NCBI GenBank assembly: GCA_003152315.1
Contig: PLZV01000037.1
Coordinates: forward strand, 41,679-105,678
Length of the DNA stretch: 64,000 bases
Reading direction: 5' to 3'
Source: Verrucomicrobiota bacterium
GTDB lineage: Bacteria > Verrucomicrobiota > Verrucomicrobiia > Palsa-1439
Shown here: positions 1-64,000 of the stretch, in pieces
Position numbering within the stretch: the stretch's first letter is position 1
Layout: every line of letters begins with the position of its first letter
Made by a program: the position numbers and the translations under genes
Notes under the pieces: model-generated
Seen by the model: only the letters and a program-made list of their open reading frames with translations
Database searches by the model: none
Told to the model about the DNA's origin: nothing

Positions 1-162
1 TCGCCCTGCGTTTGCTCCGGTTCTTTGGGATTTTGAATGGATCGCATTCCGACGAAACCACCCTTCGCTAGTGACCTCATTGACGTAGCTTTTTTGCCAG
101 GCTAGCATGGGCCTGTAGTCGCTAAATGTTCCCCACTGCCCCTTCGTTAATACCCCATCTCA

Positions 163-2004
163 ATGCCTGGCTATTTCATTTATTGCCGTAAATCATCCGA
201 AGCCGAAGACCGGCAGGTTCTTTCCATTGAATCGCAAATCCGCGAACTGGAGCAGATCGCCGCCAAGCTCAATTTACCCGTGGCTGAAATTCTGACCGAG
301 TCGAAATCGGCCAAAGACCCGGGCCGCTCGGTGTTCAATCAAATGATGCAACGCCTCTATCGAGGTGAAGCCGTCGGCATCATTTGCTGGAAACTTGACC
401 GTTTGGCGCGCAACCCGGTGGATGGCGGTTCCATCATCTGGGCCATCAAACAGCATGGCATCAAAGTTCTGACCCCAGCCCAAAGTTATGCCCGCGAGGA
501 TGACAACATCATCCTCATGTATATCGAATTCGGCATGGCTCAAAAATACGTTGATGATTTGAGCAAAAACGTGAAGCGCGGACTCAAAACCAAGATTGAA
601 AATGGCTGGTATCCGGGCGTCGCTCCGGCGGGCTACTTGAACCATACGGACAAACTGACGGGTGCAAACAACCTGATCATAGACCCCGAACGCTTTCCGT
701 TGATCCGCCGGATGTGGGACTTGATGTTGACCGGCCTCTACACCCCGCCAAAAATCCTTGAGATCGCCAATCAGCAATGGGGATTCCGCACCCGGTTAAC
801 GCGAAAAATGGGCGGCAAGTCCCTTTGCCGAAGTGCCATCTACCAGTTTTTTACCAAACCCTTCTATTACGGCAGGTTTGAATATCCAGCCGGGAGCGGC
901 CAGTGGTATCAAGGGAAGCACGAACCGATGATTACCGAAGCAGAATATGACCGTGTCCAGACACTGCTTGGGCGCAATGGCAATCCACGTCCACAATCGC
1001 AGCTTGAATTTGCCTTCACCGGCCTCATCCGTTGCGGTGACTGCAACCAGATGGTGACCGCCGAGGAGAAGCACCAGATCATGTGCGGCCATTGCCGGTT
1101 CAAGTTTGCGTATCGCCAGCGCAAGGAATGCCCGCGCTGCCAGATACCGATTGAGCAAATGACGAATCCGCTGTTTCTCCACTACACCTATTACCATTGT
1201 TCCAAAAGCAAACAGCCGGCGTGTCCGCAGAAATGTGTGAGCGTGGTTGAACTGGAAAGGCAGATCGCTGCATACCTTGCCCGTGTCCAGATTTCCGAGA
1301 AATTTAAAGATTATTGCATCAAATTCCTGCATGAGTTGCACGCGAAGGAAAGCACGACACAAAAAACCATCCTTGAAACCCAGCAGAAGGCATATCAGGA
1401 CTGCGCGCAGGAAATTGACAATCTGGTAAGCCTCAAAACATCATCCGGCAACGCTGACGGAAGCCAGCTATCAAACGAGGAGTACGGGCGACGGCGGGCA
1501 ACATTGTTGAAAGAAAAGGCAGCATTGGAGGAGTTGCTTCGGGACGCTGGGCAGCGGATTGAACAACAGTTGAGGCTGTCCGAAAAGACCTTTGATTTCG
1601 CCTGCACCGCCCAGGAGCGGTTTGCCAAAGGCAATGCCAGGACCAAAAAGAAGATGCTGGTGACATTGGGATCGAACCTAACTTTGAAGGACAAAAAGCT
1701 CTTTATTGAAGCCAGGGAACCGTTCTTCATCCTGGAAAAGTCCATGTCTGATGAAAAACCCGGAAACGAGCCTATCGAACCTGAAAATACTGGCCTGTCA
1801 CAAGGACAAAAGAGTGCATACCTCTCCGTGTATCCAAACGTGCTGGGAGGACTGGACGATGTTCGAACATTACGACACAGAAACGAGCATTTGGTTAAGT
1901 CAGTATACCACTTCTTCCAAAGCGTTTGTATGTCTCCTTCGTTCACTTTGTCCGATTGGTTTTATTTATATCACTCCGGCAGCATGGACGATTGGAAGAA
2001 TTGA
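163..2004 (+). CDS. large serine recombinase (resolvase-type catalytic domain + recombinase domain + zinc-ribbon)
   Basis: N-terminal IYCRKSSEAEDRQ motif carries the catalytic Ser in the YxRxSxxxQ context. A Cys-rich zinc ribbon (CGDCNQ...CGHC...CPRC) is followed by a C-terminal coiled-coil. ATG start at 163. Confidence 0.85.
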   Translation: MPGYFIYCRKSSEAEDRQVLSIESQIRELEQIAAKLNLPVAEILTESKSAKDPGRSVFNQMMQRLYRGEAVGIICWKLDRLARNPVDGGSIIWAIKQHGIKVLTPAQSYAREDDNIILMYIEFGMAQKYVDDLSKNVKRGLKTKIENGWYPGVAPAGYLNHTDKLTGANNLIIDPERFPLIRRMWDLMLTGLYTPPKILEIANQQWGFRTRLTRKMGGKSLCRSAIYQFFTKPFYYGRFEYPAGSGQWYQGKHEPMITEAEYDRVQTLLGRNGNPRPQSQLEFAFTGLIRCGDCNQMVTAEEKHQIMCGHCRFKFAYRQRKECPRCQIPIEQMTNPLFLHYTYYHCSKSKQPACPQKCVSVVELERQIAAYLARVQISEKFKDYCIKFLHELHAKESTTQKTILETQQKAYQDCAQEIDNLVSLKTSSGNADGSQLSNEEYGRRRATLLKEKAALEELLRDAGQRIEQQLRLSEKTFDFACTAQERFAKGNARTKKKMLVTLGSNLTLKDKKLFIEAREPFFILEKSMSDEKPGNEPIEPENTGLSQGQKSAYLSVYPNVLGGLDDVRTLRHRNEHLVKSVYHFFQSVCMSPSFTLSDWFYLYHSGSMDDWKN

Positions 2005-2078
2005 CAAAAGACGTATAAATTTGCCGGAGGCGGCAAGATAGGCCACCGGGCACGTCCAACGGCAACCACCAACCCCAT

Positions 2079-4625
2079 CTACGGGAGCAGGACACGGTAG
2101 AACCGAGCATTATAGTTTGTCCACTCAGGATCACCAAATAGGACTGTACCATTTGTATTCACGAGCAACGCGGTTGGTATCCAGTCTACTAGGTTCGTGG
2201 AGGTTTCCACGAGATAGTTATAATTGGATGCACCGGCAAACTGCAGAATTGGCGTGTTATTGGTGAGAGATATACCGAGAGTGGGCTGTGTGCTGATGCC
2301 GACAAAGCCAGTCGTCACGTTCGTCACCGTTATGCTCGACGAAGTGATATTGAACGCATCAAGGCGGAAACTGAGTGTATAAAGTCCGTTTGTGACTGTG
2401 CCGGGCAGGGCGAACCGATAGGTCTGTGAACCTGGTGTTTCCACTCTTTCATCCACGATGCCGATTTGATTGGTGTTCCAGTAAACCGTCAGCAATCCCT
2501 GCGCGGTGTTTGTGTCCGTGAAGCCAGCATCAAACTGTACGAAATTTACCGTGGTTGTAATCGTCAGACCGACAGCCAGCCAAGCTGGAGCGTTACTGGG
2601 GCCAGAACTACTGCTATCCAGTGAATGAATTGTGCTTGACTGACTCTGCGGCGAAAACCCCGAAGCAACACTGCTCAAACCTGCGCCACCATTGCCTAAG
2701 AATATTACCCCCGAGGAACTTGTGCCGTTCGGAACCAAAGAGAAATTGATGGTGGAATCAGATCGAACCGGTTGCAGGTTCTGAGACACGCACAACATCC
2801 CACAAAGTGGCAGGGGTGAGTTGTTCCGCGTCTTGGCAGCCCAGTTTCCAGCGCCATTGTCCTCAATGCTCAAAGGAAACCCATAACCTGCTGCGCAACT
2901 CTTTGCAGTGCCATTGACCGTGCTCAGATAGAAATCAATTGGCGAGCCGTGCGAAGAAGAAGGACTGGCGTTGACGTTAATAACTGGAGGGGTCGAATAT
3001 GCGATACCACTGTAATAAACCGGCAATTGCGTGGGAGCTGGGATCGTCCCACCAACATCCACATTGTAAGCCCACTGTAGCTGACCGGATGTAGAGTCAG
3101 CGAATTGTACAGGTCCGTCTATGATGCCGTACAGGACCCCTGCGAGATCCGTTGCATAATCAAATACAAAGTAATTCTCAGCCCAGTCCGCATGCCGGCC
3201 GTATTCGCTTCGGCCTTCCAGAAACTTTCCAGTGTAGGGATCAAGAAATGTCTCTTGAATGACAGGCGGATTTTGTAACTGCTTCAGTTTTTCGGCAATT
3301 GCTTCTATCACAGCCGCGCCGGCACTATGAGCAATCAGATGCACTTGTTTCCACTGGGGCTGCTGGTTCAACTGCAGCCCGTATTGGCTCCCGATATTGC
3401 CCCCTTGAATACGGGCTTGTTCAGGGTCTGGATTGGATGATTCAGATGTCCAGTCTAGCGTCCTGATCTCCCAGTTCGGAGGAACTTCGCTGCTGATCGT
3501 GTTTGCCATCTTGGTGATCCAAGAGATGTCAGAGTCAAAAAAAGACCAGCCATGCGTCACGAGAACCAAACTATCCTTACTAGGCTGTGGAGCGGGGCAA
3601 ATTGGCGCAATAATCTGAGCGGGCTGGTTACCATTCGCTCCGTCAGTCAGAACAGCTAGATACGCGATGGTGCTCGTGACGGAACCTACGGGATTCCAGA
3701 CAGTCAGGGAATAGCCGCCTGAATTAGCTGCTGTCACAGAACTCAAAGTCAACGTGGTATTTGTCGCGACGGGAATGCTCTGCCCATTGAACTGCCACTG
3801 GTAGTTGAGTGGTAGAGCGCTCACAGCGGTTACCGTGAGCGCGACACTTGTTCCAGCTTGAACGGCCTGCCCTTGTGGCTGAACGGTAATCATCGGGGCG
3901 CTTGCGCCCAGTGTATAAAGTTGTCCAATCTCCGTCGCCGACAACGCGCGATTATAGATGCGAACGTCGTCGATCTTGCCGTTAAACCACTCCCACTGCC
4001 CAGACCCGCCGTTTGGATGAGCATGTCCAATGTACAGATCCAAGGTGTTAACCGGAATGCTCCCCACGTTGCCAGTCCCGTTAACAATTCCGTCCAGATA
4101 GACCCATCCATTTGAACCTGACACGACTGCAGCGACATGATGCCACGCTAGGAGGCTGTAGGCTGTTGCCCCAAGGACATTGGGATTGTTTGTGCCCGCT
4201 CCTTGAAGACGCAATGTATGACCGCCAATGCCACTGCCCCACGTGTCAAGGGCAAATCCTCCAGGAGTGCCTGCCAACGCTTTATCTATGATCCTGTATC
4301 CACTTTGCTGTGCCGCGCTTTGGTATATCCAAGCAGATAATGTAAAATTGGAGCTAAGGTGGAGTGAAGTGCTATCGCGAACGTCAATGTATGCGGTTGT
4401 ACCATTGAAGCTGTATGCAGAATTCGTATTCCCAAATCTATCAGACGTTAGTGTTGCATTAAAGACGGTACCGTTATTGCCACTCCCACTCGCGTCGTTC
4501 ACGTTACCACTAAACGGATAGTAAGCGACCAGGCCGGTACTCAAGTCAGCATTTGTCGTTGACACTATGCTCAGGAAGATCAAAAGAGGAACACTCGCAA
4601 AATAACACGCCGTTCTACATTTCAT
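2079..4625 (-). CDS. secreted LamG (concanavalin A-like) domain protein with Ig-like region and alpha/beta-hydrolase (lipase-like) domain
   Basis: Signal peptide MKCRTACYFASVPLLIFLSIVSTTNA. Laminin_G_3-like segment YYPFSGNVNDASGSGNNG. A serine-hydrolase nucleophile-elbow pentapeptide lies within LIAHSAGAAV. Gly/Ser/Thr-rich beta-strand repeats. Confidence 0.6.
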   Translation of the reverse strand: MKCRTACYFASVPLLIFLSIVSTTNADLSTGLVAYYPFSGNVNDASGSGNNGTVFNATLTSDRFGNTNSAYSFNGTTAYIDVRDSTSLHLSSNFTLSAWIYQSAAQQSGYRIIDKALAGTPGGFALDTWGSGIGGHTLRLQGAGTNNPNVLGATAYSLLAWHHVAAVVSGSNGWVYLDGIVNGTGNVGSIPVNTLDLYIGHAHPNGGSGQWEWFNGKIDDVRIYNRALSATEIGQLYTLGASAPMITVQPQGQAVQAGTSVALTVTAVSALPLNYQWQFNGQSIPVATNTTLTLSSVTAANSGGYSLTVWNPVGSVTSTIAYLAVLTDGANGNQPAQIIAPICPAPQPSKDSLVLVTHGWSFFDSDISWITKMANTISSEVPPNWEIRTLDWTSESSNPDPEQARIQGGNIGSQYGLQLNQQPQWKQVHLIAHSAGAAVIEAIAEKLKQLQNPPVIQETFLDPYTGKFLEGRSEYGRHADWAENYFVFDYATDLAGVLYGIIDGPVQFADSTSGQLQWAYNVDVGGTIPAPTQLPVYYSGIAYSTPPVINVNASPSSSHGSPIDFYLSTVNGTAKSCAAGYGFPLSIEDNGAGNWAAKTRNNSPLPLCGMLCVSQNLQPVRSDSTINFSLVPNGTSSSGVIFLGNGGAGLSSVASGFSPQSQSSTIHSLDSSSSGPSNAPAWLAVGLTITTTVNFVQFDAGFTDTNTAQGLLTVYWNTNQIGIVDERVETPGSQTYRFALPGTVTNGLYTLSFRLDAFNITSSSITVTNVTTGFVGISTQPTLGISLTNNTPILQFAGASNYNYLVETSTNLVDWIPTALLVNTNGTVLFGDPEWTNYNARFYRVLLP

Positions 4626-4911
4626 AGTCCCCTCGCAATTGTTACTCCAACTATTCCTGGCCTCGCACAGACTTGGCGCTCTGGACCCCGAGAAGGAAGG
4701 CTCCTGAGTTTTTCAGCCTGACTGGTCGCGAGTATGCCCCGTCCGACATTGAATTCAAGTCAATTTTCCGACTGACGGCACGGAATCTCCCTTGCGCCGG
4801 CTGACTTTCCGACAGTTGTAACCTAGGGAAGGACGGCCTACATACATGGTATGTAGGGGCCAAGGCCCGTCACTACCAGACTGCCACGGCTTAACCGCCG
4901 CACCACGGGCT

Positions 4912-5065
4912 CCCCAACGTGTCGTCGGCTACCGCCCGACTTTTCTTGACGCTTTTCCCCTTCGGGCTAACCGGATAATGGACGCCTAGCCGTTGTCCCT
5001 TATCTAAAATCATCAAGAAAAGTCGGGCGGACCGGATTATCATCCTAGCCGACGACACGTTGGGG
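4912..5065. repeat. 38-bp perfect inverted repeat (arms 4912-4949 and 5013-5065, right arm interrupted by a 15-nt insertion) enclosing a 63-nt loop
   Basis: The reverse complement of ccccaacgtgtcgtcggctaccgcccgacttttcttga equals tcaagaaaagtcgggcgg + tagccgacgacacgttgggg. Flanked by ct(a/g)ccgcaccgaca direct repeats at about 5088 and 5174 and a second imperfect inverted repeat (4951-4967 / 5125-5146). Confidence 0.8.
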
Positions 5066-5331
5066 GACTGGTTTTAAGATAAGGTGCTACCGCACCGACA
5101 ACCACCCCGCTACCGCGACCGGTTCGCCCCGAAGGGCGGAGAAAAGCGTGCCGCGAACGCGGCATTTAGGACACTGCCGCACCGACAGGTGCGTCCTCGT
5201 TTCCGCCGCAACTGGCAAGTTTAGGCGTCTTCTTTTCCACCCTGCTAGTCTCGTATCCTGTCAGCACGGGATCATTCGGATCTCAAAACCAGCCACCATT
5301 ACCTCGTCGGCTGCCCCAAAACCATCTGCCG

Positions 5332-6699
5332 ATGCGACCACAACGGAAGTCCAATACACGCCGGATTTTCACTGCGGCAGGAGTGGTGACTGGTTTTGGC
5401 ACCATGAATGACCACACTATCACAATCGGTGAACGCGAGGGCTGGGGTAAACCCCAGCTTTTCGGCATATCTGCCATTGACCAGCGCCAGCACATCTACG
5501 TCATCGGAAAAACTGGTTCTGGTAAGACGACATTGCTGCGCAATTTGATTTTGCAACATATCGCCCTTGGACATGGAGTCGGTTTGATTGATCCCCACGG
5601 GGATTTGGCCGAAGAACTATTGAACCATATTCCTCCGCATCGTGCCGATCATCTAGTATATTTCAATCCGGGCGACATCGAGTTTCCCATAGGGCTTAAT
5701 TTGCTCGCCAATGTCGCCCCCGACGACCGCCATCTCGTGGCCTCGGGCATTGTGAGCGCGTTCAAGGGCATTTGGCGCGACTCATGGGGTCCGCGTCTGG
5801 AATACATCCTGTACAATGCCGTATCGGCACTTCTTGATTGCCGGAATGCCACCCTTTTGGGCGTCAACCGTATGCTTACGGATGACACATTCCGGGCCAA
5901 GGTGATTCGGCAGAGCAAAGACCCATTCATCCGAGCGTTTTGGGCAGAGGAATATGCCGGATACGACGAGCGTTTCAAACGGGAGGCCATTGCACCGATT
6001 CAGAACAAGCTCGGCCAATTCCTCTTGAATCCAGTGGTCCGCAACATTCTCGGCCAGGTCAAAGCGAAGGTGAACATTCCGTTCGTGATGGACAACCAGC
6101 GTCTTTTCATCGCCAATTTGTCCAAAGGCAGGCTTGGACACGACAAAGCAAACTTGCTCGGCTCCCTGCTTACGACTCAATTTCAACTTGGTGCCATGGC
6201 ACGAGCAAACCATCCCGAAGAAGAACGGCGTGACTTTTACCTTTTCATTGACGAGTTCCAGAACTTTTCCACCGATGCGTTTGCTTCGATTCTTGCGGAA
6301 GCGCGCAAGTATCGTCTTTGTTTGACCCTTTCGCATCAATACATAGACCAGCTCCCACTGCCGATTCGTCAGGCGGTCTTTGGCAACGTAGGGACGCTCA
6401 TTGCCTTTCGCATCGGCAGCACCGATGCCGAGGTGATGGAAAAGGAGTTTGGTAATACGATCCCCGCAAGCGTCCTTGCCGACCTTGACCGCTATGAGGC
6501 AGTGGTGAAATTGCTCGTGGAGGGAAGCAACCTCGAATCGTTCCGGGCTAAGATGCTTCCGCCATTAGAAAATCGCATCGGACGGAAGGGCAAACTCATT
6601 GCACGATCACGCGAGCGATTCTCCACTCCGCGTACCAAGATTGATGAAAAGCTGAGTCGGTGGATGGGTGGACTGATTGTACCGAAAATCGACGGGTAA
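5332..6699 (+). CDS. VirD4/TraG/TraD-like P-loop ATPase (coupling-protein-type, FtsK/HerA superfamily), no TM anchor
   Basis: Walker A VIGKTGSGKTTLL, then GLIDPHGD, and Walker B FYLFIDEFQNFST (LDEFxxL-type, as in T4SS coupling proteins). Paralogous to the core of the 20931-24035 protein. An alternative start at 5404 is possible. Confidence 0.65.
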   Translation: MRPQRKSNTRRIFTAAGVVTGFGTMNDHTITIGEREGWGKPQLFGISAIDQRQHIYVIGKTGSGKTTLLRNLILQHIALGHGVGLIDPHGDLAEELLNHIPPHRADHLVYFNPGDIEFPIGLNLLANVAPDDRHLVASGIVSAFKGIWRDSWGPRLEYILYNAVSALLDCRNATLLGVNRMLTDDTFRAKVIRQSKDPFIRAFWAEEYAGYDERFKREAIAPIQNKLGQFLLNPVVRNILGQVKAKVNIPFVMDNQRLFIANLSKGRLGHDKANLLGSLLTTQFQLGAMARANHPEEERRDFYLFIDEFQNFSTDAFASILAEARKYRLCLTLSHQYIDQLPLPIRQAVFGNVGTLIAFRIGSTDAEVMEKEFGNTIPASVLADLDRYEAVVKLLVEGSNLESFRAKMLPPLENRIGRKGKLIARSRERFSTPRTKIDEKLSRWMGGLIVPKIDG

Positions 6700-6720
6700 G
6701 GGTTGGCACGCCGCAGTCAT

Positions 6721-7266
6721 TCATACAGCAGCGCGCTGTGTGGTTTCGTCAAGGCGGCTGTATTCCGAGCCATTGTGCGCACTGACCCAGAGTTCAAGTC
6801 TTTCCATCTGATTTCCAACAATCGTCATGATAAAACAATCTAGTTCGTGCTGAGATTTACGAAAGGCATCTGCCATAGAATTCAAGTCCAACCGAGACGG
6901 TGTCGGTTTCGGTTCCGGATGAGTGTGCCATTCACCGATAAAATGCAACCCCTTATCAAAATATTGTCTAATGAGCCGTCGCTGCAAAATCCGATTCGGA
7001 ATGAACAATGTCCTCCACCGTTTATCGGCCACGTTCGGAGGAGAAGCTTCGACTACCAGAATCAACGGAAAGTCAAATTCTGCAAAGAGAAGCCCGCCAG
7101 CTTCTGGTTCGTCTTCTTTTTGGCGATATGTTGAAAAGATTTCTAATGCTTTCCTAGTCACAATAAGCTCTTGTTTGGAATGTGGAAAAGCAAAGCGGCG
7201 TGAATTTAAGAATTTTTCTGAGCGCATACGCCGCAAGTATTTGATTTGGTCCAATTTTTTCGGCAT
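6721..7266 (-). CDS. JAB/MPN (JAMM) metallopeptidase, Cap3-like deubiquitinase-type
   Basis: Complete JAMM motif: upstream Glu (EAGGLLFAEF) plus EWHTHPEPKPTPSRLD (HxHx7Sx2D). Overlaps the upstream E2-E1 gene, consistent with operon coupling. Confidence 0.8.
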   Translation of the reverse strand: MPKKLDQIKYLRRMRSEKFLNSRRFAFPHSKQELIVTRKALEIFSTYRQKEDEPEAGGLLFAEFDFPLILVVEASPPNVADKRWRTLFIPNRILQRRLIRQYFDKGLHFIGEWHTHPEPKPTPSRLDLNSMADAFRKSQHELDCFIMTIVGNQMERLELWVSAHNGSEYSRLDETTQRAAV

Positions 7267-8993
7267 ATTCTTGAATAGCCAGTACGGCTAACCTCCGGCT
7301 TCCACATTTCTGTGAGATTGGCTTCCACCGATTTAAAATGCTCAGCGCTACTGATCCAAGTATTTAGAAAAGAATCTGGAGAAGGGCTAAGGAGTGATTC
7401 AACGACAATAGACGCAATCATCGAGGCAACCGGCATTAATGCAGTCGGACCATAATGCTGATAGTGGGTGCATCCACCAGGTTCTTTCGAAAAGGGTGTT
7501 TTTCCAAAATCAGCTACTGCCTGACTGAACCGTCCGAATTCATTTGCAGCGCATTCAAAACATCCACCGTTCGGTCCGACAACCAAGCAATGTCCTGCTA
7601 CAGCATGCGGTTCGAGCCAACCCAAAACCAACGGGGACATTTGTATTTTACGTGACAATTCGTTCAACGGGCGCTCACATCGCCACTCACCAGTGGTTGA
7701 GACTACCAAATGGTATTCCGCGAAAAGATTTGGATTAGACCTGAATATATCTCTCCAATCTTTGGGAATGCCTTTAATACTCAGATGAGGCATCTCACGC
7801 GTTAATTCTTCGGCGAGGGCTTCGGCCTTCGAACGTCCTACAGACGACGCTCCCAAGATATGCCGACCAAGATTCTCCCAACCAAGATTGTCATTATCTG
7901 TCAATGTGAGATGGCCGATACCCGCACGACTTAAAAGATGAGCAACATATCCACCCAATGAACCGCATCCGATTAACAAAACAGATTTTTTGGAAAGGTC
8001 TCTGCCATCGCCCCCTCTCGAATGAATCCACTGGTGATCGACCCGACAGACAACGCGTCTTATTACGGCATTGGAGGCAAGCATTCCTACAGCACGTTTG
8101 CGCAATAGATCCGCCGGAATCTTTTCTAAGCGGAAGCCGCGAGTGATCTCAGGTGACTGTCGTAAGTGCCCAAGCACAGGAAAAATAACGCCTCCCAACG
8201 TCACCCCTTCACTTTCCTTTTGAATAAGCAGGACGAGACCTTCCTCAGAACCATTTGCGACGTGTTCTTTTATCAGGTCAGCAACTGAAGAGTCGTTAGT
8301 CCCTGCAAGGGTCAATAAGTCTCTCAGCGCGTTCGGGTAGTCGCCGGGAAGTAGTGGGGGATTCAAACTAATCGCCAAACCAAGCCTGCTCGCTTTTAGT
8401 TCAGAGGGTTTCCCTGTGTGATTTAAAATCCAGCTGTTTATTCGTTCCATCGATGAAGCGACACAAATATATTCTTTGCAGAAGACAACGACAAAACGTT
8501 TGCCAAGTTGTTCCGGTGGATCAATTAGGACAATAGATTGGTCCTGGAGTGTTGCCGAGCGATTCCAATAAGAAGTAAATTCATCACGAAAATCAAGCGG
8601 GTCTGTTCCTTTCAGAATCTTTTCGGCATCATCAAATACGTAACGAACAATGGCTGCCGGGTCCTTGCTGTTAATTGCCGCCGAATTCGGGATAGTACAG
8701 ATAAAACCACGTGCATCTATATGCGGATTTTTAAATACGAGATCTCTCGCATCGGCAATGCAGGCGATAGGGGCTTCATCGGGAAAATCCCGAGGAAGCC
8801 CCACATTTACGATCCATTCCTTATCCAAAATGCGGAACGATTTTCGCCACACAGTAGGACATTCAGCCAGGAGCTGCGGAGCATCCTTTGCTGATACCAG
8901 CTCAAATGCTGAATCCGTGGCCAAATCGGCTTGGACCGCTTCAAGGGCGTGATGAAGGCGCTCTCGCAAAAAGTTTTGCGATTCATCACCCAT
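7206..8993 (-). CDS. E2-E1 fusion protein (N-terminal UBC-like E2, C-terminal ThiF/MoeB-like E1), Cap2-like
   Basis: E2 signature FKNPHIDARGFICTIP (an HPN-like NPH followed by a catalytic Cys). E1 Rossmann LLIGCGSLGGYVAHLL plus TDNDNLGWENLGRH. Zinc motifs CFEC ... CGVC. ATG at 8993 with a GGAGG ribosome-binding site; an alternative GTG sits at 9008. Confidence 0.8.
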   Translation of the reverse strand: MGDESQNFLRERLHHALEAVQADLATDSAFELVSAKDAPQLLAECPTVWRKSFRILDKEWIVNVGLPRDFPDEAPIACIADARDLVFKNPHIDARGFICTIPNSAAINSKDPAAIVRYVFDDAEKILKGTDPLDFRDEFTSYWNRSATLQDQSIVLIDPPEQLGKRFVVVFCKEYICVASSMERINSWILNHTGKPSELKASRLGLAISLNPPLLPGDYPNALRDLLTLAGTNDSSVADLIKEHVANGSEEGLVLLIQKESEGVTLGGVIFPVLGHLRQSPEITRGFRLEKIPADLLRKRAVGMLASNAVIRRVVCRVDHQWIHSRGGDGRDLSKKSVLLIGCGSLGGYVAHLLSRAGIGHLTLTDNDNLGWENLGRHILGASSVGRSKAEALAEELTREMPHLSIKGIPKDWRDIFRSNPNLFAEYHLVVSTTGEWRCERPLNELSRKIQMSPLVLGWLEPHAVAGHCLVVGPNGGCFECAANEFGRFSQAVADFGKTPFSKEPGGCTHYQHYGPTALMPVASMIASIVVESLLSPSPDSFLNTWISSAEHFKSVEANLTEMWKPEVSRTGYSRICRKNWTKSNTCGVCAQKNS

Positions 8994-9354
8994 GCCGACC
9001 GCCTCCACGAAGATCTACCGGACTTGTAGGCGTCTGACGTGCTATGCCCGCGTCGCGGTCAGCAATTTTGCAATCAACACACTCTGGCTGTTCCAAAAGG
9101 TTGTCGTTCGGCTTCCCATCTGCGTGAGATCGAAGAAACGGAGGTTTGCCATTTTCTCGCACCACCAATACTTCGCACTCCTTGCCCGTCGTTTTGTCGA
9201 TTGTATAAAAACCCGCTTTCTGGTTTTCGATGAGAAAAATGGCGTCTTCGCGTGTAAATCGCCATTTTTCCTGGAGATTGCCGACATGCGTGATATGCTC
9301 ATGAGGACTGTGATGATGAGGCTTATTAATACAAGTTATTTGATATTTTTTCAT
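8986..9354 (-). CDS. small His-rich protein with disordered C-terminal tail ending LRGG-GRHG (candidate ubiquitin-like conjugation substrate or precursor)
   Basis: ATG at 9354 with an aggaag ribosome-binding site. Sequence MKKYQITCINKPHHHSPHEHITHVG... ends ...TSPVDLRGGGRHG. Its 3' end overlaps the E2-E1 start by 8 bp. Similarity to any DUF family is uncertain. Confidence 0.55.
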   Translation of the reverse strand: MKKYQITCINKPHHHSPHEHITHVGNLQEKWRFTREDAIFLIENQKAGFYTIDKTTGKECEVLVVRENGKPPFLRSHADGKPNDNLLEQPECVDCKIADRDAGIARQTPTSPVDLRGGGRHG

Positions 9355-9533
9355 GACGTTCGGCTTCCTATAGTTTTTGTTCGGTTGAACTACTTGCGAG
9401 CCTTGACACCTCTCGCGGTTTATTCGCGATACAGTAAGACTTCGCAAAACAGTATGTCAAGCCATCTTTTTGCGAATTTCTTCTGGACAAAACGTCCTTA
9501 GGACTTTAAAAAGCAACATGAAATTATTAAGCC
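9355..9533. promoter_or_regulatory. divergent promoter/operator region between the conjugation-like operon and the HTH-peptidase pair
   Basis: 179-bp AT-richer intergenic region. It contains a perfect 9-bp inverted repeat ttcgcaaaa-N17-ttttgcgaa (9441-9475), a ttgaca -35-like hexamer (about 9398) and short cgcgag/ctcgcg palindromes. Confidence 0.4.
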
Positions 9534-9935
9534 ATGAATTCCGTAGGTGAGCGAATTAAGGCCCGTCGGCTGGAACTGGGGTGGACCCAAGAAGAGTTGT
9601 GCAAAAAGGCAAACATCAGCACAGGCTTTTTATCAGATCTTGAAAATAGCAAGCGTAGTGTAAGCGCCGAAACACTTCTAGGCATTGCGCACGTGCTTTC
9701 GCTCAGTCTCGATTATTTAATGAAGGGCGATTCAACACAAATTCAAACAGCACAAGTTCAATTCCCTGCGAATTTGGCCGAACTTGCAAAGACAGAGAAC
9801 ATCTCGTTCGTCCAAGCCTTGACCGTTTTAGATATGAGAATGCAAATCGTTGCTCACCGAAGCGTGTCAAAATCGGATGACTTGGAGAATTTTGATTGGA
9901 AGAAGTTTTACGATTCGGTCAAAGAGTTCTTATGA
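9534..9935 (+). CDS. XRE-family helix-turn-helix transcriptional regulator (CapH/ImmR-like)
   Basis: N-terminal HTH_XRE signature GERIKARRLELGWTQEELCKKANISTGFLSDLENSKRSVSAETL. Overlaps the downstream peptidase start by ATGA. Confidence 0.8.
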   Translation: MNSVGERIKARRLELGWTQEELCKKANISTGFLSDLENSKRSVSAETLLGIAHVLSLSLDYLMKGDSTQIQTAQVQFPANLAELAKTENISFVQALTVLDMRMQIVAHRSVSKSDDLENFDWKKFYDSVKEFL

Positions 9936-10987
9936 AAAAACTGGATAGCGAATACGAGATCCACAAGCTGGCGGCAGGGCTGAAAGTCGATTGGCAGCAA
10001 AATGCTGTGCAAAATATCATTGCTCTATGCCACGACAAAATCTCTAAATGGACCAAGGGAATTTCTAAAATTCGATCTATCCAAGAACTAGAAGTGCTGG
10101 TTTGCGAAAAGGTGAAATTGGTCTTTGAAGAGATTTACAGAGAAGACGACCTAAAAGCAGTCATCCGAAAGTATGTAAGTTTGGGTGAACCGATTTTTTC
10201 CACGCTTAAAACCGACTTGGACGAGAAGACTTTTGCAACTCTAATTGAAAGACGTAGAATTGATGGCAATTCACAAGATCGATATGTGGCAGTCATTGAT
10301 TGCAGAGGAAGTAAGGCACCGCGGCGCTTTTTTTCGCGATGGCATGAAATTGCTCATTTACTAACACTTCAAGGCCAGCTTCAACTTCCTTTGCATCGTT
10401 CCACCACGGATCGAAGTCCTACGGAAAGACTGATGGATACGATTGCTGGAGAAATCGGATTTTATGATCCTCTTTTCCGCCCTATCTTACGTGATGAAAT
10501 TGCAAAGGAAGGTGGCTTCGCCTTTACCACGGTCGAAAGAGTCAGAGGCCGATTTTGCCCGGAGGCCAGCTTTCAGGCGACGTTAAATGCGTGTGTTAAT
10601 CGGCTTGATGTGCCCATGCTTCTGGTGGAAATTGGTTTGGGGTATAAGAAGGAAGAAGAAAGGCAAATATTTTCTTCCCAGACAACTCTATTTTCTGAGG
10701 CACATCCGAAACCAAAGTTGCGAGTTTCGACAATAATAGGCAATGATAGGGCTCGCGGCACTTCGTTAAAGATTCACCGAAATATGCAGGTTCCTGCCGC
10801 CTCCGTGTTACATCGTTTCTTTTTCAAAGAAGACGATCTCCCCGCAAAAGAGCTAGAGGGTTTTGAAAACCTGAACATATGGCGGCACTCGGACGGCGGA
10901 GCGCTTGCAAACCTTTCAGTTAGAATTCGAGTTCGTCGTTTCGAAAGTTCAGTAATTGCGTTAATTTCGCCGGCGAGGCTTACCTGA
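9932..10987 (+). CDS. ImmA/IrrE-family zinc metallopeptidase (COG2856; CapP/ImmA-like)
   Basis: HExxH motif within RWHEIAHLL. ATGA overlap with the upstream HTH gene gives the canonical HTH plus ImmA-peptidase two-gene module. Confidence 0.75.
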   Translation: MKKLDSEYEIHKLAAGLKVDWQQNAVQNIIALCHDKISKWTKGISKIRSIQELEVLVCEKVKLVFEEIYREDDLKAVIRKYVSLGEPIFSTLKTDLDEKTFATLIERRRIDGNSQDRYVAVIDCRGSKAPRRFFSRWHEIAHLLTLQGQLQLPLHRSTTDRSPTERLMDTIAGEIGFYDPLFRPILRDEIAKEGGFAFTTVERVRGRFCPEASFQATLNACVNRLDVPMLLVEIGLGYKKEEERQIFSSQTTLFSEAHPKPKLRVSTIIGNDRARGTSLKIHRNMQVPAASVLHRFFFKEDDLPAKELEGFENLNIWRHSDGGALANLSVRIRVRRFESSVIALISPARLT

Positions 10988-11009
10988 TATCTCTGGCGGC
11001 GAAGAAAAA

Positions 11010-11090
11010 CAGGGCGGCTGCCTCCCCAGTTTTCCTCTCGACACCTTTTCCTCTCCCGCCTCGCAGCTACCCAGATGGATCGTCTTGGGC
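11010..11090. repeat. copy 1 of an ~80-bp GC-rich imperfect direct repeat
   Basis: gggcggctgcctccccagttttcctctcgacaccttttcc...gctacccagatgg versus copy 2 gggcggctgccgccccagttttcctctagacgcctttccc...gctacgcagatgc, about 80% identity. Confidence 0.7.
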
Positions 11091-11223
11091 TGCATACGCT
11101 GGGGCTTCACCCCACCTTCGCTACGTCGACCCCCCGGACCCCTTCGACGGCGCAGGCGTTGTTCCGCCCCGCTCCTTCCGCCCAATCCGACCACCAGGGC
11201 TTAACGCTGCTACCAGAGGAACA

Positions 11224-11305
11224 CACGGGCGGCTGCCGCCCCAGTTTTCCTCTAGACGCCTTTCCCCCACCCGAGGCGCGGCTACGCAGATGCTCGCCCC
11301 GTCTG
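11224..11305. repeat. copy 2 of the ~80-bp GC-rich imperfect direct repeat
   Basis: See copy 1. The two copies are about 215 bp apart in a roughly 520-bp noncoding gap. Confidence 0.7.
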
Positions 11306-11508
11306 CGCTGGCAGGCGCTACACGACATCACCTACCGCTTGCCATGACGAGCACCCGCGCTTCACGCCGCGACGGATTGGGATGCTCCCGCCACCGGGAG
11401 CAGCAAAACAAGCTTCGACCATCCACAGACCCTTAAAATTCACTATAGACTTTAAGCTATTTAGAACGCTTTCGAGTCTTGTAAAAGTACGTAGAATAAC
11501 CAAGAAAC

Positions 11509-12585
11509 CTATGCACCGGCCATGATGGCCGCACGCGTCTTCGGACCGACAATGCCAGTCTGACTGATATGGTGACCTTTCTGATACTTCATAATCGCAG
11601 CCTCAGTTAAACTTCCAAAAAGCCCTTTCACATTACCGGTCGGTATGACCAAAAATCCTTTTTCTACAAGGAATGTCTGCACGGCGCTTACATCGCTGCC
11701 GGTATCGCCAATGTGGAGATCATGCGTCAGCACCAGCGAAGCTGAAGCGGTAGGGGCGACAACGCCTCCCGTGTCGGCAACAACGGCTGCCTCTGTCAAC
11801 GGACCGGCTGTGCCAGTAGGAGTGATCCGCCTTGTGCGCTGATAGCTCTCTACCGCCGTCCTGGTAAGCAAGCCGTAAAGACCATAGGCAATGCCGGCTG
11901 GCATGTTGAGAAGCCCTTTACTGACCAGGAACTTCTGCAATGCAGTGACATCGGGGCCACTATCGCCGACTTGGAGATTTCGAGAGTATGGGGAGCTTGG
12001 TCCACTGACGACTGGTGCAGTAGAGGGTGTGCAGGTCAATCCTGCGGGGCAATTCGACACCGAAGGAGCATTCAGGGAATTAAGATACGCCGTGGTAGAA
12101 GCCCCCGGAGCGAGAAGAGTGGCAAGCACGCTTGGCGAGACAGAGCCACCACCTATAGAAACACTTCCACCACTGGATTCTGGCGGAGGCGGCGAAGGTG
12201 GGCTTGAATTTGCACAAATCGTAGCTGATGGAGTGATCGTATTCGTGACTGTGCTACCGCCGGAATATGAAAGCGAGAGGGTCGAAGCGGAACCCGTGCA
12301 CACGTTTGAAGTGACATTAGACTGCACGTCAGTCGATAACTGGTTCAGAGTCGGAGAAGAGACGGTGATAGAGGAGCCAGAAGCAAGTGTCACTGTGAAA
12401 TTAGATGCATTGACGGTGATAGACTGGATGACGGCGCTTGAGCCGGAGATGTTCAGGGTATAGCCGCCGACGAGAATGTGGACATCCGTGGTCAGTGATA
12501 CATCGTTGAAGGCGGCAAGGGCTATAATAGGAACGAAGAACCCAACTAGGATAATCGTTGATAGTTTAGATATTTGGTGAGACAT
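11509..12585 (-). CDS. secreted protein with Ig-like Ser/Thr-rich region and two C-terminal peptidoglycan-binding (PG_binding_1) domains
   Basis: TM/signal segment, then two repeats of the type LQVGDSGPDVTALQKFLVSKGLL...GLYGLLTRTAVESYQ and LHIGDTGSDVSAVQTFLVEKGFL...GLFGSLTEAAIMKYQ. The most likely ATG is at 12585; the ORF track extends to 12648. Confidence 0.6.
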   Translation of the reverse strand: MSHQISKLSTIILVGFFVPIIALAAFNDVSLTTDVHILVGGYTLNISGSSAVIQSITVNASNFTVTLASGSSITVSSPTLNQLSTDVQSNVTSNVCTGSASTLSLSYSGGSTVTNTITPSATICANSSPPSPPPPESSGGSVSIGGGSVSPSVLATLLAPGASTTAYLNSLNAPSVSNCPAGLTCTPSTAPVVSGPSSPYSRNLQVGDSGPDVTALQKFLVSKGLLNMPAGIAYGLYGLLTRTAVESYQRTRRITPTGTAGPLTEAAVVADTGGVVAPTASASLVLTHDLHIGDTGSDVSAVQTFLVEKGFLVIPTGNVKGLFGSLTEAAIMKYQKGHHISQTGIVGPKTRAAIMAGA

Positions 12586-12598
12586 AATCTGCTTGCGG

Positions 12599-13945
12599 CT
12601 AATACGTAGGGAACCCCGACAAATCAACCGGCGTGAGCGTTTGTCCACCGAGACTCGTTATGGCGGCGTTGATAGCCGATATATTACCCACTATATCCGA
12701 CGCTCCGTCAGGAAAATAACCCGATTTGTAATACCATGTCCCCAACGCAACGGCCTGTCCATTGATGACCATCAAAATAGGAGAGCCACTGTCCCCCGAG
12801 GCTATGGGCAAGTACCAACCCGCATACTGGCTCGTATTCGGGGAATAGATGTACTGCCCCGGCTGAATGATGGCAACAACGTCGCTGTCGAATGCCACAG
12901 CCGATCCTATGCTCAGACTTCTGTATTGATTCGTGAAAAGAACGAGCGGATGTGCGTAAGAAATGGCAGCTTTCGTCATCTTTGTCCCGTCTGTTCCATC
13001 AGAAATGCCGACACTACCCGAGGCGAATACTTTCGCCGGTGTGATTCCAGAAGGAACGGCTGACGAGAGCTTCATCACTTGTATGTCCACGCCGACATGA
13101 GCGCTTGCAGTGATGGTCCTTGAAACGGTCGTGTTGTCATTCTTGACGAAATAAACCGTGGTGCCATTCGGTATATACGCGTGATTGGATTGGATCAAAA
13201 TATCAGGAGTCACGAGGATCCCATTAAATCTGGCACCCCCATACGGATTGCTTCCGGTCGGTGGAGGGCTGTCCCAATCGCTCCAAACGGGAATAGCGGT
13301 CAGGTCGACGGCACCAGTAAAGATGTTTGGATTTCTGGTATATACGTGATTGACATCATCGGTCGAGGAGTAGATGTTCTGCGTGCTTGCCGACGGCGTC
13401 TTGCCTGAGATCATGGCACTGATCTCGCTGAAGATGTCGCTTCCGAGCGATCCCGATACCAGGCTGTTAAAAATCGTGTTGTACGAATTATGGGTGTGCA
13501 ACATCGGGCATTCGATGCCGCGTGTAAGCCGGCCAATCGTAACCCCGAATGTTGCAGTGCCGTCGCCGACATACGACACTACGCCATTGAAATCCACGGT
13601 GCCGTAGGACGGATCTTTGGCGCTGAAAATAGGCGTGACATTATCAGCGCCAAGCACGGTTAAGACGCATGAATATATGACGCTGCCCGAATTATAGAAA
13701 TTATATACGACATCATTTGTGTTGATCGTACCGTTTGATGAACCCATGGTGATCGTACTTGACGATGTGCTGGCAATAGAGAAATCCTCTATTTGCGCTC
13801 CGCTCAAAGCAGAACCGAAAAGCTGCGGGGCAGTGGTTGTCGCAACGCTCGTATAGTGTATCGTAAAATAAGCCTGCGCATTGCCATGAACCAACAGTGA
13901 GAAACCGACTGCGACAACACATCTTATTATGGTCTTCATTCTCAT
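12599..13945 (-). CDS. secreted trypsin-like (S1 family) serine peptidase
   Basis: Signal peptide MRMKTIIRCVVAVGFSLLVHGNAQA. Canonical GDSGSP active-site serine motif in the C-terminal domain. Confidence 0.65.
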   Translation of the reverse strand: MRMKTIIRCVVAVGFSLLVHGNAQAYFTIHYTSVATTTAPQLFGSALSGAQIEDFSIASTSSSTITMGSSNGTINTNDVVYNFYNSGSVIYSCVLTVLGADNVTPIFSAKDPSYGTVDFNGVVSYVGDGTATFGVTIGRLTRGIECPMLHTHNSYNTIFNSLVSGSLGSDIFSEISAMISGKTPSASTQNIYSSTDDVNHVYTRNPNIFTGAVDLTAIPVWSDWDSPPPTGSNPYGGARFNGILVTPDILIQSNHAYIPNGTTVYFVKNDNTTVSRTITASAHVGVDIQVMKLSSAVPSGITPAKVFASGSVGISDGTDGTKMTKAAISYAHPLVLFTNQYRSLSIGSAVAFDSDVVAIIQPGQYIYSPNTSQYAGWYLPIASGDSGSPILMVINGQAVALGTWYYKSGYFPDGASDIVGNISAINAAITSLGGQTLTPVDLSGFPTY

Positions 13946-13946
13946 G

Positions 13947-15578
13947 CTATTTTATGAGAGTCCACGGTTCGGAACCCATGCACAACCACAAATGATGGTT
14001 CGCTTTGTTATAGACGCTCGTCCCTTCAAGCGTCGAATTGCAGGTGAATCCGGTGGATGTTGACGTAACGGCTCCGCGATAACCGCCGTTTATATCGACG
14101 CCAACTGAAGGCGCGGGATTACCAACGCCTATTTTGCCGCCATCAAATACAATGATATTGGGAATATCACCAGATTGTTGATCTCCAGTGACAACGCTAT
14201 TGGTAAATATGAAGTCACCGCCTTCTCCATTCTGGAATAGCATTATTCCATCCCCAAGTTGGAGATCACCAGAACTATCTTCGGACGCTATCCTTTGCGT
14301 GTCAGCGAAACCACTACTGGGAGTGAGATGGTCAAATACTATTCCACTACTATCACTGCTCAAATTTATACTACCTGTGCTTGTCAAAGTAGTTCCAGTA
14401 ACTGTATCTGCCGACGTAGTTCCATTATATGTCGCCGTCGTTCCACTCAATGACCACAGTCCGAGCGGATTCAGATTTGCAACTGTCTGCGAGCCATCGC
14501 CTATTTTCCCGTGTTTCGTGTCAGTCTCATAAACCATCTCGCCTGCTGCGGGTATTATGCCGGATAAGGCTGAGGCGGTTCCTTCTCGCGGAATAACAGC
14601 GGCATTCAAGTTTCCGCTGCTATCAAGGAGCGTATTGTTGCCGATTTTGATCGTGCCACCCGGCGCAAGGGTGAGGCTCGGCGCAGTCAGCACAGTCCCG
14701 TCAAATGTGAAGCCGGCATTACTGCCAAAAGAACCGCTTGCATTGAACTGCACCGTGCCCGAAGCCGCGGCAGGGCTAGTCGCGCCGCCCCCGCCGCTCG
14801 ACAGACATGTTCCATTTACGGCAAAGCATCCGGCGGCGATATTGATGCCGTTCCCGACCGTGGAGGTCGCGGAGGAACCGGTCAGATTGAGATAGGTTCC
14901 TTGTATTCCACCAGAAAACGTCGTTGTGCCGGTGTTGGAGAATGCCTGCAAGCCGGTAAATGTATTCGCGGTGTATGCCTTCGGGATAGTCGATGAACCA
15001 TTGATATATGAATTGACATCAGCGTTTGTGTAATTTGCTGATCCACCGCCGACGCACGAACCGTTTATCGAGAAACACCCTCCGGTCAGATTGATACCGT
15101 TCGCAAAGGTGGAACTGGCTAATGAGGACGTGATATTGAGCAGAAGCGTCTGGAGCCCTCCGGCAAATGTCGAAGTAGCTGTCGATGAAGTAGCCGTGTA
15201 GGATGCGGCTGTGGGAGTCCCTGTGGCAGTCAGCGTCGAAGAGTTGATCCACGAAGAGAGCATGCCGGCCACGCCGCCCGACAGACTACCGCCTCCGCTT
15301 CCTCCGACGCACGAACCGTTTATGGAGAAACAGCCGGAAGTAAGATTCAATCCGCCGGCAAAGGTCGAGGTAGATACATTGGTTGATGCCAGATTCGTCA
15401 CCGTGGTCGTACCGGCTGAGAGCGTGCTTCCAAGCGTTGCCGCTCCGGAAACATTGAGCGCACCGCCGGTGACGATGTCGGTGCTGATCGTGGTCGCGGC
15501 AAAAGCACTGTGAACAACCAAGATAGAGAATACGACAACTACAAAGGTTGTCGAGATGACCTGTGTATATGGCTTCAT
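13947..15578 (-). CDS. secreted Gly/Thr-rich repetitive protein with recurring Cys-containing motif (fiber/adhesin-like)
   Basis: Signal/TM segment, then at least four repeats containing G(C)F(S/A)(I/V)NG(S/T)C(V/L)(G/S)G embedded in T/S/G-rich beta-repeat sequence. Confidence 0.55.
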   Translation of the reverse strand: MKPYTQVISTTFVVVVFSILVVHSAFAATTISTDIVTGGALNVSGAATLGSTLSAGTTTVTNLASTNVSTSTFAGGLNLTSGCFSINGSCVGGSGGGSLSGGVAGMLSSWINSSTLTATGTPTAASYTATSSTATSTFAGGLQTLLLNITSSLASSTFANGINLTGGCFSINGSCVGGGSANYTNADVNSYINGSSTIPKAYTANTFTGLQAFSNTGTTTFSGGIQGTYLNLTGSSATSTVGNGINIAAGCFAVNGTCLSSGGGGATSPAAASGTVQFNASGSFGSNAGFTFDGTVLTAPSLTLAPGGTIKIGNNTLLDSSGNLNAAVIPREGTASALSGIIPAAGEMVYETDTKHGKIGDGSQTVANLNPLGLWSLSGTTATYNGTTSADTVTGTTLTSTGSINLSSDSSGIVFDHLTPSSGFADTQRIASEDSSGDLQLGDGIMLFQNGEGGDFIFTNSVVTGDQQSGDIPNIIVFDGGKIGVGNPAPSVGVDINGGYRGAVTSTSTGFTCNSTLEGTSVYNKANHHLWLCMGSEPWTLIK

Positions 15579-15877
15579 TGGTCTTATAGGGTACGATTAA
15601 AGAAACGACTGATTTGTAAGAAACGTACCAGTTATTGTAGCACTTCTTGTGTTGTGTATTATCCCCAGATTTGATGCGGTGTAAGCGGGTGCCTCCCTTC
15701 AATATCATCACGGATAGCGAGATACGCATAAGCAAAGGAGGAAGTCATTCTCACAACGGCCAGCGACTTGCATTAAAGCGCAAACCTTGACGCCTTCTTC
15801 GTTTGCTCCCTCTCCGGCAAGGTGGAGCGATGGATTCCCGTCTTCCACGTTTCAAACGCACCACCACCGTTGCTCGC

Positions 15878-16735
15878 ATGGCACTGACGGAGCGCGACCG
15901 CCAAATCATCCGGCTCGTTCACCGGCATCGTTTTCTCCGTTCTCCGCAAATTGTCGCCTTGATCGGCGGCAGTTCGCAGCAGCTTTTGCGACGATTACAA
16001 TTGCTGTATCACCATGGATATTTGGAACGCCCACGCGCCCAGATTGATTATTACCACCAGGGCGGCTCCCGCCACATCATCTACGGTTTAGGGAATAAGG
16101 GAGGGGGGATGTTGTTGAAACAAGAACTTGGTGTTGCTTTTCGTGAATTCTCATGGGGCGAGAAGAACCGCGCCGTTGGCCGGATGTTCCTTGAACATGC
16201 GCTCTTAGTCTCGGATGTGATGGTGACGATTGAACTTGCTTGCCGTGAGCGTGGAATTCGGCTCGTTACCGAGAGAGAACTTGTGCTTCCCGGCAAGCAC
16301 CAACCGTTCCGGTGGAGAGTGAACATACACAACCACGTGAAACTTGGCGTCATCCCGGATCGCGTGTTCGCCTTGGAACTTCTCGATGCCAGCGGCTCAA
16401 GCCGGCGGGCATATTTCTTTCTTGAAGCTGACCGGGGCACGATGCCGGTCACGCGTCGAAATCTTTCCCAGACTTCCTTCTACCGCAAGCTCCTCGCCTA
16501 TGAAGCAACCTGGACGCAAAACTTGCATCGCATACGTTTTGGTTTCCATCGCTTCCGCGTGCTCACCGTCACCACCAGTACCGCGCGGGTGAAGTCACTT
16601 GTAGATGCCTGTTCACAATTGGAACGCGGGCATGGACTCTTTCTGTTTGCCGACCGGACAATTTTGTCTGGTGATATGTTTTCCTCGATATGGCAGACCG
16701 GCAAGCCGGGCGAAACCGGCAGTTTGTTGGATTAG
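15878..16735 (+). CDS. replication-relaxation family protein (plasmid/ICE type)
   Basis: N-terminal winged-HTH-like LTERDRQIIRLVHRHRFLRSPQIVAL typical of the replication-relaxation family. The ORF track extends to an upstream ATG at 15803. Confidence 0.6.
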   Translation: MALTERDRQIIRLVHRHRFLRSPQIVALIGGSSQQLLRRLQLLYHHGYLERPRAQIDYYHQGGSRHIIYGLGNKGGGMLLKQELGVAFREFSWGEKNRAVGRMFLEHALLVSDVMVTIELACRERGIRLVTERELVLPGKHQPFRWRVNIHNHVKLGVIPDRVFALELLDASGSSRRAYFFLEADRGTMPVTRRNLSQTSFYRKLLAYEATWTQNLHRIRFGFHRFRVLTVTTSTARVKSLVDACSQLERGHGLFLFADRTILSGDMFSSIWQTGKPGETGSLLD

Positions 16736-16865
16736 GCCTCTTGCCGCAAACGGCAAATCTTCCCGTCTAGTGGGTTTGGGCAGGAGCCGTAGGATGCTCT
16801 CTGGATGCGGTTCTACTTCGTGAGCCGCAAATAGTTCATCACAACCAAATAACCATAGGAGTAAT

Positions 16866-17894
16866 ATGCCAAAATCAAAATTCGTTGACTTCAAAGCCGT
16901 GAAAGAGGCCATCACCATAGAACAGGTGCTTGAGCACTACGGCTTGCTTGACCAGTTCAAACGGAGCGGAGACAGCCTCAGTGGGCCATGCCCGATCCAC
17001 AAGGGAGAGAACTCGACTCAGTTCCGTGTCAGCATTTCCAAAAACTGCTGGAACTGTTTCGGGGAATGCAAACGCGGTGGCAACATCCTCGACTTTGTCA
17101 GTCTCACGGAGGACGTAAGCATCCGAGAAGCGGCCATCCGCATTTCGGATTGGTTCAAGCCCACCTTCGACAAGCCAGCGCCGAAACCAGAGTCGCCGAA
17201 CGCGGATCAGAAACCGAAGCAGGGCAAAGCACCTCGCGCAAAGAGCACACCGAAGCCGAGCAGCGACGCGCAAGAAACCGGGCCAAATAAGCCACTGGGT
17301 TTCGAGCTTCGCAACTTGGACGCCGAGCATCCGTATTTGCTAGGGCGTGGCCTCACCGAGGAAGGCATCGCGGAGTTTGGCCTGGGTTACTGCGACAACG
17401 GCAGCATGCTGGGTCGCATCGTCATTCCGATCCAGAACGTGGCCGGTCAGATTGTGGCGTACGCAGGCCGTTGGCCGGGCGATCCACCCGAAGACACGCC
17501 AAAGTACAAGTTCCCCGCCGGGTTCAGGAAGTCGATGGAGGTATTCAACCTTCATCGTGCGCAACAGGTTGGCACCACCGTGCCGCTGGTGATCGTCGAA
17601 GGTTTCTTCGACTGCATTCATCTCTGGGAAATTGGTTTGGAGCGAGTGGTTGGCCTCATGGGCAGCCAATTGTCGAAGCCCCAGGAAGAGTTGATTGTCA
17701 AATCACTTCACGAGGATGACCACATAATCGTGATGCTCGACGAGGACGAAGCGGGCCGCACCGGACGCGAGCAGGTGTTGCAACGACTTGCGATACGAGC
17801 GTTCGTAAAAGTCTTCCAATTCCCGCAGGAAGGTCAACAGCCCACCGACTTGTCGGGCGATGAATTGCGGGAATTGGTCGGAGGTGCGGAGTGA
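16866..17894 (+). CDS. DNA primase, CHC2 zinc finger + Toprim domain (DnaG/TraC-like)
   Basis: CHC2 finger GPCPIHKGENSTQFRVSISKNCWNCFGEC. Toprim signature VIVEGFFDCIH ... MLDEDEAG. AGGAG ribosome-binding site. Confidence 0.8.
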   Translation: MPKSKFVDFKAVKEAITIEQVLEHYGLLDQFKRSGDSLSGPCPIHKGENSTQFRVSISKNCWNCFGECKRGGNILDFVSLTEDVSIREAAIRISDWFKPTFDKPAPKPESPNADQKPKQGKAPRAKSTPKPSSDAQETGPNKPLGFELRNLDAEHPYLLGRGLTEEGIAEFGLGYCDNGSMLGRIVIPIQNVAGQIVAYAGRWPGDPPEDTPKYKFPAGFRKSMEVFNLHRAQQVGTTVPLVIVEGFFDCIHLWEIGLERVVGLMGSQLSKPQEELIVKSLHEDDHIIVMLDEDEAGRTGREQVLQRLAIRAFVKVFQFPQEGQQPTDLSGDELRELVGGAE

Positions 17895-18205
17895 AGACCT
17901 ACGAAGGAAGACGTTTCCCCCTCGGATTGGAAGTCACGGTCAACGGTCAGTCGCTCGATCCTCGTTTCGACTTGTGGGATCATAGTCCCACGGGTTTCGA
18001 GTGGGGTTACGCTGGTAGCGGCCCCGCGCAACTGGCACTGGCGTTACTCGCAGACCATCTCGACGATGACGAGCGGGCAATCACCCTACACCAGGACTTC
18101 AAATGGGCTGTGGTGACGAAGTTGCCACACTCCTGGACACTTACGACCGACGACATTGAGCGGACGTTGCAATCGCTTGTCGGAAAAGTGGGCAGTCATG
18201 TCTGA
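17891..18205 (+). CDS. hypothetical protein (mobile-element associated)
   Basis: GTGA overlap with the primase stop and ATGTCTGA overlap with the next gene. No recognizable motif. Confidence 0.4.
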   Translation: MKTYEGRRFPLGLEVTVNGQSLDPRFDLWDHSPTGFEWGYAGSGPAQLALALLADHLDDDERAITLHQDFKWAVVTKLPHSWTLTTDDIERTLQSLVGKVGSHV

Positions 18206-18485
18206 CACACTCGTGACCACGCCCAAGTTCCTCTTGGGTCAGACCGTCATCACCGCAAACGCGAACGCGGTCTTGCCCGAGTTGGACGTGATAGTGGCCC
18301 TGCAACGTCACCAAAGCGGTGACTGGGGCGACGTGGACAACCACGACCGCCAGATAAACGAGGACGACCTTCGTAGCGGAGGCAGGCTCTTCTCCGTGTA
18401 TCACACCACCGGTGGCACCAAGTTCTGGATCATCACCGAATGGGATCACTCAGTAACCACGGTCCTGATGCCGAAAGATTACTAA
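18198..18485 (+). CDS. hypothetical protein
   Basis: Translationally coupled to the upstream ORF and followed by a terminator. No recognizable motif. Confidence 0.4.
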   Translation: MSDTLVTTPKFLLGQTVITANANAVLPELDVIVALQRHQSGDWGDVDNHDRQINEDDLRSGGRLFSVYHTTGGTKFWIITEWDHSVTTVLMPKDY

Positions 18486-18492
18486 TCAAAAG

Positions 18493-18518
18493 GGCGATCC
18501 ATTCGGGTCGCCTTTTTT
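18493..18518 (+). terminator. rho-independent terminator
   Basis: Hairpin ggcga-tccattcggg-tcgcc followed by TTTTTT. Confidence 0.5.
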
Positions 18519-18631
18519 CATGCTTGCCGCGCCCGGCAAGACTGCACGTCTTTGTTGAAACTGCCCCGGGCCATACGCTTCAGAGTGGGTTCACAGGGTT
18601 CTTTCCAAAACAACAACCACAGGAGAAGTGT

Positions 18632-19489
18632 ATGAAAAATCAAGCGTATGAACGTATCACCGAACGGATTGTTTCCTTGCTCGCGCAAGGCACCGTTCCT
18701 TGGCACAAGCCATGGCAGGCAAAAACTGGTTGGCCGCGAAACTATGTCTCTCAAAAAACGTATCGCGGTATCAATGTGTTCTTGCTCTCCGCCATGAGCT
18801 ACGAATCACCTTGCTGGCTCACGTTCCGTCAGGCATCACAGCTTGGCGGCACCGTCCGCAAGGGCGAGAAGGCGTGTCCCGTCGTCTTCTGGAAATCCCT
18901 GAAGATTGCGGACAAGGAATCTGGCGAGGACAAGAAAATTCCCCTGCTTCGCATCTATCACGTCTTCAATGCAGCCCAATGTGACGGATTGAATGATGCT
19001 CCACCCGTGACGGATGAAATCACCACGGTCAAACCGGCAGAGATTGTGGCGCACATGCCAGAGCCACCCGTCATCAAACACGGCATGGCCTGTGCCTTCT
19101 ATTCACCGCTCGAAGATTCCATCGGGATGCCCTTGCTGGAACGGTTCGATTCTGAGGAATGTTACTACGCCACCTTGTTCCACGAACTCATTCATTCCAC
19201 CGGCCACGAGAAGCGGTTGAAGCGGGCAACACTCGCTGAAAACAGGGGCTTCGGTTCCGATCCCTACTGTAAAGAGGAATTGATTGCCGAAATGGGCGCA
19301 GCGTTTCTGTGCGGGCAGGCCGAGATTGCCGAGCGGACGATTGATAGTTCTGCTGCGTATATCAAAGGTTGGCTTGAGCGGTTGCGTAATGACAAGACGC
19401 TGATTATACAGGCGGCAGCGCAGGCGCAGAAGGCGGCAGACTTAATTCTTGGCCGTACGTTTCAAGAAAGCGAGGCCGCCCATGACTGA
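18632..19489 (+). CDS. ardC: ArdC-like antirestriction protein (N-terminal ssDNA-binding DUF1738-type domain + C-terminal zincin metalloprotease)
   Basis: N-terminal TVPWHKPW...YRGINVFLL typical of ArdC. C-terminal HExxH motif within LFHELIHSTGHEKRL. AGGAG ribosome-binding site before the ATG at 18632. Confidence 0.8.
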   Translation: MKNQAYERITERIVSLLAQGTVPWHKPWQAKTGWPRNYVSQKTYRGINVFLLSAMSYESPCWLTFRQASQLGGTVRKGEKACPVVFWKSLKIADKESGEDKKIPLLRIYHVFNAAQCDGLNDAPPVTDEITTVKPAEIVAHMPEPPVIKHGMACAFYSPLEDSIGMPLLERFDSEECYYATLFHELIHSTGHEKRLKRATLAENRGFGSDPYCKEELIAEMGAAFLCGQAEIAERTIDSSAAYIKGWLERLRNDKTLIIQAAAQAQKAADLILGRTFQESEAAHD

Positions 19490-19558
19490 TTTAGAAAATC
19501 CAGTCAGACGGCGCATGGCTCTTCCTTTTTTGGCGTGTAGTGGATAATGCCGATCATA

Positions 19559-19596
19559 GGAGCGATTCTTCAATAAATGAAGGGTCGCTCCTTTTT
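19559..19596 (+). terminator. rho-independent terminator
   Basis: ggagcga...tcgctcc stem with an extended inner stem, followed by TTTTT. Confidence 0.55.
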
Positions 19597-19767
19597 CCAT
19601 TCACAACTCAGCATATTTTCAAAATCTTCACTTTCACTATTAGGTTGCGTTGATGGTGCCAGGCCCTAGACTTTCTTTGTTCCGCAGCTTTAACAAATGG
19701 GCAAGTTTCCGTGAATACCCACGGGGCTTTATTACATGGCACACAACACATACGAAAGGACATCGCT

Positions 19768-20199
19768 ATGCCCGACGAAATTACCATCACACCGAAATCG
19801 GAATCCACATCCGCCACTTCCGGGCAGGCAAATCAAAATGTCACTTTAGGCCGGACGCAGTTGGTCAGCCTTTGCGCCGCTGGTTTGGGCGTCAGCTTCT
19901 TTTTGCCGTGGGCGCATTTCTTTGGAGCCAATCCATCCGGCTTTGACCTGCAAAAATTGGGCGACGAGCAACGGCTGCTCTGGCTCATTCCCATTTTGTG
20001 CGCGATTACCATTTTTGCCGGTGTCACCAAGAGCAGGCAAAAACATGTCGGGCAACTGACCGGCGCACTTCCATTCTTCGTCGGAATTTACTGGTACTGC
20101 AAACTCGGCAGCGACCTGACGAACATCCTCGCTGCCGGTGCATACCTTTCGTTGATCTTCGGGGCAGCACTGTTTATCCTTGCGCGTAAGTCGAAATAA
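19768..20199 (+). CDS. hypothetical small membrane protein
   Basis: Predicted TM helices (LVSLCAAGLGVSFFL, LWLIPILCAITIFAGV, AAGAYLSLIFGAALFIL). AAGGA ribosome-binding site before the ATG at 19768. Confidence 0.45.
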   Translation: MPDEITITPKSESTSATSGQANQNVTLGRTQLVSLCAAGLGVSFFLPWAHFFGANPSGFDLQKLGDEQRLLWLIPILCAITIFAGVTKSRQKHVGQLTGALPFFVGIYWYCKLGSDLTNILAAGAYLSLIFGAALFILARKSK

Positions 20200-20210
20200 C
20201 CGCCAACCAC

Positions 20211-20924
20211 ATGGGACATATGTTTGGATTTTTTGAAAAGAAAAAGGCGGATGTTTTAAGTCACTGGTATTCACTCGTTCCCGGTTTCAACACTTCCACC
20301 AAGGAGTTTTATGAAGCCGTTGAGAAGGAGTTGAAACAGCGTGAAGTCCCCGGCCTGGAAATATTCCACGTTGATTTTGCCGAAGGCGGCATTTTATCCA
20401 GCAAGCGCGAGTATTTACGAATGACCCGCGAGCGATTGGTGTTCGATGTGTGCGCTGCGCCCTTCGGCACCAGCTACTTCTTCAGTTGCCGGTTTGCGGA
20501 AATTCCGGCTGTTATCAGACTGTGGCAGTTGTTCGTGGTGTTGATAGCTGCATTGCTGACCGTGGCATTGGCGTTCAAACTTTTAGGATTCATCCTTGGC
20601 GTTGTCGTGCTTCTTGCCGGTTTTGTGTTCCTGATGTACACGCTCCGCAATGCGGTCGCCATGGGGTTGCAAGACCTCGATGCCACGCTCATCAAATCTC
20701 CTGTGGTTGGTCCGATTTATGAAAACTGGTTTCGCAAAGAGACATACTACCGTCACGACACCCGTCTCATGTATTGCGACACGGTGAACGCTGTCGCCAA
20801 AGCCAAGGTGGAAGAAACCACCGGCGCAAAGGGCATCAAATTAGTTCGGTTCAACGAATACAGCCCCATTTTTGGCGAACTCTACAAACCAACCATTGTG
20901 CCACTGCCCAAGGAACCATCCTGA
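20211..20924 (+). CDS. hypothetical membrane protein
   Basis: Central hydrophobic hairpin (LWQLFVVLIAALLTVALAFKLLGFILGVVVLLAGFVFLMY). Tightly spaced with its neighbours, consistent with an operon. Confidence 0.5.
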   Translation: MGHMFGFFEKKKADVLSHWYSLVPGFNTSTKEFYEAVEKELKQREVPGLEIFHVDFAEGGILSSKREYLRMTRERLVFDVCAAPFGTSYFFSCRFAEIPAVIRLWQLFVVLIAALLTVALAFKLLGFILGVVVLLAGFVFLMYTLRNAVAMGLQDLDATLIKSPVVGPIYENWFRKETYYRHDTRLMYCDTVNAVAKAKVEETTGAKGIKLVRFNEYSPIFGELYKPTIVPLPKEPS

Positions 20925-20930
20925 CGCCTT

Positions 20931-23900
20931 ATGTCCCAGCTCGACGAACAATTGAGCGCAGAGTTTCACCGCTGGGAACAACGTGGACGCGGCTGGCAGG
21001 TGTTTTCCGAACCCGTTCAACCCGAACCGGCTTTTGTCCCTTTCAATGGCCATTATCTCCCTGCCACAGCGCCCATTGATGACGGAGCCAGGCCGACCTT
21101 TTTGAGTTCGCTGGTGCAAAAAGTGAGCCGAAGGTTAAGCACCGAAACGGTAGCACCACCGGCTATGCCCGAACCCGAAGAAGAGCTAGAACCGACCGCA
21201 CTCATCCGTGAATCACTGGTGGAATTACAGGCATCGCTCCCGGACAAGCTCGATATTTCCAAGGAAACGTTCGAGCAGTTTCTTCTGAATCTTTCATTGT
21301 GCCGCGAACCCATCGCCTTTGAACTGCTTGGCACGCATACAAAGGTTGCGGCGCAGTTTGTTGCCAGTAAGAGCGACGTTGCGTTGCTCCGCCGCCAGTT
21401 GCAGGCGTATTTTCCAGAGGCCGTGTTTGTCACCCGTGAAGGCGGCTTGGATCAAGCATGGGATACGAGCCAGGGCGATGAAGTCTTGGCGGTGGAATTC
21501 GGCCTTAAACACGAATTCATGCTGCCGCTTGCCAGTGGGAGACTTGACCCGTTCATTGGGATCGTGGGCGCGCTCTCAGAGTTGCAGCCGGGTGAACTAG
21601 GGCTTTTCCAAGTCCTGTTCCAGCCGGTGCAGCATCCGTGGGCGGAAAACATTGTGTTTTCCGTAACGCATGCTGACGGCAAGCCGTTTTTCATCAATTC
21701 ACCGGAACTGGCCGGGGCAGCGGAAAACAAAGTCGCCCACCCACTATATGCCGCCGTTGTCCGCATTCTGCTTCGCGTAGGTGAGTTTGACCGCCTGTTG
21801 CAACTGGCCCGCGACCTGGCCGGATCACTGCGCGTCTTCGCGCACCAGAACGGCAACGAACTCATCCCGCTTCATAACGACGATTACCCGTTCGAGGAAC
21901 ACATTGAGGACGTGTTGCGCCGCCAGACCCGGCGAACGGGAATGTTGTTGAACAGCGACGAGCTTACCGGCTTTGTCCATCTGCCGTCGAGTGCCGTTCG
22001 CTCGCCCGTTTTTCAACGGCAAACGACCAAGACCAAGGCGGCACCCGCCATAGTCCGCAAGCGGGGCCTGTTGCTCGGCACTAATGACCATGCAGGCGAA
22101 ATAGTTGAAGTCAGATTGTCCGCCGAACAGCGCACACGGCACACGCACGTGATCGGTGCAAGCGGCACGGGCAAGTCCACACTGCTTTTCAATCTCATCC
22201 GGCAGGACATTGAAAACGGTGAAGGCGTGGCCGTGCTTGACCCTCACGGTGATTTGATTGACCGCATTTGCGGCATCATCCCGCCGGAGAGGATTGACGA
22301 CGTGGTATTGCTCGACCCGGCGGACGATCAATTTTCAATCGGATTCAATATTCTCTCGGCCCATTCCGATTTGGAGAAAAATCTTTTGGCGTCCGACTTG
22401 GTTGCCGTCTTCCAACGTCTCTCGACCAGTTGGGGCGACCAGATGAACAGCGTGCTACAAAATGCGATTCTTGCGTTTCTGGAAAGCGACCGGCGCGGCA
22501 CCATTGCTGACGTGCGCCGATTCCTGATTGAACCCGCCTTTCGGAATGAATTCCTGAAATCCGTCAAAGACTCCGAAGTCGTCTATTACTGGCAGAAAAG
22601 TTTTCCCCACCTCTCCGGCAACAAATCCATTGGCTCGATTTTGACGAGGCTCGACACATTCCTTGCCCAAAAGCCCATCCGCCACATGGTCTCCCAGCGG
22701 GAGAACCGGCTGGATTTCGCGCACATCATGGATACTGGCAAAATCTTTCTGGCGAAACTGCCGGAGGGACTTTTGGGCCGGGAAAACTCATATTTGCTCG
22801 GCACATTGATGGTGTCAAAGTTCCAGCAGATTGCCATGAGCCGGCAGGCGCAGCAGATCGCCGCCCGGCGGGACTACTGGCTTTACATCGACGAGTTCGC
22901 CAATTTCATCACGCCCTCTATGGCGGAGATTTTGAGCGGGGCGCGAAAGTATCGCATCGGCCTGACGCTGGCACATCACGAGTTGCATCAGTTGCAGCGC
23001 AATCCCGAAGTGGCGAGCGCCGTCATGTCGCATCCCTACACGCGAATCGTGTTTCGTGTTGGCGATGACGACGCTAAGAAACTTGCCGAAAGTTTTTCAT
23101 ATTTCGAGGCGAAGGATTTGCGGAACTTGGAGACCGGACAAGCCATTGTGAGGGTAGAGCGTGGCGATTTTGATTTTAACCTCACCGTTCCTTTGCCGGA
23201 GAAACCGGACGAAGCGGCAGCCACCGCACGACGGCAGGAAGTCATAACGTGTTCGAGAAAAAAATATGGCACAGCACGGGCGGACATTGAGACCCAGCTT
23301 GCACAGTCGCGGGCAACACTTGATGGGCAGCCTGTCAGTCGCACCATTTCCAATCCGCCACTGGCGTTGAAGACATCCGTTCCCGACCGCACGCCAGCAC
23401 ATTCGGAAATGCCGGAACCTGCGGGACCACCGAAGGCGGCAGTGCCGCCCGACAAGGATGAAGCCACGCCGTCGAAAGCGCCACAGACGGTTACTGGTGG
23501 CCGTCCGCAAGGATCACCACGCGATTTAGGCCGGGGCGGGGCGCAGCACCAAGCCACTCAGAAACGCATCAAAGAGGCAGCGGAAGGCCTTGGTTTCCGC
23601 AGTATCATTGAAAAGCCGGTGTTGGATGGTCAGGGGAGCGTGGACTTGTGGTTGGAGCGCACCGGCCAGGAAATCGCCTGTGAAATCTCCATTACAACGA
23701 CCATTGACCATGAAGTAGGCAATGTCGCCAAGTGCTTGAAGGCCGGGCTTCCGAAAGTGGCCGTGATTTGTCTGGACGAGGAACGCTTGCAGAAGATCAG
23801 CAATGCCGTTTCCGGCAGTCTTGGCGCAACATTAGCGGCGCAGGTTGAGTATTTCCAGCCCGCCGCGTTCATCGCGCATTTGAAGGCGTTGCCGCCGCCA

Positions 23901-24035
23901 GCACCAGAGACTCCCGAAACCACATATGGCGGTTACAAGGTCAAACGCTCGGTGCCAAAATTGTCCGCAACGGAGCAGAAGCAGAAAGAGGACGTTGCCA
24001 ACCGCATCATGGCCGAGACGATGCGCCGAAAGTAA
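20931..24035 (+). CDS. large multidomain VirD4/TraG-like P-loop ATPase (about 380-aa N-terminal unknown domain + ATPase core + Pro-rich linker + C-terminal possible PD-(D/E)xK-like domain)
   Basis: Walker A HVIGASGTGKSTLL, then AVLDPHGD, and Walker B WLYIDEFANFIT. The core is clearly paralogous to the 5332-6699 product. The C-terminal region reads ...VDLWLERTGQEIACEIS...K. Confidence 0.7.
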   Translation: MSQLDEQLSAEFHRWEQRGRGWQVFSEPVQPEPAFVPFNGHYLPATAPIDDGARPTFLSSLVQKVSRRLSTETVAPPAMPEPEEELEPTALIRESLVELQASLPDKLDISKETFEQFLLNLSLCREPIAFELLGTHTKVAAQFVASKSDVALLRRQLQAYFPEAVFVTREGGLDQAWDTSQGDEVLAVEFGLKHEFMLPLASGRLDPFIGIVGALSELQPGELGLFQVLFQPVQHPWAENIVFSVTHADGKPFFINSPELAGAAENKVAHPLYAAVVRILLRVGEFDRLLQLARDLAGSLRVFAHQNGNELIPLHNDDYPFEEHIEDVLRRQTRRTGMLLNSDELTGFVHLPSSAVRSPVFQRQTTKTKAAPAIVRKRGLLLGTNDHAGEIVEVRLSAEQRTRHTHVIGASGTGKSTLLFNLIRQDIENGEGVAVLDPHGDLIDRICGIIPPERIDDVVLLDPADDQFSIGFNILSAHSDLEKNLLASDLVAVFQRLSTSWGDQMNSVLQNAILAFLESDRRGTIADVRRFLIEPAFRNEFLKSVKDSEVVYYWQKSFPHLSGNKSIGSILTRLDTFLAQKPIRHMVSQRENRLDFAHIMDTGKIFLAKLPEGLLGRENSYLLGTLMVSKFQQIAMSRQAQQIAARRDYWLYIDEFANFITPSMAEILSGARKYRIGLTLAHHELHQLQRNPEVASAVMSHPYTRIVFRVGDDDAKKLAESFSYFEAKDLRNLETGQAIVRVERGDFDFNLTVPLPEKPDEAAATARRQEVITCSRKKYGTARADIETQLAQSRATLDGQPVSRTISNPPLALKTSVPDRTPAHSEMPEPAGPPKAAVPPDKDEATPSKAPQTVTGGRPQGSPRDLGRGGAQHQATQKRIKEAAEGLGFRSIIEKPVLDGQGSVDLWLERTGQEIACEISITTTIDHEVGNVAKCLKAGLPKVAVICLDEERLQKISNAVSGSLGATLAAQVEYFQPAAFIAHLKALPPPAPETPETTYGGYKVKRSVPKLSATEQKQKEDVANRIMAETMRRK

Positions 24036-24053
24036 TTCCGCACCGTACAAGCG

Positions 24054-24290
24054 TCATTTCTTTTCCAGATAAAAGACCGGTCCAACCACCTTGAACGGCG
24101 AGTAGGCTTCAATCATCCGCGTGCGAAGCTTTGCCAGACTCTGCTCAGGGCTTTCTTCCGCATGGAAAATGGATGTCTGTGACACGCCCATGTCTCGCGC
24201 AACTTGCGCCCGTGTTTTTCCGGCTTTTTTTCGCATCCGTTTGGCGAACGCCGCCAATTCCACTTCGGATAAGAATTCTTTTTTCGACAT
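24054..24290 (-). CDS. small HTH DNA-binding protein (XRE/excisionase-like)
   Basis: HTH-like segment RAQVARDMGVSQTSIFHAEE. ATG at 24290. Divergent from the recombinase gene. Confidence 0.5.
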   Translation of the reverse strand: MSKKEFLSEVELAAFAKRMRKKAGKTRAQVARDMGVSQTSIFHAEESPEQSLAKLRTRMIEAYSPFKVVGPVFYLEKK

Positions 24291-24373
24291 GCGAAAGATG
24301 TAGCCTGTTATAGGCAATATAGCTACACTTTTTTCTTGCGTTGCCCCGGTGATCTTTGATATGAAGTTATGCT

Positions 24374-25864
24374 GTGAAGGACAACAGTGTTTTGAACAAA
24401 CCGGTTGGCATCTGGATTCGGGTTTCCACCGAAGACCAAGCCAAGGGCGAGAGCCCAGAACACCATGAGGATCGCGCCCGCAGCTACGTTAAAAGCCGTG
24501 GCTGGCAGGTCAAAGAGGTCTATGATTTGGCCGGGCAAAGCGGCAAGGCCGTCATGCAGCATCCCGAAGCCAAGCGGATGATGAAAGATGTAGAGCGCGG
24601 CCACATCACCGGCTTGGTGTTTTCCAAGCTCGCCCGCCTGTCCCGCAACCGGCGCGAACTGGAGGACTTCGCCGACTATTTCAACAAACACAACGCTGAC
24701 CTCATTTCGTTAAGCGAAGCTATTGACACCAGCACCGCCGGAGGCCGGATGTTCTTCCATTTGCTAGGCGTGTTCGCACAGTGGGAACGCGAGGAGATCA
24801 CCGAGCGCGTCAATGCGTCGGTGTTGACTCGCGCCAAGCTGGGCAAGTCCATCAATGGCAGCGCCCCCTACGGCTACCAATGGAAAGACCGCAAGCTGGT
24901 CATCCAACCAGAGGAAGCAGCCATCCGCCGCAAAGCCTATGAACTGTTTGTGCAGTTCCGGCGCAAAGGTCAGGTTGCCAAGCAACTAAACGCCGCTGGC
25001 TATCGCACTCGCGACGGCAACATCTGGCGTGACACCGGGATTGTGCGAATCTTGGATGAATCCAGCGCCAAAGGCGTTTATTTGTTCAATACCATGCGCC
25101 AGACAGGAACATGGCGCACCGAAGCCAAGCCAGAAGGCGAGTGGGGCAAGGTCGAATGCCAACCGATTGTGTCCGAAGACCTGTGGAATCAGGTGAATCA
25201 GATCATTGAGGAGCAGTTGAAGGCCTGGAAGAAGCCCGGCAAACCGCCGGTGCATCTGTTCAGCGGACTCGCGACTTGTTCCTGCGGTCACAGAATGTAT
25301 GTCGCCGCCAACAGCCCGAAATACTTCTGCCGGAAGTGTTGCAACAAGATTCCAATTGTGGACTTGGAAAACATAGTCCGGGACGAGTTAAAGGCGTTTT
25401 TCGGCCAGCCGGAGCGGATTGCCAACCACTTGCAGGAGGCCGACCGGAACTTGGTCGAAAAGTCCGCCTTGCTGGAGGCCCACCAGCGCGAGATTCAAAA
25501 GGTGCGGGATGAAATGACCCGGACGCACCGACTCTACATTCAGGAGCAAATCACCGCCCAAGGCTTTGGCGACTTCTACAAACCGGCAGAGCAGCGATTG
25601 AACCAGCTTATGGCAGAACTACCCAAGCTGGAGGCCGAGGTGGATTTCTTGAAGGTCAACAAGCTGTCTGCGGACGACGTGGTGCATGAAGCCCATTCCC
25701 TGCACGAACGGTGGCCGAAAATGGCCGTGGTGGACAAACGGAAGATCGTTGAAGCCATCATCGAAAAGATCGTGATCGGTGACGGTGAAATTGACATAAC
25801 CTTCTCGCATGGGCCTACTTCTATAGAACAATGCAAAAACCAGCAGGGGTTAGGATTGAGGTGA
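24374..25864 (+). CDS. large serine recombinase
   Basis: VGIWIRVSTEDQ catalytic Ser motif. Zinc ribbon CSCGH...CRKCC. C-terminal coiled-coil. GTG start at 24374. Confidence 0.85.
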   Translation: MKDNSVLNKPVGIWIRVSTEDQAKGESPEHHEDRARSYVKSRGWQVKEVYDLAGQSGKAVMQHPEAKRMMKDVERGHITGLVFSKLARLSRNRRELEDFADYFNKHNADLISLSEAIDTSTAGGRMFFHLLGVFAQWEREEITERVNASVLTRAKLGKSINGSAPYGYQWKDRKLVIQPEEAAIRRKAYELFVQFRRKGQVAKQLNAAGYRTRDGNIWRDTGIVRILDESSAKGVYLFNTMRQTGTWRTEAKPEGEWGKVECQPIVSEDLWNQVNQIIEEQLKAWKKPGKPPVHLFSGLATCSCGHRMYVAANSPKYFCRKCCNKIPIVDLENIVRDELKAFFGQPERIANHLQEADRNLVEKSALLEAHQREIQKVRDEMTRTHRLYIQEQITAQGFGDFYKPAEQRLNQLMAELPKLEAEVDFLKVNKLSADDVVHEAHSLHERWPKMAVVDKRKIVEAIIEKIVIGDGEIDITFSHGPTSIEQCKNQQGLGLR

Positions 25865-26342
25865 GGGGTATTTTAGCACCTCTGTCGCGCCATGGCACGA
25901 GGTGCGATGGCGGATCCCAGTCCCCCTTGAAATTTGGACGTTGTGCGTTCATTTGTTTCCTGTTTCCCCGGACTATACCCATCCCATCACACCATGTCCA
26001 GTAAAAAAATCGAATAACGATAGATAATTGCAGCATGGGCTGCGCGAATTCACCAGATCTATGCATCACCTTGAAAATCGAAAGGCCGAAAATGATAATC
26101 AAAGGGCCGAAAAACGAACGATTCCTGATTGACACACGTTCCGAAGTCTTGTATTTGGAAACTATGGTGACACGGTGACGTGGCCGTGTCGGGTTGAGTT
26201 CGGCAACGGGTTTGGAAGGTGAAAAAACAAGCTGGCGAAAGCATGTAATGTTACTGTGGACCCGCAGTAAAACGTTTTTACTTTACTTCTCATTTCAGTT
26301 GTGGTTAGTTTGAAACACGGCATTGGACGGAGGCCTCTCAAT

Positions 26343-27161
26343 ATGCGGAAAAATCTATGGTTTGCCAGTCGTGAAACAACGGCACGAAGAGCCGCCTTCA
26401 CCTTGATCGAACTCCTTGTCGTCATCGCCATCATCGGCATTCTCGCCGCGATGCTCCTGCCCGCTCTCAACAAGGCGAGAGAAAAGGGACGGCGTGCCGT
26501 TTGCATCAGCAACCTGCACCAGATCGGCTTGGGAATGCTGTCTTATGCGGACGATTTCGATGGCTCCTTCCCGAACGGTCCGGCCGGCACAGACCTGAGC
26601 AGTTCTACCGCGTTCATCCTGAATTCCGAAGTCGGTACAACTGCGACGCCAACGATTGGCAATGGCAATGTGGGAGGACTCAACGCTTTCGCCCGTTATC
26701 TCGTGAAGAAGAAGTATCTTCCATCCGCAGGGGTATGGGTCTGTCCCAGTGACAAGATCAGCGGCAGCAGCAAAAGCCCGGTTTACGTTGCGCAGGGGAC
26801 TGCAGTCTATCCCCAGCCGTGGCAGACAATCGGCAAGTACAATGGTGGGTTCAATATCAGCTATTTCTATATCGCGAGAATGACCACAAAACTGCCCACC
26901 AAAGGTTCGAGCACAGGTGGCCTCTACATGTTGATGGCTGACCGCGCCAATGAGTCTAGCCATGAGACACCCGATCTGAAATCAGACGACAATCATGGCA
27001 CCGATGGGCGTAACGTTCTATACAATGACGGTCATATTGAATGGAAGAACGGCCCGGTAATCAGCGACCTTTACACCATCATCCAACAGGATTGGGGCCA
27101 ATACGGTACGTCGGATGTGTGTCCGGGAGGGTGTCCTCAAACCACCGGACAGGATACCTGA
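26343..27161 (+). CDS. prepilin-type N-terminal cleavage/methylation domain protein (DUF1559-like pseudopilin)
   Basis: [37 protein letters not shown]...[15 protein letters not shown]. Confidence 0.7.
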
Positions 27162-27257
27162 TTTCTGACATCATCTTTGAGGCTTAAATCCTTATAGATC
27201 CACCTCATAAGCCCGAGGCTCACCTCGGCTGACAATCCCTCGGTCAGGGCGCTTCAG

Positions 27258-28028
27258 ATGCGAATTAAGTCATCCCTCTCGAACACCACCGGTTTTACGC
27301 TCATTGAGTTGCTGGTCGTTATTGCGATCATCGGGATCCTCGCGGCGATGTTGCTCCCCGCGCTCAACAAGGCGCGGGAAAAGGGACGGCGTGCCGTTTG
27401 CCTCAGCAACCTGCACCAGATCGGCCTGGGAATGCTGTCTTATGCGGACGATTTCGATGGCTGGTTCCCCACCGGTTCAGCGGGAGACGTGAATGCTGGG
27501 TCGGGGCAGCAGTTGAATTCCGAAATCGGTTCGCCGGCTGGCGGTGCGGGTGATGTGGGGCAGTTCGCCTGCTATGCCCGGTACCTCGTGAAGAAGCACT
27601 ATGTACCGAGCACCGGCGTATTCGTCTGCCCCAGCCATAGGGTCACTGCGGGCGGGAAGGCAGTCTCCATCGCGCAAGCCGGCACGGCACTTCATCCATT
27701 ACCGTGGGAGAACATCCAGTGGTACAATCTCAGTTACTTCTATATCGTAAAGTTGACCACGAAATTGCCCCGTAAAGGTAGCAGCACGGGCGGGCTGTAC
27801 ATGTTGATGGCCGACCGATCCAATGCGGTGGCCGGCGACACACCTCTTCTTACAGCCGACAGTCCTCACGGCATGGACGGGCGCAATGTTCTCTACAACG
27901 ATGGCCATCTTGAATGGGCGAACGGCCCAAACATCAGCGATCTGTACCTGCTGATCCAGAACGATTGGGGTGATTTCAACGTCGACGGTTCTGCGTCACC
28001 CCAAACCGAAGGCCAGCAGAACTATTGA
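27258..28028 (+). CDS. prepilin-type N-terminal cleavage/methylation domain protein (tandem paralog)
   Basis: [57 protein letters not shown]. Same architecture as the upstream gene. Confidence 0.7.
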
Positions 28029-28464
28029 TTTTCAGGGCTAATCATCCTGCCGGATGATAGAGCTCTTTACTGCCCTTGTCAGCGTTACCTTCCCCATGTC
28101 GAGTCTAAGCTGCGAAGTTCTCCCTAATCCAGAAGGCCAATGGCGCATTTTGCAACACGTCTCAAGAGGCATAGTGGTGCATCACAGTTCATTTGATAGA
28201 TAGGCGCGACCCCCGTAGTGGGAGGTTGTCCCCAACGGGGACTCACGTCCGGGCGCGCCGAATGCGCGGCCATCTCTGCGGGGCCAGGGTTAATCTGCCC
28301 TCCAACCTTCCTTCGGCGAAAGAAAGTTGCTAAAAAGTGTTGACACCCGGTTGCGAAACCGATATACCCGATACTGACGTTTGGAGCGCTTTACCAGTAT
28401 GGCAAAGCGAAACGTCAAGCGACGAGGCGAGGGTAAACATTCTAAGACGAGGGAGATTAGGCAT

Positions 28465-29199
28465 ATGAAGCGAGTATCGAGTAGTATTCTTTTTGCAAGC
28501 ATTCTGGCGGCGATTGCCATTGCCGCGCCAGCTATGGCCCAGACTTATCCGCTGTATGTGACGGGTGCGTTCGACGGTTGGACTGGCAGTGGCCCTGTGA
28601 TGACCCTGGTAAGTGGGGTGCCCGGTAGTACCGCTATCTGGCAGGCGACCGTGAACATGCCCGTCGGACGAAACGAGTTCAAGATCACCGAAGGGGATTG
28701 GGGTTGGGCCGCACCGGGCAGCGGTAACGGTTGGACCTATACGGACGGCGCTGGAAACACCACGATCACCTACGACCAGAATACGTACGCCGACGGTTGG
28801 AGCCCCGCTAGCGGGCGCCTCAGCAGTAATATTGATCCGGGCACTTGGACAGCTGTGGGAGACTGGCAGACCTCGCCTTGGAACAATGCGGACGCCACCA
28901 CGTCAATGACGTCACTTGGCGGCGGCATTTATGAGTACGCGGCAACGATCGCCACCCCGGGCACGTGGCAATACAAAGCGGTGGATACCGGCTCGTGGGA
29001 TGCCATCGGCGCGGATGGGCTCAGCATCAATGCGAACAACCTCGCGTTCACGACCGTGAACCCAAACCAGCAAGTTGACATGCTTGTGAACGCGTCGAAC
29101 GGAACCATCGAGACGGTTCTTGTTCCTGAGCCATCTACGATCGGTCTCGTAGTGGTCGGATTGTTCGGCGCATTGACCATCCGCCGTCGCAAAGCCTAA
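28465..29199 (+). CDS. PEP-CTERM sorting-domain secreted protein
   Basis: Signal peptide MKRVSSSILFASILAAIAIAAPAMA. C-terminal VPEPSTIGLVVVGLFGALTIRRRKA (PEP + TM + basic tail). Confidence 0.7.
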   Translation: MKRVSSSILFASILAAIAIAAPAMAQTYPLYVTGAFDGWTGSGPVMTLVSGVPGSTAIWQATVNMPVGRNEFKITEGDWGWAAPGSGNGWTYTDGAGNTTITYDQNTYADGWSPASGRLSSNIDPGTWTAVGDWQTSPWNNADATTSMTSLGGGIYEYAATIATPGTWQYKAVDTGSWDAIGADGLSINANNLAFTTVNPNQQVDMLVNASNGTIETVLVPEPSTIGLVVVGLFGALTIRRRKA

Positions 29200-29585
29200 T
29201 CGACCTTCGTCCGACCTATCGGACATTCAAACGAGCCCCGCAAAGTTGCGGGGCTCGTTCATTTTGGTGGCGTAAACAGGGGCGAGATCGCCCCTTGACT
29301 GGCTCTGTCCCCGTCAGCTCTGCCTCTCTGCCATGGGCAAGGCGCAAATGGCCATCCGCACCGGAAGGGCTGGCACGCTTTGTGGTCGTATTCTTGAAGC
29401 CGGAGGGCCAAATTCCGCGTCAAACCAAGGTACATCAATCAAGGACCAACGCGGCAACGCTTTTTGAGGCGTTTAGTAGTTGACAAGAGATCGGACCATG
29501 TGATAGGGGTAAGTGGTAAAGCGCTTCAACTGATTTGGTAGCGTTGTGTGTAAAACCGGCGAGAGAAATTAGGAGCCCAAGTGTT

Positions 29586-31922
29586 ATGAAATCCACTTTT
29601 GCAATCTTCGTTGCGGCCTTGTTAGCAGTCCCCACCATCACGAAAGCCTTTAATATCGACGGCCTGCTGGACGCCCAATATGGGTCCGCGATTGTCACCC
29701 AACAACTCAATACATCAACCTCCGACAACACCGAGGGACTCATTGGCCAGGCGAACGGCACGGAGTTGGATGCCGCGTATGGCACCATCTCCAACGGCGT
29801 CTTGTATCTGTTTTTGGCGGGAAACCTGGATTCGGACGATGTCGCCGACAACATCACTTTTGACAAGCTCCATATCTTTTTCATGACGGGCCCCGGCGGA
29901 GATCACACACTCGGGACCAATTACAATGGAGCGGCTGATTACGGTCACCTGAACCGCATGGGCGTGGGTGGCAATGGCGACCCGAACGCGGTCGGCACCG
30001 CCGGACTGACGTTCGATACGGGTTTCGCACCGAATTATTGGATCGGCGTGGCCCTCGGCGGTTTCGGTGCGGCTCCGACAAATTACTACAACTACGAAGT
30101 CGTCTGCTCCAACTGCGCCGGCGCATTTCTGGGCCAAACATGCCCCAGCAATGGCCCACCGAATAACGTCTTGCTCGCTGTCTTGAATACTAACACGAGC
30201 ATTCTGGCCGCCATGTCTGACATTAACACCAACGGCGTCACGATCGACCCATCCGGATGCGGCGCAAGCGCTACGAGCCACCCAGAAAGCGTCACGACGG
30301 GCGTTGAATTGGCCATTCCGCTGGCCGCGATTGGCAGTCCGACCGGCCAGGTTTCCATTTGCGCGTTCGTCACGGATGATCAATATGTGACCATCTACAA
30401 TCAGGTTCTTGGCGCCATCACCAGCAACGTCTGCCAGGGCAGTTTTGGCGAGTCCAGCGCGGTGGATTTCAGCACGATTCCGGGCAAGCATTCTTTCACG
30501 TTCTCGGTACCTCCGTGCGCCGCCCTCCTGGTGGCTCCGTTGACCACTTCGTTCGATACGACCGGTGGCGTGGGTAGTGTGTCGGTGGCCGATGTGGGTG
30601 GCTGCTCGTGGACCGCGTCGAGCGGCGCGCCTTGGGTCACGATTACGGGAAGCCCGAGCGGCTCGGGCAATGGCACCTTCAACTATTCCGTCGCCTCTAA
30701 TACGACGGTTGACGCCCGCACTACATTTTTGACGATTGGCGGACTGGTCGCGACATCGACCGTGTTCATTACCGAAAGCGGGAAATTTCTTCCTCCATTC
30801 AGTAACATCATTATCGATGGCATCGCGGACGAGGCTTATGGCTGCCCGGTTGCTGTTCAGCAGATCGCCACGCAATTCGGCAACAACGTCCAGACGAACC
30901 TCCAGAATAATGCCGGTGGGTCCGAGCTTGATGCGGCGTACGGGCTCGTCAAGGACGGGGTGTTGTACCTGGTGTTCGCGGGAAATTTGGAGAACAACTT
31001 TAACCGGCTTGATATGTTCTTCATGACCGGTCCGGGCGGGCTGAACTCGCTCACCAACGTCAACCCGGGTGCTAATGGTGTGGATTTCAATCACCTGAAT
31101 AATCCCATGGGAGCGACGACCAATGGACACGGCCCCGGTCTTACCTTCGATCCCGGCTTTGCGCCGAATTACTTTATGGACGCAAACAATGGCGGGACTC
31201 CGTTCAAGCTCTACGTCGACTACGCCCAATTGTGGCCCGGCGGTACAAACAGCCTTGGTGTCGCAACCAACGGCTACCAGTTGGGTACGACCGGATCGAC
31301 CAATGGCACACTCTCGGGTGGTACAAATCCATTCGGCATTCAAGCCACGATCAACAACAGCAATACGAATGGTGTCGACGGCGGGACCTGCAACACCAAT
31401 GCGGCAGCCCTGCCGGAAGCCCCACTGGCGGCAACCGTCCGCAGCGGTTTTGAATTGGCGATCCCGCTGACTGCGCTCGGCAGTCCGACTGGTGCGATAG
31501 CCATCTGCGCGTTCATCAGCAGCGGGGACGACACGTTCCTGTCGAACCAAATCCTCGGCCCCGTCGGGAGCAATACTCCGACGGTGTTCTGCGAAGGCAA
31601 TTTGGGCGGTGTCACCAACACCGCCGCCATGAACCTCGGCAATTTCCCCGGCCAGCATTTCTTCCTCGTCGGTCCGGAGATGGCCGTTAAGAGCGTGACG
31701 GTTTCCAACAGCAACGCCACCGTCATCTACCAGACGGAAGCCAATACGAACCTGCTGTACCGGGTGGAGCGCGCGTCGGGTAACTACTCGACCAACTTGG
31801 TTTGGACGCCGCTCTCGAGTTTCTTCGCTGGCACTGGCGGGACTCTCACACAAATTGATAACAGTGTGACTTCCAAGACAAACGTGTACTATCGCGTCCG
31901 GCAGACTCCGAACTGCCAGTAA
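29586..31922 (+). CDS. secreted protein with internal ~400-aa tandem duplication and a BACON-like domain
   Basis: Signal peptide. Repeat 1 (IDGLLDAQYG...GTELDAAYGTISNGVLYLFLAGNL...FFMTGPGG) and repeat 2 (IDGIADEAYG...GSELDAAYGLVKDGVLYLVFAGNL...FFMTGPGG). BACON-like stretch VGGCSWTASSGAPWVTITGS. Confidence 0.6.
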   Translation: MKSTFAIFVAALLAVPTITKAFNIDGLLDAQYGSAIVTQQLNTSTSDNTEGLIGQANGTELDAAYGTISNGVLYLFLAGNLDSDDVADNITFDKLHIFFMTGPGGDHTLGTNYNGAADYGHLNRMGVGGNGDPNAVGTAGLTFDTGFAPNYWIGVALGGFGAAPTNYYNYEVVCSNCAGAFLGQTCPSNGPPNNVLLAVLNTNTSILAAMSDINTNGVTIDPSGCGASATSHPESVTTGVELAIPLAAIGSPTGQVSICAFVTDDQYVTIYNQVLGAITSNVCQGSFGESSAVDFSTIPGKHSFTFSVPPCAALLVAPLTTSFDTTGGVGSVSVADVGGCSWTASSGAPWVTITGSPSGSGNGTFNYSVASNTTVDARTTFLTIGGLVATSTVFITESGKFLPPFSNIIIDGIADEAYGCPVAVQQIATQFGNNVQTNLQNNAGGSELDAAYGLVKDGVLYLVFAGNLENNFNRLDMFFMTGPGGLNSLTNVNPGANGVDFNHLNNPMGATTNGHGPGLTFDPGFAPNYFMDANNGGTPFKLYVDYAQLWPGGTNSLGVATNGYQLGTTGSTNGTLSGGTNPFGIQATINNSNTNGVDGGTCNTNAAALPEAPLAATVRSGFELAIPLTALGSPTGAIAICAFISSGDDTFLSNQILGPVGSNTPTVFCEGNLGGVTNTAAMNLGNFPGQHFFLVGPEMAVKSVTVSNSNATVIYQTEANTNLLYRVERASGNYSTNLVWTPLSSFFAGTGGTLTQIDNSVTSKTNVYYRVRQTPNCQ

Positions 31923-32850
31923 GTTCACGCGTTTCGCTAGAGAATGGTCGATTGGATTAGATCGAGCGCCCGGCCGTAAGAATGGGCCGATCGGCTGCGT
32001 TGTTCACAACTCAGTGAACGAGAACTCAGTGAGTTGAGAGCCTGGTAGGTCACGGTTGGGCTGAAAGAGAATCCGCAACGGACGTTCTTGCGGATCACCC
32101 GAGAGATTGAGGGTCGCCGTAACGTAATCGTTGTTCCCACAACTGATCTTGAGCTGTGTCGCGGTATACGGAACGCGGTGATTGAGTTCAACAAGACCCT
32201 TACAACAACAATAATATGCCGATGACCGGAAACCGTAACATTCGTACTCAGTCAGTGAAGAGAAACCAAAACGCCGCCAGTGCGCCGAATGTTATCGGCT
32301 CCTCCAGTACAACCATCAACGCACCGACACGACGACCGATGTCCGCCAAGCACCGGCAGAACTTATCCAAGTCCATGAAAGAATGGGCCAGGAGAAGGAA
32401 AGCGCAAGCGGGTCAGTAGACCCGCTTGGTTGGAACGCCCTGGACTCCGGGCCGCGTTGCAAGGGATCCGGTCTGGCTGCTGCGCCAACAATTCTGGTGG
32501 GCTGAGAAGCCCGAAATTACTGGACTTTCGGGCGCTGCTTTGGTCTAACTCCTCTGTTGGAGAGGTAACGAGGCTGGCGTCTCGAAGCGTTCGCTCCTTC
32601 TACCTTTCCAGAGTCGCAGGGCACACTGATGTTCAACGCATCGCGCGGGTCGCACCGAGCAGCGGTTCAGCAGGATCGTGTTCTACCGTTATTCTCACTT
32701 GTCGGGATCAAATTCACTACCGCAACACCGGGGTTCTGCCAGCCTCCCGCAGGCACCGGGATATGGCGGCGAGATGCCCGGACAGCGCGGCCAGGGACAA
32801 GGTCGCCACATGCTCCGCGTCCCTTACGGAAGCAAGGAGCAACAGAAAGA

Positions 32851-35800
32851 GTGAGGAAACACCTCCTGACAACCTTCCGCATTCTCGGTGTCATGGTCCT
32901 GGTAATTCTCGCTGGCCGACCTGACAGCGCCAACGCGCAAGTGGTGACGACCGTGATTCACCGATTTAGGGGCGACAGTGATGGCGGCTACCCATTCGGG
33001 CAGGTTGTCCGTGACACCTACGGCAATCTTTACGGGACCACCTCGACGGGGGGGGACGAACATTTGTTTCGATGGTGGCTGCAGTTCGGATTTTGGAACG
33101 GTCTTCCAGATCAACTACGCGGGTACATTTGCGACGCTCCACCGCTTCAGCGGGCAGGATGGCCAGAACCCATACACGGGCCTCGTCCAGGGTCAGGACG
33201 GCAATTTCTACGGCATGACCTTCTCGGGCGGGACGAACGGCTCGGGGACGGTGTTCCAGATCACCTCGTCCGGCGCGCTCACGAAGCTGCATGACTTTAC
33301 CGACACCCCGGAAGGGGCCAACCCCCGAGACCGGCTGTACCAGGATGCGGACGGCAACTTCTACGGGACAACCGTGCACGGAGGCACCAACGACCTCGGC
33401 ACCGTCTTTCAAATGACCTCGGCGGGCACGGTTACGACGGTGTATCAATTCAACGGCGTCACTGACGGCTACAGACCCTTTGCGGGACTTGCTCTGGGCA
33501 GCGACGGCAATTTCTACGGGACGACCCAGGAAGGAAGGGGGAGCACAAATTGCAACGGCGGCTGCGGCACCGTGTTTGTCCTCAATCTCAACCCGGGCAT
33601 GATAGCGGTGAGTTCGATTACTGGTTTGGGCTCGAGTGGTGTGGCGTCCGGACCGTTCGCTCCTGCGAGCCAGGTCTACACAGTAACCAATACCGGCACG
33701 TTGAGCCTGAACTGGTCGGCGAGCAATGGCCAGAACTGGGTGAGTCTGAGTGCCACCAACGGATCGTTGCCGGGCAATGAGAGTACGAACGTGACGGTCA
33801 GTATCAACAGCGCAGCCAACACGCTGGACGCGGGCAGTTACAGTGACACAGTGACGTTCAACAACGATACCGACGGCAACGGAACCACCTATCGGACCGT
33901 GAGCCTGATGGTCTTGGGGACACGCATTATATCCATCCAGCGCAGCGGCGACGACATGGTCCTCAACATTTCGACGTTGGCAAACGAGTGGTATTGCGTG
34001 GAGTTCACCGACGATCTGGTTACCGGAACATGGGGCGTGCTGGCCGGCAACGTTCAAGGCACGGGAGACATCATGCAGTTCGTGGATGCCGGGCGCGCGA
34101 TTCTCTCGCAAGGATTCTACCGTCTGCGGCTTGCACCATCGGCAGACGATGCCTGCGGTGGCATTTGTCCGACATTTATTCAACCCCCGCCCGGTTCAGC
34201 GTTCATCAACCCGCTCAAGACCGCATTCACACAGACAGCGACCGGATTGTACGGGAAAATCGTGGTTCCAGTTGCCAATGCCCTCCTGCGTTCAGACATT
34301 CCGATTTACGGCGTGGCCGGCGGCAGGAATTTCCGGAAGTTCCGCGTCGAATACGGTCCGGGACGAAATCCCACGGAGTGGCATCCGCTGGCCTCTTCCA
34401 ACAAGCCACAGATCTCTTGTCCTGAGTTCAAGGACATCTCGTGGATGCAAGGGGACCTGGATTTGCGCGGAAACTTGGCGACCTGGAACACCGGTCTGAA
34501 GAACTGGGAACACCTGCCGTGGCATCCCGCTGACGATCCGACCGATTTCAACGGGGTTTACACCATTCGGCTGGTCGTCGAGGGCGAAGACGGCAAGACT
34601 GTGGAAGACAGGGTCACTTGCGAGGTGGGGCGCGCCATTGCGCAGTGCCTGCCGGGGATCGCAATCAGCCCGGACAAGCGGGCGGTGATGCGATTCCCGG
34701 AACAATCCCTGATGCATCCATTCCGGGTCTATACGATTTTGCCGTTGTCCTCGGTGGGCGAAGAGACTCCCCTTGCGCCGCCTGGAAGCGAGTATCTCGG
34801 GCCTGTTTACCGGATTCGTGAGCCCGGCGACAAGTTCATCAAGGATGTGGCGCTGGAGTTTACGCCAGCGTCCTCCGAGTTGGAAACGAGGCAACTTGAT
34901 CGAATCGGAGTTGGCCAATATGATACTGAGGCCAAGAAATGGGTCTGGCTTAATATGACTCGGACGACGGATGGCGCAAAGTTCCGTACCGTATTGACTG
35001 AATTGCCGACACCCCAAGCGATCTACGCCCTGTTGGTTGATGCCACAGAGTCCCGCTCGATGGTAACCAATGAGGCTGGTGTTGCCGTGGCAGAAATCAA
35101 ACCGGTCAGCGCGAGTGTTTTGGTGGAAAACACGTTCCAACATGACCTGGGAACGTTCAAATCCCGGGACCGCATCGTCGGTGTAAGCTTGTCACGGGCG
35201 AAGCGAAATGACAAAGACATTTCTTTCTGCATCCAACTTCGTAATGATTATTCCGGTGGGAACTCCTCTTGCACAGTTCTTGATCGGTCGTTCGATGTCC
35301 GCCAGTACCCGGTGATGTCGTTCGATTACCGGGTCGGTCCGGATTTCAACACCGACTTCTTCTTGAAAGTGAACGGACGTTGGTACGATCTCCAGTTTAC
35401 CGGTGAGGCGACGGATTATCATGATCGGGACGTAAACATCGGTAACTTGGGCAAAATCGAGGGAGTTGTGACCGATGGTCAGTGGCATTCGGTCACCGTT
35501 GACCTCGAACGGATGTTGCGTCAGAAGACCGGGCATACCCGGATCGAGGAAATCGCGTTGGGTAACTGGAAGGTCGGCGGATACATGAAACTGGAGTTTG
35601 GGCAGAACCCGCAGGGAGCAATGCTTTGGCTCGACAGCTTCAAGATCCACAACCCGCGCCCCGGGACGGAACAGACCGCCGCCCCACCTGTTCTGTGGAT
35701 CGACCGGTTTGACAGCAACCGAGCCCTGAATGACTTGGGGCAGAACTCCGGGGTTTTCTCAAGTTCTGGGCCGAGTCGTTGTGTTGTGAAACGGGTCTCA

Positions 35801-36736
35801 GACGGCAACCCCAACGCACAAGCACTCCAAGTCGATTACGAAGTCCCGGTTCCAGGGGCCTACGGTGGCTATTGGACTCTGTTGGGAGATTTGGATGGCC
35901 ACAACTACCGGGCATTGCGCGCTTGACCTGAAATGCGATGCTGGACGGTTGCCTCCGACTGCGCTCATCAGTTTGGCCGATACTCGCGGAGGGGAGGGGA
36001 AACTCCGCCTCGACAGGTACCTGAGGACGACGAATACTGACGGATGGTTCGCCGTGAATATCCCGCTGGTCGCGTTCGCCGGTTCGGTTGACCTTGAACA
36101 TCTTAAGGCACTCGCGCTGGGCTTCCAGAACTCCGCCGTGCTGAATCGTGGCCGAGTCTATGTGGATAACATCCGGTTGGAAGCCGGAACACCTTCACGC
36201 CTTCTGGTTGATGATTTTGAGGTAAACATCCAACGTGGTGATCACGCGAGGGCTGTAGGCATTCACGAGTTTGAGAATCTCCTGAATCAAAGGACGTACG
36301 AATTCGCCAATGGTGCTGCCGCGATACGCATGGATATTGATCAGAACCGACAAATGGATGACGGTGGCCGATCGCTTATTCTCTCCTACGGGGGAAGCAT
36401 TGGGTTGGACCTGAAAGAAGCTGGCTTTAGTTTTTCCGGATGGCACACGGGACTGGCGGGTATAAACGTGTCACCGTATACGTTAATGAAACTGAGGGTC
36501 AGGGGGAAAAGGGTGGCGAAACTCCACGGGTATATCTGAGTGATGGGACGCGCCGGAAGGGCGTTGCACTGGCAACGTACACCACTGTCGGGACCGACTG
36601 GAAAGAAGTGAAGATTCCCCTCGCGGATTTCGCAGACAAGGGAATAGACCTGACCCATCTCGAAGGTTTGGAAGTCATTTTTGAATGGGCGGCAATGTCT
36701 GGAACGATCTGGCTGGACGACATTGCCTTCGAATAA
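32851..36736 (+). pseudogene. frameshifted gene for a secreted GloVer-repeat (Gloeobacter/Verrucomicrobia repeat) protein with C-terminal CBM-like domains
   Basis: GTG start with an AAGGAG ribosome-binding site, then signal peptide and GloVer repeats (GNLYGTTSTGG / GTVFQI...LHxF). The reading frame breaks at about 33048-33055 (G8 run), about 35905 (one extra C) and about 36470 (one missing T). The frames covered are 32851-33050, 32978-35926, 35865-36539 and 36440-36736. Confidence 0.6.
33048..33055. repeat. poly-G (G8) homopolymer at the first frameshift
   Basis: acctcgacGGGGGGGGacgaac. Seven Gs would restore ...TSTGGTNICFDGGC.... Confidence 0.8.
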
Positions 36737-36780
36737 TCGGGGTCGCAGATCGCCATTGGAATGAAAGGCACTTAGCGTTT

Positions 36781-38361
36781 ATGCACGTAGAACAGAGCCG
36801 GCGGGACCAGGGATGGCTCTATGTCTCAGCAGTCGTCGGCTTGTCCGTCCTGATGACGGCATGGTTGGCGAGCATGATCCGGTGGGGAGAGTCAAATCGC
36901 GTGATTGCCACCATTTGGACCCTGGGTTTTTTCTGCATTGTTCTTAACCTGAGCTACAACTTCGTGATCACGTTGTGTTCGTTCTTTGTCAAACCGAAGT
37001 CGGTGCCGGAAGCCGCATTGTCCGAAGTGCCAGTTACGGCAATTCTCTACGTTGTGAAGAACGAGGAAGCGGGCCTTTTGAAGCTGATGGAGGAAACGTT
37101 TGCAGGCAATTCTGCTGAGAATGTCGATCTTTGGCTGATCTCCAACTCGGACAGTGCTCAACACAGGGAGCAAGAACGACTGATGGTCAGTTCCTTGAAA
37201 AGGCGATTCGGAGAGCAATGTGTTCACTACTATGTTCCCCCGAATAACCCAACCGGCAGAAAGCACCTGGCCCTTCAGAAGTGGAGTATAGATCATCAAG
37301 AATACCGTTACATCATGGTGTGTGATGCGGACACGGTTCTGCATTCGGGTATGCTCCTCAAGCTGATAGCGAAGGCGGAACACCCGCTCAACAAAGATAT
37401 AATGTTGTTCCAGAATCACATGGAGATGAGAAGGTCGGTCACGAGGTTTGCCAGATTCATTGAACCCGGGCAAAACCTGGTTGAAAGGGCCTTCCGGCGG
37501 GTAAATTCACACGTATTTGGACGGTCGCCTTATTATGGCCACAGCGCTTTAATTCGACGCAAAGAGTTCGCAGAACTGGTGGTGCCAGATTACGCACTCA
37601 GCCATGACCTATGGGAAACGGCTGCTATTGACCTTGCCAGGACCAGGGCTGTTCTATGCGAAGATGCGACAAGTGAGGAAATGCTCCCGGTAAATTACCT
37701 GGAGGATCGCGCTCGGACCCGCCGGTGGATTTTGGGCACCTTGGAGGCGACACCGCTTTTGTTCAAGCGTGGATTATCACTGGGAACGCGGTTTTATTTG
37801 TTTCTTCCGCTCTGCATGTATTATGTGCAGCCGGTTTTCCTGTGCTGGATTCTGCTGGGGCTTTTGGCGCACAATTCAATTTCGGGCTCCGCCATTGCTG
37901 TGCAACCCTTGTTCATTGGCGGCGCGACCGGTTTGGACTTGGAAATGGGGGGCATGTGCCTGGCAACGCTTTCCGTTGTCTGGCTCTATCGACTACCGTT
38001 TGCGCGCAGCGTTCCCGAATTCTTCGCCCTGGCCCGTGAAATCCTCTTGGGGACAGGGGTGATCGTCAACAACATCCTTTATGTGAGTTGGTACGTCGTC
38101 GCCAGCCCTTGGTCCCAGAGAGGGTGGAGACCCATGAAGAAGCAGGAGGTGGAAGACATATCGTTCCGTGTCTGCTGGAAGGGCATGTTGCCCAGCACTC
38201 TGATAGGAGGGGCCCTGTTAGCCGTTGGCGTATGCGTCGCTCCGGCGTGGAGTTTGCTTGCCAGCCCGATTCTCGTGAGCTTCTTACTGGGCAGTGTGGC
38301 GGTTTACTGGACCTCCAAGTCTGCGTTGACGCCGCAGGCCATTGTCCCGTTGTCGCCATGA
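36781..38361 (+). CDS. polytopic membrane glycosyltransferase family 2 protein (OpgH/MdoH- or cellulose-synthase-like)
   Basis: N-terminal TM helices. Cytoplasmic GT-A domain with a DxD-like motif (MVCDADTVLH). C-terminal multi-TM region. Confidence 0.55.
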   Translation: MHVEQSRRDQGWLYVSAVVGLSVLMTAWLASMIRWGESNRVIATIWTLGFFCIVLNLSYNFVITLCSFFVKPKSVPEAALSEVPVTAILYVVKNEEAGLLKLMEETFAGNSAENVDLWLISNSDSAQHREQERLMVSSLKRRFGEQCVHYYVPPNNPTGRKHLALQKWSIDHQEYRYIMVCDADTVLHSGMLLKLIAKAEHPLNKDIMLFQNHMEMRRSVTRFARFIEPGQNLVERAFRRVNSHVFGRSPYYGHSALIRRKEFAELVVPDYALSHDLWETAAIDLARTRAVLCEDATSEEMLPVNYLEDRARTRRWILGTLEATPLLFKRGLSLGTRFYLFLPLCMYYVQPVFLCWILLGLLAHNSISGSAIAVQPLFIGGATGLDLEMGGMCLATLSVVWLYRLPFARSVPEFFALAREILLGTGVIVNNILYVSWYVVASPWSQRGWRPMKKQEVEDISFRVCWKGMLPSTLIGGALLAVGVCVAPAWSLLASPILVSFLLGSVAVYWTSKSALTPQAIVPLSP

Positions 38362-38518
38362 CGAAATCGACTGCCGCAGTCGTGAGGACTCAACGGCAAC
38401 GACATGGCACAAAAACCGCATCCACGAATCGGTAAACCAACCGGCAGCTGCGCTCTTCCTCATCTTCCGTCAGCTTGGACGGCCCCGCGACCACCGCGTG
38501 CGGCTGGCCGTAGCTGGT

Positions 38519-38761
38519 TTAAACGCTGTCTAGCGATTGGTAATGCCAAGCAGCGCGGCTCAGTTCCCAATGCTTCTTTGCCACCGCTCCCAGTACCGGT
38601 CGGCGATAATGGGCACGGATGACCTCAACGCTATTGCCCATCAGTTCAGCGACCGTTTTATCTGTTTACCGTGACGCTTGACTAGGGCATAGTACATGCT
38701 CGAAGGATGCAACCGATACAGGCATTCAGCAACTCGGTTTAATGACAGGCCTTGTCTCATG
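38519..38761 (-). pseudogene. truncated, frameshifted C-terminal remnant of a tyrosine recombinase (phage-type integrase)
   Basis: The minus-strand translation reads ...TVAELMGNSVEVIRAHYRRPV..., which is the LGHSS...RYAH(L)-type catalytic-Tyr terminus. Upstream, ...LYRLHPSSMYYALVKRHGKQIK sits in another frame (shift in an AAAA run). There is no N-terminal half, and the remnant lies about 120 bp from tRNA-Leu. Confidence 0.55.
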
Positions 38762-38882
38762 GTGTGGAGAACTCAATATGGCTCCCGTGGGACACTAAAT
38801 TCTACCGGCTTACGAAAAAGGGTTACATCACAAAGTTTGCGCAGTTTTATTTTGCCTCTAAGCTATTAGAAGCGCATCAATT

Positions 38883-38964
38883 GCGGACGTGGCGGAATTG
38901 GCAGACGCGCAGGTCTTAGGAGCCTGTGGAGAAATCCGTGTGGGTTCGAGTCCCTCCGTCCGCA
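38883..38964 (+). tRNA. tRNA-Leu (anticodon TAG)
   Basis: Acceptor stem gcggacg/cgtccgc. Anticodon stem-loop caggt-cTTAGga-gcctg. Long variable arm. T-arm ggttcgagtccc. Confidence 0.85.
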
Positions 38965-39151
38965 CTCTCCTTCGCTTTTCGGGCTACGCGAGTGAGCGGG
39001 AAGTGCCACAATAGAGAAGCGCGTTCGTTGTTTCTCTCAGGAACAGCCTCGAAGATCTTACACAGCGTGCCGCGGAACGCAATTGCCCGGTCGATTTTGG
39101 GTCTTGCAGTCGGTTGGGGATTTGCTATTTTCTCACTTGTCTCCAACGGAA

Positions 39152-39225
39152 GCGAGCGTAGCTCAGTCTGGTAGAGCGTCACGTTGCCAACGTGAATGTC
39201 GAGGGTTCAAATCCCTTCGCTCGCT
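39152..39225 (+). tRNA. tRNA-Gly (anticodon GCC)
   Basis: gcgagcgtagctcagtctggtagagcg D-arm. Anticodon loop ttGCCaa. T-arm gagggttcaaatccctt. Acceptor stem cgctcgc followed by tcca. Confidence 0.85.
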
Positions 39226-39260
39226 CCATTTTCATCTGTTTGTCAGCAAGGGAGGTCAGC

Positions 39261-42200
39261 ATGGAACCGAGTATCATTCTGTTGCTGCTGCTGCTGGTTG
39301 TCATCGGAGGACCCATCGCCCTGTTTGTCTGGCTCGGGACCAAAGCCTCTCGCGCGGACCGTGGCGTGCGCCAACTCGAAGCGCGTGTTGATTCCCTGCA
39401 AATTGAAGTGCGCACCTTGCGGGATGTGCTCCGGAGCTATGCAGGCGCCAGTACCGGCCCGCCTCCAGTCGCCAGCCCGCCGCCGAAACCGGTTCCGATA
39501 CCATTCGTCCCGCCGGTCCGGGTCACGCCTTTGCCGCCTCCGATGGGGGAGCGTCCGCCACAAGATGTGCCTCCAATTGTACCGGCGGTGGAAGAGACAG
39601 TCGCTGCGCCTCCACCGATTGTTCCACCGCCATCAGAGGCTCCGGCATCGGCTTGGGAGGATGTTCCTCCGATGAGTGGGCGGCCCGCGCCGCGTCCGGT
39701 GCCGGTGACCCTGCCGTCCATCAACTGGGAGCAGTTCATGGGGGTGAAGTTGTTCGCGTGGATCGGCGGGTTGGCGCTGTTCCTCGGCCTCGCGTTCTTT
39801 GTGAAGTACTCCTTCGATAATAATTGGGTCAGCCCGGAACTCCGCGTAGCCATGGGGTACTTAATTGGGGCGGGCCTTCTGGTCGGTGGCTTGGTATTGA
39901 CGGGTCGCAAGTATTCCGTCCTGGGGCAGACCTTGTGTGCAACGGGCGTGCTGGTGCTGTACGCTAACATCTTCGCTTCGCACGCCTATTACCATCTCAT
40001 TGATGTCATCCCGGCGTTCGGCCTGATGGTGCTGGTAACAGCGGTGGCCTTTCTGTTGGCGGTCCGGCTCGACGCGCAGGTGGTGGCGATTCTCGGGTTG
40101 CTGGGCGGTTTCCTGACTCCGGTACTGCTTTCGACCGGCCAGGACAATCCCCTGGGTCTTTTCGGTTATCTCGCGCTGCTCGACGCCGGCCTTATTGCCG
40201 TCGTTACGCGCAAACGGTGGAACTATCTCGTCCTACTGGCTGCGGCCGGCACGCTGTTGATGCAGATCGCATGGACCGCCAAGTTCTTTGCGGTAACGAA
40301 AGTGTTCATCGCCATGGGCGTCTTCCTTGGGTTTGAAGCGCTCTTCCTGCTGGCATTCGTGGTAACCGACCGCGACGACCTATTGATTAGCGCCTCGACG
40401 ATCGGCATGGCATTCGCCCCGCTGGCGTTCACGCTTTATCTGCTGTCGTTTGGCGAGCTGGGAGCCAAACCATGGATCATTTTCACGTTTGTGCTCGTGG
40501 CCGATCTCGGGTTGCTGACCCTGGCCGTCTTGCGGAACGAGCTGGCGCCGGCACATTTGGCGGCAGGCCTCGCGGCGTTCTTCCTGCTTTCGATCTGGAC
40601 GGTCAGTTACGTATCCGGCGCGTTGCTAAATTGGGCGCTGGGGTTCTACCTGCTGTTTGCCATCCTCCACACAGCTTTTCCCATCGTCCTGCAACGCTTG
40701 CGGCCCGGGGCCATGCCGGTGTGGTGGGGCCATTTGTTCCCGCTGCTGGCGTTGGTGCTGGTCATGATCCCGGTGATGAAACTGCCTGACCTGGGTTGGC
40801 TGGTTTGGTTGTGCGTGCTGGCACTGGATGTCGTCGTCTTCGCGCTGGCGCTCGTGACGTCGTCGGTGCTGGCAATCATCGGCGCGCTGGTGCTGACGCT
40901 CGGAGCGACGGTGGTGTGGTTGTTCAAGCTGCCGGCGGAGGTGAGCGGCGTGCCGGACCTGTTGGTCGTGATCGGCGGATTTGCGCTGGTGTTCTTTGCG
41001 GTCGGCGTCTTTGCGGCGCGACGGCTGGCGCTCAAACCAGCGGGAAGCGGGGGCGACATGCCAGAGTTCCCATCGCTGCCGTTTCTGTCCGATAACGTAC
41101 AGGCGCAGGTCCCGTCGCTCTCCGCCATTCTGCCATTTCTGCTGTTGATCATGGTGGTACTGCGGATGCCGTTGACAAATCCGTCTCCCGTGTTTGGATT
41201 GGCGATGCTGTTGGTGGTGTTGCTGTTGGGCGTGGCGCGGTGGACCGCAGCGGAATGGCTCACAGCAATTGGCCTCGTGTGCAGTGTCGCGCTGGAATAC
41301 GCGTGGCATCAACAACGATTCAAGGTGGAAGCCCCCGTCGTGCCGCTGATTTGGTATCTGGCGTTCACTGCGGTGTTCACAATCTTTCCGTTTATTTTTC
41401 GGAAGGAATTTGAAAACGTTGTCGTACCTTGGGCGGTGTCGGCGCTGGCCGGGCCGGCGCACTTCACGTTGGTGTATCGGCTGGTGAAAGCGGCCTGGCC
41501 GAACCCGATGATGGGACTGTTGCCGGCGGCATTCGCGCTGCCGCCGTTGATCGGATTGTTGGTGCTCTTGCGCGTTCAAGGGGCGCAACGCTTGGCGTTG
41601 CTGGCGTGGTTTGGCGGGGCCACGTTGTTTTTCATCACGCTGATTTTCCCAATTCAGTTCGACCGACAATGGATCACCATCGGCTGGGCCCTGGAAGGGA
41701 CGGCGTTACTCTGGCTGTTCCATCGGGTGCCGCATCCCGGGCTGCGGTTGGTGGGCGTGGGATTGTTGTGCGCGGCGTTTGCGCGGCTGGCGTTGAACCC
41801 CGCGGTGTTGGAGTATCATGTTCGCACCGCGACGCCGATCCTGAACTGGTTTCTTTATGCCTATGGCCTTACAGCCATCTGCCTCTTTATGGGGTCGCGA
41901 CTGCTCGCGCCGCCACGACAGGAGGTACTGGGTGGTAATGCCCGCGCCCTGCTCGCGACATTGGGCACCGTGCTGGCGTTCCTGCTGTTGAACATCGAAA
42001 TTGCCGACTATTTCACGGCTCAAGGGTCCCACGTATTGACCTTTGAGTTCTCCGGCAATTTCACCCGCGACATGACCTACTCGATTGCCTGGGCGTTGTT
42101 TGGGTTGGTGCTGCTGGTCTTCGGCATCGCGAAGAAAGTGCCGATGGTGCGCTACGCCAGTTTGGCTTTGATCGGCGTCACGTTACTGAAACTCTTCCTG

Positions 42201-42323
42201 CACGACCTGAGCCAACTGGGTCAACTGCAGCGGATCGGCGCGTTCGTCGGCGTGGCGGTGGTCCTGTTGGTGTCGTCGTTCCTGTATCAGCGGTTCGTGG
42301 CCGCAGAAGTGAAAGCAAAATGA
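39261..42323 (+). CDS. DUF2339-family large polytopic membrane protein
   Basis: N-terminal TM, short coiled-coil, Pro-rich linker, then more than 25 predicted TM helices. ATG at 39261 with a GGGAGG ribosome-binding site; the longer ORF (from 39192) would overlap the tRNA-Gly gene (39152..39225). Confidence 0.7.
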   Translation: MEPSIILLLLLLVVIGGPIALFVWLGTKASRADRGVRQLEARVDSLQIEVRTLRDVLRSYAGASTGPPPVASPPPKPVPIPFVPPVRVTPLPPPMGERPPQDVPPIVPAVEETVAAPPPIVPPPSEAPASAWEDVPPMSGRPAPRPVPVTLPSINWEQFMGVKLFAWIGGLALFLGLAFFVKYSFDNNWVSPELRVAMGYLIGAGLLVGGLVLTGRKYSVLGQTLCATGVLVLYANIFASHAYYHLIDVIPAFGLMVLVTAVAFLLAVRLDAQVVAILGLLGGFLTPVLLSTGQDNPLGLFGYLALLDAGLIAVVTRKRWNYLVLLAAAGTLLMQIAWTAKFFAVTKVFIAMGVFLGFEALFLLAFVVTDRDDLLISASTIGMAFAPLAFTLYLLSFGELGAKPWIIFTFVLVADLGLLTLAVLRNELAPAHLAAGLAAFFLLSIWTVSYVSGALLNWALGFYLLFAILHTAFPIVLQRLRPGAMPVWWGHLFPLLALVLVMIPVMKLPDLGWLVWLCVLALDVVVFALALVTSSVLAIIGALVLTLGATVVWLFKLPAEVSGVPDLLVVIGGFALVFFAVGVFAARRLALKPAGSGGDMPEFPSLPFLSDNVQAQVPSLSAILPFLLLIMVVLRMPLTNPSPVFGLAMLLVVLLLGVARWTAAEWLTAIGLVCSVALEYAWHQQRFKVEAPVVPLIWYLAFTAVFTIFPFIFRKEFENVVVPWAVSALAGPAHFTLVYRLVKAAWPNPMMGLLPAAFALPPLIGLLVLLRVQGAQRLALLAWFGGATLFFITLIFPIQFDRQWITIGWALEGTALLWLFHRVPHPGLRLVGVGLLCAAFARLALNPAVLEYHVRTATPILNWFLYAYGLTAICLFMGSRLLAPPRQEVLGGNARALLATLGTVLAFLLLNIEIADYFTAQGSHVLTFEFSGNFTRDMTYSIAWALFGLVLLVFGIAKKVPMVRYASLALIGVTLLKLFLHDLSQLGQLQRIGAFVGVAVVLLVSSFLYQRFVAAEVKAK

Positions 42324-44359
42324 GAATACTCCTCGTTTATTTCCTGTCCACGCTCACGGTTTTCGGCGAGTTGCCGGCCGACTGGAAGAATGCGCAACAA
42401 TTCGACGTGGCGCGCACGGGATTGATCAAATTAAGTTTACCGGCCGGAACTGTTGACGCAGCGCGCCCCGGGCTGGAGGACTTGCGCATTTTCGACAGCG
42501 CGGGACGGGAGGTGCCGTACCTCATCGAGCGCCCGGTCCGGAGCACAGCGGCGGTAGTCAGCCCCAGGAAATTCAGTGTCAGCCTCAGCGGACAGGCCAC
42601 GGTCATCACGCTGGAGACCGGTTCATCGCAGACGCTCGATGCCCTCGTCCTCGAAACTCCCGCTGTCGGGTTCATCAAGGCGGTGACGGTCGAAGGCTCG
42701 AACGATCAGGACACGTGGCGACCGCTGGCCAGTGGCCAACCGATCTTTAAGCAACCGAATGGCGCCAACCAATTGCGGGTGGAGTTTCCGGAAGGTTCGT
42801 GGCCCTTCCTGCGAGTGACCGTGGACGATCGCCGCGCGGAAGCCACCCCGTTCACTGGCGCGACGCTGCACGCCGTGACCGAGGGAGCCGCACCCAGTGA
42901 GCCTTTGCCCGTCACGATCACGGATCGCACGGAAAGCGACGGCCAGACGCGGTTGACGCTTGATCTTGGCGCGGCGCATCTCACCCTGGCATCATTACGC
43001 TTTGAGACGGCTGAGCCATTGTTCACGCGTTCCGTCACGCTGGCGGTGCGGCAAGTGGCGGAGAACGCCATCACGGAACGCGAGCTGGCGCGCGACACGA
43101 TTTACCGGGTGGATATTGAAGGTTTCAAACGAGCGGAGCGGCTGGATCTGCCGCTCGATCTGGCGGTGGAAGGGCGTGAACTGTTGGTCTTGATTGACAA
43201 TGTGGACAGTCAACCGTTGCAGATTTCCGCCATGCGAGCGACACGGCGACCGGTGTTCGCCGTGTTTTTGGCGCAACAAGCCGGCCCGTACCAGGTGGTC
43301 ACCGGCAATCCGCGTTGCGCCGCGCCGCGGTACGATCTGACGGGCCTGCGCGAGACACTCGCCTCGGCGCCGAGTGTCCCGATTGCGGCGTTGTCACTCA
43401 GCGCGCTGGCGGCCAACCCGTCGTACCACCCCACCGAATCACTCCCGGAGATTCAGGATTTGGGAACTGCCCTGGACACAGCGGAGTGGGGGTATCGCAA
43501 GACCGTCAAATTGGCCCGTGCGGGGGTTCAGCAGCTTGATCTGGATCTGGATGTGTTGGCGCGCGCCGACGCAACGTTCCGCGATCTGCGATTGCTGCGC
43601 GACGGCAAACAGCGTCCGTATATTCTGGAGCGCACTTCGATTTCCCGGAAGCTCGTTCCGGAAATATCGTCGGCGAATGACCCGAAACGCCCCACAGTCA
43701 GCCGCTGGCGGATCAAGTTGCCGCACACGGATCTGCCGATCACGCGGTTGACGGCCGAATCAACGAGTACGCTGTTCCGTCGCCAGGTCACGCTCTACGA
43801 GCAGCCGGCGGACGATCGGGGCGAGAAATACGACCGTCAACTCGGCCAGGCCACCTGGGTGCGCACGCCGCCGGCGACGAGAACGCCGTTCCAACTCGAT
43901 CCACGGAACGTCGGCTTGGCTTGGGTACACACGCCGCCCGCCACGAAGGCGCCGCTGGAATTGATCGTGAACGTCCGGTCGTTGACGGACGCCTTGATTC
44001 TGGAAACGGACAACGGCGACAATCCGCCGATTGACCTAGCCAACTTTCAGTTCTTTTACCCGGTGACGCGTGTGCTCTTCAAGGCGCCGCTGGAGCCGCC
44101 AACGTACCTGTATTACGACAACCACGACGCTGGTTTCCCACAGTACGACCTCGACCTGATTGCGCCGCGATTGCTGGCGGAAGAGAAGTCGGTCGCCTCG
44201 TTAACGGCGGAGGAACCCTTGAAGAAGTCGGGAGTGGGTGAACTTTTCCAGATTTCCAGCACCAAGAACGTCATCTTCTGGGTGGCGCTCACCGTGGTGG
44301 TGCTGGTGTTGCTCGTGGTGATCGCCAAACTCCTGCCGAAGAGTCCACCAGCGAACTGA
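42320..44359 (+). CDS. DUF3999-like secreted/membrane-anchored protein (conserved partner of DUF2339)
   Basis: ATGA overlap with the upstream gene. Signal peptide. C-terminal TM (VIFWVALTVVVLVLLVVIA). Confidence 0.5.
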   Translation: MRILLVYFLSTLTVFGELPADWKNAQQFDVARTGLIKLSLPAGTVDAARPGLEDLRIFDSAGREVPYLIERPVRSTAAVVSPRKFSVSLSGQATVITLETGSSQTLDALVLETPAVGFIKAVTVEGSNDQDTWRPLASGQPIFKQPNGANQLRVEFPEGSWPFLRVTVDDRRAEATPFTGATLHAVTEGAAPSEPLPVTITDRTESDGQTRLTLDLGAAHLTLASLRFETAEPLFTRSVTLAVRQVAENAITERELARDTIYRVDIEGFKRAERLDLPLDLAVEGRELLVLIDNVDSQPLQISAMRATRRPVFAVFLAQQAGPYQVVTGNPRCAAPRYDLTGLRETLASAPSVPIAALSLSALAANPSYHPTESLPEIQDLGTALDTAEWGYRKTVKLARAGVQQLDLDLDVLARADATFRDLRLLRDGKQRPYILERTSISRKLVPEISSANDPKRPTVSRWRIKLPHTDLPITRLTAESTSTLFRRQVTLYEQPADDRGEKYDRQLGQATWVRTPPATRTPFQLDPRNVGLAWVHTPPATKAPLELIVNVRSLTDALILETDNGDNPPIDLANFQFFYPVTRVLFKAPLEPPTYLYYDNHDAGFPQYDLDLIAPRLLAEEKSVASLTAEEPLKKSGVGELFQISSTKNVIFWVALTVVVLVLLVVIAKLLPKSPPAN

Positions 44360-44362
44360 CAG

Positions 44363-47300
44363 CTAAACCGTCGAAAACTTCGTGGCGGCTTCCCGCACCC
44401 TGCGCAAATCCAGTTTGCCGGTGCCCAGGTAGGGGAGGGTGTCGATGTGGAAGAATTGGTCGGGGCGCGGTTTCCAGAGGTTGGGGAGATCGGAGGCGGC
44501 GAGTTTTTCGAGGACGGGTTGGAGCTGGCTGTCGCCGAGAGTGTGCAGCACGACGAGGCGTTCGCCTTTCTTTTCGTCGGGCACGCCGGTGACGGCGAAG
44601 GTTTGCTCGGTGACACCCGCGAGTTCGTGGAGCTTCTCCTCGATTTTGATGTGCGGGACCATTTCGCCGCCGATTTTGCTGAAACGGGTGAGACGATCCG
44701 TGATCATCAGGAAGCCGTCCTCATCGAGCGTGGCAATGTCACCCGTGACGTACCAGCCATCGCGCAAGACCTCCGCCGTCTTCTCGGGCCTGCCGAGATA
44801 ACCCTTCATTACGTTGGGTCCACGGATCAGTAGGAGGCCGGGCTGGCCGACGGGCAACGGTTGGAATGTGTCGGGGTCGACGATGCGCACACTGATGGCG
44901 GGCAGTGGATGCCCGATTTTGCCGCGCTTGGCGCCGACCTGGCGGAAACCCGCGGCGCGAAAGTCGCGCGTATTCACCGTCACGGCCGGCGAACATTCGG
45001 TGAGGCCGTAGGCTTCCAGCGGGCGGATGCCGAATTTGTCCTCGAACGACTGCGCCACGCGGTCGGGCAATTTCTCCGCGCCCGTCATCACGAATTGCAG
45101 GCTGCCGAAGTCCTCGGGCTCGCAACCGCGGTTGTACATTTGCAGGAACGTCGGCGTCGCGAGCAGGAATGTCACCTTGTACTGCCTCACCAACGCGCCA
45201 ATGACCTTGGCGTCGAGCGGGCTGACGTGATAAACCACGCCGACGCCGAGCACGGCGGGCACGATCAGTGTTCCCGTGAATCCGAACGAGTGGAAAAACG
45301 GCAGGACGCCGAGGACGCGGTCCTGTCCGCTGAACGCGAAGGTTTGCCCCATCTGCTCGGCGTTGGAGACGATGTTGTAATGCGTGAGCATCACGCCTTT
45401 GGGATCGCCCGTGCTGCCGCTGGAGAAAATGACCGTGGCCAGGTCGTCGAGTGCGCTTCTCTTTTCGCGACCGAGCGCCCGCCCCAATAAACGGGCGGGC
45501 AACAGCCACGTCATCAACGCAGCCATCAACTTCTCGCCGAGTCGCGGTTTGTGGGCGAGTTCCTCCAGCAGGATGGTTTTGCCGGGGACGGTGACTTTCA
45601 GTTTGTCGAGAAACTCCCGCGACGTGACAACGGTTTGCAGGCCGCACTGGCGCGCGCAGGAGGCAATGACTTCGTCGTTGGCGGTGTAATTGAGGTTCAC
45701 GGGCACTTTGCCCATGAGCAACGCCGCGTAATTCACGAGCGCGCCAGCCACCGACGGCGGCATGAGAATGCCGACCATTTCCTGTCCCGCCCACACGGAG
45801 CGAAGGCGTCGGGCGAGCAGGATCGTGCGGGTGAGTGCCGGGCCAAAACACAGTTTCGGGACGCGCGCGTCGGCCATGAAGAAGCGGCGCGGATGATGCC
45901 GGGCTTTGCGCACAAACGCGCGCGGGACGGTCATCATCAATTTCTTACGGTGTTGCCAGGCATCGGTGTTGAGTTCCTGCACGCGTTGGCGCACCTCGAA
46001 CGGGGTCGAGGTGGGTGGCATCGGCTTGCCGAAACTGACGGTCACGGGATACGGAATGTAGCGGGGCACTTTCCAGAGGAAGCGTTTCTTTTCATAGCTG
46101 AAGATGCTGCCCCAGACGTGGTCGAGACAAATCGGGATGATCGGCGCATCCACGTCCTTCATGATGCGTTCGAAGCCACGGCGGAAGGGAAGCAATTGGC
46201 CAATGCGGGTGATTTGTCCCTCGGCGAAGATGCAGACGACGTCGCCGTTCTTGATCGCCTCGCTGGCTTCGCGGAGGGATTTGATCATCTCGCGCGGACG
46301 AAGATGCGATGAGATGGAGATCGCCTTCATCGCCTTGGCGAACGGCTTGACCAACCAATGATCGTAGATGTCCTTGAACATGATCGCGCGGATCATCCGG
46401 TCGGTGGAACCGATCAGCAGCAGCGCGTCGACGAACGAAACGTGATTGCAGACGAACAAGGCGCCGCCTTTTTCCGGAATGTTGTCCCGCCCCTCGACGC
46501 GCAGCCGATAGATCGAATGCGTGAACGCCCACACGAACAGGCGCAGCAGTGAATCGGGCAACAACCACACCACATACGTGGTGGCGATTAGCGTCATAAC
46601 CGCGGTCACGACGAACATGTGGTGTGGCGTGAGGTTGAGCGGCGAGGTCAGCACCCAGTACACGCCCGCCGCCGCGAAAATGCCGACAAAGGAAAGCAGG
46701 TTGCTGGCGGCGAGGACCGCGCCCCGTTGTTCCTTGCTGGGGCGGTGCTGCAGCAGCGCGGAGATCGGCACGATGAAAAAGCCGCCGAAGAATCCGAGCG
46801 CGCCGAGCAGCGGCCAGAGGGAGTGGAACGTTTGGTTGGGCCGCCCGAGAACGAAGCTGAAGGCTGTCAGGCCAAGCGCGCCGAGCGGCACCAGGCCATA
46901 CTCGATCTTGCCGCCGGACAGCCAACCCGCCGCGAAACTACCCACGCCAATACCGAGCGCGAGCGCGACAACGAGCAGGCTGGTGCTCTTTTCGGTGAGA
47001 TGCATCCGATCGCCGACATCGAACACGCCCTGGAAGACGAGTTGGCCAACAAACGAGAAATAAATGTTACCGAGGCAGGCCAGCCAGAGCACGCGATCCT
47101 GTCGCATCAACTGAATCTGCGAGAACAAGTCGCCGAGGAAGTTCCCCTTGAACTTTTGCGTCGGGGCCGCTGCGGGCACCCGCGTGATGCCGAGGCTGGT
47201 CGCCAGTCCGAGAACCGCCAGGGCGATCAGGATGAACCCGATCCAGATCAGTCGTGACTTGAATGAGTCGAATAGAAACCCGCCAGCCGCCGCTCCCAGA

Positions 47301-47770
47301 ATGATGGCGAGGAATGTGCCCAACTCCAGGATGCCGTTGCCCCACGACAGTTGTTTCTCGGGCAATAGCTCCGGCAGCGAGCCGTACTTCGAAGGCCCGA
47401 AGATGGCGCTGTGCGTGCCCATCAGGAAAATTGCGGTCATCCCCATCCAGAGATTATTCGTGAAGAAAGCGGCGGTCGCAAAGGACATGATCGCGATTTC
47501 GAAAACTTTCACGCCGATGGTGACCGTGCGTTTGCTGTAACGGTCGGCGAGGAACCCGCCCGTCATCGAAAAGAGTATGAAAGGCAGGGAGAACACACCG
47601 GTCGCGATTGGCAGCAGCGACTTGTGCCAGAAAGGCGGCAGCGCAAGGCTCAAGCCGAAAAACGTGACCACAGTCTTCAGCGCGTTATCGCTGAACGCGC
47701 CTTGAAACTGTGTGACGATCAAACTCCAGAAACCGCGCCGCCACGGTTGTTCGGAAGTGCTCGGGGTCAC
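44363..47770 (-). CDS. aas: triple-fusion lysophospholipid transporter (MFS, LplT-like) / 2-acylglycerophosphoethanolamine acyltransferase (PlsC) / acyl-ACP synthetase (Aas)
   Basis: N-terminal 12-TM MFS region. PlsC HxxxxD motif within CNHVSFVDALLL. AMP-binding motif within IFSSGSTGDPKGVMLTHYN. GTG start. Confidence 0.8.
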   Translation of the reverse strand: MTPSTSEQPWRRGFWSLIVTQFQGAFSDNALKTVVTFFGLSLALPPFWHKSLLPIATGVFSLPFILFSMTGGFLADRYSKRTVTIGVKVFEIAIMSFATAAFFTNNLWMGMTAIFLMGTHSAIFGPSKYGSLPELLPEKQLSWGNGILELGTFLAIILGAAAGGFLFDSFKSRLIWIGFILIALAVLGLATSLGITRVPAAAPTQKFKGNFLGDLFSQIQLMRQDRVLWLACLGNIYFSFVGQLVFQGVFDVGDRMHLTEKSTSLLVVALALGIGVGSFAAGWLSGGKIEYGLVPLGALGLTAFSFVLGRPNQTFHSLWPLLGALGFFGGFFIVPISALLQHRPSKEQRGAVLAASNLLSFVGIFAAAGVYWVLTSPLNLTPHHMFVVTAVMTLIATTYVVWLLPDSLLRLFVWAFTHSIYRLRVEGRDNIPEKGGALFVCNHVSFVDALLLIGSTDRMIRAIMFKDIYDHWLVKPFAKAMKAISISSHLRPREMIKSLREASEAIKNGDVVCIFAEGQITRIGQLLPFRRGFERIMKDVDAPIIPICLDHVWGSIFSYEKKRFLWKVPRYIPYPVTVSFGKPMPPTSTPFEVRQRVQELNTDAWQHRKKLMMTVPRAFVRKARHHPRRFFMADARVPKLCFGPALTRTILLARRLRSVWAGQEMVGILMPPSVAGALVNYAALLMGKVPVNLNYTANDEVIASCARQCGLQTVVTSREFLDKLKVTVPGKTILLEELAHKPRLGEKLMAALMTWLLPARLLGRALGREKRSALDDLATVIFSSGSTGDPKGVMLTHYNIVSNAEQMGQTFAFSGQDRVLGVLPFFHSFGFTGTLIVPAVLGVGVVYHVSPLDAKVIGALVRQYKVTFLLATPTFLQMYNRGCEPEDFGSLQFVMTGAEKLPDRVAQSFEDKFGIRPLEAYGLTECSPAVTVNTRDFRAAGFRQVGAKRGKIGHPLPAISVRIVDPDTFQPLPVGQPGLLLIRGPNVMKGYLGRPEKTAEVLRDGWYVTGDIATLDEDGFLMITDRLTRFSKIGGEMVPHIKIEEKLHELAGVTEQTFAVTGVPDEKKGERLVVLHTLGDSQLQPVLEKLAASDLPNLWKPRPDQFFHIDTLPYLGTGKLDLRRVREAATKFSTV

Positions 47771-47882
47771 AAGCCGCGGAGTCTATCGACGACCGCCGCC
47801 CGATTCAAGCCGCCAACGAGACTTGTAGTCTTGAAACCCTTTCGCGGCGTTAGTTACCGCGAATAAGATTCGCGGCTACAAT

Positions 47883-50800
47883 TCATTGCTGTGGGACGGG
47901 TTCGAGCGGCAATTCGCCGAGATCGAGCGGCGCGTCGCTATGACCACCGGGCAGGTCAGGGATGGTGAATTCGTGGACCAGGGAGGCGATGGGTTGACGG
48001 ACGATGGCTGCGCCATTGGTGTGCGGTTCGCCCCCCAAGGTAATGTGCAATTGGTATATGCCGGGTAATACATCCTCCACCCGGAACGATCCGTCGGCGC
48101 GAACTGCAAAGGGGTAGTTGCGGGCTGCCTTGGATGCCTCGTCGTACGCTCTACCCTCGTCGGAGTTGTCCCACGTTTCCTGCCATTGTTTGCCGAAGGC
48201 GCGTTTCTGGTCGTCGGTCATCGCTTGCCAATTGTTTGGTAGCGTTGGTTGGGGCAGTTCGGGCAGTTTTGTGCGCAGTTCGCTGAAATCACACGCGGTC
48301 CAATCAACGTTCCGTTCGAACCCAGCGGGAACTACGAGCTGGCCGATCACCGGCTGTCCCGTGCCGCCGATGGTCACATGCGCGATTTGGCCGCGTTCGG
48401 TCCGGAGGTAAACGTTGTGGGTCGTGGTATAGGAACGGTCATTGATGCAAATCGATCGTCCGACAGAAACGTTACCACTGGGCACACGATCCATCACGAA
48501 GTGGCCGGTGTCGTCAGTCATGGTGTAGCCCTCGAACATAACGCTGGGACGGTCGGATTGCCGCGACCAATCGCCCCAGAGCTCAACCCTCTGTTTGACG
48601 GCAGGCCGGCTGCCGATATACATATCGCCTTCGATGCGCGCCCAAGGTTCAAGACGCAGGTCGGGGAGTACGCCGGGGTGTTCGCAGGCGGCTTGGGCGT
48701 AACCGGTGTCATGCAGCGCGGTCACCAGAAACGGCTTGTTGGTCGGGGCAAACTTGAAGCGACCTTCCGCATCGGTGCGAGTAATCCGAGGGTCGCTGCC
48801 TCCGATTGGTCGCATGGGCTTGCCGTCACCGCTCTGGTCCACGCGTCTGTTCACGACGTCGAGTGGCGGACCGGGCAGGACGAGAAGGACATCGGCGTTC
48901 GTGGCGGGTTGTCCATTCGGGGTTCGGACAACCCCTTGAATCCAGGCGGCCCGTGTGAGTTTGAAGTTGTGCACAAAAGACTCGCTATCCTGGTCGAAAG
49001 GCGGAGAAATCTCCCCAGCGTAACCCTCCGCGTCGGCTCGAAGGAAGTATAAGTATTCGCCTGGGAACGCCACGTTCCACTGGTACTGGCCACCCGAAAA
49101 GCTGTGTTGCTCGTTTTCCATCCAGTACGGCTCTTCTCCCTCTGCGAAGAATCGGCCAGGCGTGACTGTAAACGACGCGATGGGTTGTCCCGTGTCCGCA
49201 TCCGTGACCGAACCACGCGCGCTCAACGGTGGTCGGAGCGTCACCACGTTGTTCGTGGAGTTGGGAGACAGATCGAGGTCGTTCACTACTCTGTAGCCCT
49301 CCTTGAGAAAGTCGCACTGCACATTGTCGGCAGGCGCATCGGTCCATTCGAAAACGCCATTGGTGCCCGTAGTCGTGTGCCAGCTCAAGAACTGCATGGT
49401 GCGCCAGGTGTCGACGGACACATCCACGCCGGGCAGGGGATTCCCCTGCGTATCGACCACGAGACCGCGGATGACGTGGCCGGATTCGAGGCGAAAATTG
49501 AACGGCCCACTGTCGGTGCCCGCCTCAATGCTCTTCAAATCCGGAGCGAAACCGCGGGCCTGAACAAACAAAAACGTATTCCCGCTCTTCGCGTTGTTGA
49601 ATCGAAACGCTCCCGCGGGGTCCGTGGTGGTCTTGAGCGAGTCACTAATGGACCGGTGTGATCCCAGCCCGACGAACGCCCCGGCTATGGGCCGACCTTG
49701 CATATCAAACACTCCGCCGGACACGGTGAATCCCTTCTTCATCACCAGTTCCGCCGTCATGTCACGCAGCTTTTCATCCGGCAATCTGTCGTTGTCCGGA
49801 GAACCGGGGCGCCGCGTCACCACATAATCCGGGTGGCTCAGAAGAACTCCCACACCACTCAAGTCGGCTGGCGCCTGGTCAAATCGCCACCTTCCGAAAC
49901 CGTCGGTTATGGCCTGCTTGAAAAACCACTGGTCAACAAAGATCTGTCCATTCTTGCCATAGGAGTCGTCGTTCAAATACACGGAAACCTTTGCGCCCGC
50001 GATCGGTCTGCCTTGCTCATCTTGAACAACACCCCCGATGGACCCGGCAGGTTCCAGCGCGAACGTAAATTCCTCCGGTATTTGGAATCCTCTAAATTGC
50101 GCATCCCACATTACCTCCAACGGCACGAAATCATCTTTGTCTGCCGATATTGTCAGCCGCGACGGATCTTTCTCGGGAAGTTCAGTGTGAAAGCGACCGT
50201 CCTTGTCTGTGCTTCCGACAGACTTCTGGTAGTCGCGTTGCACGACGATCTGAACGCCGGCCAACGGCTGTTTTGTTCGTTGCTCCAGCACATGGATGTT
50301 GATGACGCGTTTGGACAGGGCTTCGTTTGTGGCGGTCACACTGCTGCCAACGGCCGGCGAGGACGGCGTGATGACCCGGGCCCGTGCGGCCACACCGGTC
50401 TCCGCAAGCATGGGTGGAGCCACCTCGGGCCGGGGACGGGAGACTGTGTTGACAGCCAGAATCGCTGCGGCAACGGTCGCGGCAGAAATGCCGGCAACAA
50501 GGTTCACTTTTGCCCACCGCCAGGCTCTGAGGGTCTCGCGCGCCAGTTGCGGCAGGATGGCTGCGGGAGAGGTGCTGGCGATGGAGACCTTCAACACGCT
50601 GGCAGCCAGAGTCGTGGGGGCCGCATTCACAGTTTGTTCGGCCAGGACCCCAACCAGGGCCACGCCTCCAAGGATCACACCACGTTTGGTCAGGAATCCC
50701 CGCATTTTCTCGACGGCGCGTAGGACACGTTTCTTGGCGGCTTCCTCGCTCAGGCCGAGACGTTCTCCCACTTCGCGCAACGGCTTCTTTTCATAAAACC

Positions 50801-51221
50801 GCAACAAGATTGCGGAACGGTCGGTCTCCGAAAGGGCGGCCACCGCCTGATCGAGGTGCGGCGTGAGTTGGTTCCAAAGTATCTCGTTGTCGTCGGATGA
50901 AGTGGTGGAGCTCATGGTCAAAGCAATTTGTTCACGGGCTTTGCGACGGTATTCGGTACGGAGGGCACGAGAGGCTACAAAACGAGTCGTGCGGAAGAGC
51001 CAGCCGGCCAGGATCGTGCCAGGGCGTAGGTTGCCGGCCTTGTGGGCCAGTAGGACGAAAACAGATTGGGCCACGTCCTCGGCCAGATGCGGATCCCGCA
51101 CCTGGCGCAGAGCCGCCGAATGAACCCAGTTGAGGTGGCGTTGTACGAGTTCGGCGAACGCCGTTTCCGAACGGTCCTTTGCGTAGGCCTGAAGCAATTC
51201 CCAATCGCTCATCGTGTGCAT
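47883..51221 (-). CDS. ECF sigma-70 family factor fused to TM segments and a large extracytoplasmic domain with carboxypeptidase-regulatory-like beta-sandwich repeats
   Basis: First about 185 aa carry sigma70 regions 2 and 4 (DVAQSVFVLL...; LSETDRSAILLRFYEKKPLREVGERLGLSEEAAKKRV). Two TM helices follow, then repeats such as GVQIVVQRD...DGRFH, GAKVSVYLND, GAFVGLGSHRS...AGAFRF. Confidence 0.65.
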   Translation of the reverse strand: MHTMSDWELLQAYAKDRSETAFAELVQRHLNWVHSAALRQVRDPHLAEDVAQSVFVLLAHKAGNLRPGTILAGWLFRTTRFVASRALRTEYRRKAREQIALTMSSTTSSDDNEILWNQLTPHLDQAVAALSETDRSAILLRFYEKKPLREVGERLGLSEEAAKKRVLRAVEKMRGFLTKRGVILGGVALVGVLAEQTVNAAPTTLAASVLKVSIASTSPAAILPQLARETLRAWRWAKVNLVAGISAATVAAAILAVNTVSRPRPEVAPPMLAETGVAARARVITPSSPAVGSSVTATNEALSKRVINIHVLEQRTKQPLAGVQIVVQRDYQKSVGSTDKDGRFHTELPEKDPSRLTISADKDDFVPLEVMWDAQFRGFQIPEEFTFALEPAGSIGGVVQDEQGRPIAGAKVSVYLNDDSYGKNGQIFVDQWFFKQAITDGFGRWRFDQAPADLSGVGVLLSHPDYVVTRRPGSPDNDRLPDEKLRDMTAELVMKKGFTVSGGVFDMQGRPIAGAFVGLGSHRSISDSLKTTTDPAGAFRFNNAKSGNTFLFVQARGFAPDLKSIEAGTDSGPFNFRLESGHVIRGLVVDTQGNPLPGVDVSVDTWRTMQFLSWHTTTGTNGVFEWTDAPADNVQCDFLKEGYRVVNDLDLSPNSTNNVVTLRPPLSARGSVTDADTGQPIASFTVTPGRFFAEGEEPYWMENEQHSFSGGQYQWNVAFPGEYLYFLRADAEGYAGEISPPFDQDSESFVHNFKLTRAAWIQGVVRTPNGQPATNADVLLVLPGPPLDVVNRRVDQSGDGKPMRPIGGSDPRITRTDAEGRFKFAPTNKPFLVTALHDTGYAQAACEHPGVLPDLRLEPWARIEGDMYIGSRPAVKQRVELWGDWSRQSDRPSVMFEGYTMTDDTGHFVMDRVPSGNVSVGRSICINDRSYTTTHNVYLRTERGQIAHVTIGGTGQPVIGQLVVPAGFERNVDWTACDFSELRTKLPELPQPTLPNNWQAMTDDQKRAFGKQWQETWDNSDEGRAYDEASKAARNYPFAVRADGSFRVEDVLPGIYQLHITLGGEPHTNGAAIVRQPIASLVHEFTIPDLPGGHSDAPLDLGELPLEPVPQQ

Positions 51222-51329
51222 TGTCCTCTACCTATAAGTCCCCGCCAATGCCAAAAGGGGACAACGCTTTGGCTGGAATGTTCGACCGAGTTCGGGCAGA
51301 GTACGGTCGAGTGAATTCGGGAGGTGCTC

Positions 51330-52373
51330 ATGGACGAAGCGAAACGCGCGCGGCATTTTGCCAGTGACAACAACTCTGGGATTTGTCCCGAGGTGTGGGC
51401 GGCGCTGGCGGAGGCCAATACGGGACATGTTACCGGTTACGGCGACGACCCGTGGACCGAGAAGGCGAAGCAATACGTCCGCGACCTTTTCGAGGTTGAC
51501 TGCGAAGTGTTCTTTGTTTTCAACGGCACGGCAGCCAACTCGTTGGCGCTCGCCAGCATGTGCGATTCCTACCACAGCGTGATTTCCTTCGATTACTCGC
51601 ATGTGGTGACCGACGAGTGCAATGCGCCGGGGTTTTTCGCGCCCGGCGTGAAGATGCAGCCCGTCAGCGGCGAAAATGGCAAGATCGAGCCCGACGCCAT
51701 CGATCGCGCAGCGCGATCGCGGCGCGATGTGCACGCGTCGATGCCGCGCGCGGTGAGTCTCACGCAAGCGACGGAACTCGGCACGGTGTACACGCCTGAT
51801 GAGTTGGCCGGGATTACGAAGACGGCGCGCGATTTGGGTCTGTACGTGCACATGGACGGCGCGCGGTTCGCGAACGCTGTGGCGAGTTTAGGTGTGAAAC
51901 CGCGCGAGATTTCATGGGAGATGGGCGTGGACGTTCTCAGCCTCGGTGGCACCAAAAACGGAGGAGTGGGGGGCGACGCCGTCGTGTTCTTCAATGAGAA
52001 TCTCCCGCAGAACTTTCTCTACCGCTGCAAACAATCGGGTCAACTCGCCTCAAAGATGCGTTTTCTCGCGGCACAATGGATCGGGTTGCTGCAGGATGGC
52101 GCGTGGTTGCGAAACGCGAAGAACGCGAACAGGGCCGCGGCGCTCCTCGATACGCAACTGCGCGGCCTGCCGGGCGTGCGCATCCTTTACCCGCGCCAAG
52201 CGAATGCGGTGTTCGTGGACATGCCGGGGCCCGTGTTGGATGGTTTGCACGAGCGCGGCTGGCATTTCTACGCGGACGTCGGTCCGGGGGGCGCGCGCTT
52301 GATGTGTTCGTGGGACTCGATGGCGGAAGATGTCGAGGCGTTCGTGCGCGACGTGGTCGATTTGTCGAAGTAA
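51330..52373 (+). CDS. threonine aldolase / beta-eliminating lyase family PLP enzyme (low-specificity L-threonine aldolase-like)
   Basis: N-terminal FASDNNSGICPEV. Overall fold-type I PLP pattern. GGGAGG ribosome-binding site before the ATG at 51330. Confidence 0.7.
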   Translation: MDEAKRARHFASDNNSGICPEVWAALAEANTGHVTGYGDDPWTEKAKQYVRDLFEVDCEVFFVFNGTAANSLALASMCDSYHSVISFDYSHVVTDECNAPGFFAPGVKMQPVSGENGKIEPDAIDRAARSRRDVHASMPRAVSLTQATELGTVYTPDELAGITKTARDLGLYVHMDGARFANAVASLGVKPREISWEMGVDVLSLGGTKNGGVGGDAVVFFNENLPQNFLYRCKQSGQLASKMRFLAAQWIGLLQDGAWLRNAKNANRAAALLDTQLRGLPGVRILYPRQANAVFVDMPGPVLDGLHERGWHFYADVGPGGARLMCSWDSMAEDVEAFVRDVVDLSK

Positions 52374-52395
52374 GGCAACGCGGTTACTCTGAATC

Positions 52396-54486
52396 ATGAG
52401 CGGGCTTACGCAACGGAAGTCAGTTCGCGTCCTCTTCGACGAATACCACAGCGAAAGCTGGTCGATCTCCGAGGCGCGGGCCCGCGAGATGCAGCCGGAG
52501 TATCCGCTTAATTCATCGTATCAAATCGCCGCCGACACACTTGCCGCGAGCGATTTCACGATCCACCGCAACCTCAACAAGCCGTTGCAGCGCGACGTGC
52601 TCGGCGGAGCGGATGTGTTAGTGCTCCTGCATCCCTGCGACCCGAAGTGGGAACGCACCACCTCGGCGAATTCGCCACGGCTGTCAGAGCAGGAAATTAC
52701 CGACATCCAGGAATTTGTCCGCGCGGGCGGCGGCTTGCTCGTCATTTCCGAGTACGAGCACGACAAGTACGGCGACAATCTCAACGACCTGCTCGTGCCG
52801 TGTGGGCTGCGCATTGAGAATGCAACCGTGTTTGACACCGTGGCGCGTGTCCACGACAACCCGGCCTGGTTCTTTGCCGAGCCGGTGGCGGAGGACACGC
52901 AGCTCGCGCACTTCGTCAAGCGCGCGTGCTTCTATCAGGCAGGCACGTGCACGGCTTCCGGAGACGCGCGCATCGCCTGGCGCACCGGCGCGACCGCGGT
53001 GCCGCGACACGCGGGTGTGATTGGGACGGCGGAATTCGGTAACGGGCGCGTGGTGGTGGTGACGGATTCACTGCTCTTCGGCGATAACCACATTCGTGAG
53101 TTCGATCACCAGCAACTGTGGCGCAACGTCATGTATTGGTGTTCCGCGCCGACGTTTGCGCGCAGTGTCGTGCCAGCGACGCCATCGGTCGCCACGAAAT
53201 CGGGCGCATGGTCGTCACTGAAGGGGGCGGTCAACGCGTTGCGCATGCTCCAAGACCCGGACGGAAGCATCACCTTCGAGAAGCACGAGGAAGCGGGGCA
53301 TCTTGCGCAGGCGGCGGCGGGGGCGGTGCAAGCGTTGGCGCCGTCATTCCCGCATGAGGCGGATCACCTCAACCAAGTGGTGCTCGATTTCGACACGTGG
53401 ATGGGTGGAGGTTTCAAGAAGCCTGATTTTGGGAAGTCGCTGGCGTTGTTCAATCCGCAACTGCAGCGGCGCGACAGGGTTGAGCACCTGTGGGTGATGC
53501 CGATGTACACGCCGAATGCGTCGATGGATTGGCGTTTCGAGGCGATGATCTACCGCGTCCCGTGGCCCGACTGGCTCGCGGAGCTGGAGCGAACGCAATA
53601 CCAGAACGGAAAGATCGTGCCCGGTCATTTCGTGGATTTTACCGAGGGTTACAATAGCGAATGCGCCGTACTGTTTCCCGAGACGGTGTCGGTGGCGGGG
53701 AAGGGGACGAACAATTTCGCGACGATCTTTTGCGACCGTGAGGCGAAGCGTTATCAACGGATAGTTATCAGGGCGGCGGGTCTCACGCGGCTCGAAATGC
53801 ATCCGCAGTTGGAATGTTTTTTCAATTCGCCGCCGCTCATCATAGATACTTACGCGTTGTGGGACCTGATTCACGACAAATCGCACAGTGTCGGCGAACT
53901 GCCGTTCGACCCGTTCATGATCCGCCAGCGCGCCCCGTTTTGGATGTACGGGCTGGAAGAGTTACGGGTGGATTTGCGTGCGTTCTGCGAAGCGACGCGG
54001 CTGGCACAGGAAGGTTTCCCGTTCGCGCATTACGTGACCTACGCGGTGCTCTTTGACCGCATCTTCCGCTTCCCGATCACAGGCACACGTGTGCGTAATT
54101 ACGATGGCTTGGGCGGGCAACTTCTGTTCGCCTACCTGCACCAACACGACATTCTTATCTGGCACGACAACCGTCTCGCGGTCCGCTGGGACAAGCTTTA
54201 CGAGGGCATCGACGGCTTGCGTCAGGAACTGCTGGCGCTCTACAAATTCGGCTCCGACGCCTCGAAGATGAGTTTCTGGCTCGCCGCACACGATTTGATT
54301 TCGCGATACGTCCCGCCGAACGTTGCCTCGAAGTGGAAGAAAGACTCCCGCGCCATCACCGACGAGAGTGATCCCAAGAAATGGATCGACCTCGTCCACC
54401 CCGACGAATTCCCGCTCGGGAACTTCCACGCGAATTTGCAGAAGAAGATGGCGAGTGGGAAGGGATTGTATCCTCCGTTCGCATAA
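52396..54486 (+). CDS. hypothetical cytoplasmic protein; N-terminal region possibly class-I glutamine amidotransferase-like (ThuA-like)
   Basis: No signal peptide. Conserved-looking N-terminal VLVLLHPCDP...GGGLLVISEYEHD. Function not assignable. Confidence 0.5.
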   Translation: MSGLTQRKSVRVLFDEYHSESWSISEARAREMQPEYPLNSSYQIAADTLAASDFTIHRNLNKPLQRDVLGGADVLVLLHPCDPKWERTTSANSPRLSEQEITDIQEFVRAGGGLLVISEYEHDKYGDNLNDLLVPCGLRIENATVFDTVARVHDNPAWFFAEPVAEDTQLAHFVKRACFYQAGTCTASGDARIAWRTGATAVPRHAGVIGTAEFGNGRVVVVTDSLLFGDNHIREFDHQQLWRNVMYWCSAPTFARSVVPATPSVATKSGAWSSLKGAVNALRMLQDPDGSITFEKHEEAGHLAQAAAGAVQALAPSFPHEADHLNQVVLDFDTWMGGGFKKPDFGKSLALFNPQLQRRDRVEHLWVMPMYTPNASMDWRFEAMIYRVPWPDWLAELERTQYQNGKIVPGHFVDFTEGYNSECAVLFPETVSVAGKGTNNFATIFCDREAKRYQRIVIRAAGLTRLEMHPQLECFFNSPPLIIDTYALWDLIHDKSHSVGELPFDPFMIRQRAPFWMYGLEELRVDLRAFCEATRLAQEGFPFAHYVTYAVLFDRIFRFPITGTRVRNYDGLGGQLLFAYLHQHDILIWHDNRLAVRWDKLYEGIDGLRQELLALYKFGSDASKMSFWLAAHDLISRYVPPNVASKWKKDSRAITDESDPKKWIDLVHPDEFPLGNFHANLQKKMASGKGLYPPFA

Positions 54487-54577
54487 TAAATAGACCTGCG
54501 GTATTCCGGCTAGAATACGGAACATCTAACTGCTCTGGTACGGAGTGCCGCTAAAGTTCGAAGCCAAAAATTAGGCA

Positions 54578-55828
54578 ATGAGCGAACTGCTTGAGCAAAG
54601 TATCGAGCGAAAACGTCAGGAGGCGATTAGAACTGGTGTCGCTCTCGCGAAGTTGCTGACGCCCGACGAAGCTGCTTTTTGGAAAGAACAGCGACGGCAG
54701 AGGGCAAACGCCAACCTTAGACTTTCGTATGCACGCAATCGCGATAAAGAAATCGCTAATCAAGTCCGCAAACAACGAACACCAGAAGGTAAAGCAGTTA
54801 AAGTTTACTTTAACACGCTAGCCCGCGCTCGCCGGTGGCACGATAAAGAACTGGAAGCGGCACTGCTTGAAGAAAAGATATTAAAGGGAAAGGCTGCGCT
54901 TGTAGATGTCCCGGCAATCATGCGCCGACTCGGACGCGGTCGCAAATGGCGGATCAAACCTCCTGTACAGCCAGAACTGCCCAAAGAGGAGCGGCGATCA
55001 AAATTCAGTCGGCTGACACGCGAAACGATATTTGAACGAACCAAGGGCGGCGAAACGGCGCTTCACCGCGCCGTAAAGTCCGGGAAGCTCGCGGATGTGC
55101 CACGTGGAGCTTTTTCTCTGGAAATCTTCCTAGCACAAAACGATTTTGGTAGAACGCCGCTTCATTATGCTGCCCATTTCGGTTGTTTGAGTCAGATTCC
55201 GCGAGAGTATTTAACTAACCAGACTCTTTCAGTGAAGAATCGGTATGGAAGCACTCCAGTACATATCGCCGCAGAGGACGGACACCTAGACCAGATTCCA
55301 TCCGAACTTTTAACGCAAGAGTTAATGGAGATCTCGAATATTGGTCTCGCAACGCCGCAATTTATTGCGGACTGGAAGAGGCAGAACCCAGGAGTGCCGG
55401 TCCCATACAGGGAATGGCGATACGTCGGCGGTGAACGGAAGGCAGTAGATGTATCTGAATTTGATGCAGGCAACGGGTGGTGGCGTGAAGATGCGATTTC
55501 TCTTAGGCAGAAGGCCGTGCTGCTGTTCTTCGGGCGGTCAATCCAAGGGCTTACGAAGGGACAGGCAGCCGATGTCATTAATGAAATCTATGTTGCTCCC
55601 GGGAAGAAAGAACAGTGGGAGTCGGCCAAGCGCGCCGACATCAGTCAGTTCAAGGGCACGAAACTATACGCCTTCATTCGTCGAAAAGCCGAAGAGGATT
55701 GGGAGGACTTTGAGGGGGAGACACTTGACGAAGCATTACGGCGAATCGATGACTTTGAACCATCCGAACAAGAAGAAGAACTAGCGGAGCTTGAGCGATG
55801 GCTTAACTCAGAAGATACCCGCTGGTAG
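54578..55828 (+). CDS. ankyrin-repeat protein with N-terminal basic coiled-coil region
   Basis: GETALHRAVKSG..., GRTPLHYAAHFGCLSQIP..., GSTPVHIAAEDGHLDQIP ankyrin consensus repeats. Confidence 0.65.
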   Translation: MSELLEQSIERKRQEAIRTGVALAKLLTPDEAAFWKEQRRQRANANLRLSYARNRDKEIANQVRKQRTPEGKAVKVYFNTLARARRWHDKELEAALLEEKILKGKAALVDVPAIMRRLGRGRKWRIKPPVQPELPKEERRSKFSRLTRETIFERTKGGETALHRAVKSGKLADVPRGAFSLEIFLAQNDFGRTPLHYAAHFGCLSQIPREYLTNQTLSVKNRYGSTPVHIAAEDGHLDQIPSELLTQELMEISNIGLATPQFIADWKRQNPGVPVPYREWRYVGGERKAVDVSEFDAGNGWWREDAISLRQKAVLLFFGRSIQGLTKGQAADVINEIYVAPGKKEQWESAKRADISQFKGTKLYAFIRRKAEEDWEDFEGETLDEALRRIDDFEPSEQEEELAELERWLNSEDTRW

Positions 55829-55872
55829 CCAAACACAGCTTCACTAGCAAAATTGAACTAACCCGTGATCCT

Positions 55873-56382
55873 TCAATGACGTTGCTGCCCAAGGTGACAA
55901 ATCTGTTTCTTCAAATCGTTACACAGTGCTTCAAACTCCAAGAGTGCTTTGTCAAAAGGCTGTGAGAACTGCCGCGTTGGCACGTTCATTTCGTATGCTT
56001 GCTTAAAATTCCTCTGCATGTCGCTGACGGCTTCACGTGACTTCAAGATGGTTTGGAACCTCCCAAGAAGGTGGGGAAAATAGATACTGATGAGCATCTG
56101 CATAATCTCATAGTGCCCGGGCGTCGGGTGTTTGTCAGCCGCGTTAATGTCGAGCACTTTGTCGTATTTCATCTCGCCATTCATTACCCGTGGCCAGAGC
56201 ATATTTCGCGATACGAAAGTTGTGCAGTACCCGTGAGCCGCCAGAAATAACTCTTCAAGTTTTTTGCGTCTAAACTCGCGCTCCTGCCTTCGTTCAGTAA
56301 ATTTGTGGGCCACGAATGCGGCTATAACTCCACTGCCTAAAACGGTCGCTAATGACAACGCAATTTGTGTTTGCGGATTCAT
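55873..56382 (-). CDS. hypothetical single-pass membrane protein
   Basis: N-terminal TM (IALSLATVLGSGVIAAFVAH). ATG at 56382 with a GAGGA ribosome-binding site. Confidence 0.4.
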   Translation of the reverse strand: MNPQTQIALSLATVLGSGVIAAFVAHKFTERRQEREFRRKKLEELFLAAHGYCTTFVSRNMLWPRVMNGEMKYDKVLDINAADKHPTPGHYEIMQMLISIYFPHLLGRFQTILKSREAVSDMQRNFKQAYEMNVPTRQFSQPFDKALLEFEALCNDLKKQICHLGQQRH

Positions 56383-57173
56383 TGAGTCCTCATACAACCG
56401 TGCCGTCCGGGAAGACTTTTGTGTCGCGCAGCCATTTGAGGTTATCGCCAAAGAGCAGCCGGTTCATGCAGGCTTTGTAGCACGGTACGGTTGGTCGTGG
56501 CAATCCGAAACCCAGTAAGGCACGCTCTTAGTTAAGTATCTGTAATAGATAATTTGGCTGGACATCGCCTGGTAGAATGGGTATAGTCGCCACGGTTCTT
56601 TGACATCCGCCTTTGCCGAGGCCGTGGCGGACAAGAGGGCAAACACCCCTCACCTTAATCCTTTGCCGTATACGACAACGGGTTTGCTGCGGGAATACGA
56701 CGTGCAGCGTGTCGTCAGACTCCGCTCCGTCCAACTCGGCTCCCCCCAAGGGGAGAGGAGATGTTCTGTGTGGATAAGGGGCCAAGAGAGGGCGAAGTTT
56801 TTCGGGGAGGGAGGGGGCGCGAAAACATGCGTTTCTGCGAAACGAAGCCAATTGGGAAATGCTCTAGATCGTATGTAGTACTTTGTGGCAGAATAAGTTA
56901 ACAACATTACAGAATTCTGACAAATGGCTTCGTTTTCCGTGAAAACCACGTCATGGTGTCCACTCCCGCTGGTGCTGCGCCAGTCTTCATTTGGCATGTA
57001 GTCGTACCGTTTAGAGTGCGCAGGCTGAAGCCTGCGGCTACAAGGCCTACCCCCAAATGAACTGTGATGAAGCACCAGTACCGCGCCCGTTCTTTTCACA
57101 CTTGGCAGGTTGTTGTCACGTGGCTGTTGCTTTGGTTTAGGAAACTAATTGGCAAGGAGGCGGGGAACGGGAC

Positions 57174-57425
57174 ATGAACTACGTGAGCCAGGTATGCGAG
57201 GTCGGGATGATGAGATTTACATTGCGAGAGGATAATGAGCCGGAATTCCTGGGGCGCGCTGCCGAGGAGATTCTTCAATTGCCCAGCGTGTTGCGGGTCC
57301 GCACGAATCCCGCGCGGCAGGAGATTGAGATCACGTTCAAACAGCCGGCCGAGGGGCTGTTGCGGCAGGTGAACAATGCGCTGCGGTTGGTCGGCACGGA
57401 GATGACGGCGTCGAAGGTGCGTTAA
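57174..57425 (+). CDS. hypothetical small protein
   Basis: AAGGAGG ribosome-binding site upstream. 83 aa, no motif. Confidence 0.35.
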   Translation: MNYVSQVCEVGMMRFTLREDNEPEFLGRAAEEILQLPSVLRVRTNPARQEIEITFKQPAEGLLRQVNNALRLVGTEMTASKVR

Positions 57426-57446
57426 CGCGCGCCGTGGCGTTTTGGG

Positions 57447-57734
57447 TCACTTCAAGTCGGGGTTCTGTTTGATGAACTCGCAGAGCTTTTCCTTGAGCGC
57501 GGGCGGCATGGGCGCCTCGGGCAGGCCGTGATGATGCGTGACCATGATCGTGCGCCGATAGCTATTCACGTAGTCGAGACAGGGGGAGCAATTGCCGATG
57601 TGCTTCTCCAGTTTGCGATGAGTCTCGGGGGTGAGTTCGCCTTCGACGAACTCGAAGAGCAGTTGCTTGGTGTGCGAGCAGGCGTCCGGGCGCAAGAGAC
57701 GCTTCCAGAGACTCGTGATTAGTTTCATGCTCAT
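57447..57734 (-). CDS. zf-HC2-type anti-sigma factor (ChrR-like, cytoplasmic zinc finger)
   Basis: HIGNCSPCLDYVNSYRRT...HH, the Hx3Cx2C zinc-finger signature. ATGA-coupled to the upstream ECF sigma gene. Confidence 0.6.
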   Translation of the reverse strand: MSMKLITSLWKRLLRPDACSHTKQLLFEFVEGELTPETHRKLEKHIGNCSPCLDYVNSYRRTIMVTHHHGLPEAPMPPALKEKLCEFIKQNPDLK

Positions 57735-58366
57735 GATTTCTGTATGTCCTGCCCATTTAGGTATGGCAGCAATGCTTCACGAAGCGCCAAGCGTGCCCGA
57801 TGCAGGCGGCTTTTCAACGCGGGCTCGCTGAGGCCGGTTTCCTGCATGACTTCCGCCATCGGCAATTCCTCCACGTCGCGCAGGAGGACGGCGACACGGT
57901 AGGGTTCCGGCAGTTGGTCGATCGCGGCGCGGACCTGCTCGCCGAGTTCACCGGTCATCGCCACCTTGTCGGGAAGCGGTCTCTTGTCGCTCAACTGCAA
58001 CGCGGGCAGGGGCGCGTCATCATCGTCGGACCCGACGGCGTCGAGCGAGATGTCGTTCTCGCGCCGTTTCTTCTTACGCAACGCCATCAGGCCCGCGTTG
58101 GCGGTGACGCGATAGATCCAGGAGGTGAAGGCGGATTTGCCCTCGAACGAGCCGATCTTGTTCCAGATGGAAACGAGAGCATCCTGCATGACCTCGCGCG
58201 CGTCGGACTCATTGCGCATGAACTGGAGGGCAACGCCATACATCTTCGCGCCGTGGACATGGACCAACTCCTCCAAAGCAGATTTATCACGCTGCTTGAG
58301 GCGCGCGACCAACTGAACGTCATCGATTTGTGTGTCTGGTTTCGACATGAGAATGGGCACGACCAC
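57731..58366 (-). CDS. ECF-type RNA polymerase sigma-70 factor
   Basis: Region 2 (DALVSIWNKIGSFEGKSAFTSWIYRVTANAGL) and region 4 (YRVAVLLRDVEELPMAEVMQETGLSEPALKSRLHRAR). Confidence 0.8.
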   Translation of the reverse strand: MVVPILMSKPDTQIDDVQLVARLKQRDKSALEELVHVHGAKMYGVALQFMRNESDAREVMQDALVSIWNKIGSFEGKSAFTSWIYRVTANAGLMALRKKKRRENDISLDAVGSDDDDAPLPALQLSDKRPLPDKVAMTGELGEQVRAAIDQLPEPYRVAVLLRDVEELPMAEVMQETGLSEPALKSRLHRARLALREALLPYLNGQDIQKS

Positions 58367-58430
58367 GCTGCCAGAACACTTGATGCACTAAAATGCGCGC
58401 AGTTTCAAGTCTGATAAGCGTTCGCCAATC

Positions 58431-58694
58431 CTAAAACTCAGCGTGAATGAACTCCTCCAGTTTCGTGCGTACGGTCGGCGGAATCTCCACCCGGTTACAA
58501 CAGAACCGCCGGGTGACGTCGATGGTTTGACGGTAGGTGCGCAGGAACTCAATGCATGGCGGGCAATCGCGAAAATGGTCGTCGAGACGGTGCTTTACCT
58601 CCGGCTCGAGGGTCCCTTGCACATAATCAAACAACAGCCTTTCGACGTCGCAACAGCCGAGCACCGATCCAAGGAACTTCTCAAGAGGATTCAC
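58431..58694 (-). CDS. second zf-HC2-type anti-sigma factor paralog
   Basis: HFRDCPPCIEFLRTYRQT, the same Hx3Cx2C architecture as 57447-57734. Confidence 0.55.
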   Translation of the reverse strand: MNPLEKFLGSVLGCCDVERLLFDYVQGTLEPEVKHRLDDHFRDCPPCIEFLRTYRQTIDVTRRFCCNRVEIPPTVRTKLEEFIHAEF

Positions 58695-58754
58695 TTACAA
58701 GTTAGATGCCGTGGCATCGAGGAACGATTCACATGAAGCAAATATCTCAAGCGC

Positions 58755-60962
58755 ATGTATAGTGGGAGGGTAATGACGAAAGTTTTGCACCGCAGACTAC
58801 TCTTTACCGGTCTGGCGGGTGTGGTATCTTGCGTCGTCATGGCTGGCGACACCACCTCGCGCAAACCGAATCGTTTGATTCATGAGAAGAGCCCGTATCT
58901 GTTGCAGCACGCCTACAATCCTGTGGATTGGTATCCGTGGGGGGAAGAGGCGTTTGCCCGGGCGCGCAAGGAGGACAAGCCGATCTTTCTGTCCATCGGC
59001 TATTCGACCTGCCACTGGTGCCATGTCATGGAGCGCGAGTCGTTTGAGAATGAGGACATCGCCGCCGTGATGAACCAATACTTCGTTTGCATCAAGGTGG
59101 ACCGCGAAGAACGTCCGGACATCGACAAGGTTTACATGACGGCGGTGCAGGCCACGACCGGCAGCGGTGGCTGGCCGATGAGTGTGTGGCTGACGCCGGA
59201 GCTGAAGCCGTTTTTTTGCGGCACGTACTTTCCGCCGGACTCGCGCTACGGGCGCCCCGGTTTCAAGGATTTGCTCCAGCGCGTGCACGACGTCTGGGAG
59301 GGGAACCACGATGGCGTGCTCGCCCAAGCCGGCAAGATTGTGGAAACAATCAACCAATACTCGAGCATCGGTACGAATGGCTCTCCGAACCTACCACTCG
59401 ATGACACGCCGCTCAGCGCGGGCTTTGATCAGTTCCGGACCTCCTACGACGCCGTGCACGGCGGATTCAGCATGGCGCCGAAGTTCCCGCGACCGGTCGC
59501 TTTGAATTTTCTCTTTCGCTATCAGGCGCGAACGAATGAAGTCACGGCGCGCGAGATGGCGCTGCACACGTTGCGAGCGATGGGTGAAGGCGGACTATTC
59601 GATCAACTTGGCGGCGGTTTTCATCGTTACAGCGTCGACCAGAAATGGCTGGTGTCGCATTTTGAAAAGATGCTCTACGACCAGGCGCAGCTCGTCTCCA
59701 GCTACATCGACGCGTATCAGATCACACATGATCCGTTTTATGCCGAGATCGCGCGACGCACATGCGATTACGTGCTGCGCGACATGACGAGTCCCGAAGG
59801 CGGGTTCTATTCGGCGGAGGATGCCGACAGTGAAGGGGTGGAAGGGAAATTCTACGTTTGGACGCGTGACGAGATCGACAAGATCATTGGCGACAAGGAC
59901 AAGGCCGAGATCTTCTGCCGCTACTACGGCGTCGAGGCTGACGGTAATTGGGAGCACGGCAACAATGTGCTGCACGTCGCGCTCACGCTCGCGGAAACCG
60001 CCAAGCAGTTCCACAAGTCGGAGAAAGAGATTGCGGCGGTCCTGGACGGGGGCCGGGCGAAGCTGTTTGCTGCCCGCGAAAAACGGGTGCGACCGCACCG
60101 TGATGAGAAAACCCTGACAGCGTGGAATGGGCTGATGATTTCCGCGTTCGCGCGGGCTGCGCAGGTACTCGATGAGCCCAAATACAGCGCCGCCGCCGAG
60201 CATGCCGCGCATTACATGCTCACCAATCGTCTCAAGGACGGCAAGCTGACCCGCACGGCGACGGTACCAGCGATGGTCGAAGACTATGCGTTCTTTAGTA
60301 ACGGCCTGGTGAATCTCTATGAAGCGGACTTCGATCCACAGTGGTTGGGGAAGGCCACGGAACTCGCTGACGCCATGCTCGCGCAATTCTACGATGCGAA
60401 GGCAGGTGGGTTCTACCAGACGGATGGACGCGACCCAAGCGTTATTGTTCGCTCCAAGGAGGACTACGACGGTGCGGAGCCCAGCGGCAATTCGATGGCG
60501 ACACTGCTACTACTGCGGCTCGCGCAGTTTACCGATCGGGCCGATTATCGTAACGCCGCGGAGAAGACGCTGCAGCTTTTTAGCGGTCATCTGGGCCAGG
60601 CGCCACGGGTTGTGCCGCAGATGCTTTGCGCTCTGGATTTCTACCTCAGCCAGCCGAAGCAGATTGTCGTCGCGGGCAAGGCCGACGCTGCCGACACCCG
60701 CGCCATGCTGCGCACGCTCCACGAGCGATATCTCCCGAACGCGATCGTGATTCTTGCCGAGGGTGGTGAATCGCAGATGGCGCTGGTGAAACTCCTGCCG
60801 TTTCTGGAGACGATCAAGCCAAAGGACGGCAAGACCACCGCCTACGTCTGTGTCAATTACGCCTGCCAGTTACCCACGAGCGACCTGAGCAAGATGCTCG
60901 CGCTGCTACTGCCCGTGCATCCACAGGATCAGCCAGATGGTAGTAAACACCAGCGGCAGTAA
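58755..60962 (+). CDS. thioredoxin-domain protein of the DUF255/YyaL family (N-terminal thioredoxin-like + (alpha/alpha)6 barrel)
   Basis: [44 protein letters not shown], the DUF255 signature. N-terminal signal/TM. Length is typical of the family. Confidence 0.8.
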
Positions 60963-61382
60963 CAGGGGAGCGACGAGGCCGAACCAGCGGGTCGGTGCAG
61001 CGGTCATGATTGGCGGCAAGGCGTCTTCTTCCGGACCAAAACGGGAACGGTAGTCGTTGCGCAGACGGCGCATGGTTAGCACTGCTGCCAGGATGCTGAT
61101 GTAGATGAGAACGCATGTCAGCATGGCCACGATAGGAATCAGCTGAAACACCAGTTGCAGTTGTTCTCCGAAGTGCAGGCGGGCGGGTTGCGGCGGCTGC
61201 GTCATCAGGCCGTTCGACACAATGGCGTAGGCGGTGAAGAGAAATGATTGTGACGCTACAAGCCACGAGAGCCGCTGCACGATCAGGTTGTCCTCATGTT
61301 CGATGCGCTCGCGGACGAGGTTGTAATACTCCAGCGCCGAGAGCGGGGTATTCATCAGGGGCGCATTCATGATTACGACCAT
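60906..61382 (-). CDS. hypothetical 4-TM membrane protein
   Basis: Four hydrophobic helices. Its 3' end overlaps the convergent DUF255 gene by 57 bp, which lowers confidence. Confidence 0.35.
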
Positions 61383-61477
61383 TACACGGATTTCGGGCCG
61401 TGCGCCAGCTTAAGCTGAACCCTGCGTCGCGTGCGGAACTGCTTGCCGGGCGGCGGGCGCGTCGTTAGGATGCGCGC

Positions 61478-62152
61478 ATGTTTCGCGCGGAAAACTTCGT
61501 CGACCTGAAGCAGTTCTCCTTCCCGGAGTTATTCGACGGCTGCGAACACGTGTGGGTCGCGCTGAAGAAGCTGCCCGACTTTATCAAGCAACGCCTCAAG
61601 CCCGCGCGATTGTGCACGACCATCGGCGTACCGTACATCGCCGACGATGTATTTGTCGGCAAGGGGACGGTCATCGAGCATGGCGCGGTGATCAAAGGGC
61701 CGGCGATCATCGGCGAGAACTGCCAGATTCGCTCCAGCGCGTATATTCGGGGCGATGTGATCGTGGGCAATGATTGCGTGCTCGGCAATGCGTGCGAATT
61801 CAAGAACGCTGTACTCTTCAACGGCGTGCAAGTTCCCCATTTTAGTTACGTCGGCGATTCCATCCTGGGTTTCAAAACCCACCTCGGCGCAGGTGTGATT
61901 TTGTCGAACGCCAAGTCGATGAAAGGCAACGTCACGGTCAAGTATGGTAACAACATCGACACGGGCTTGCGCAAGTTCGGGGCGATCATCGGCGACGGCT
62001 GCGACATCGGCTGCAACTGCGTGCTGAATCCCGGCTCGATCATCGGGCGCAACTCGGTGCTCTACCCGAACATTCTTTGGCGCGGTGTCTGTCCGGCTGA
62101 CAGCATCGTCAAGTTGCGACAGCAGCTCGAGACCATCGTGCGTCGGAAATGA
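61478..62152 (+). CDS. hexapeptide-repeat (left-handed beta-helix) transferase-family protein
   Basis: Tandem [LIV]-G-x-x-x-x hexads (IGENCQIRSSAYIRGDVIVGNDCVLGNACEFKNAVLFNGVQV...IGDGCDIGCNCVLNPGSIIGRNSVL). Confidence 0.6.
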   Translation: MFRAENFVDLKQFSFPELFDGCEHVWVALKKLPDFIKQRLKPARLCTTIGVPYIADDVFVGKGTVIEHGAVIKGPAIIGENCQIRSSAYIRGDVIVGNDCVLGNACEFKNAVLFNGVQVPHFSYVGDSILGFKTHLGAGVILSNAKSMKGNVTVKYGNNIDTGLRKFGAIIGDGCDIGCNCVLNPGSIIGRNSVLYPNILWRGVCPADSIVKLRQQLETIVRRK

Positions 62153-62862
62153 ACCGCGCGTTGTTGATGTTGCTGATGGTCACGTCGACCGCCGCCGCGC
62201 AGACACAATTCCCTCCGCAGTCGTTCGCGCTTCTTCCGCAAAAGACTGATGGTGGCGTCCTTTTTCAGTGTTACGCGCCCGAGGCGCACGTTGTTTACCT
62301 GGCGGGTGATTTCAATGGTTGGGCCAACAATGTGGATGGTCGCATTACCAATTCCTCGTTCGCCATGAGCGGGCCCGACACCAACGGTGTCTGGCGCAAG
62401 ACCGTGAAGCTCGACGCGGGCGTGTATCGTTTCAAATTCAACGTGAACGGCGAGGGGAATGGATGGTTTGCGCCCGATTCAATTGACGAGCTGGATGGCG
62501 ACAAGAATGCCATTCTCCACATCAGTGCCTCCGGTGACGTGCTCATTCCCAGCGCGCGCAACCCGAAGTGGAAACCGCAACGCACCGCAGGGGGCGTGCT
62601 CTTCACGTGCTACGCGCCGAAGGCGCACCTGGTCTATCTCGCGGGCGATTTCAATGACTGGGGCCACAATCGCGACGGTCTCGTTTTTGACCCGCAGTTC
62701 ATCATGCACGGCCCGGAGGGCGACGGCGTTTGGCGCACGGAAGTCGAGTTGAAGCCGGGCCGACACCGCTACCAATTTGTCATCGACGGCGACCATTGGA
62801 TTGCCGATCCAAACGCCTACGAGACCGACAAGGAAAACCGTTCCGTGGTGGAGGTGAAATGA
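62149..62862 (+). CDS. secreted protein with two tandem CBM48 / AMPK-beta glycogen-binding-type domains
   Basis: Two repeats (VLFQCYAPEAHVVYLAGDFNGW...VWRKTVKLDAGVYRFKFNVNGE and VLFTCYAPKAHLVYLAGDFNDW...VWRTEVELKPGRHRYQFVIDGDHW). Confidence 0.65.
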   Translation: MNRALLMLLMVTSTAAAQTQFPPQSFALLPQKTDGGVLFQCYAPEAHVVYLAGDFNGWANNVDGRITNSSFAMSGPDTNGVWRKTVKLDAGVYRFKFNVNGEGNGWFAPDSIDELDGDKNAILHISASGDVLIPSARNPKWKPQRTAGGVLFTCYAPKAHLVYLAGDFNDWGHNRDGLVFDPQFIMHGPEGDGVWRTEVELKPGRHRYQFVIDGDHWIADPNAYETDKENRSVVEVK

Positions 62863-64000
62863 TGAGGTCGCGTTTCGCTTCGCTACGAGTGACAGTCCTG
62901 GTGCTGGCGCTCGTTGGTTGCGCGCAGACTGGCCGACGGCAAGGCGAAGCTCCGTCCCAACCGCCGGTTGCGTCACGCGTCGTGCGCCTTATCTACGCCG
63001 ACCCATCCCACGGTTATCCACTCGCGGATACCAACGGTGTGACGCCGCTCATTGTCGAATTCAGGGACAACGTGCTGCACAGGAAATTGGCAGGCGGCGA
63101 AGCGCTTTGGGGTTTCGGTGAACGCTTCGATGCGCTGAACATGCGCGGGCGAACGATGGAAAGCTGGATTGTGGACGCATGGGGCGGAGGAAGCCGCTCG
63201 TACATTTGCGCACCGTTTCTTATCAGTAGTGCGGGATACGGGTTATTCGTGAATTGCACGGGCAAGGTGCGATTTGACTGCGGCGCAACGAGCACGAATG
63301 AACTGCGTATCGAGGTTCCCGAGGCGGGACTGGATGTGTTCGTATTCAAAGGCACGCCGCGCGAGATCCTGGCCGAGTACACGAAACTCGTGGGTCGACC
63401 ACGGCCGGTGCCGGATTGGGTGTTCGAGCCGTGGATTTCGCGCAACTCGTACCTCTCGGAGTATGAGATCGACCGCGTGATCGACAAGATGGAAGCGCTC
63501 GGGCTCAAGGCGAGCGCGGTGGTGCTGGAAGCGTGGGCGGAAGGTTTGCAGGATTTCCGTTTCGAACAAGGACGATATCCGAATCCGAAAGAGTGGATCG
63601 AGAAACTGCACGGGCGCGGCTATCACGTTGTCTGCTGGGAGACGCCAAGTCTCTGGGATAGCGCGAGCACCTACCCGGAGGCCAGCACGAATGGCTATCT
63701 CGTGTTGAAGCCCGACGGCAGCGAATTGCGAGTGGACTGGCTGGAGAATGCGGTGAAGATCGATTTCCGCAAGGAGGCGGCGCGATTGTGGTGGCAGAAA
63801 TTGCAGGAGCCGCTGATTGCGATGGGTGTGGACGGCTTCAAGACCGACGGCGGCGAACGGATGCCCGACCCGTGGTTTCATAATCTGCATCCGTTTTATT
63901 ATCAGCGGGCCATGTTGGATGCGTTCCAGGACCTCGGCAAGGTGGGTGTGACGTTTGCGCGGTCTGGCACACCGCCCTGCGCGGGAGACTCGACGTTCTG
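62859..64000 (+). CDS. lipoprotein glycoside hydrolase (TIM-barrel; GH31-like or related), 3'-truncated by window end
   Basis: ATGA overlap with the CBM48 gene. Lipobox LALVGC. GVDGFKTDGGE-type motif. The ORF continues past position 64000. Confidence 0.5.
   Translation, partial: MMRSRFASLRVTVLVLALVGCAQTGRRQGEAPSQPPVASRVVRLIYADPSHGYPLADTNGVTPLIVEFRDNVLHRKLAGGEALWGFGERFDALNMRGRTMESWIVDAWGGGSRSYICAPFLISSAGYGLFVNCTGKVRFDCGATSTNELRIEVPEAGLDVFVFKGTPREILAEYTKLVGRPRPVPDWVFEPWISRNSYLSEYEIDRVIDKMEALGLKASAVVLEAWAEGLQDFRFEQGRYPNPKEWIEKLHGRGYHVVCWETPSLWDSASTYPEASTNGYLVLKPDGSELRVDWLENAVKIDFRKEAARLWWQKLQEPLIAMGVDGFKTDGGERMPDPWFHNLHPFYYQRAMLDAFQDLGKVGVTFARSGTPPCAGDSTF

Follow-up and report, generated by a model that had tools for sequence, protein, structure and literature searches.

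A probable 21.0-kb integrative mobilizable element without T4SS genes adjoins a separate serine recombinase module in a Verrucomicrobiota genome

Results

Gene content and composition of the locus

The window, i.e., the whole stretch of 64,000 nucleotides (64 kb) of a Verrucomicrobiota bacterium contig that was analysed here, corresponds with 100% identity to locus L001 from its position 9839 onward. The left part of the window includes two large serine recombinase genes, termed LSR1 and LSR2, and the block that we call element B; its features are as follows.

1..162 (+): region upstream of LSR1, in which the small ORF p57 ends
163-2004 (+): LSR1, large serine recombinase (Pfam Resolvase 1.7e-20, Recombinase)
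1869..2050 (+): variable C-terminal tail of LSR1 and downstream stretch
2079..4625 (-): secreted LamG/Ig-domain protein, 848 aa (Pfam Laminin_G_3 and Ig_3)
4820..4836 (no strand): left junction of B, candidate attL
4837..4857 (no strand): terminal palindrome CCTACATAC-ATG-GTATGTAGG, left end of B
4912..5066 (+): conserved hairpin of ~155 nt, inside the conserved non-coding leader 4833-5331
5332-6699 (+): T4CPs, small T4CP-like ATPase of 455 aa, with which the backbone of B begins
6721-7266 (-): JAB/JAMM peptidase, Cap3-like (Pfam Prok-JAB 8e-13; PADLOC JAB 2.8e-50)
7206-9008, also ended at 8993 (-): E2-E1 fusion, Cap2-like (Pfam Prok-E2_B and ThiF)
8986..9354 (-): DUF3892 protein, 122 aa, first in its operon (called PF13031 in L001)
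9534-9935 (+): HTH protein (HTH_3 1.5e-14), divergent from the DUF3892 operon
9932-10987 (+): HExxH protein, adjoining the HTH gene
11509..15578 (-): three cargo proteins of 379, 448 and 543 aa (compared with Pfam)
15803-16735 (+): Replic_Relax protein (Pfam PF13814 4e-22, 79.7 bits versus a cut-off of 25.3)
16866-17894 (+): DnaG-type CHC2/Toprim primase, backbone (Pfam; synteny)
17891-18205 (+): DUF6166 protein, backbone (Pfam; synteny)
18198-18485 (+): 95-aa ORF (orf95), backbone (synteny)
18440-19489, also bounded as 18632..19489 (+): ArdC-type protein, backbone (ArdcN 1.7e-33, MPTase-PolyVal 2.8e-35)
19711-20199 (+): TM1, membrane protein, backbone (hydrophobic segments)
20211-20924 (+): TM2, membrane protein, backbone (hydrophobic segments), directly upstream of the large ATPase
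20931-24035 (+): T4CPL, large T4CP-like ATPase, 1034 aa (Pfam TrwB_AAD_bind 4.6e-13)
24054..24290 (-): small HTH protein of 78 aa (gene call HTH_31), between T4CPL and LSR2
24374-25864 (+): LSR2, large serine recombinase (Pfam Resolvase 9.8e-30, Recombinase 4e-15)
25832..25880 (no strand): right junction of B, candidate attR

An initial annotation had described positions 163 to 25,864 as a lower-GC accessory island of ~26 kb, bounded by the two recombinases and lacking a T4SS. Its gene content was fully recovered: all genes that it listed are present at the positions given (Pfam and PADLOC matches), and both recombinases score above the Pfam cut-offs for Resolvase and Recombinase, with Zn_ribbon_recom below cut-off. 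The compositional claim held in part. GC is 52.4% in element B (4832-25867) and 49.5% in its cargo (6.7-15.8 kb), compared to 59.0% at 39.2-64 kb; however, a sharp boundary at 25.9 kb is not supported by the GC profile, as the right backbone of B (54.7%) nearly equals the DNA just outside B (55.7% at 25.9-38.9 kb) and there is no step at 25864. GC instead stays below the chromosomal level up to ~39 kb, where it clearly rises beside a tRNA-Leu and a tRNA-Gly gene (~38.9 kb). The genes at 26-38 kb (encoding DUF1559, PEP-CTERM, BACON and glycosyltransferase proteins) are host-type genes typical for this phylum, and similar DUF1559 genes also flank B in other genomes. The proposed boundaries did not hold up, as the recombinases bound the region in position only; accessory DNA, including Type I R-M and Gabija genes, runs at least 9.8 kb further left of the window, and no significant direct or inverted repeats were found to link the two proposed flanks.

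Extent and family of element B

Comparison with ~160 related loci (80 from GTDB genomes and 80 from metagenomes) delimited element B. Across these loci the same backbone order recurs, i.e., T4CPs, Replic_Relax, primase, DUF6166, orf95, ArdC, TM1, TM2, T4CPL, HTH (minus strand) and LSR2. Homology starts at 4832/4833 in ~45 loci, with per-position information rising from at most 0.2 bit to 0.9 bit at 4833 (ACGG) and to at least 1.1 bit from 4838; it ends at 25866, 2 nt past the LSR2 stop codon (25862-25864), in 16 of 16 relatives (alignments of 11-17 relatives), with information falling from ~2 bits to at most 0.5 bit beyond this position. The flanks differ among relatives, with genes for a CO-dehydrogenase flavoprotein, phosphoesterase, Ogg or RHS on the left and housekeeping genes just past the right edge, where GcpE, EPSP synthase, formyltransferase and MacB/FtsX were found. 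No empty site was found; all contigs with the flanking proteins represented the occupied form at ~100% identity. A pattern search for a circular junction of B gave no match, and excision was not seen. An imperfect inverted repeat, as is usual in attP arms, is not obvious at the two ends of B.

We consider it likely that positions ~4833-25866 represent one copy of an integrative mobilizable element of 21.0 kb, with LSR1 as the recombinase of a separate module outside of it. The single 26-kb unit of the initial annotation is not supported, given both homology edges and the absence of LSR1 and the LamG gene from the family backbone; its alternative of two elements in tandem was essentially right. 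The B family is very abundant, mainly in Verrucomicrobiota-type genomes, with up to three diverged copies in one MAG, and has apparently not been described previously.

The conserved leader at the left end of B carries two structured features. The terminal palindrome was found in 50 loci and its arms covary (ATAC/GTAT, AAAC/GTTT, TTAC/GTAA), suggesting a probable protein-binding site. The ~155-nt hairpin (DNA fold -125.7 kcal/mol, z = -8.9), which has no Rfam match, shows 4-14 double compensatory changes per pair in its inner stem among 30 sequences; we regard it as a candidate for an oriT or for a site of single-strand initiation.

Mobilization genes of the B backbone

With regard to mobilization, PF13814 represents the CONJscan MobC class, and the Replic_Relax gene, which is syntenic in B relatives, is the candidate for a MOB_C-class relaxase of B. 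The ArdC-type protein combines an ssDNA-binding N-terminal domain with a zincin peptidase domain (Pfam). Both T4CP-like ATPases are of the TrwB/DUF87 type; the small one matches TrwB_AAD_bind (8e-11), DUF87 and TraG-D_C and has relatives with 49-92% identity, the closer of which are located directly upstream of Replic_Relax. T4CPL, with more than 3500 homologues (74-94% identity among the matches listed), begins with a DUF8128 region, continues with a TrwB/HerA-type NTPase domain and ends in a PD-(D/E)XK-like domain; the model of this last domain (pLDDT ~80) has Foldseek matches to restriction-endonuclease-fold proteins, suggesting that it may be nuclease-like. TM2 adjoins T4CPL in nearly all relatives. 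Hydropathy scans found no TM segment in either ATPase; both lack the N-terminal membrane domain, which is essential in MobB and TrwB, and both score far below the NCBIfam T4CP cut-offs.

In 40 of 60 relatives, T4CPL is followed by an LSR2-like gene, in 23 of them at a distance of no more than 600 nt, and LSR2 is, as judged by this synteny, the predicted cognate integrase of B. The small HTH gene, present in 24 of the 60 relatives with enough right flank and always beside LSR2, encodes a candidate regulator or directionality factor.

No large ORF of the 64-kb window matched VirB4, VirB6 or pilin-type genes, and the sampled variable regions of B relatives contained no T4SS genes. An integrative mobilizable element without a T4SS, as initially proposed, is supported by the gene set (integrase, MOB_C-class relaxase, coupling-type ATPases, primase and ArdC, with no mating-pore genes). 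We know of no helper T4SS in these hosts; given the lack of T4SS genes in both the window and the sampled relatives, mobilization by a helper is nevertheless the best reading.

Cargo between the small ATPase and the relaxase

The cargo occupies the main insertion hotspot of the B family, between the small ATPase and relaxase genes; this gap measures at most 84 nt in 10 of 31 relatives, compared to 9.1 kb here. The E2-E1 fusion matches the PADLOC E1-E2 model (2e-138), and its best PDB sequence matches are Cap2 (7tsq, 7to3). The DUF3892 protein, modelled as a folded domain (with no PDB fold match) and a disordered tail, ends in an invariant PVDLRGGGRHG sequence. In three contexts this tail occurs together with E2-E1 and JAB, and where these are missing, so is the tail. 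By analogy to known systems, we regard the DUF3892-E2/E1-JAB operon as defence-type cargo. As the published CapH/CapP layout includes DUF3892 and E2/E1/JAB operons, the adjacent HTH and HExxH genes, initially listed as an HTH/ImmA module, are better read as a putative CapH/CapP-like regulator of the divergent operon than as a repressor module of B itself, with the HExxH motif (WHEIAHLL, read from the sequence) as the sole basis for assigning the product of 9932-10987, which has no Pfam match, as a predicted metallopeptidase. Among the three further cargo proteins, the 379-aa protein contains two PG_binding_1 domains and the 543-aa protein Mtd_N, while the 448-aa protein has no Pfam match; in a hydropathy scan, only the 379-aa and 543-aa proteins showed a hydrophobic segment at the N-terminus, indicating secretion-type N-termini in at least two of the three. 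Their PHROGs matches were limited to endolysin-type PG-binding repeats.

The LSR1 module and the LamG gene

LSR1, with more than 5500 homologues (69-89% identity among the matches listed), is part of a 3-kb module that starts ~1.2 kb left of the window and comprises genes for a RuvC-like protein (177 aa, -) and a 133-aa protein (p133, -), followed by p57 (+, called at L001 9736-9909) and LSR1 (+). The module is located here in a defence island with Type I R-M and Gabija systems; it also occurs in L089 and L180-L182, in unrelated contexts among defence genes, and is as widespread as the B family. Its DNA is 70% identical to that of L089, with the similarity confined to the 3-kb block (L001 8654-11706). 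The blastn alignment with L089 stops at window position 1868, L182 matches 1833-1868 only, and in L180 an orphan copy of the LSR1 tail follows the recombinase of that locus at a distance of 1.5 kb; the homology break and the displaced tail suggest that 1869..2050 is a candidate attachment region of the module. The LamG gene, located between the LSR1 module and B and part of neither backbone, has a sole match among related loci (34% identity, in L169).

Discussion

Two readings would assign LSR1 a larger role than that of a neighboring module. B and LSR1 could form one composite element of ~26 kb or more, running from LSR1 to LSR2 and including the LamG gene, with the two recombinases acting together or alternately. 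In ~12 loci, B is directly preceded on its left by the LSR1-type module or by the Ruv/p133 half of it, which leaves some room for a functional link or such a unit. One of these loci, L125, shows the gene order seen here, with Ruv-like and p133-like genes followed by LSR, small cargo, B and LSR2; a recombinase is likewise found between p133 and B in L101, and in the distant B relatives L155, L156, L160, L163 and L165 an LSR1-like gene precedes the small ATPase by 1-2 kb. We nevertheless judge this reading improbable. Among 23 B loci whose left flank measures 2.5 kb or more, only two have any recombinase there and five have Ruv/p133 genes, while 17 have neither. Neither LSR1 nor the LamG gene is conserved together with B, and L089 and L180-L182 contain the module but no B; the point where module and B meet varies between loci, the module and accessory DNA extend beyond the left end of the window, and B has a palindrome of its own at its sharp, conserved left edge (4833). 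Only slightly more credible, and still unlikely, is a B nested in a larger LSR1-driven island that would carry cargo to the right of LSR1 and extend from the RuvC-like gene left of the window to a point beyond 25.9 kb, which may be the tRNA genes at 38.9 kb. Defence-type cargo right of the LSR1-like gene in L180-L182, sugar-metabolism genes abutting the left side of the module in L182, and the depressed GC up to the tRNA genes are consistent with such an island; by contrast, the host-type nature of the 26-38 kb genes, the lack of a repeated end sequence in the window, and the break of module homology within the LSR1 3' end, with the displaced tail copy in L180, argue against it.

A further reading concerns transfer. 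B could be self-transmissible through a minimal non-canonical apparatus of two FtsK/HerA-type ATPases plus TM1/TM2, which would make a helper T4SS unneeded. The family is multi-copy and very abundant even though VirB4, VirB6 and pilin genes are missing from every member sampled; the ATPases are atypical in lacking a membrane domain, one of them with a nuclease-like fusion, TM1/TM2 are strictly linked to T4CPL, and both ATPases are weakly similar to the archaeal DNA-translocating ATPase CedD. This similarity covers only the P-loop region, however, and is far below cut-off; moreover, the hosts are diderm, and we know of no two-membrane conjugation that works without a mating-pair-formation complex. 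Relaxase, ArdC and primase indicate classical single-strand transfer, and short flanks without helper genes say nothing of the rest of the genome. We thus assign self-transmission a low probability and favor mobilization by a helper.

CloDF13, a precedent for a MOB_C mobilizable plasmid with its own T4CP ('rare MOBC1 family'), resembles B in lacking a mating pore and in combining a MOB_C-class (Replic_Relax, PD-(D/E)XK-fold) relaxase with its own coupling-type ATPase. CloDF13 (MobC relaxase and MobB coupling protein), however, is a small plasmid, while B is integrative with a large serine recombinase and has two coupling-type ATPases, both without the membrane domain essential in MobB and one with a nuclease-like C-terminal domain; no close sequence relationship to CloDF13-type systems was detectable, with PLSDB matches at most 36% identical over the NTPase core. 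Firmicutes IMEs with serine recombinases also combine integrase, relaxase and oriT (a candidate in B) without a T4SS, and Tn4451 with TnpX is a comparable serine-recombinase IME of this phylum. B belongs to another phylum, lacks close homology to these IMEs, and differs in its much larger conserved backbone (primase, ArdC, two ATPases and membrane proteins), in a candidate attachment site that abuts the recombinase stop codon, and in insertion sites that vary widely among relatives. Both serine recombinase integrases and PF13814 relaxases have been recorded among IMEs, including the Rel_PF13814/MobC class in streptococcal IMEs. In pAD1, as in B, a MOB_C relaxase gene (TraX) is located beside a TraG-like gene (TraW); pAD1, however, is a Gram-positive plasmid that is self-transmissible by a mating apparatus of its own, and the nick site of B is putative. 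The pAD1 oriT contains a large inverted repeat in the adjacent non-coding region, as does the B leader. TraX has been described as a restriction-endonuclease-like relaxase.

SCCmec, with ccrA and ccrB, likewise has two large serine recombinases in one accessory region, and LSR1 and LSR2 show weak, sub-threshold NCBIfam matches to CcrA/B/C. A ccrAB-like pair split across the element, as had been suggested, is nevertheless not supported; ccrA and ccrB are adjacent, co-transcribed and act jointly, while LSR1 and LSR2 are 22 kb apart, 21% identical, and part of different conserved modules, with LSR1 moving elsewhere with its own 3-kb module and most B relatives having no second recombinase. The cargo operon resembles type II CBASS, as its E2-E1 fusion and JAB peptidase score strongly on CBASS models and the divergent HTH and metallopeptidase-motif genes follow the published CapH/CapP layout; it differs in lacking a CD-NTase and an effector and in having a DUF3892 protein with a conserved LRGGGRHG tail in first position.

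In the life cycle that we infer for element B, LSR2, located at the extreme right end, would excise and integrate the element, with crossover on the right at or just past the LSR2 stop codon and, at the other end, immediately outside the terminal palindrome. The left-end leader, with its palindrome and hairpin, may serve as transfer origin or single-strand initiation site, where the MOB_C-class Replic_Relax protein would nick. The two anchor-less T4CP-like ATPases, probably partnered by TM1 and TM2 in DNA hand-over, would pass the DNA to the mating pore of another element, and in the recipient the single strand that enters would be the substrate of primase and ArdC.

Organization of the region

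The mobile DNA described in the initial annotation is real and its genes were correctly named, but the unit was drawn wrongly. In place of a single 26-kb island between two large serine recombinases (163-25864), the corrected map holds two independent recombinase-driven units, a 21-kb mobilizable unit (element B) and a module that carries the left recombinase, together with a left defence island. The genes named from the start were confirmed by domain searches and are listed here with the LamG gene, which belongs to neither conserved unit.

Genes of the two units and of the interval between them (window positions)
163-2004, large serine recombinase LSR1
2079-4625, LamG gene
5332-6699, small ATPase, VirD4/TraG-like (TrwB/DUF87-type)
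9534-9935, HTH protein
15803-16735, replication-relaxation protein (Replic_Relax)
16866-17894, CHC2/Toprim primase
18440-19489, ArdC
20931-24035, large ATPase (1034 aa), VirD4/TraG-like (TrwB/DUF87-type)
24374-25864, large serine recombinase LSR2

Both recombinases match the Resolvase (1.7e-20 for LSR1 and 9.8e-30 for LSR2) and Recombinase domains above the Pfam cut-off, and both have the nucleophilic-serine catalytic domain, with the motifs YCRKSS and IRVST read from the translations; matches to Zn_ribbon_recom fall under the cut-off (22.3 and 17.6 bits vs 25.3). The suggestion that the two might be a ccrAB-like pair split across one element did not hold, as the genes lie 22 kb apart, belong to different conserved modules and encode proteins that are 21% identical, whereas the ccrAB genes of SCC-type elements are adjacent and co-transcribed on one element.

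Ends and integrase of element B

The ends of element B, which represents an apparently undescribed family of mobilizable elements, could be fixed to within a few bases by comparison with related loci. At the right edge, DNA homology stops at 25866 in all 16 relatives compared, 2 nt past the LSR2 stop codon, and per-position information drops from ~2 bits to at most 0.5 bit at 25867; past this edge the relatives carry unrelated genes, among them several with housekeeping functions (GcpE, at a distance of 32 nt, EPSP synthase, methionyl-tRNA formyltransferase and MacB/FtsX are found there, as are DUF1559 genes). At the left edge, homology begins at 4832/4833 in ~45 loci, again with varying flanks (CO-dehydrogenase flavoprotein, phosphoesterase, Ogg, RHS, AbiEii, and Type IIG R-M), and the end itself consists of ACGG followed by the palindrome CCTACATAC-ATG-GTATGTAGG, the arms of which covary. 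Judged from these limits of homology, element B spans about 4833-25866 (21,034 bp), and, as expected of an IME, it has its own integrase at an element end and discrete ends in differing genomic contexts.

Weak sequence signals just outside the element (CCC at 4824-4826 and CGT at 25872-25874) may result from target preference, and the GG found near both ends (4835-4836 and 25865-25866) is, as a guess, a candidate core dinucleotide. On inspection, the ends showed no attP arm symmetry in the form of a convincing imperfect inverted repeat. When the flanks proposed initially were searched for short direct repeats (1-162, 2005-2078, and 4626-4860 against 25840-26340), the best exact matches were 8-9 nt, which is the level of shuffled sequence. 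Long flanking repeats are not expected of integration by a serine recombinase. The proposed check for an empty site likewise yielded only occupied forms: every contig with the exact right-flank DUF1559 protein and the LamG protein carries the insertion at ~100% identity, and no empty site was present among available assemblies with either flanking protein. A pattern search of IMG/VR and 179 loci for a circular or tandem junction, with the right end joined to the left palindrome, found none. LSR2 belongs to a clade with many different insertion sites and a putative attachment site that abuts the recombinase's own stop codon, which may be of interest to those who mine large serine recombinases for genome-engineering tools.

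The left end is separated from the small ATPase gene by a non-coding leader of ~500 nt that is 70-80% identical among relatives and has no Rfam match anywhere along its length. It includes a hairpin of ~155 nt (4912-5066; -125.7 kcal/mol for the folded 541-nt region, z = -8.9), and an alignment of 30 sequences shows an invariant outer stem and an inner stem in which pairing is kept via 4-14 double changes per pair. We read this hairpin as a candidate oriT or single-strand initiation site for the element's primase.

Distribution and backbone of the element B family

The large ATPase has more than 3500 homologues, with 74-94% identity among the matches listed. A scan of GTDB species genomes identified 80 loci, mostly in Verrucomicrobiota (Limisphaerales, subdivision 3). 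Relatives in Acidobacteriota are ~50% identical, and some MAGs have diverged copies in twos or threes; a metagenome scan queried with the small ATPase added at least 80 further loci. Overall, the family is found on thousands of environmental contigs, often as several copies per genome, mainly in Verrucomicrobiota. By tblastn, the syntenic order is small ATPase, Replic_Relax, primase, DUF6166, a 95-aa ORF, ArdC, a variable region, two membrane proteins (TM1 and TM2), large ATPase, a small HTH gene on the minus strand, and LSR2. Among the 60 loci with enough flanking sequence, 40 have an LSR2-like gene 3' of the large ATPase, at a distance of no more than 600 nt in 23. The small ATPase and Replic_Relax genes are separated by at most 84 nt in 10 of 31 relatives, as compared to 9.1 kb here, which identifies 6.7-15.8 kb as cargo inserted in the main hotspot of the family. 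The variable regions of relatives that were sampled encode PEGA-domain, TCAD9, ParA, and ATPase_2 proteins. In many relatives (L010, L011, L017, L043, L044, L047, and L060), a minus-strand gene for a PEGA-domain protein of 550-630 aa lies just upstream of TM2; the element in the window lacks it.

Among PLSDB plasmids, neither the large ATPase nor the relaxase had a close relative, and we found no mention in the literature of the signature domains of this family. A phage origin was considered and rejected, since matches to PHROGs were limited to peptidoglycan-binding repeats and HTH regulators, with no structural or packaging matches. Mobilizable elements as a kind are already known; no description appears to exist, in contrast, of this family, of its atypical ATPases, or of its end structure and abundance.

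Predicted transfer functions

The Replic_Relax protein matches positions 2-182 of the 191-position PF13814 profile with a score of 79.7 bits (cut-off 25.3). This Pfam family underlies the MOB_C relaxase class, called MobC in CONJscan (PMC5357655), and has a PD-(D/E)XK fold (PMC3424549; PMC6736028); membership in this family places the protein in the MOB_C class as a putative relaxase. The closest functional analogues of element B are the CloDF13-type MOB_C mobilizable plasmids, which carry their own coupling protein gene (PMC7431656).

Both T4CP-like ATPases of element B are P-loop NTPases that match TrwB_AAD_bind (41.8 bits for the small and 49.2 bits for the large ATPase; cut-off 20.5), and both are atypical. 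A hydropathy scan identified no hydrophobic segment in either, and hence no N-terminal transmembrane domain of the kind that MobB and TrwB require (PMC7431656), and the best scores against curated T4CP families in NCBIfam (45.5 and 42.1 bits) are far under the cut-offs of 250-650. TM1 and TM2 invariably adjoin the large ATPase and may supply the membrane anchor. The structure model of the large ATPase, built from a shallow alignment, has a mean pLDDT of 40 and is usable for the C-terminal domain only (residues 870-990, window 23538-23900; pLDDT ~80). High-probability Foldseek matches to this domain were exclusively proteins with a restriction-endonuclease fold (AF1548, EcoT38I, the R2 endonuclease domain, Can2, and Bax1), and the domain is accordingly described here as PD-(D/E)XK-like and putatively nuclease-like.

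The initial annotation had noted that VirB4, VirB6, and pilin genes are absent, and a domain search of every large ORF in the 64-kb window agreed. T4SS genes were found neither among these ORFs nor in the sampled variable regions of relatives, and, as these ORFs and the sampled relatives contained no VirB4-family ATPase or mating-pore component, element B does not qualify as a self-transmissible ICE. The presence of a relaxase together with a primase and ArdC suggests that the DNA is conjugated as a single strand, by way of a pore that would be supplied in trans. Alternatively, the family might transfer itself with no T4SS at all, by means of the two anchor-less FtsK/HerA-type ATPases, one of them with a restriction-endonuclease-fold domain, and the two small membrane proteins. 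This would account for the lack of mating-pore genes in all of ~160 sampled members of a family that ranks with the commonest mobile elements of these genomes, and we keep it in view because no helper is known; given the relaxase, primase, and ArdC genes, we consider self-transfer improbable. The preferred reading is that element B is a putative 21-kb MOB_C-type mobilizable element that integrates by LSR2, moves through a pore provided in trans, and carries defence and surface cargo.

The LSR1 module and the left defence island

Several metagenome contigs from a single strain match the window sequence exactly and continue 9.8 kb past its left end, through Type I R-M, Gabija, and small genes; accessory DNA thus starts before position 163.

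Features left of LSR1 (L001, a metagenome contig extending the window leftward)
L001 852-8585, Type I R-M (hsdR, hsdM, and hsdS) and Gabija pair (GajA, 5e-212; GajB, 2e-122), directly left of the LSR1 module
left of the window, minus strand, small gene of 177 aa whose homologue is weakly RuvC-like
left of the window, minus strand, small gene of 133 aa (p133)
directly upstream of LSR1, 57-aa ORF (p57)

LSR1 has its own set of more than 5500 homologues. The RuvC-like gene, p133, p57, and LSR1 are kept as a 3-kb unit in an IMG/VR contig, L089, at 70% DNA identity (L001 8654-11706, equivalent to window -1184 to 1868). This module occurs on thousands of contigs, usually embedded among defence genes; the same gene order is present in three loci (L180-L182) amid OLD-family, Qat, GmrSD, Mrr, and HATPase genes, and the L182 copy adjoins sugar-metabolism genes. 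Module homology ends at 1868, which is 45 codons short of the LSR1 stop, and L180 has an orphan LSR1 tail of the window type 1.5 kb downstream of its own recombinase; this suggests an attachment site of the module within the 3' end of the recombinase gene. Capture of integron-like cassettes at this 3' end, an idea prompted by the L180 tail, was dropped after no second tail copy was found in the window or elsewhere.

Of the 23 element B loci whose left flank extends for 2.5 kb or more, 5 have Ruv/p133 genes and 2 a recombinase; when shorter flanks are included, ~12 loci have the LSR1 module or half of it beside element B, joined at varying points, and one (L125) shares the gene order of the window. 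The association is thus genuine without being characteristic of the family; it may stem from a hotspot common to both units, from nesting, or from composites that form now and then.

Base composition and surroundings

The initial annotation had also described the block as visibly AT-richer than the chromosome to its right. This holds for element B as compared to 39.2-64 kb, but the right half of element B (54.7% GC) hardly differs from the DNA just outside.

GC content along the window
4832-25867, 52.4%
6.7-15.8 kb (cargo), 49.5%
25.9-38.9 kb, 55.7%
39.2-64 kb, 59.0%

A clear rise to the chromosomal level of ~60% occurs at ~39 kb, beside tRNA-Leu and tRNA-Gly (38883-39228). An ORF listed from 39192 overlaps tRNA-Gly, and its true start must therefore be further downstream. 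To the right of element B, two tandem DUF1559/prepilin-type paralogues (26301-28028) have a 165-nt stretch in common at 88% identity, and similar genes flank related elements elsewhere (L009 and L021). A second low-GC patch at 54000-57000 (50.5-52% amid 59-61%), with an ankyrin-repeat protein inside (54578-55828), may be another small acquired segment.

Cargo of element B

The E2-E1 fusion (ORF 7206-9008) and the JAB peptidase (6721-7266) are present as initially described, and together with a DUF3892 gene they make up a three-gene operon.

Genes of the DUF3892 operon
8986-9354, minus strand, DUF3892 protein, first gene of the operon
7206-8993, minus strand, E2-E1 fusion (PADLOC CBASS Cap2, 2e-138)
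6721-7266, minus strand, JAB peptidase (PADLOC CBASS Cap3, 2.8e-50)

The best PDB relative of the E2-E1 protein is Cap2. Like Type II CBASS, the operon has Cap2-like and Cap3-like enzymes, but it lacks a CD-NTase and a cyclic-nucleotide-activated effector, and no nucleotidyltransferase is encoded in 6.7-11.5 kb. Divergent from the operon, the genes for the HTH protein and for an HExxH protein are arranged as published for CapH/CapP, a layout that also occurs upstream of DUF3892 operons and E2/E1/JAB operons (bioRxiv 10.1101/2022.04.27.489752). The 351-aa HExxH protein has no Pfam or PDB sequence match, and only its HExxH stretch aligns with a Peptidase_M78 homologue; motif and gene arrangement are consistent with a CapP-like peptidase.

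Approximately 21 of 30 DUF3892 homologues are long forms in which a variable linker is followed by an invariant C-terminal PVDLRGGGRHG, a tail that resembles the LRGG end of ubiquitin. Long forms precede E2-E1 and JAB genes in three independent contexts, and a short form, which lacks the tail, is found in an operon without E1, E2, or JAB. In the structure prediction, the DUF3892 protein has a beta-rich folded domain and a tail that is disordered; a beta-grasp, ubiquitin-like fold was unsupported, as Foldseek returned no significant match in the PDB. In this apparent CD-NTase-less relative of Type II CBASS, the DUF3892 protein may thus replace the CD-NTase as the protein with an activated, conjugated C-terminus, i.e., as the substrate of the Cap2-like enzyme. 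A further DUF3892-E2/E1 operon (locus L186, 46-2852) lies beside genes for Replic_Relax and for a T4CP-like protein of 614 aa, indicating that this defence cassette recurs on MOB_C-type elements.

The remaining cargo encodes three proteins: the first has PG_binding_1 repeats, another has Mtd_N, and the last lacks any domain match; two of the three have an N-terminal hydrophobic segment consistent with secretion.

Implications

Several questions can now be tested, including whether LRGG-tailed DUF3892 proteins are substrates of Cap2-like E1-E2 enzymes, what role a coupling-type ATPase with a fused nuclease-like domain plays, and how a family with neither T4SS nor helper spreads so widely; T4SS-free self-transfer, if true, would represent a new DNA-transfer mechanism in diderm bacteria. 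In Verrucomicrobiota of soil, peat, and freshwater, the element B family is probably a major vehicle for cargo that encodes defence and surface proteins.

Follow-up and report, generated by a model that had tools for sequence, protein, structure and literature searches.

A conserved multi-hairpin element heading the DNA-transfer genes of a Verrucomicrobiota mobile element, predicted to be an origin of transfer region

What is the role of the structured, non-coding gap that lies upstream of a coupling-protein-like ATPase gene in contig PLZV01000037.1 of a Verrucomicrobiota bacterium? The DNA analyzed here is a 64,000 nucleotide stretch of this contig (the window, to which all coordinates refer). 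An earlier note had flagged positions 4880-5190 as a highly structured region and had offered several explanations for it: an origin of transfer (oriT), a recombination site for serine recombinases or a structured non-coding RNA, with a plain 5' UTR as the counter-reading. The analysis confirms that the gap holds a strongly conserved, hairpin-rich element of approximately 310-360 nt, which heads the DNA-transfer genes of a widespread Verrucomicrobia mobile element. The gap and the genes around it are as follows:

163 to 2004, plus strand: large serine recombinase, upstream of the element
4626 to 5403 (778 bp): gap holding the element, between the gene for a secreted Laminin_G_3 protein (minus strand) and the ATPase gene
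5404 to 6699, plus strand: VirD4/TraD-like ATPase, 431 aa (Pfam TrwB_AAD_bind, 8e-11, and TraG-D_C; NCBIfam TraD and VirD4-like models)
following the ATPase gene: cargo block (JAB, fused E1-E2, DUF3892, an HTH protein and others)
15803 to 16735, plus strand: Replic_Relax protein, a putative MobC-type relaxase (Pfam PF13814, E = 4e-22)
16866 to 17894, plus strand: DnaG-like primase, downstream of the relaxase gene, also in relatives
18440 to 19489, plus strand: ArdC-like protein, downstream of the relaxase gene, also in relatives
between the ArdC and 1034-aa ATPase genes: two unknown proteins
20931 to 24035, plus strand: TraD/VirD4-like ATPase, 1034 aa
24374 to 25864, plus strand: second large serine recombinase

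All of the transfer genes lie on the plus strand. The earlier identification of the neighbouring gene as T4CP-like is borne out by both the Pfam and the NCBIfam models; the gap upstream of it is likewise confirmed, although it measures 778 bp and not the 700 bp first given. A complete set of mating-pore genes was not recognised in the window. The cargo hotspot of the window bears an E1-E2/JAB defence module.

The 431-aa ATPase has more than 8000 relatives, found in soil, peat and freshwater metagenomes, and among the matches listed the identities are 84-95%. Gene order is kept in these relatives (ATPase, variable cargo, Replic_Relax, primase, ArdC). The second recombinase is carried by too few loci for a comparison of right ends (att sites). 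MobC relaxases have a PD-(D/E)XK fold. A search of the PDB with the putative relaxase gave no informative match, and tblastn against plasmids gave a single weak match from Bradyrhizobium with an uninformative context. In CONJscan, PF13814 represents the MobC relaxase superfamily, and class 8 of the streptococcal integrative mobilizable elements (IMEs) carries a triad of VirD4 coupling protein, MobC relaxase and serine integrase (PMC5357655). The Verrucomicrobiota mobile element to which these genes belong, with its putative MobC-type relaxase, is apparently undescribed.

The most conspicuous feature of the gap is the 38-bp perfect inverted repeat reported in the earlier note. This repeat is present: 4912-4931 pairs with 5046-5065 (20 nt, 100%) and 4932-4949 with 5013-5030, exactly complementary, the right arm being broken by 5031-5045. 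At up to 3 mismatches, neither arm sequence has a further occurrence in the 64 kb window (0/100 shuffles), and a 38-bp repeat with a 15-nt interruption is far beyond chance. RNA folding, which had been suggested as a check, gave z = -8.8 for the plus strand and z = -8.0 for the minus strand of 4880-5200; for the minus strand of 4836-5200 folded as DNA, the z-score relative to shuffles was -10.9. The reported 14-nt direct repeats were recovered at 5087-5100 and 5174-5187, where they share the 11-mer CCGCACCGACA exactly (at 5090 and 5177), and the related copy is ACCGCCGCACC at 4894. Other parts of the description required revision. The second inverted repeat exists, but as 4949-4960/5138-5149 (12 nt, 92%), and it is probably incidental because it is not conserved in relatives. 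The interruption of the long repeat is real but is not an unstructured bulge; it is a conserved, covarying side hairpin. An iteron reading of the direct repeats is not supported: they constitute the 3' half of one covarying hairpin (5083-5096) and the 5' half of another (5178-5193). The region first flagged is real, but the conserved element reaches further, from 4836 to 5193.

A search for the same architecture beside homologous ATPase genes, also proposed in the earlier note, found it conserved in approximately 30 genome loci and 120 metagenome loci. A scan of species-representative genomes carrying the ATPase yielded 80 loci, mostly from Verrucomicrobiota (Limisphaerales). In approximately 30 of these, window positions 4833-5141 are matched with 72-83% nucleotide identity immediately upstream of the ATPase gene. 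The left border is sharp: sequence to the left of approximately 4833-4836 shows no conservation in relatives. An exact-pattern scan of metagenome contigs added the 120 further loci, each with a single copy, while the same scan of viral contigs gave 0 matches, from which it follows that the element is not phage-borne. In total, approximately 150 Verrucomicrobiota loci carry the element, at one copy per contig. A MITE or REP-type repeat was considered and rejected, as the element is present once in the window and gave a single match in every contig.

The ATPase gene is located downstream of the element in 97 of 149 loci, at a median distance of 499 nt, measured from where the left arm starts; in some of the other loci, cargo or an IS lies between the two. 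One locus (L194) has a different layout, in which the element is joined via approximately 100 nt directly to the Replic_Relax gene, which is followed by a serine recombinase gene. L194 is thus a minimal, compact arrangement of cis site (the putative oriT), relaxase and integrase. Another locus (L042) keeps the element although its ATPase is only 49% identical, and retains the ATPase-relaxase-primase synteny. The genes upstream of the element are variable between loci. Plus-strand ORFs of approximately 590 aa found there belong to two families (11/72 and 10/72 loci), one of which is the family of the window recombinase, and recombinase relatives were confirmed in five loci. Gene strand on this side shows a weak bias (46 plus versus 25 minus).

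Alignment of the homologues indicates that nearly every feature of the element is a hairpin kept through compensatory change. The individual parts are as follows (strand is that on which the structure is read; none is assigned for the last two hairpins):

4836 to 5147, minus strand (functional polarity): core multi-hairpin element, defined by covariance model R1, covariation and strand-specific wobble
4838 to 4856, minus strand: hairpin H0 (CTACATAC-ATG-GTATGTAG), at the left edge of conservation
4857 to 4868, minus strand: hairpin H0b, GGGCC..GGCCC in the window; most relatives have GGGC-GNTA-GCCC when read on the minus strand
4886 to 4901, minus strand: hairpin Hn, within a near-invariant stretch (ACGGCTTAACCGCCGCACCAC) and, on the minus strand, 3' of the long hairpin at a distance of 6-7 nt
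4912 to 5065, minus strand: long hairpin, 154 nt
4912-4924/5053-5065: outer stem of the long hairpin, 13 bp
4925-4940/5022-5030 plus 5046-5052: imperfect middle of the long hairpin
4941-4949/5013-5021, continued by 4953-4956/5006-5009: inner stem of the long hairpin
4950 to 5012, minus strand: apical domain of the long hairpin, with conserved blocks GGGCTA, CCGG, CTAxCCG and TGTCCTTTA
5031 to 5045, minus strand: side hairpin GGAT-TATC-ATCC (the former 15-nt bulge)
5066 to 5082, minus strand: conserved single-stranded linker GACTGGTTTTAAGATAA
5083 to 5096, minus strand: hairpin H4, GGTGC-TACC-GCACC (c-GGTA-g on the minus strand), holding the first of the supposed iterons
5107 to 5118, minus strand: hairpin H5, CGC-TACC-GCG
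5125 to 5138, minus strand: hairpin H6, CGCCC-CGAA-GGGCG (TTCG loop on the minus strand)
5149 to 5164: GC-rich hairpin H7, with an A-rich run 5' and a T-run 3', resembling a bidirectional terminator
5178 to 5193: hairpin H8, CGCACC-GACA-GGTGCG, holding the second of the supposed iterons

H0 has 8 pairs, 5 of them changed on both sides, with U-G wobble on the minus strand, and all 5 pairs of H6 have changed on both sides. In H4, the pair 77/96 is UA in 41 sequences, GC in 28, CG in 14 and UG in 11, while the closing pair of H5 on the minus strand is U-A in 40 and U-G in 31. Hn, whose surrounding stretch reads GGTGCGGCGGTTAAGCCG on the minus strand, is invariant in the 28 ATPase-derived loci, yet the stem covaries in divergent members (CGGC/GCCG, GGCTC/GAGCC and AAGC/GCTT). 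The side hairpin occurs in relatives as GGGC-TATC-GCCC and GAAC-TATC-GTTC, its stem also as GGCC/GGCC, and is missing in a short variant. Beyond the core element, to approximately 5193, further hairpins are found: H7 covaries (GCCGCG/CGCGGC, GCCCC/GGGGC and CGCCC/GGGCG), and in approximately 40% of relatives the 8 nt after it include 4 or more T; H8 covaries with CGCG-CCGACTGG-CGCG in relatives and is also predicted in the DNA fold. The linker between the long hairpin and H4 contains ACTGGTTTT, which is repeated in the ATPase leader. A c-GNTA-g loop on the minus strand is common to 4-6 of the small hairpins, and within the window such hairpins are clustered only here.

The long hairpin combines variable and invariant parts. 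In its inner stem, each position is occupied by 3-4 different Watson-Crick pair types. All close members have the same 13-bp outer stem, and a compensatory A-T to C-G change is seen there in two divergent loci (L042 and L078). In most relatives the long repeat is imperfect: one arm is invariant, whereas changes in the middle of the other are uncompensated, which means that the perfection of the repeat in the window is not the conserved feature. The presence of an invariant outer stem and arm beside covarying pairs suggests sequence-specific recognition in addition to recognition of structure. In the apical domain, a scan for covarying columns, which proved too permissive, produced no clean extra helix or pseudoknot, and a candidate GGNTA/TAGCC pairing was rejected as it lacked covariation.

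Covariance model R1, of 303 positions and 71 pairs, was built for the minus strand, and pairs were counted in an alignment of 102 homologous sequences. The match in the window covers all 303 positions with 279.9 bits, and close members score 149-313 bits each. The model also recovers the divergent members L078 (69 bits), L042 (61 bits) and L050; nothing was found with it beside the Patescibacteria relatives of the ATPase. Standard pairs occupy 93.5% of cells among the 102 homologues, and 45 of the 71 pairs have changed on both sides. The covariation score is 0.254, compared with 0.090 for shuffles (0/500 reach the observed value) and 0.03-0.05 for slid partners. An automatic selection of hairpins per segment had given noisy, partly contradictory wobble counts and was replaced by the covariance-model alignment.

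These pair counts also identify the strand on which the element acts. In a site that functions as a duplex, transitions in either arm are equally likely at G or C, so that the two kinds of wobble are expected at approximately 1:1. Among the non-Watson-Crick cells read on the minus strand, G·T outnumbers A·C by 216 to 40 (25 versus 10 pair columns), and a count for the inner stem that is independent of the alignment gave 46 to 3. This strand-specific wobble implies that the element has been selected to fold as a single-stranded minus strand. Since all of the transfer genes are on the plus strand, the strand that folds is their template strand. The polarity of G·T wobble is unable to separate single-stranded DNA from RNA. 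Minimum free energies were also compared, and in 106 of 110 sequences the lower value belongs to the minus strand; this difference was rejected as evidence, as shuffled controls are already approximately 16 kcal/mol apart through composition.

The strand polarity and the distribution of the element bear on two of the explanations first offered. If the region were an attachment site of the large serine recombinases, it would be acted on as duplex half-sites, but its wobble reflects single-strand selection. Two such recombinase genes do flank the module and the region is palindromic; nevertheless, the element is intact in approximately 150 integrated copies, whereas an attP site would be split on integration. 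Attachment sites of large serine recombinases are roughly 50 bp in length, and the element, at no less than 310 nt, is at least six times longer. Furthermore, the distance to the recombinase genes varies from approximately 1 to more than 4 kb, with cargo between. We therefore consider an attachment site very improbable.

Even harder to credit, in our estimation, is a function in the ATPase mRNA, as a plus-strand 5' leader or a regulator resembling a riboswitch. The element does lie upstream of the ATPase on the same side, and the hairpin at 5149-5164 with its T-run could attenuate transcription on the plus strand. However, the wobble points to the opposite strand. Downstream of the element there is a -10-like box, which reads TATCCT (5254-5259) in the window and TGCTAYGAT in relatives, and also a separate covarying leader stem (5284-5298/5384-5398). 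A terminator-like hairpin and this box stand between the element and the ATPase gene. Additionally, a different gene follows the element in L194, and several loci have cargo or an IS between element and ATPase. The call of the ATPase promoter is weak because there is no good -35 box: the candidate TTGGCA was rejected, its spacing to the -10-like box being inconsistent, and the promoter rests only on the -10-like and extended -10 boxes. A single-stranded DNA promoter of the Frpo/ssi type was also considered and fails, as the stem has no -35/-10 hexamers; a TTGACG at 4946-4951 is peculiar to the window, as relatives lack it.

Of the explanations in the earlier note, an oriT is the best supported, by the place of the element at the head of the transfer module, and it is a prediction from sequence. 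We lean modestly towards reading the region as the oriT of an integrative element, mobilizable or conjugative, of which the minus strand would be transferred, and possibly as a single-strand priming site as well. First, the element is non-coding, present in single copy and adjoins either the coupling-protein gene (97 loci) or Replic_Relax (L194). Second, the same mobile element encodes a putative cognate relaxase (PF13814), with conserved synteny. Third, its geometry may correspond to that of an oriT. In the standard arrangement, the template strand of the transfer genes carries a hairpin followed 3' by a conserved stretch, and these genes enter the recipient last (PMC11541004). Here, on the minus strand, the long hairpin lies 6-7 nt 5' of the near-invariant stretch, which is itself a covarying hairpin and variable in divergent members. 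One further property looked for in an oriT, sequence similarity to plasmid or phage records, was not found: blastn against 72,556 plasmids and 50,697 phage records gave no match to the element. The geometry, being borrowed from HUH relaxases, may not apply to the PD-(D/E)XK enzymes of the MobC type. Also, at least nine covarying hairpins are more structure than a typical oriT needs, and this fits a single-strand origin or an RNA equally.

If the element is an oriT, we propose the following mechanism. The minus strand would be the transferred (T) strand. Recognition of the 154-nt hairpin by the relaxosome would rely on the outer stem and the invariant arm, the latter reading GTCGGGCGGTAGCCGACGACACGTTGGGG on the minus strand, and the nick would be made in or near the conserved stretch (candidate 4886-4901), 6-7 nt 3' of the long hairpin. 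With a nick 3' of the hairpin, the DNA would leave 5' to 3' toward the side of the variable cargo and recombinase, so that the hairpin and the transfer genes would enter last; a hairpin that enters last could refold to serve termination and re-ligation. The small c-GNTA-g hairpins might stay folded in the SSB-coated strand, where they could be landmarks for the HTH domain of the relaxase or for the element's own DnaG-like primase when it starts the complementary strand.

The same structure could be explained by a single-strand origin (sso or ssi) and nothing more, the folded minus strand recruiting RNA polymerase or the element's own DnaG-like primase and the true nick being elsewhere. An orientation-specific, extensively folded single strand with structure conserved through covariation is what such an origin would look like, the mobile element encodes a primase, and the clustering of c-GNTA-g hairpins at this one place in the window is in keeping with it. 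The long invariant arm and outer stem, in contrast, imply sequence-specific recognition, and the -35/-10 boxes of RNA polymerase-dependent sso or Frpo elements (PMC11541004) are missing. The compact locus L194 also needs an oriT, and the element is the sole conserved non-coding block beside its relaxase gene. As the whole explanation, a single-strand origin is accordingly rather unlikely; as an additional function it is plausible and compatible with an oriT.

RNA provides another way for a minus strand to fold. The element could be a structured non-coding RNA of approximately 310 nt, transcribed from the minus strand divergently from the ATPase gene and needed for, or regulating, mobilization. 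This would agree with the strong covariation and the G·U wobble seen on the minus strand, as well as with minus-strand loops reading UUCG and GNUA, and there is a precedent in SGI1, which needs an sRNA encoded between a relaxase-like gene and oriT (PMC9299015). Transcription is where the proposal meets difficulty: on the right-hand side of the element no conserved or consensus promoter was found, nor a terminator beyond 4836; sigma-70-like promoters numbered 0 on either strand of 4600-5450; and, in minus-strand orientation, the terminator-like hairpin at 5149-5164 would closely precede the RNA. It would also be unusual for an RNA whose neighbouring pairs covary freely to keep an invariant helix of 13 bp and an invariant arm of 30 nt. 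A search of Rfam 15 at gathering scores matched nothing in the window but two tRNAs outside the region, and at E-values up to 10 there were two chance-level matches near the region. We regard such an RNA as doubtful.

A new kind of single-strand-specific module, in which 5-6 c-GNTA-g hairpins surround a branched 154-nt hairpin and which acts either as a mobilization RNA or as a landing pad on single-stranded DNA, is put forward as a tentative possibility. In its RNA form, the module may be a minus-strand transcript required for mobilization, by analogy with the sgm-sRNA of SGI1 but much larger. In its landing-pad form, the repeated loops may be read by the element's own primase or by the PD-(D/E)XK relaxase.

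As an oriT, the element would be a site of a known kind with an unusual architecture. We know of no described oriT for MobC-type (PD-(D/E)XK) relaxases outside of the Firmicutes and enterobacterial plasmids, and, to our knowledge, this family of Verrucomicrobiota elements with a VirD4-like ATPase and Replic_Relax has not been described. A delimited cis site with helices backed by covariation offers a handle on substrate choice by these relaxases, on the transferred strand, and on the boundaries of the element family and its cargo hotspots. Should the c-GNTA-g hairpins indeed be landmarks for primase or relaxase, they would represent a new recognition principle, and should the module be an RNA or a landing pad, it would be a way of recognising transferred DNA that is undescribed for conjugative elements.

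Several known systems can be compared with the element. The sgm-sRNA of SGI1 is a demonstrated RNA with mapped promoters, which is encoded between oriT and a relaxase-type gene and which mobilization requires (PMC9299015). In contrast, the element described here has no evident promoter or terminator, is several times larger and has no sequence or Rfam relation to it. The Frpo/ssi sites of plasmid leading regions share with it a long imperfect hairpin, a length of a few hundred nt and, if the oriT reading holds, formation by the transferred strand near oriT (PMC11541004), but their defining -35/-10 hexamers are missing here and the conserved stem CCCCAACGTGTCG shows no likeness to a promoter.

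The single-strand origins of rolling-circle plasmids and ICEBs1 are closer in organization. The sso1 of ICEBs1 consists of three stem-loops, is orientation-specific and lies beside the relaxase gene, and its structure matters more than its sequence (PMC4595007). Strand or orientation specificity, several stem-loops conserved in structure and the neighbourhood of a relaxase gene are all shared with the present element (PMC4595007), which differs in having no sequence relation to these origins, no promoter-like boxes and long invariant stretches. Since a primase is among the proteins of the mobile element, priming here may be independent of RNA polymerase, unlike at an sso.

The final comparison is with elements carrying MobC relaxases, such as pAD1 (TraX/oriT2), CloDF13 and the class 8 IMEs. 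Relative to their oriT regions, the element here has no similarity to plasmid sequences, has many more hairpins with a repeated c-GNTA-g loop and belongs to a different host phylum, Verrucomicrobiota; its relaxase is too distant for tblastn matches in plasmids except the one from Bradyrhizobium. The gene triad of the class 8 IMEs is nevertheless present here (PMC5357655). As in MobC elements, the putative oriT is a non-coding block rich in inverted repeats that lies beside the transfer genes. According to Francia and Clewell in 2002, pAD1 oriT2 reportedly comprises a large inverted repeat of approximately 140 bp and short direct repeats. This reported architecture resembles the 154-nt hairpin and the CCGAC repeats of the element described here.

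The stretch between the VirD4/TraD-like ATPase gene and the Replic_Relax relaxase gene (positions 6700-15800) is a cargo hotspot bounded by these two genes. It carries the following:

6721-7266, JAB protein
7206-9008, fused E1-E2 protein (PADLOC, E = 2e-138)
6700-15800, other cargo: DUF3892, an HTH protein, a peptidoglycan-binding protein and an Mtd_N-domain protein

No cyclase was found near the fused E1-E2 protein. In several other loci the order is cargo-free, with the ATPase gene followed directly by the relaxase gene. Many contigs of the metagenome set (L081-L200) end inside or directly beside the conserved multi-hairpin block upstream of the ATPase gene (the element, a candidate oriT), which is consistent with assembly forks where a conserved module meets variable cargo. 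One metagenome locus (L194, positions 4176-8728) holds the mobile element in a compact form that lacks the ATPase: the structured element is followed by approximately 100 nt containing a TTGCCA..TGGCAA palindrome, then by Replic_Relax, one minus-strand ORF and a serine recombinase.

Farther along the window, a G+C step from approximately 0.55 to approximately 0.60 at about position 39000 coincides with two tRNA genes:

38883-38964, tRNA gene
39152-39225, tRNA gene

Together, these features may mark an island or insertion boundary.

Between the element and the ATPase start codon (ATG at 5404) are two structures that show covariation:

5149-5164, GC-rich hairpin with an A-rich run and a T-run on its two sides
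5284-5298 / 5384-5398, a separate stem belonging to the ATPase leader itself

The hairpin has the appearance of a bidirectional terminator and sets the ATPase promoter region apart from the element. In the leader stem, whose 3' arm stops 6 nt short of the ATG, the arms covary from CCAGTCGCC/GGCGACTGG to CCAGCCGCC/GGCGGCTGG. The 9-mer ACTGGTTTT occurs three times: in the linker (a conserved single-stranded stretch of the element) at 5067-5075, in the 3' arm of the leader stem and, inverted, in its 5' arm. The leader stem and these repeats could act in translational control or as an operator. The pentamer CCGAC/GTCGG is also repeated, with six copies in the window's element (4836-5200) and a family mean of 4.6 per 330 nt versus approximately 1 in shuffled sequences, an excess that the stems themselves supply in part.

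Five MAGs (L003, L013, L026, L034 and L056) labelled as Saccharibacteria, Bifidobacteriaceae, Akkermansia or Betaproteobacteria encode an ATPase 82-94% identical to that of the window; either mis-binning or real transfer could account for this. The covariance model of the element detects a copy in four of the five (L003, L013, L034 and L056; 254-309 bits) and none in L026, where the blastn match covers the leader block only. More distant ATPase relatives (37-50% identity) are found in many Patescibacteria (CPR) MAGs (L043-L080), and the covariance model search identified no element copy adjoining them. For the window's VirD4-like ATPase (5404-6699), Pfam TrwB_AAD_bind (8e-11) is a weaker match than the PADLOC model mad8, which belongs to the MADS defence system (E = 1.7e-19).

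Follow-up and report, generated by a model that had tools for sequence, protein, structure and literature searches.

Type II CBASS operons, as described for E. cloacae CdnD-Cap2-Cap3 and V. cholerae DncV (Ledvina et al.; Jenson et al. 2023), combine an E2-linker-E1 fusion (Cap2) and a JAB peptidase (Cap3) with a substrate whose disordered tail ends in G-R-x-(G/A), and the three genes overlap in the order substrate, Cap2, Cap3. E. cloacae CdnD ends in KTGRFA, and its C-terminus lies in the E1 site of Cap2, where it is AMP-conjugated; Cap3 cuts after the last residue of the substrate (Ledvina et al. preprint). In Thoeris operons, Cap2 and Cap3 are found with TIR proteins that carry a typical C-terminal tail (bioRxiv 10.64898/2025.12.03.692087), which implies that both the module and the tail can be transferred to proteins other than CD-NTases. 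[quoted passage not shown] For CapH/CapP, cleavage of the repressor is stimulated by DNA damage or ssDNA (Lau et al. 2022), and CapH/CapP-associated operons containing only a DUF3892 gene are on record (Lau et al. 2022, bioRxiv 10.1101/2022.04.27.489752). DUF3892 has been predicted to act as a defence sensor (eLife 2025 RP108061), while others propose that it binds RNA or ribosomes.

We analyzed a window of 64 kb (the whole stretch of DNA presented here) and compared the three-gene cassette that it contains with these systems. The cassette has the E2-linker-E1 fusion and JAB gene of type II CBASS, both matched over their full length by CBASS models, together with the overlapping gene order and the tailed substrate; in contrast, it lacks a CD-NTase, a cyclic-nucleotide signal and a SAVED, TIR or other effector, and its substrate is a 92-aa DUF3892 domain without known enzymatic activity. 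Its output thus cannot be the "priming of a cyclase". Compared with Thoeris, where the TIR substrate still makes a signal and an effector is present, the cassette has neither. It shares with the DUF3892-only operons the DUF3892 domain, the HTH and metallopeptidase regulators and the defence-island contexts, whereas the proteins of those operons have no tail and are accompanied by no JAB and no Cap2-type E2-E1 fusion (0 of 150 tail-less loci). A JAB protease, and presumably conjugation as output, are common to the cassette and Bil/Bub, but Bil and Bub (6E) both rely on beta-grasp Ubls, with E1 and E2 encoded separately in Bil and with DUF6527 (BubE) in Bub, whereas sequence and tree position alike identify the cassette enzymes as Cap2 and Cap3. 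The Bub/Bil-like alternative raised in a preliminary description of this locus is not supported, as the cassette has no beta-grasp Ubl and no separate E1 and E2, and no DUF6527 was present among the scanned ORFs. Like the CapH/CapP-associated 6A system, it pairs cyclase-less E2/E1/JAB machinery with CapH/CapP-like genes; however, 6A is an E2-E1-JAB triple fusion with a metallo-hydrolase, whereas here the JAB has an ORF and a start codon of its own, no metallo-beta-lactamase-type hydrolase adjoins the cassette and a DUF3892 substrate is present. The link of DUF3892 to conjugation is new, and no description of a DUF3892-Cap2-Cap3 cassette was found in the searchable literature, a scope outside which Burroughs and Aravind 2020 (J Bacteriol) fell. 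We favour, with a probability of roughly 0.65, the reading that the cassette is a conjugation system derived from CBASS, with DUF3892 having taken the place of the CD-NTase as Cap2 substrate and with signal and effector both lost.

The operon comprises three overlapping minus-strand genes (9354..6721) in the order DUF3892-tail gene, E2-E1 and JAB, and the reading frames of all three were found where the preliminary description had placed them. The first gene (8986..9354, minus strand) encodes the small protein noted there as His-rich and 122 aa long, in which we counted 8 His; it consists of a globular core (aa 1-92) and a disordered C-terminal tail of ~30 aa. The Cap2-type E2-linker-E1 fusion (7206..8993, minus strand; 595 aa) lies in an ORF spanning 7206-9008 and overlaps the DUF3892 gene by 8 nt, with its ATG at 8993 inside the upstream His121-Gly122 codons. 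The Cap3-type JAB/JAMM isopeptidase (6721..7266, minus strand) measures 181 aa, or 168 aa from an internal Met, and overlaps the E2-E1 gene by 61 nt, or by 22 nt with the internal start. The DUF3892 gene ends in CAT-GGN-TGA in each of the 13 distinct sequences, and the E2-E1 ATG falls within this end, an arrangement that points to translational coupling of the two genes.

Both enzymes were readily assigned by homology. The E2-E1 product, which is 100% identical to the metagenomic protein P0031, matched Prok-E2_B and ThiF in Pfam and the PADLOC CBASS "E1-E2" model PDLC00836 (E 2e-138, residues 17-596 of 600), and its best PDB match was Cap2 7TO3; the JAB protein matched Prok-JAB in Pfam (E 8e-13) and PDLC00891 in PADLOC (E 3e-50), so that the searches with Cap2- and Cap3-type models proposed earlier as a check both returned strong hits. 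The fusion contains the E2 Cys104, a GxGxxG at 347-352, CxxC pairs at 483-486 and 595-598 and a loop Cys513. Across 18 diverse homologues, the invariant or near-invariant positions are P95, H96 and C104 (the NPH...GFIC motif), G347/G349/G352, D371, N379, R382, K394, C483/C486 and C595. The JAB motif E55...H113xH115x7S123xxD126 is kept in 7 orthologues. The complete JAMM motif, NPH...GFIC, GxGxxG and the CxxC pairs had all been noted in the preliminary description, but its "DxDxxExxNLxR" was slightly off, the real reading being DNDNLGWENLGR; the loss of catalytic residues on alignment, which it had named as evidence to the contrary, was seen in neither enzyme. Separate phmmer searches of the PDB with the E2 portion and with the C-terminal E1 portion returned only noise. 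C104 and C513 are probably equivalent to E. cloacae C109 and C548, an assignment that rests on position and family invariance, as the family profile aligned directly to the solved Cap2 7TO3 over positions 248-451 only.

Upstream of the operon and divergent from it is a gene for an XRE-family HTH protein (9534..9935, plus strand; HTH_3 E 1.5e-14; PADLOC capH E 1e-8), a candidate CapH-like repressor whose orthologue at the related locus L008 is arranged alike. Its stop codon is overlapped (ATGA) by the ATG of an HExxH (HEIAH) gene (9932..10987, plus strand; alternative TTG start at 9896). The HExxH protein had no match in Pfam, but aligned by hhalign across HExxH...E with M78 peptidases encoded next to DUF3892 genes (probability 94%, E 1e-7) and pairwise with the M78 peptidase of L001 (E 0.006); it is a candidate CapP/ImmA/IrrE-like metallopeptidase, at the profile level only. 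Bona fide Peptidase_M78 genes or HTH-M78 fusions occupy the equivalent position in other cassettes, and the HTH/M78 regulators found with the cassette are non-orthologous and take three different forms. A block in the divergent intergenic region (9423..9460, minus strand; TTGACATACTGTTTTGCGAAGTCTTACTGTATCGCGAA) is kept between the window and L008 though the flanks have diverged, and overlaps an imperfect inverted repeat (9432-9449 with 9468-9485); it may represent a promoter or operator. A generic sigma-70 scan of the operon gave nothing above chance.

On its other side, the operon adjoins a TrwB-like ATPase gene (5332-6699), and the surrounding element encodes two large serine recombinases, a Replic_Relax protein, a primase, ArdC and two TrwB-like ATPases. 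The regulator and ATPase genes that the preliminary description had placed beside the operon were likewise confirmed. Elsewhere in the window, an AT-skew dip at 40-42 kb proved not to be a tandem repeat. The cassette might serve this mobile element and not host immunity, using DUF3892 as a tag that modifies conjugation, replication or host factors for transfer, exclusion or anti-defence; its position inside the element would fit, as would other copies that adjoin TrbC/TraG genes, a relaxase with TrwB, or RepB. However, such elements commonly carry defence systems, and further copies neighbour R-M-like genes (DNA methylase, and Mrr_cat at a faint Pfam level) or a complete CBASS, or are set, at L008, in a non-mobile-looking chromosomal context. 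Ancestry from an antiviral system also speaks against a purely element-serving role, which we regard as unlikely.

The small protein belongs to Pfam DUF3892 (PF13031; E 9e-16, 58.5 bits against a gathering cut-off of 22.3 bits; residues 5-88), and its AF2 model has a pLDDT of 82-90 in the core and <50 in the tail. A profile of the family found no match among PDB sequences. We obtained 20 full-length homologue clusters (59-85% identity), all of which carry the tail; the family ends in ...QTP(K/T)SPVDLRGGGRHG, and the window protein in PVDLRGGGRHG. The tail encoded by the last 22 codons (8989..9054, minus strand; GIARQTPTSPVDLRGGGRHG region) is homologous to CD-NTase C-termini and is a candidate Cap2-recognition tail: it matches the CD-NTase tails at L171, L172, L173, L174, L009 and L010, and the CD-NTases beside the nearest CBASS relatives of the fusion end in ...QVPKSPVDPRGGGRFG, ...IPKSPVDHRGGGRFG, ...TPNSPVDLRGGGRLG and ...IPHSPVDTRGGGRFG, the pattern in the sister CBASS clade being ...PKSPVDxRGGGRFG. 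A search with the tail profile (40 columns) for other proteins bearing the tail returned two fragments of DUF3892-tail proteins and nothing else. The last 11 residues are invariant except for one D-to-E change (at L098), although 2-5 synonymous codons are used at 10 of the 11 positions. This constancy of the amino acids in the face of numerous synonymous changes shows purifying selection on the tail.

The preliminary description called the protein LRGG-tailed, and LRGG is indeed present; it is followed, however, by GRHG with a terminal Gly, which is not the end of a ubiquitin-like precursor. Some Ubl precursors are matured by JAB peptidases, and an LRGG followed by 4 residues would suit a precursor from which the JAB removes GRHG, so that the exposed diglycine is conjugated as in ubiquitin or the Bil/Bub Ubls; the invariance of all 8 terminal residues could then mark a recognition propeptide. 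Such processing seems improbable, since the sister-clade CD-NTases end in the same RGGGR(F/L)G, GRHG aligns with the GRFA of E. cloacae CdnD and the GRFG of these CD-NTases, and the protein is not a beta-grasp. Moreover, in the E. cloacae complex it is the very last residue of TGRFA that is adenylated, and Cap3 cut after the last residue. Judged by these alignments, the tail is of the CD-NTase type, transplanted and with Gly at its end, and is not a ubiquitin mimic. The DUF3892-tail protein is the predicted substrate of the E2-E1 fusion, with Gly122 as the predicted site of adenylation and conjugation.

Pfam scans of 28 window ORFs detected no SMODS/DncV-like CD-NTase, and none was present at L001-L008. 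A search of the complete 64-kb window in six-frame translation with an HMM built from 7 sister-clade CD-NTases matched the DUF3892 gene alone, via the tail (E 9.5e-5). No cyclic-nucleotide effector domain (SAVED, TIR, patatin, DUF6602 and similar) adjoins the cassette in the window or at related loci, and the genes 3' of the JAB gene vary between loci. A CD-NTase or effector just beyond the region first inspected, which according to the preliminary description would have made this an ordinary type II CBASS, was thus found neither in the window nor in the related loci of the cassette. All cassette instances derive from metagenomes or MAGs, and the window covers 64 kb of its genome; with that much in view, and with the cassette at L098 adjoining a complete CBASS, one could imagine an ordinary type II CBASS ancillary pair that acts in trans on a CD-NTase encoded elsewhere, the small gene being incidental. 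We consider this very unlikely, as it is the DUF3892 protein that bears the Cap2-clade-specific tail, under selection, and as neither the window nor the related contexts read, L098 excepted, have a CD-NTase close to the cassette. The CD-NTase at L098, moreover, comes with a distant Cap2/Cap3 of its own and ends in another tail (...KPAGFA).

The three genes are strictly co-conserved. Where enough downstream DNA was available, an E2-E1 gene lay directly downstream of the tail-bearing DUF3892 gene in 17 of 17 loci, and a JAB gene was present in all loci that extended far enough (12/12); a lack of such co-conservation had been foreseen in the preliminary description as grounds for doubt. A non-functional, decaying CBASS remnant left after loss of cyclase and effector, which would agree with the rarity of the cassette (absent from the best 80 DUF3892 loci, all tail-less, in 185,579 GTDB species-representative genomes, and with no relative in viral contigs), is barely credible given that ~20 diverged lineages (about 54-85% identity) have kept three intact ORFs, the catalytic motifs, the invariant tail, the start/stop overlaps and the regulators.

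In a neighbour-joining tree without support values, for which ~15 contexts were read, the E2-E1s linked to DUF3892 group into a single clade, which falls within the canonical Cap2s of type II CBASS. The neighbours of this clade (P0051, P0082, P0063, P0071, P0075 and P0087) belong to canonical CD-NTase+Cap2+Cap3(+SAVED/TIR/DUF6602) operons, of which those of P0051 and P0082 are preceded by HTH or HTH-M78 genes. The closest relatives share 46-57% identity and come from bona fide CBASS operons, at least two of which have HTH/HTH-M78 regulators upstream. This nesting favours the suggestion, already made in the preliminary description, of a repurposed CBASS ancillary module or a new conjugation system.

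For a CBASS-derived conjugation system of this kind, we infer that the HTH repressor would hold the operon off until stress or an invader prompts the M78-like peptidase to lift repression, in the manner of CapH/CapP. The E1 domain would then bind the disordered DUF3892 tail and adenylate Gly122, and the acyl group would pass from the E1-loop Cys (C513) to the E2 Cys (C104) and on to a lysine of a target or of DUF3892 itself, while the JAB would cleave the conjugates and thereby reset or limit the system. As neither cyclase nor effector is present, the DUF3892 core must on this model be the payload; it may serve in recognition or binding, such that its covalent tethering or multimerisation would block a process of the invader or the host when a phage or plasmid attacks. 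More tentatively, and at somewhat less than even odds, the DUF3892-tail protein could be a non-beta-grasp modifier and conjugation itself the immune output, with no second messenger or killing effector; Cap2 would attach DUF3892 to the invader or translation-machinery proteins that it recognises, combining recognition module and tag in one 13-kDa protein. If this is true, the cassette would provide a minimal, tractable model for finding Cap2 targets generally, its three genes and 13-kDa substrate offering a handle on the targets of Cap2 ligases. Should DUF3892 conjugation be functional, CBASS-type conjugation would be an output in its own right and not only a cyclase "primer". Together, these findings suggest that Cap2/Cap3 is portable as a unit with its short C-terminal recognition tail, a unit that moved from a signalling enzyme to an unrelated small domain while the rest of CBASS was discarded, and they may give the widespread, uncharacterised DUF3892 domain a testable biochemical handle.

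DUF3892 was reportedly treated as a predicted sensor by Burroughs and Aravind in 2020. In 5 loci, a tail-less DUF3892 gene immediately precedes a SMODS NTase gene; these NTases have neither the tail nor Cap2/Cap3, and an ancestral gene order DUF3892-CD-NTase-Cap2-Cap3 was dropped for that reason. More generally, DUF3892 genes adjoin M78 peptidase, R-M, DndB and SMODS genes, and the preliminary description had overlooked that the small protein of the window contains this domain, already tied to defence contexts.

The cassette consists of three overlapping ORFs on the minus strand, running from 9354 to 6721. The first (8986-9354) encodes a 122-aa DUF3892 protein that matches Pfam PF13031 (E = 9e-16, residues 5-88), and in its AlphaFold2 model, built from 28 homologues, the core (residues 1-92) is confident, with a block pLDDT of mostly 82-90, and residues 100-122 form a disordered tail (pLDDT < 50). 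The second (7206-8993) encodes a 595-aa E2-E1 fusion (Pfam Prok-E2_B and ThiF) that shows 100% identity to the metagenomic protein P0031, is covered end to end by the PADLOC CBASS 'E1-E2' model PDLC00836 (E = 2e-138) and has E. cloacae Cap2 (7TO3) as its closest solved structure. The third (6721-7266) encodes a JAB peptidase (PADLOC CBASS JAB, E = 3e-50). The UBC-like Cys, ThiF GxGxxG and complete JAMM motif read in the preliminary description were borne out, and alignment revealed no loss of catalytic residues. Across 18 E2-E1 homologues with identity down to 24%, NPH...C104, G347/G349/G352, D371, N379, R382, K394, C483/C486 and C595 are invariant or nearly so, and the EPGGC loop carries its Cys (C513) in 18/18, within one residue; the JAB motif E...HxHx7Sx2D is kept in all seven orthologues compared.

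We recovered 19 tail-bearing loci (the window and the related loci L001-L008, L091-L099 and L112), and the three genes are co-conserved in other genomes: an E2-E1 lies immediately downstream in all 17 loci whose 3' flank exceeds about 170 nt, and a JAB is present in 12/12 that reach far enough. Cap2-type fusions were found in 0 of 150 tail-less DUF3892 loci. The tail-bearing cassette is rare and has so far been found only in metagenomes and MAGs; it was absent from the viral contigs searched and from the best 80 DUF3892 loci in a set of 185,579 species-representative genomes. Surveys relying on annotation would undercount the system, because public gene calls miss its genes: at L008:7505-7966 a spurious call on the opposite strand stands in place of the DUF3892-tail gene, and the JAB is uncalled at L002:8629-9144 and L003:5205-5720.

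The small protein has 20 full-length homologue clusters (59-85% identical), every one of which ends in PV(D/E)LRGGGRHG after a variable linker; shorter DUF3892 relatives terminate at ...ECxxxC(K/R)(I/L)(I/V)x. We compared this tail with the CD-NTases whose genes immediately precede the window E2-E1's closest CBASS relatives; these CD-NTases end, directly before the stop, in ...GLVSQVPKSPVDPRGGGRFG (L172), ...GLVSEIPKSPVDHRGGGRFG (L173), ...ISNQTPNSPVDLRGGGRLG (L171), ...KHIPHSPVDTRGGGRFG (L174), ...AKPDSPVDIKGDGRFG (L009) and ...KTPSKVVDHRGGGRFG (L010); the window DUF3892 protein and the DUF3892 protein P0003 end in ...GIARQTPTSPVDLRGGGRHG and ...GLTSQTPKSPVDLRGGGRHG. Judged by sequence, the DUF3892 tail is a CD-NTase tail. 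The LRGG that had first drawn attention is present, but its likeness to ubiquitin is incidental. In E. cloacae CdnD, which ends in ...KPAEPQKTGRFA, the extreme C-terminus occupies the adenylation site of the Cap2 E1 as an AMP conjugate, and Cap3 cuts exactly after the final residue (Ledvina et al. preprint). Tail homology and this chemistry together lead us to predict Gly122 as the conjugation site, and the DUF3892-tail protein is very probably the Cap2 substrate. A comparison of 13 distinct DNA sequences shows the tail's final 11 residues to be invariant save one D-to-E change, and 10 of the 11 codon positions use two to five synonymous codons each. The sole invariant codon is the His CAT that holds the E2-E1 start (CAT-GGN-TGA read as ATG-G..), and therefore DUF3892 and E2-E1 are translationally coupled in every member. 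Pairwise divergences of the two genes correlate poorly (r = 0.28; window, L001, L004, L008, L093, L094 and L098), with L004 and L094 sharing 88% identity in DUF3892 and 58% in E2-E1, which suggests that the small gene has been shuffled between cassettes, as the invariant tail would permit.

The initial reading had placed no cGAS/DncV-like nucleotidyltransferase or obvious effector near the operon, and this holds for the whole window. Pfam scans of 28 of its ORFs detected no SMODS/DncV, SAVED, TIR, patatin or DUF6527, and an HMM of seven CD-NTases from the sister clade, searched across all 64 kb in six frames, had a single significant match, the DUF3892 gene itself, via its tail (E = 9.5e-5). 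No other ORF in the window ends in the tail motif. We favour, at a probability of roughly 65%, a CBASS-derived conjugation system in which DUF3892 has replaced the CD-NTase as Cap2 substrate and the signal and effector have been lost. The nearest precedent for Cap2/Cap3 acting on a different substrate comes from a December 2025 preprint (bioRxiv 10.64898/2025.12.03.692087) on Thoeris operons with TIR + Cap2/Cap3; unlike the DUF3892 cassette, those operons retain signal and effector. The cassette resembles type II CBASS in its conjugation step, but the cyclase and effector, both defining features, are absent, and it is therefore not a CBASS. Bil, Bub and 6A were rejected as its identity, including the Bub/Bil-like system suggested earlier, with no DUF6527 in the 28 ORFs scanned and no beta-grasp. 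Outside Burroughs and Aravind 2020, the likeliest place for one, a full-text literature search returned no description of DUF3892 with Cap2/Cap3.

A neighbour-joining tree of 116 E2-E1 proteins places all those whose DUF3892 partner is known or inferred in one clade, which is likely monophyletic, short of proof because the branches lack support values and genomic context was read for only about 15 of the proteins. By genomic context, the adjoining branches are canonical type II CBASS operons: HTH, CD-NTase, Cap2 and Cap3 (P0051); HTH-M78, SAVED, CD-NTase, Cap2 and Cap3 (P0082, L174); TIR, SAVED, CD-NTase, Cap2 and Cap3 (P0063, L171); SAVED, CD-NTase, Cap2 and Cap3 (P0071, L172; P0075, L009); and DUF6602, CD-NTase, Cap2 and Cap3 (P0087, L173). 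A more distant branch has CD-NTase, Cap2, Cap3 and DUF6602 (P0103, L010). Most simply, the cassette would descend from a type II CBASS that was probably regulated by HTH/M78 beforehand: its effector and cyclase body disappeared, and a DUF3892 gene gained the final 20 or so codons of the cyclase.

Divergently upstream of the operon lie an XRE-type HTH gene (9534-9935; PADLOC capH, E = 1e-8) and a gene for a HEIAH-motif protein (9932-10987). The latter has no Pfam match; in hhalign, it and its L008 orthologue together match the profile of M78 peptidases adjoining DUF3892 genes (probability 94%, E = 1e-7), in keeping with the CapH/CapP-like regulators proposed at the outset. An HTH and a metallopeptidase accompany the cassette in three non-orthologous forms: HTH plus HEIAH protein, divergent (window, L008); a 132-aa gene plus Peptidase_M78, divergent (L001-3); and an HTH-M78 fusion on the same strand (L004-6, L098). 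This recurrence argues for a functional link to the cassette, by analogy with CapH/CapP in Lau et al. Between the divergent genes, the window and L008 share a conserved 38-nt block with TTGACA and several copies of GCGAA, a candidate for the promoter and operator.

In the model we propose, a stress or invader cue would activate the M78-like peptidase, inactivating the HTH repressor and allowing operon expression. The E1 domain would adenylate Gly122, the acyl group would pass by thioester relay from C513 to C104, and an isopeptide bond would form with a lysine of a target or of DUF3892 itself, to be undone by the JAB peptidase. Because there is no signal enzyme or effector, the tethered or multimerised DUF3892 module would itself have to interfere with the invader or host translation; DUF3892 as payload is the weakest step of the model.

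Aravind and colleagues described DUF3892 as a three-stranded meander plus helix, frequently fused to Min-Wnt effectors, and proposed it as a sensor of viral RNA or modified ribosomes. A search for structural relatives of our DUF3892 model returned none that was significant, and clearly no beta-grasp fold. C8, H20, H23 and C92 are conserved in the DUF3892-tail protein and are possible metal ligands. Tail-less DUF3892 genes most often neighbour M78 peptidases (52/150 loci); type I R-M genes, DndB and SMODS nucleotidyltransferases also occur next to them, and Lau et al. (bioRxiv 10.1101/2022.04.27.489752) listed operons with CapH/CapP and DUF3892 only. In two clusters, one of 7 loci and one of 6, the gene immediately upstream of the tail-less DUF3892 encodes a DndB-family protein (e.g., L162:1409-2808 and L011:3879-5579). 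At L121:76-1437, L104, L108, L111 and L061, a SMODS-family nucleotidyltransferase follows directly 3' at a few tens of bases or less; it lacks a Cap2-type tail, Cap2/Cap3 are absent from these five loci, and the association is separate from the Cap2/Cap3 cassette. In a single case, a ThiF-JAB fusion clipped by the contig start (L145:3-1706) lies just upstream of a tail-less DUF3892, and may represent a second, independent link to E1/JAB machinery.

The cassette lies within a lower-G+C element (window 1-26000; G+C 0.47-0.55 vs about 0.6 further right), in line with the integrative element and T4CP-like ATPase noted at the outset. The element encodes two large serine recombinases (163-2004, 24374-25864), a Replic_Relax protein (15803-16735), a DnaG-type primase (16866-17894), ArdC (18440-19489) and two TrwB-like ATPases (5332-6699, 20931-24035), the first also matching PADLOC mad8 (E = 2e-19). 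Other cassette copies occur near TrbC/TraG genes, a relaxase with TrwB, RepB or R-M-like genes, and another near a complete, distinct type II CBASS. At L098:1796-10634, a complete type II CBASS (HNH-SAVED effector, CD-NTase ending ...KPAGFA before the stop, distant Cap2, Cap3) stands directly upstream of the HTH-M78 fusion and cassette, so two Cap2/Cap3 pairs with different cognate tails lie side by side. Further right in the window, AT skew is strongly negative (-0.34) at positions 40001-42000, inside a 1043-aa ORF (39192-42323), and no tandem repeat was found in this stretch. Three consecutive minus-strand genes at 11509-15578 encode repetitive, probably secreted proteins, one with PG_binding_1 domains and one with Mtd_N (major tropism determinant N-terminal).

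What the first reader, a model, noticed from the sequence alone, without database searches (positions are those of the whole stretch)
8986..9354. Candidate conjugation substrate or ubiquitin-like precursor: small protein with HHH/HEH cluster and a ubiquitin-like LRGG followed by a 4-residue extension
The first gene of the operon ends ...TSPVDLRGG|GRHG. Ubiquitin ends LRLRGG, and bacterial and eukaryotic ubiquitin-like precursors carry short extensions that a JAB or ULP peptidase removes to expose Gly-Gly. The N-terminal region is His-rich (KPHHHSPHEHITH), suggesting metal binding rather than a classical beta-grasp fold. The neighbouring 455-aa ATPase also ends in Gly (…KIDG), which is a weaker alternative target.
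Basis: inference. Interest (0 to 1): 0.6.

Follow-up and report, generated by a model that had tools for sequence, protein, structure and literature searches.

The report
DUF3892 protein with borrowed conjugation tail
A small protein of unknown function (DUF3892) carries the same C-terminal tail that bacterial cGAS-like enzymes use to be attached to other proteins, and sits in their place in front of the attaching (Cap2-like) and detaching (Cap3-like) enzymes, which points to an apparently undescribed anti-phage-type conjugation system with no nucleotide signalling.

Summary
Window 8986-9354 (minus strand) encodes a 122-aa protein ending ...SPVDLRGGGRHG. It is the first gene of a three-gene operon with a Cap2-like E2-E1 fusion and a Cap3-like JAB peptidase. 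A divergent CapH/CapP-type regulator pair lies upstream, and the whole locus sits on a mobile element.

The body is a DUF3892 domain, not a beta-grasp. The last ~25 residues are predicted disordered. The tail matches the C-terminal tails of CD-NTases from the sister type II CBASS clade (e.g. ...QTPNSPVDLRGGGRLG), which occupy the same position with the same overlap onto Cap2.

- Tail and E2-E1/JAB co-occur strictly: 19/20 tail-bearing loci against 0/150 tail-less loci.
- Tail codons vary only synonymously.
- A distant DUF3892 lineage independently carries a different CD-NTase-type tail (...KPGGFA) next to a different Cap2/Cap3 clade.

"Conjugation substrate" is therefore well supported. The "LRGG plus 4-residue propeptide" reading is not: the encoded terminal Gly is the expected activation site, as in CD-NTases. 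The 455-aa ATPase is a convergent conjugation-coupling protein and is unrelated.

This is a new variant of a known kind. Neither the biochemistry nor the biological role has been tested.

The parts
8986..9354 (-). Gene for the 122-aa DUF3892 protein with a C-terminal Cap2-type tail; the predicted conjugation substrate
   Evidence: Translation. Pfam PF13031 DUF3892, residues 5-88, E 9e-16. 20 full-length homologues.
9064..9354 (-). DUF3892 domain (residues 1-97): a folded body with conserved C8, H18-E-H-I-T-H23, ADG..NDNLL, C92 and C95
   Evidence: AF2 pLDDT 82-90 over residues 1-90. Invariant columns. Tail-less orthologues end at about residue 92-101.
8989..9063 (-). Tail (residues 98-122), predicted disordered. 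The variable linker is followed by the invariant VDLRGGGRHG (8989-9018); the terminal Gly122 is the predicted adenylation/conjugation site
   Evidence: pLDDT 45-51. Invariance. Only synonymous codon changes. 14/16 identity to the L174 CD-NTase tail.
7206..8993 (-). Cap2-like E2-E1 fusion (595 aa from the ATG at 8993). E2 catalytic Cys is C99. The adenylation motifs are G342xGSxG347, D366 and N374/R377/H378. The E1 Cys candidates are C508 or the C478/C481 pair
   Evidence: PADLOC E1-E2 model PDLC00836, E 2e-138, full length. Pfam Prok-E2_B + ThiF. Best PDB matches are Cap2 entries 7tsq/7to3. Conservation across 112 homologues.
6721..7266 (-). Cap3-like JAB/JAMM isopeptidase. The likely start is M14 at 7227, giving 168 aa. 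Motif: E55 ... H114-T-H116-x7-S124-x2-D127
   Evidence: PADLOC JAB model PDLC00891, E 3e-50. Pfam Prok-JAB. NCBIfam Cap3 E 3e-17, below its cutoff. Motif.
9355..9533 (.). Divergent intergenic control region. It holds the direct repeat TTCGCGATACAGTA/TTCGCAAAACAGTA (9423-9454) and an 18-nt imperfect inverted repeat (9432-9485), which are candidate repressor sites
   Evidence: the repeat finder. The sigma-70 consensus scan was not above chance. The operator role is inferred.
9534..9935 (+). CapH-like XRE-family HTH repressor (133 aa)
   Evidence: Pfam HTH_3, E 1.5e-14. PADLOC capH, E 1e-8. The same pair sits divergently upstream of a type III CBASS operon in L180.
9932..10987 (+). CapP/IrrE-like HExxH metallopeptidase with a C-terminal GAF-like domain (351 aa from the ATG at 9932, which overlaps the HTH stop as ATGA)
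   Evidence: No Pfam hit. H138-E-I-A-H142 is invariant. AF2 pLDDT 89. Foldseek matches PprI/IrrE at E 5e-7 to 6e-6, probability 1.0. 48% identical partner beside another DUF3892-tail operon in L175.

Best explanation
This is a three-gene ubiquitination-like conjugation system derived from a type II CBASS operon. The CD-NTase body and the nucleotide-activated effector have been lost, and a DUF3892 domain has taken their place while keeping the last ~25 codons of the CD-NTase, which form the Cap2-recognition tail.

Proposed mechanism (inferred by homology to Cap2/Cap3, not shown here):
1. The Cap2-like E2-E1 enzyme binds the disordered tail and adenylates the carboxylate of the encoded terminal Gly122.
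2. It passes the protein as a thioester from an E1 cysteine to the E2 cysteine (C99).
3. It ligates the protein to lysines of target protein(s).
4. The Cap3-like JAB peptidase cleaves precisely after Gly122 and so reverses the conjugation.

Transcription is controlled by a divergent CapH-like repressor and a CapP/IrrE-like metallopeptidase, so it probably responds to DNA damage or ssDNA. The operon is cargo of an integrative, mobilisable element and most likely serves anti-phage or anti-mobile-element defence.

No cyclase or effector is present. DUF3892 must therefore be the functional payload itself, either as a sensor/inhibitor whose activity or location is set by conjugation, or as the tag.
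For: 1. **Enzymes.** The E2-E1 protein matches a CBASS Cap2 model over its full length (E 2e-138) and the JAB matches a Cap3 model (E 3e-50). The best solved relatives are Cap2 structures. The catalytic E2 Cys, the adenylation motifs and the JAMM motif are all intact.

2. **Tail homology.** E2-E1 relatives at 37-53% identity sit in bona fide CBASS operons (effector, CD-NTase, Cap2, Cap3). In four of the five the CD-NTase overlaps Cap2 by the same 8 nt as here, and all five tails follow the pattern VD-x-[RKN]-G-[GD]-G-R-[FYL]-G. L174 reads ...QTPNSPVDLRGGGRLG against the window's ...QTPTSPVDLRGGGRHG, 14 of the last 16 identical.

3. **Co-occurrence.** 19 of 20 tail-bearing loci have E2-E1 directly downstream; the 20th contig ends 169 nt after the stop. 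L175, found separately, also has it. None of 150 tail-less DUF3892 loci has it, and 98 of those have at least 2.5 kb downstream. Fisher p = 3e-22, although the loci are not phylogenetically independent.

4. **Selection.** In 11 DNA versions each codon of VDLRGGGR-G uses 2-4 synonymous codons, with a single D-to-E change. Only the His codon is fixed, as CAT, because it holds the E2-E1 start codon.

5. **Structure.** The domain is confidently folded and the tail is predicted disordered, as described for type II CD-NTases (10.1101/2022.03.31.486616).

6. **Independent recurrence.** A 43%-identical DUF3892 (P0316) ends in ...KPGGFA. The B. cereus cyclase has the same KPGGFA C-terminus and is conjugated through it (PMC11153139). 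P0316 is followed, with a 4-nt overlap, by a different Cap2 clade (PDLC00855, E 6e-188) and a different Cap3 clade (PDLC00893, E 2e-57).

7. **Single origin of this lineage.** The DUF3892-associated E2-E1s form one clade nested among CBASS Cap2s.

8. **Regulators.** The 351-aa protein has an IrrE/PprI-like fold. The same pair controls a type III CBASS in L180. CapH/CapP with DUF3892-only operons are reported by Lau et al. (10.1101/2022.04.27.489752).
Against: - There is no biochemical or genetic test; every mechanistic step is inferred by homology.
- In the Cap2-CD-NTase structure the CD-NTase body also contacts Cap2 (PMC12355090). DUF3892 cannot reproduce that contact, so tail-only recognition is an assumption.
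- No target, effector or phenotype is known, and DUF3892 itself has no known function.
- All tail-bearing examples come from metagenomes (about 20 protein clusters). None appears among 185,579 species-representative genomes or in viral contigs.
- The tree is neighbour-joining, without support values and midpoint-rooted.
- The E1 catalytic Cys could not be pinned down.
- Processing by the JAB before activation cannot be excluded from sequence alone.
Confidence: 0.72

Rival explanations
1. One reading: a ubiquitin-like precursor. The JAB peptidase removes the C-terminal GRHG to expose LRGG, and Gly118 is then adenylated and conjugated.
For: LRGG is identical to the ubiquitin C-terminus. JAB peptidases of the Bil and Bub pathways do process pre-proteins (PMC11601596).
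Against: GRHG is invariant and under purifying selection, like the rest of the motif; a discarded propeptide would normally drift. In homologous CD-NTase tails the 'LRGG' positions vary (PRGG, IKGD, LNGG, HRGG) while the terminal GR[FYLH]G is kept. CD-NTases are activated at the encoded last Gly/Ala, Cap3 cleaves exactly after it, and deconjugation leaves no scar (PMC10097602; 10.1101/2022.03.31.486616; PMC11153139). The second lineage ends in KPGGFA, with no internal GG-plus-extension logic. The fold is not a beta-grasp.
Confidence: 0.1
2. A decaying CBASS remnant. A recombination event replaced the CD-NTase with DUF3892, the tail is a fossil, and Cap2/Cap3 no longer act on anything.
For: There is no CD-NTase or effector in the operon or anywhere in the 64-kb window. 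The lineage is rare and lies on mobile elements.
Against: The architecture persists through divergence to 53-72% identity in E2-E1 and 59-85% in DUF3892, in different genomic contexts. The tail shows only synonymous change. The catalytic residues of both enzymes are intact. The same architecture arose independently with another Cap2 clade.
Confidence: 0.04
3. The tail is recognised and adenylated, but the outcome is not protein conjugation. Examples: C-terminal chemical modification (MccB/ThiF-like chemistry), attachment to a lipid or other non-protein target, or DUF3892 acting as a pseudo-substrate that regulates the E2-E1 enzyme.
For: E1-like enzymes such as MccB, MoeB and ThiF are among the PDB relatives. 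Jenson et al. state that a non-protein target of cGAS conjugation cannot be excluded (PMC10097602).
Against: The E2 domain with its invariant catalytic Cys and the isopeptidase partner are both conserved, which only makes sense for transfer and reversal. Protein-lysine conjugates were mapped for three homologous CBASS systems (PMC10097602; PMC11153139).
Confidence: 0.1

Closest known systems
Type II CBASS (CD-NTase + Cap2 E2-E1 + Cap3 JAB + effector; '6b' systems)
   Same: The E2-E1 and JAB proteins fall inside CBASS Cap2/Cap3 diversity. The gene order is substrate, Cap2, Cap3, with overlapping stop and start codons. The substrate is not a beta-grasp and has a disordered tail ending in Gly, and the tail motif is shared with sister-clade CD-NTases. 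Optional CapH/CapP regulators are present.
   Different: There is no CD-NTase, no cyclic-nucleotide signal and no effector. The substrate body is a ~95-aa DUF3892 domain with no recognisable enzymatic fold.
CapH/CapP (or HTH + metallopeptidase) cassettes with DUF3892 as the only cargo (Lau et al. 2022; attributed there to Burroughs & Aravind 2020)
   Same: The same DUF3892 family (55-68% identical orthologues) sits under HTH + HExxH-peptidase control, often in defence or R-M islands.
   Different: Those proteins stop right after the domain (about 90-101 aa) and have no E2-E1/JAB neighbour: 0 of 150 loci.
Type II Pycsar and 6A-MBL systems (other Cap2-like E2-E1/JAB modules)
   Same: They set the precedent that the Cap2-like module is portable between different non-beta-grasp substrates (PMC11601596).
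   Different: Their substrates are signalling or other enzymes (a pyrimidine cyclase; an MBL-fold protein). In 6A the E2, E1 and JAB are one polypeptide. The window's E2-E1 scores 77.6 bits against the 320-bit cutoff of the 6A-MBL cap2_3 model, and no MBL gene is present.
Bil (bacterial ISG15-like) systems
   Same: A small protein is conjugated by E1/E2 activities and removed by a JAB. In Bil the conjugation itself is the antiviral output, which is a possible functional analogy here.
   Different: Bil uses separate E1 and E2 proteins and a true beta-grasp Ubl, sometimes made as a precursor. Here the enzyme is a fused Atg7-like E2-E1 and the substrate is not a beta-grasp.

Membership tests
Ubiquitin-like (beta-grasp) modifier or precursor | Beta-grasp fold | tested here: not met
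Ubiquitin-like (beta-grasp) modifier or precursor | Conserved internal Gly-Gly exposed by removal of a short, poorly conserved C-terminal extension | tested here: not met
   The 'extension' GRHG is invariant and evolves only synonymously. The GG position is not conserved in homologous CD-NTase tails, for example IKGDGRFG.
Type II CBASS | Cap2: fused E2-E1 with catalytic Cys residues and an adenylation site | tested here: met
   PADLOC PDLC00836, E 2e-138. Best PDB matches are Cap2. C99, the GxGSxG motif, D366 and R377 are conserved.
Type II CBASS | Cap3: JAB/JAMM isopeptidase encoded after Cap2 | tested here: met
   PADLOC PDLC00891, E 3e-50. HxHx7Sx2D motif plus an upstream Glu. NCBIfam Cap3 scores 63 bits, below its 200-bit equivalog cutoff.
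Type II CBASS | A CD-NTase (SMODS/DncV-like nucleotidyltransferase) as the substrate and signal generator | tested here: not met
   The upstream gene is DUF3892. tblastn with five sister-clade CD-NTases finds nothing in the 64-kb window except the tail itself.
Type II CBASS | A cyclic-nucleotide-activated effector (SAVED, TIR, CapV and similar) | tested here: not met
   The operon has only three genes. There is no SAVED hit in the window, and no gene downstream of the JAB is conserved across loci.
Type II CBASS | Substrate with an extended disordered C-terminus ending in a conserved Gly/Ala | tested here: met
   pLDDT 45-51 for about residues 100-122. The terminal Gly is invariant. The motif is shared with the CD-NTases of L090-L093 and L174.
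Type II CBASS | Actual adenylation, thioester formation and conjugation of the substrate | not testable with these tools
   This requires biochemistry or at least a multimer structure prediction; the available predictor handles single chains only.
DUF3892 (PF13031) | Match to the family profile above Pfam's gathering score | tested here: met
   58.5 bits against a cutoff of 22.3; residues 5-88 cover profile positions 1-69 of 71. There are 513 relatives in the exhaustive search.
CapH/CapP regulator pair | An XRE HTH protein plus a Zn-metallopeptidase/GAF protein, encoded divergently upstream of the controlled operon | tested here: met
   HTH_3 and the PADLOC capH model. IrrE/PprI-like fold with an invariant HExxH. 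Divergent arrangement. The same pair sits upstream of a type III CBASS in L180. The PADLOC scan listed no capP model and Pfam gave no hit, so sequence-level membership is not shown.
6A-MBL system | A single cap2_3 polypeptide (E2+E1+JAB) plus an MBL-fold protein | tested here: not met
   NCBIfam NF058523 scores 77.6 bits against a 320-bit cutoff. The JAB is a separate gene, and there is no MBL gene.
Bil system | Separate E1 and E2 proteins and a beta-grasp Ubl | tested here: not met
   The E2-E1 is fused. The substrate is not a beta-grasp.

The most novel reading that the evidence does not exclude
DUF3892 is used as a ubiquitin surrogate, and the covalent attachment is itself the immune output. 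The Cap2-like enzyme would staple this small domain onto phage proteins or host machinery such as ribosomes, blocking assembly or translation, and the JAB would reverse it. Aravind's group describes DUF3892 as dsRBD/HPF-like. This would be a signalling-free Cap2 system, functionally convergent with Bil, that evolved at least twice by grafting a CD-NTase tail onto DUF3892.
Probability: 0.3. Interest if true: 0.85.

Novelty: new variant of a known kind. Interest (0 to 1): 0.7.

Why it matters
Cap2-type E2-E1 enzymes are the bacterial relatives of Atg7-type conjugation. [quoted passage not shown]

- A natural system that keeps the tail, Cap2 and Cap3 but swaps the cyclase for a ~95-aa domain, with no effector, separates conjugation from nucleotide signalling. 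It gives a minimal three-gene model for asking what Cap2 conjugation does and to what.
- It suggests that about 25 residues may be a portable 'conjugate-me' tag, which could be useful as a tool.
- It offers a functional handle on DUF3892, a widespread defence-island protein of unknown function.
- Two independent origins argue that the pairing is adaptive rather than accidental.

Tried and rejected
- **455-aa ATPase as a system component or alternative target.** Rejected. It is on the convergent strand, is TraD/VirD4/TrwB-like, is absent from other loci of the family, and belongs to the element's transfer genes.
- **Tail conservation as a by-product of the overlapping E2-E1 start.** This explains only the fixed CAT (His) codon. 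All other tail codons vary synonymously.
- **Longer 153-aa ORF from the TTG at 9447.** Rejected, because the homologues start at the MKKY/MPEY position.
- **Viral contigs.** No relatives.
- **Genome collection.** Only tail-less orthologues were found, so the host taxon of the window remains unknown. Cluster look-ups gave no organism names.
- **Promoter/terminator scan.** Not above chance.
- **Rfam.** Only two tRNAs.
- **E1 catalytic Cys.** The attempt to pin it down by aligning the C-terminal part to Cap2 structures failed.
- **Burroughs & Aravind 2020 (PMC7685563).** This paper discusses DUF3892 but could not be read, so prior mention of this architecture there cannot be excluded.
- **Literature searches.** Searches for DUF3892, Cap2/Cap3 outside CBASS, and 6A-MBL found no description of a DUF3892-Cap2-Cap3 system.
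Full report
**What is there.**
The finding's coordinates hold a minus-strand gene (8986-9354) encoding 122 aa: MKKYQITCINKPHHHSPHEHITH...QTPTSPVDLRGGGRHG. An AGGAAG ribosome-binding motif lies 9 nt upstream of the ATG. It is the first of three overlapping co-directional genes.

- Its stop overlaps the ATG of a 595-aa E2-E1 fusion by 8 nt (7206-8993; cATGGGTGA).
- The E2-E1 gene overlaps a JAB peptidase gene (6721-7227/7266).
- Divergently upstream lie an XRE-type HTH gene (9534-9935) and a 351-aa HExxH protein (9932-10987). Their stop and start overlap as ATGA.
It is a TraD/VirD4/TrwB-type coupling protein.
- The first ~26 kb of the window looks like an integrative mobilisable element. It carries two large serine recombinases, Replic_Relax, a primase, ArdC and two TrwB-like ATPases.

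**Identity of the parts.**
- **Small protein.** It is a DUF3892 domain (Pfam PF13031, residues 5-88, E 9e-16) followed by about 25 extra residues. AlphaFold2 with a 30-sequence alignment folds residues 1-~97 confidently (pLDDT 82-90 over residues 1-90) and leaves residues ~100-122 at pLDDT 45-51, which suggests disorder. Foldseek finds no beta-grasp and no significant PDB or viral match.
- **E2-E1 protein.** It matches a PADLOC CBASS Cap2 model end to end (PDLC00836, E 2e-138). Its best solved relatives are Cap2 structures.
- **Catalytic residues of the E2-E1.** Across 112 homologues the E2 PH...C99 motif is 100% conserved, as are the adenylation motifs (G342xGSxG347, D366, N374/R377/H378) and two CxxC pairs. 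C508, or the C478/C481 pair, is the candidate E1 cysteine; this was not resolved.
- **JAB.** It matches a Cap3 model (PDLC00891, E 3e-50) and has E55...H114xH116x7S124x2D127.
- **351-aa protein.** It has no Pfam hit, but its high-confidence model (pLDDT 89) matches Deinococcus IrrE/PprI (E 5e-7 to 6e-6, probability 1.0).
- **Regulator pair.** A 65%-identical homologue with its HTH partner sits divergently upstream of a type III CBASS operon (L180). This is the CapH/CapP arrangement of Lau et al. (10.1101/2022.04.27.489752).

**The tail is a CD-NTase tail.**
E2-E1 homologues at 37-53% identity lie in canonical type II CBASS operons (SAVED, TIR or DUF6602 effector, then CD-NTase, Cap2, Cap3). 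The CD-NTase sits exactly where the DUF3892 gene sits here, and in four of the five operons it overlaps Cap2 by the same 8 nt. Their CD-NTases end as follows:

| Source | C-terminus |
|---|---|
| L090 CD-NTase | ...GLVSQVPKSPVDPRGGGRFG |
| L091 CD-NTase | ...AKPDSPVDIKGDGRFG |
| L092 CD-NTase | ...EPNNAVDLNGGGRYG |
| L093 CD-NTase | ...TPSKVVDHRGGGRFG |
| L174 CD-NTase | ...ISNQTPNSPVDLRGGGRLG |
| Window DUF3892 protein | ...ARQTPTSPVDLRGGGRHG |

The window matches L174 at 14 of the last 16 residues.

Published experiments bear directly on this:
- The disordered, conserved C-terminus of type II CD-NTases binds the Cap2 adenylation site.
- The encoded last residue (Gly or Ala in 1,583 sequences) is the one adenylated, thioesterified and conjugated.
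- Cap3 cleaves exactly after that residue, and deconjugation is scarless. (10.1101/2022.03.31.486616; PMC10097602; PMC11153139.)

The expected reactive residue here is therefore the terminal Gly122, not Gly118. The resemblance of 'LRGG' to ubiquitin is incidental: those positions read PRGG, IKGD, LNGG and HRGG in the sister tails, while the terminal G-R-(F/Y/L/H)-G is kept.

**More than chance or hitch-hiking.**
- **Invariance.** In 20 protein clusters of 59-85% identity the last eight residues are invariant, while the preceding linker varies.
- **Co-occurrence.** Across 170 loci fetched from genomes and metagenomes, 19 of 20 tail-bearing loci have the E2-E1 gene directly downstream. The exception is a contig that ends 169 nt after the stop. 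One more case, L175, was missed by the gene caller. None of 150 tail-less DUF3892 loci has an E2-E1 anywhere in the locus, and 98 of those have at least 2.5 kb downstream. Fisher p = 3e-22, with the caveat of shared ancestry.
- **Codon evidence.** In 11 distinct nucleotide versions every codon of V-D-L-R-G-G-G-R and the final G uses 2-4 synonymous codons, with a single conservative D-to-E change. Only the His codon is fixed (CAT), because c-ATG-g is the E2-E1 start codon. The tail is thus under purifying selection in the small protein's own frame.
- **Phylogeny.** The DUF3892-associated E2-E1s form one clade of 22 sequences nested among CBASS Cap2s (NJ tree, no support values). This fits a single in-frame replacement of a CD-NTase body by DUF3892.

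**Independent recurrence.**
An exhaustive HMMER search of 1.84 billion cluster representatives found 513 DUF3892 relatives. Almost all are ~90-101 aa with no tail. One distant member (P0316, 43% identity) ends in ...IPNKPGGFA. The B. cereus CBASS cyclase has the same KPGGFA C-terminus and is conjugated to PspA through it (PMC11153139).

In both contigs that carry it, this gene is followed by the E2-E1 gene with a 4-nt overlap: complete at 596 aa in L176, cut by the contig end in L177. L176 also has a JAB next. The L176 proteins belong to different CBASS clades (PDLC00855, E 6e-188; PDLC00893, E 2e-57) and share only 33% identity over 95 residues with the window's enzyme. DUF3892 has therefore been coupled to Cap2/Cap3 at least twice, each time with the tail type that suits the enzyme clade. 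This is the strongest comparative argument that DUF3892 is a genuine substrate.

**What DUF3892 brings.**
- Tail-less orthologues (42-68% identical) typically sit at the end of HTH + HExxH-peptidase cassettes and in R-M or defence islands, with no conserved downstream partner. This agrees with the CapH/CapP-DUF3892 operons noted by Lau et al..
- Aravind's group describes DUF3892 as a dsRBD/HPF-like module fused to Min-Wnt effectors and proposes that it senses RNA or ribosomes (10.1101/2025.01.14.632903). Weak HPF-CTD hits in my fold search are compatible with that view but are not significant.
- The conserved C8, H18/H20/H23 and C92/C95 suggest a metal site. This is inference only.

**Most likely mechanism.**
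- **Shown:** the anatomy, the homologies, the co-occurrence and the selection.
- **Inferred:** Cap2-like adenylation of Gly122, thioester relay from the E1 Cys to E2 C99, ligation to lysines, JAB-mediated reversal, DNA-damage-responsive expression through CapH/CapP, and a defence role on a mobile element.
- **Open:** what the conjugate does. It could prime or localise DUF3892, as cGASylation primes CD-NTases. Alternatively the tag itself could be the output, as in Bil.

**Comparison and novelty.**
Cap2-like E2-E1/JAB modules are known with CD-NTases (type II CBASS), Pycsar cyclases and MBL proteins (PMC11601596). A 2025 review calls Cap2 the only Ubl-transferase known to act on a non-beta-grasp protein (PMC12355090). 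I found no paper linking DUF3892 to Cap2/Cap3. However, Burroughs & Aravind 2020 could not be read.

The locus fails two defining CBASS features: it has no CD-NTase and no effector. It should therefore not be filed as CBASS. It is a new variant of the Cap2/Cap3 conjugation kind.

**Verdict.**
'Conjugation substrate' is supported, and 'LRGG precursor with a 4-residue propeptide' is not. Interest 0.7.

Noticed in passing
L176:6001-8589 and L177:1894-2945: A second, distantly related DUF3892 (P0316, ending ...NKPGGFA) is followed by an E2-E1 with a 4-nt overlap in both contigs, and by a JAB in L176 (the L177 contig ends inside the E2-E1). The L176 proteins match different PADLOC models (PDLC00855/PDLC00893). 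Upstream in L176 is a 1145-aa UvrD/PD-(D/E)XK helicase-nuclease (GajB-like). This is an independent origin of the same architecture.
   Followed up: partly
L180:2679-7056: The same CapH/IrrE-like regulator pair (65% identical) sits divergently upstream of a type III CBASS operon (AAA/Trip13-like, Cap8, HORMA, SMODS). A TrwB-like ATPase and a Replic_Relax gene lie nearby, so the element backbone resembles the window's but carries different defence cargo.
   Followed up: partly
window 163-25864: Probable integrative mobilisable element: large serine recombinases at 163-2004 and 24374-25864, Replic_Relax at 15803-16735, a primase at 16866-17894, DUF6166 at 17891-18205, ArdC at 18440-19489, and TrwB-like ATPases at 5332-6699 and 20931-24035. 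The element's ends and att sites were not determined.
   Followed up: partly
window 11001-11077 and 11216-11292: A 77-nt direct repeat (79% identical, 215 nt apart) lies in the gap downstream of the CapP-like gene. There is no Rfam match and its function is unknown.
   Followed up: partly
window 11509-15578 (minus strand): Three consecutive large proteins with apparent N-terminal hydrophobic (signal-like) segments (not tested). A 543-aa Gly/Ser/Thr-rich protein has internally repeated 'STFAGG..LT.GCFSINGSCVGG' units and a hit to the N-terminal domain of the phage major tropism determinant (Mtd_N, E 1.5e-7). A 448-aa protein has no Pfam hit. A 379-aa protein has two PG_binding_1 domains.
   Followed up: no
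L175:4600-5000 and L002-L004 (JAB region): Public gene calls miss members of this system. In L175 the DUF3892-tail gene was replaced by an opposite-strand call. In L002-L004 the JAB gene is intact by tblastn but was not called. Protein-database counts of this system are therefore underestimates.
   Followed up: partly
P0395 (3483 aa; the search of protein representatives): A giant protein with six DUF3892-like stretches (28% identity). It looks like a repeat-array use of the domain.
   Followed up: no
window 38883-39228: tRNA-Leu(tag) and tRNA-Gly(gcc) genes. The tRNA-Gly overlaps the mechanical start of the 1043-aa DUF2339 ORF (39192-42323), so that gene's real start must lie further downstream.
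   Followed up: no
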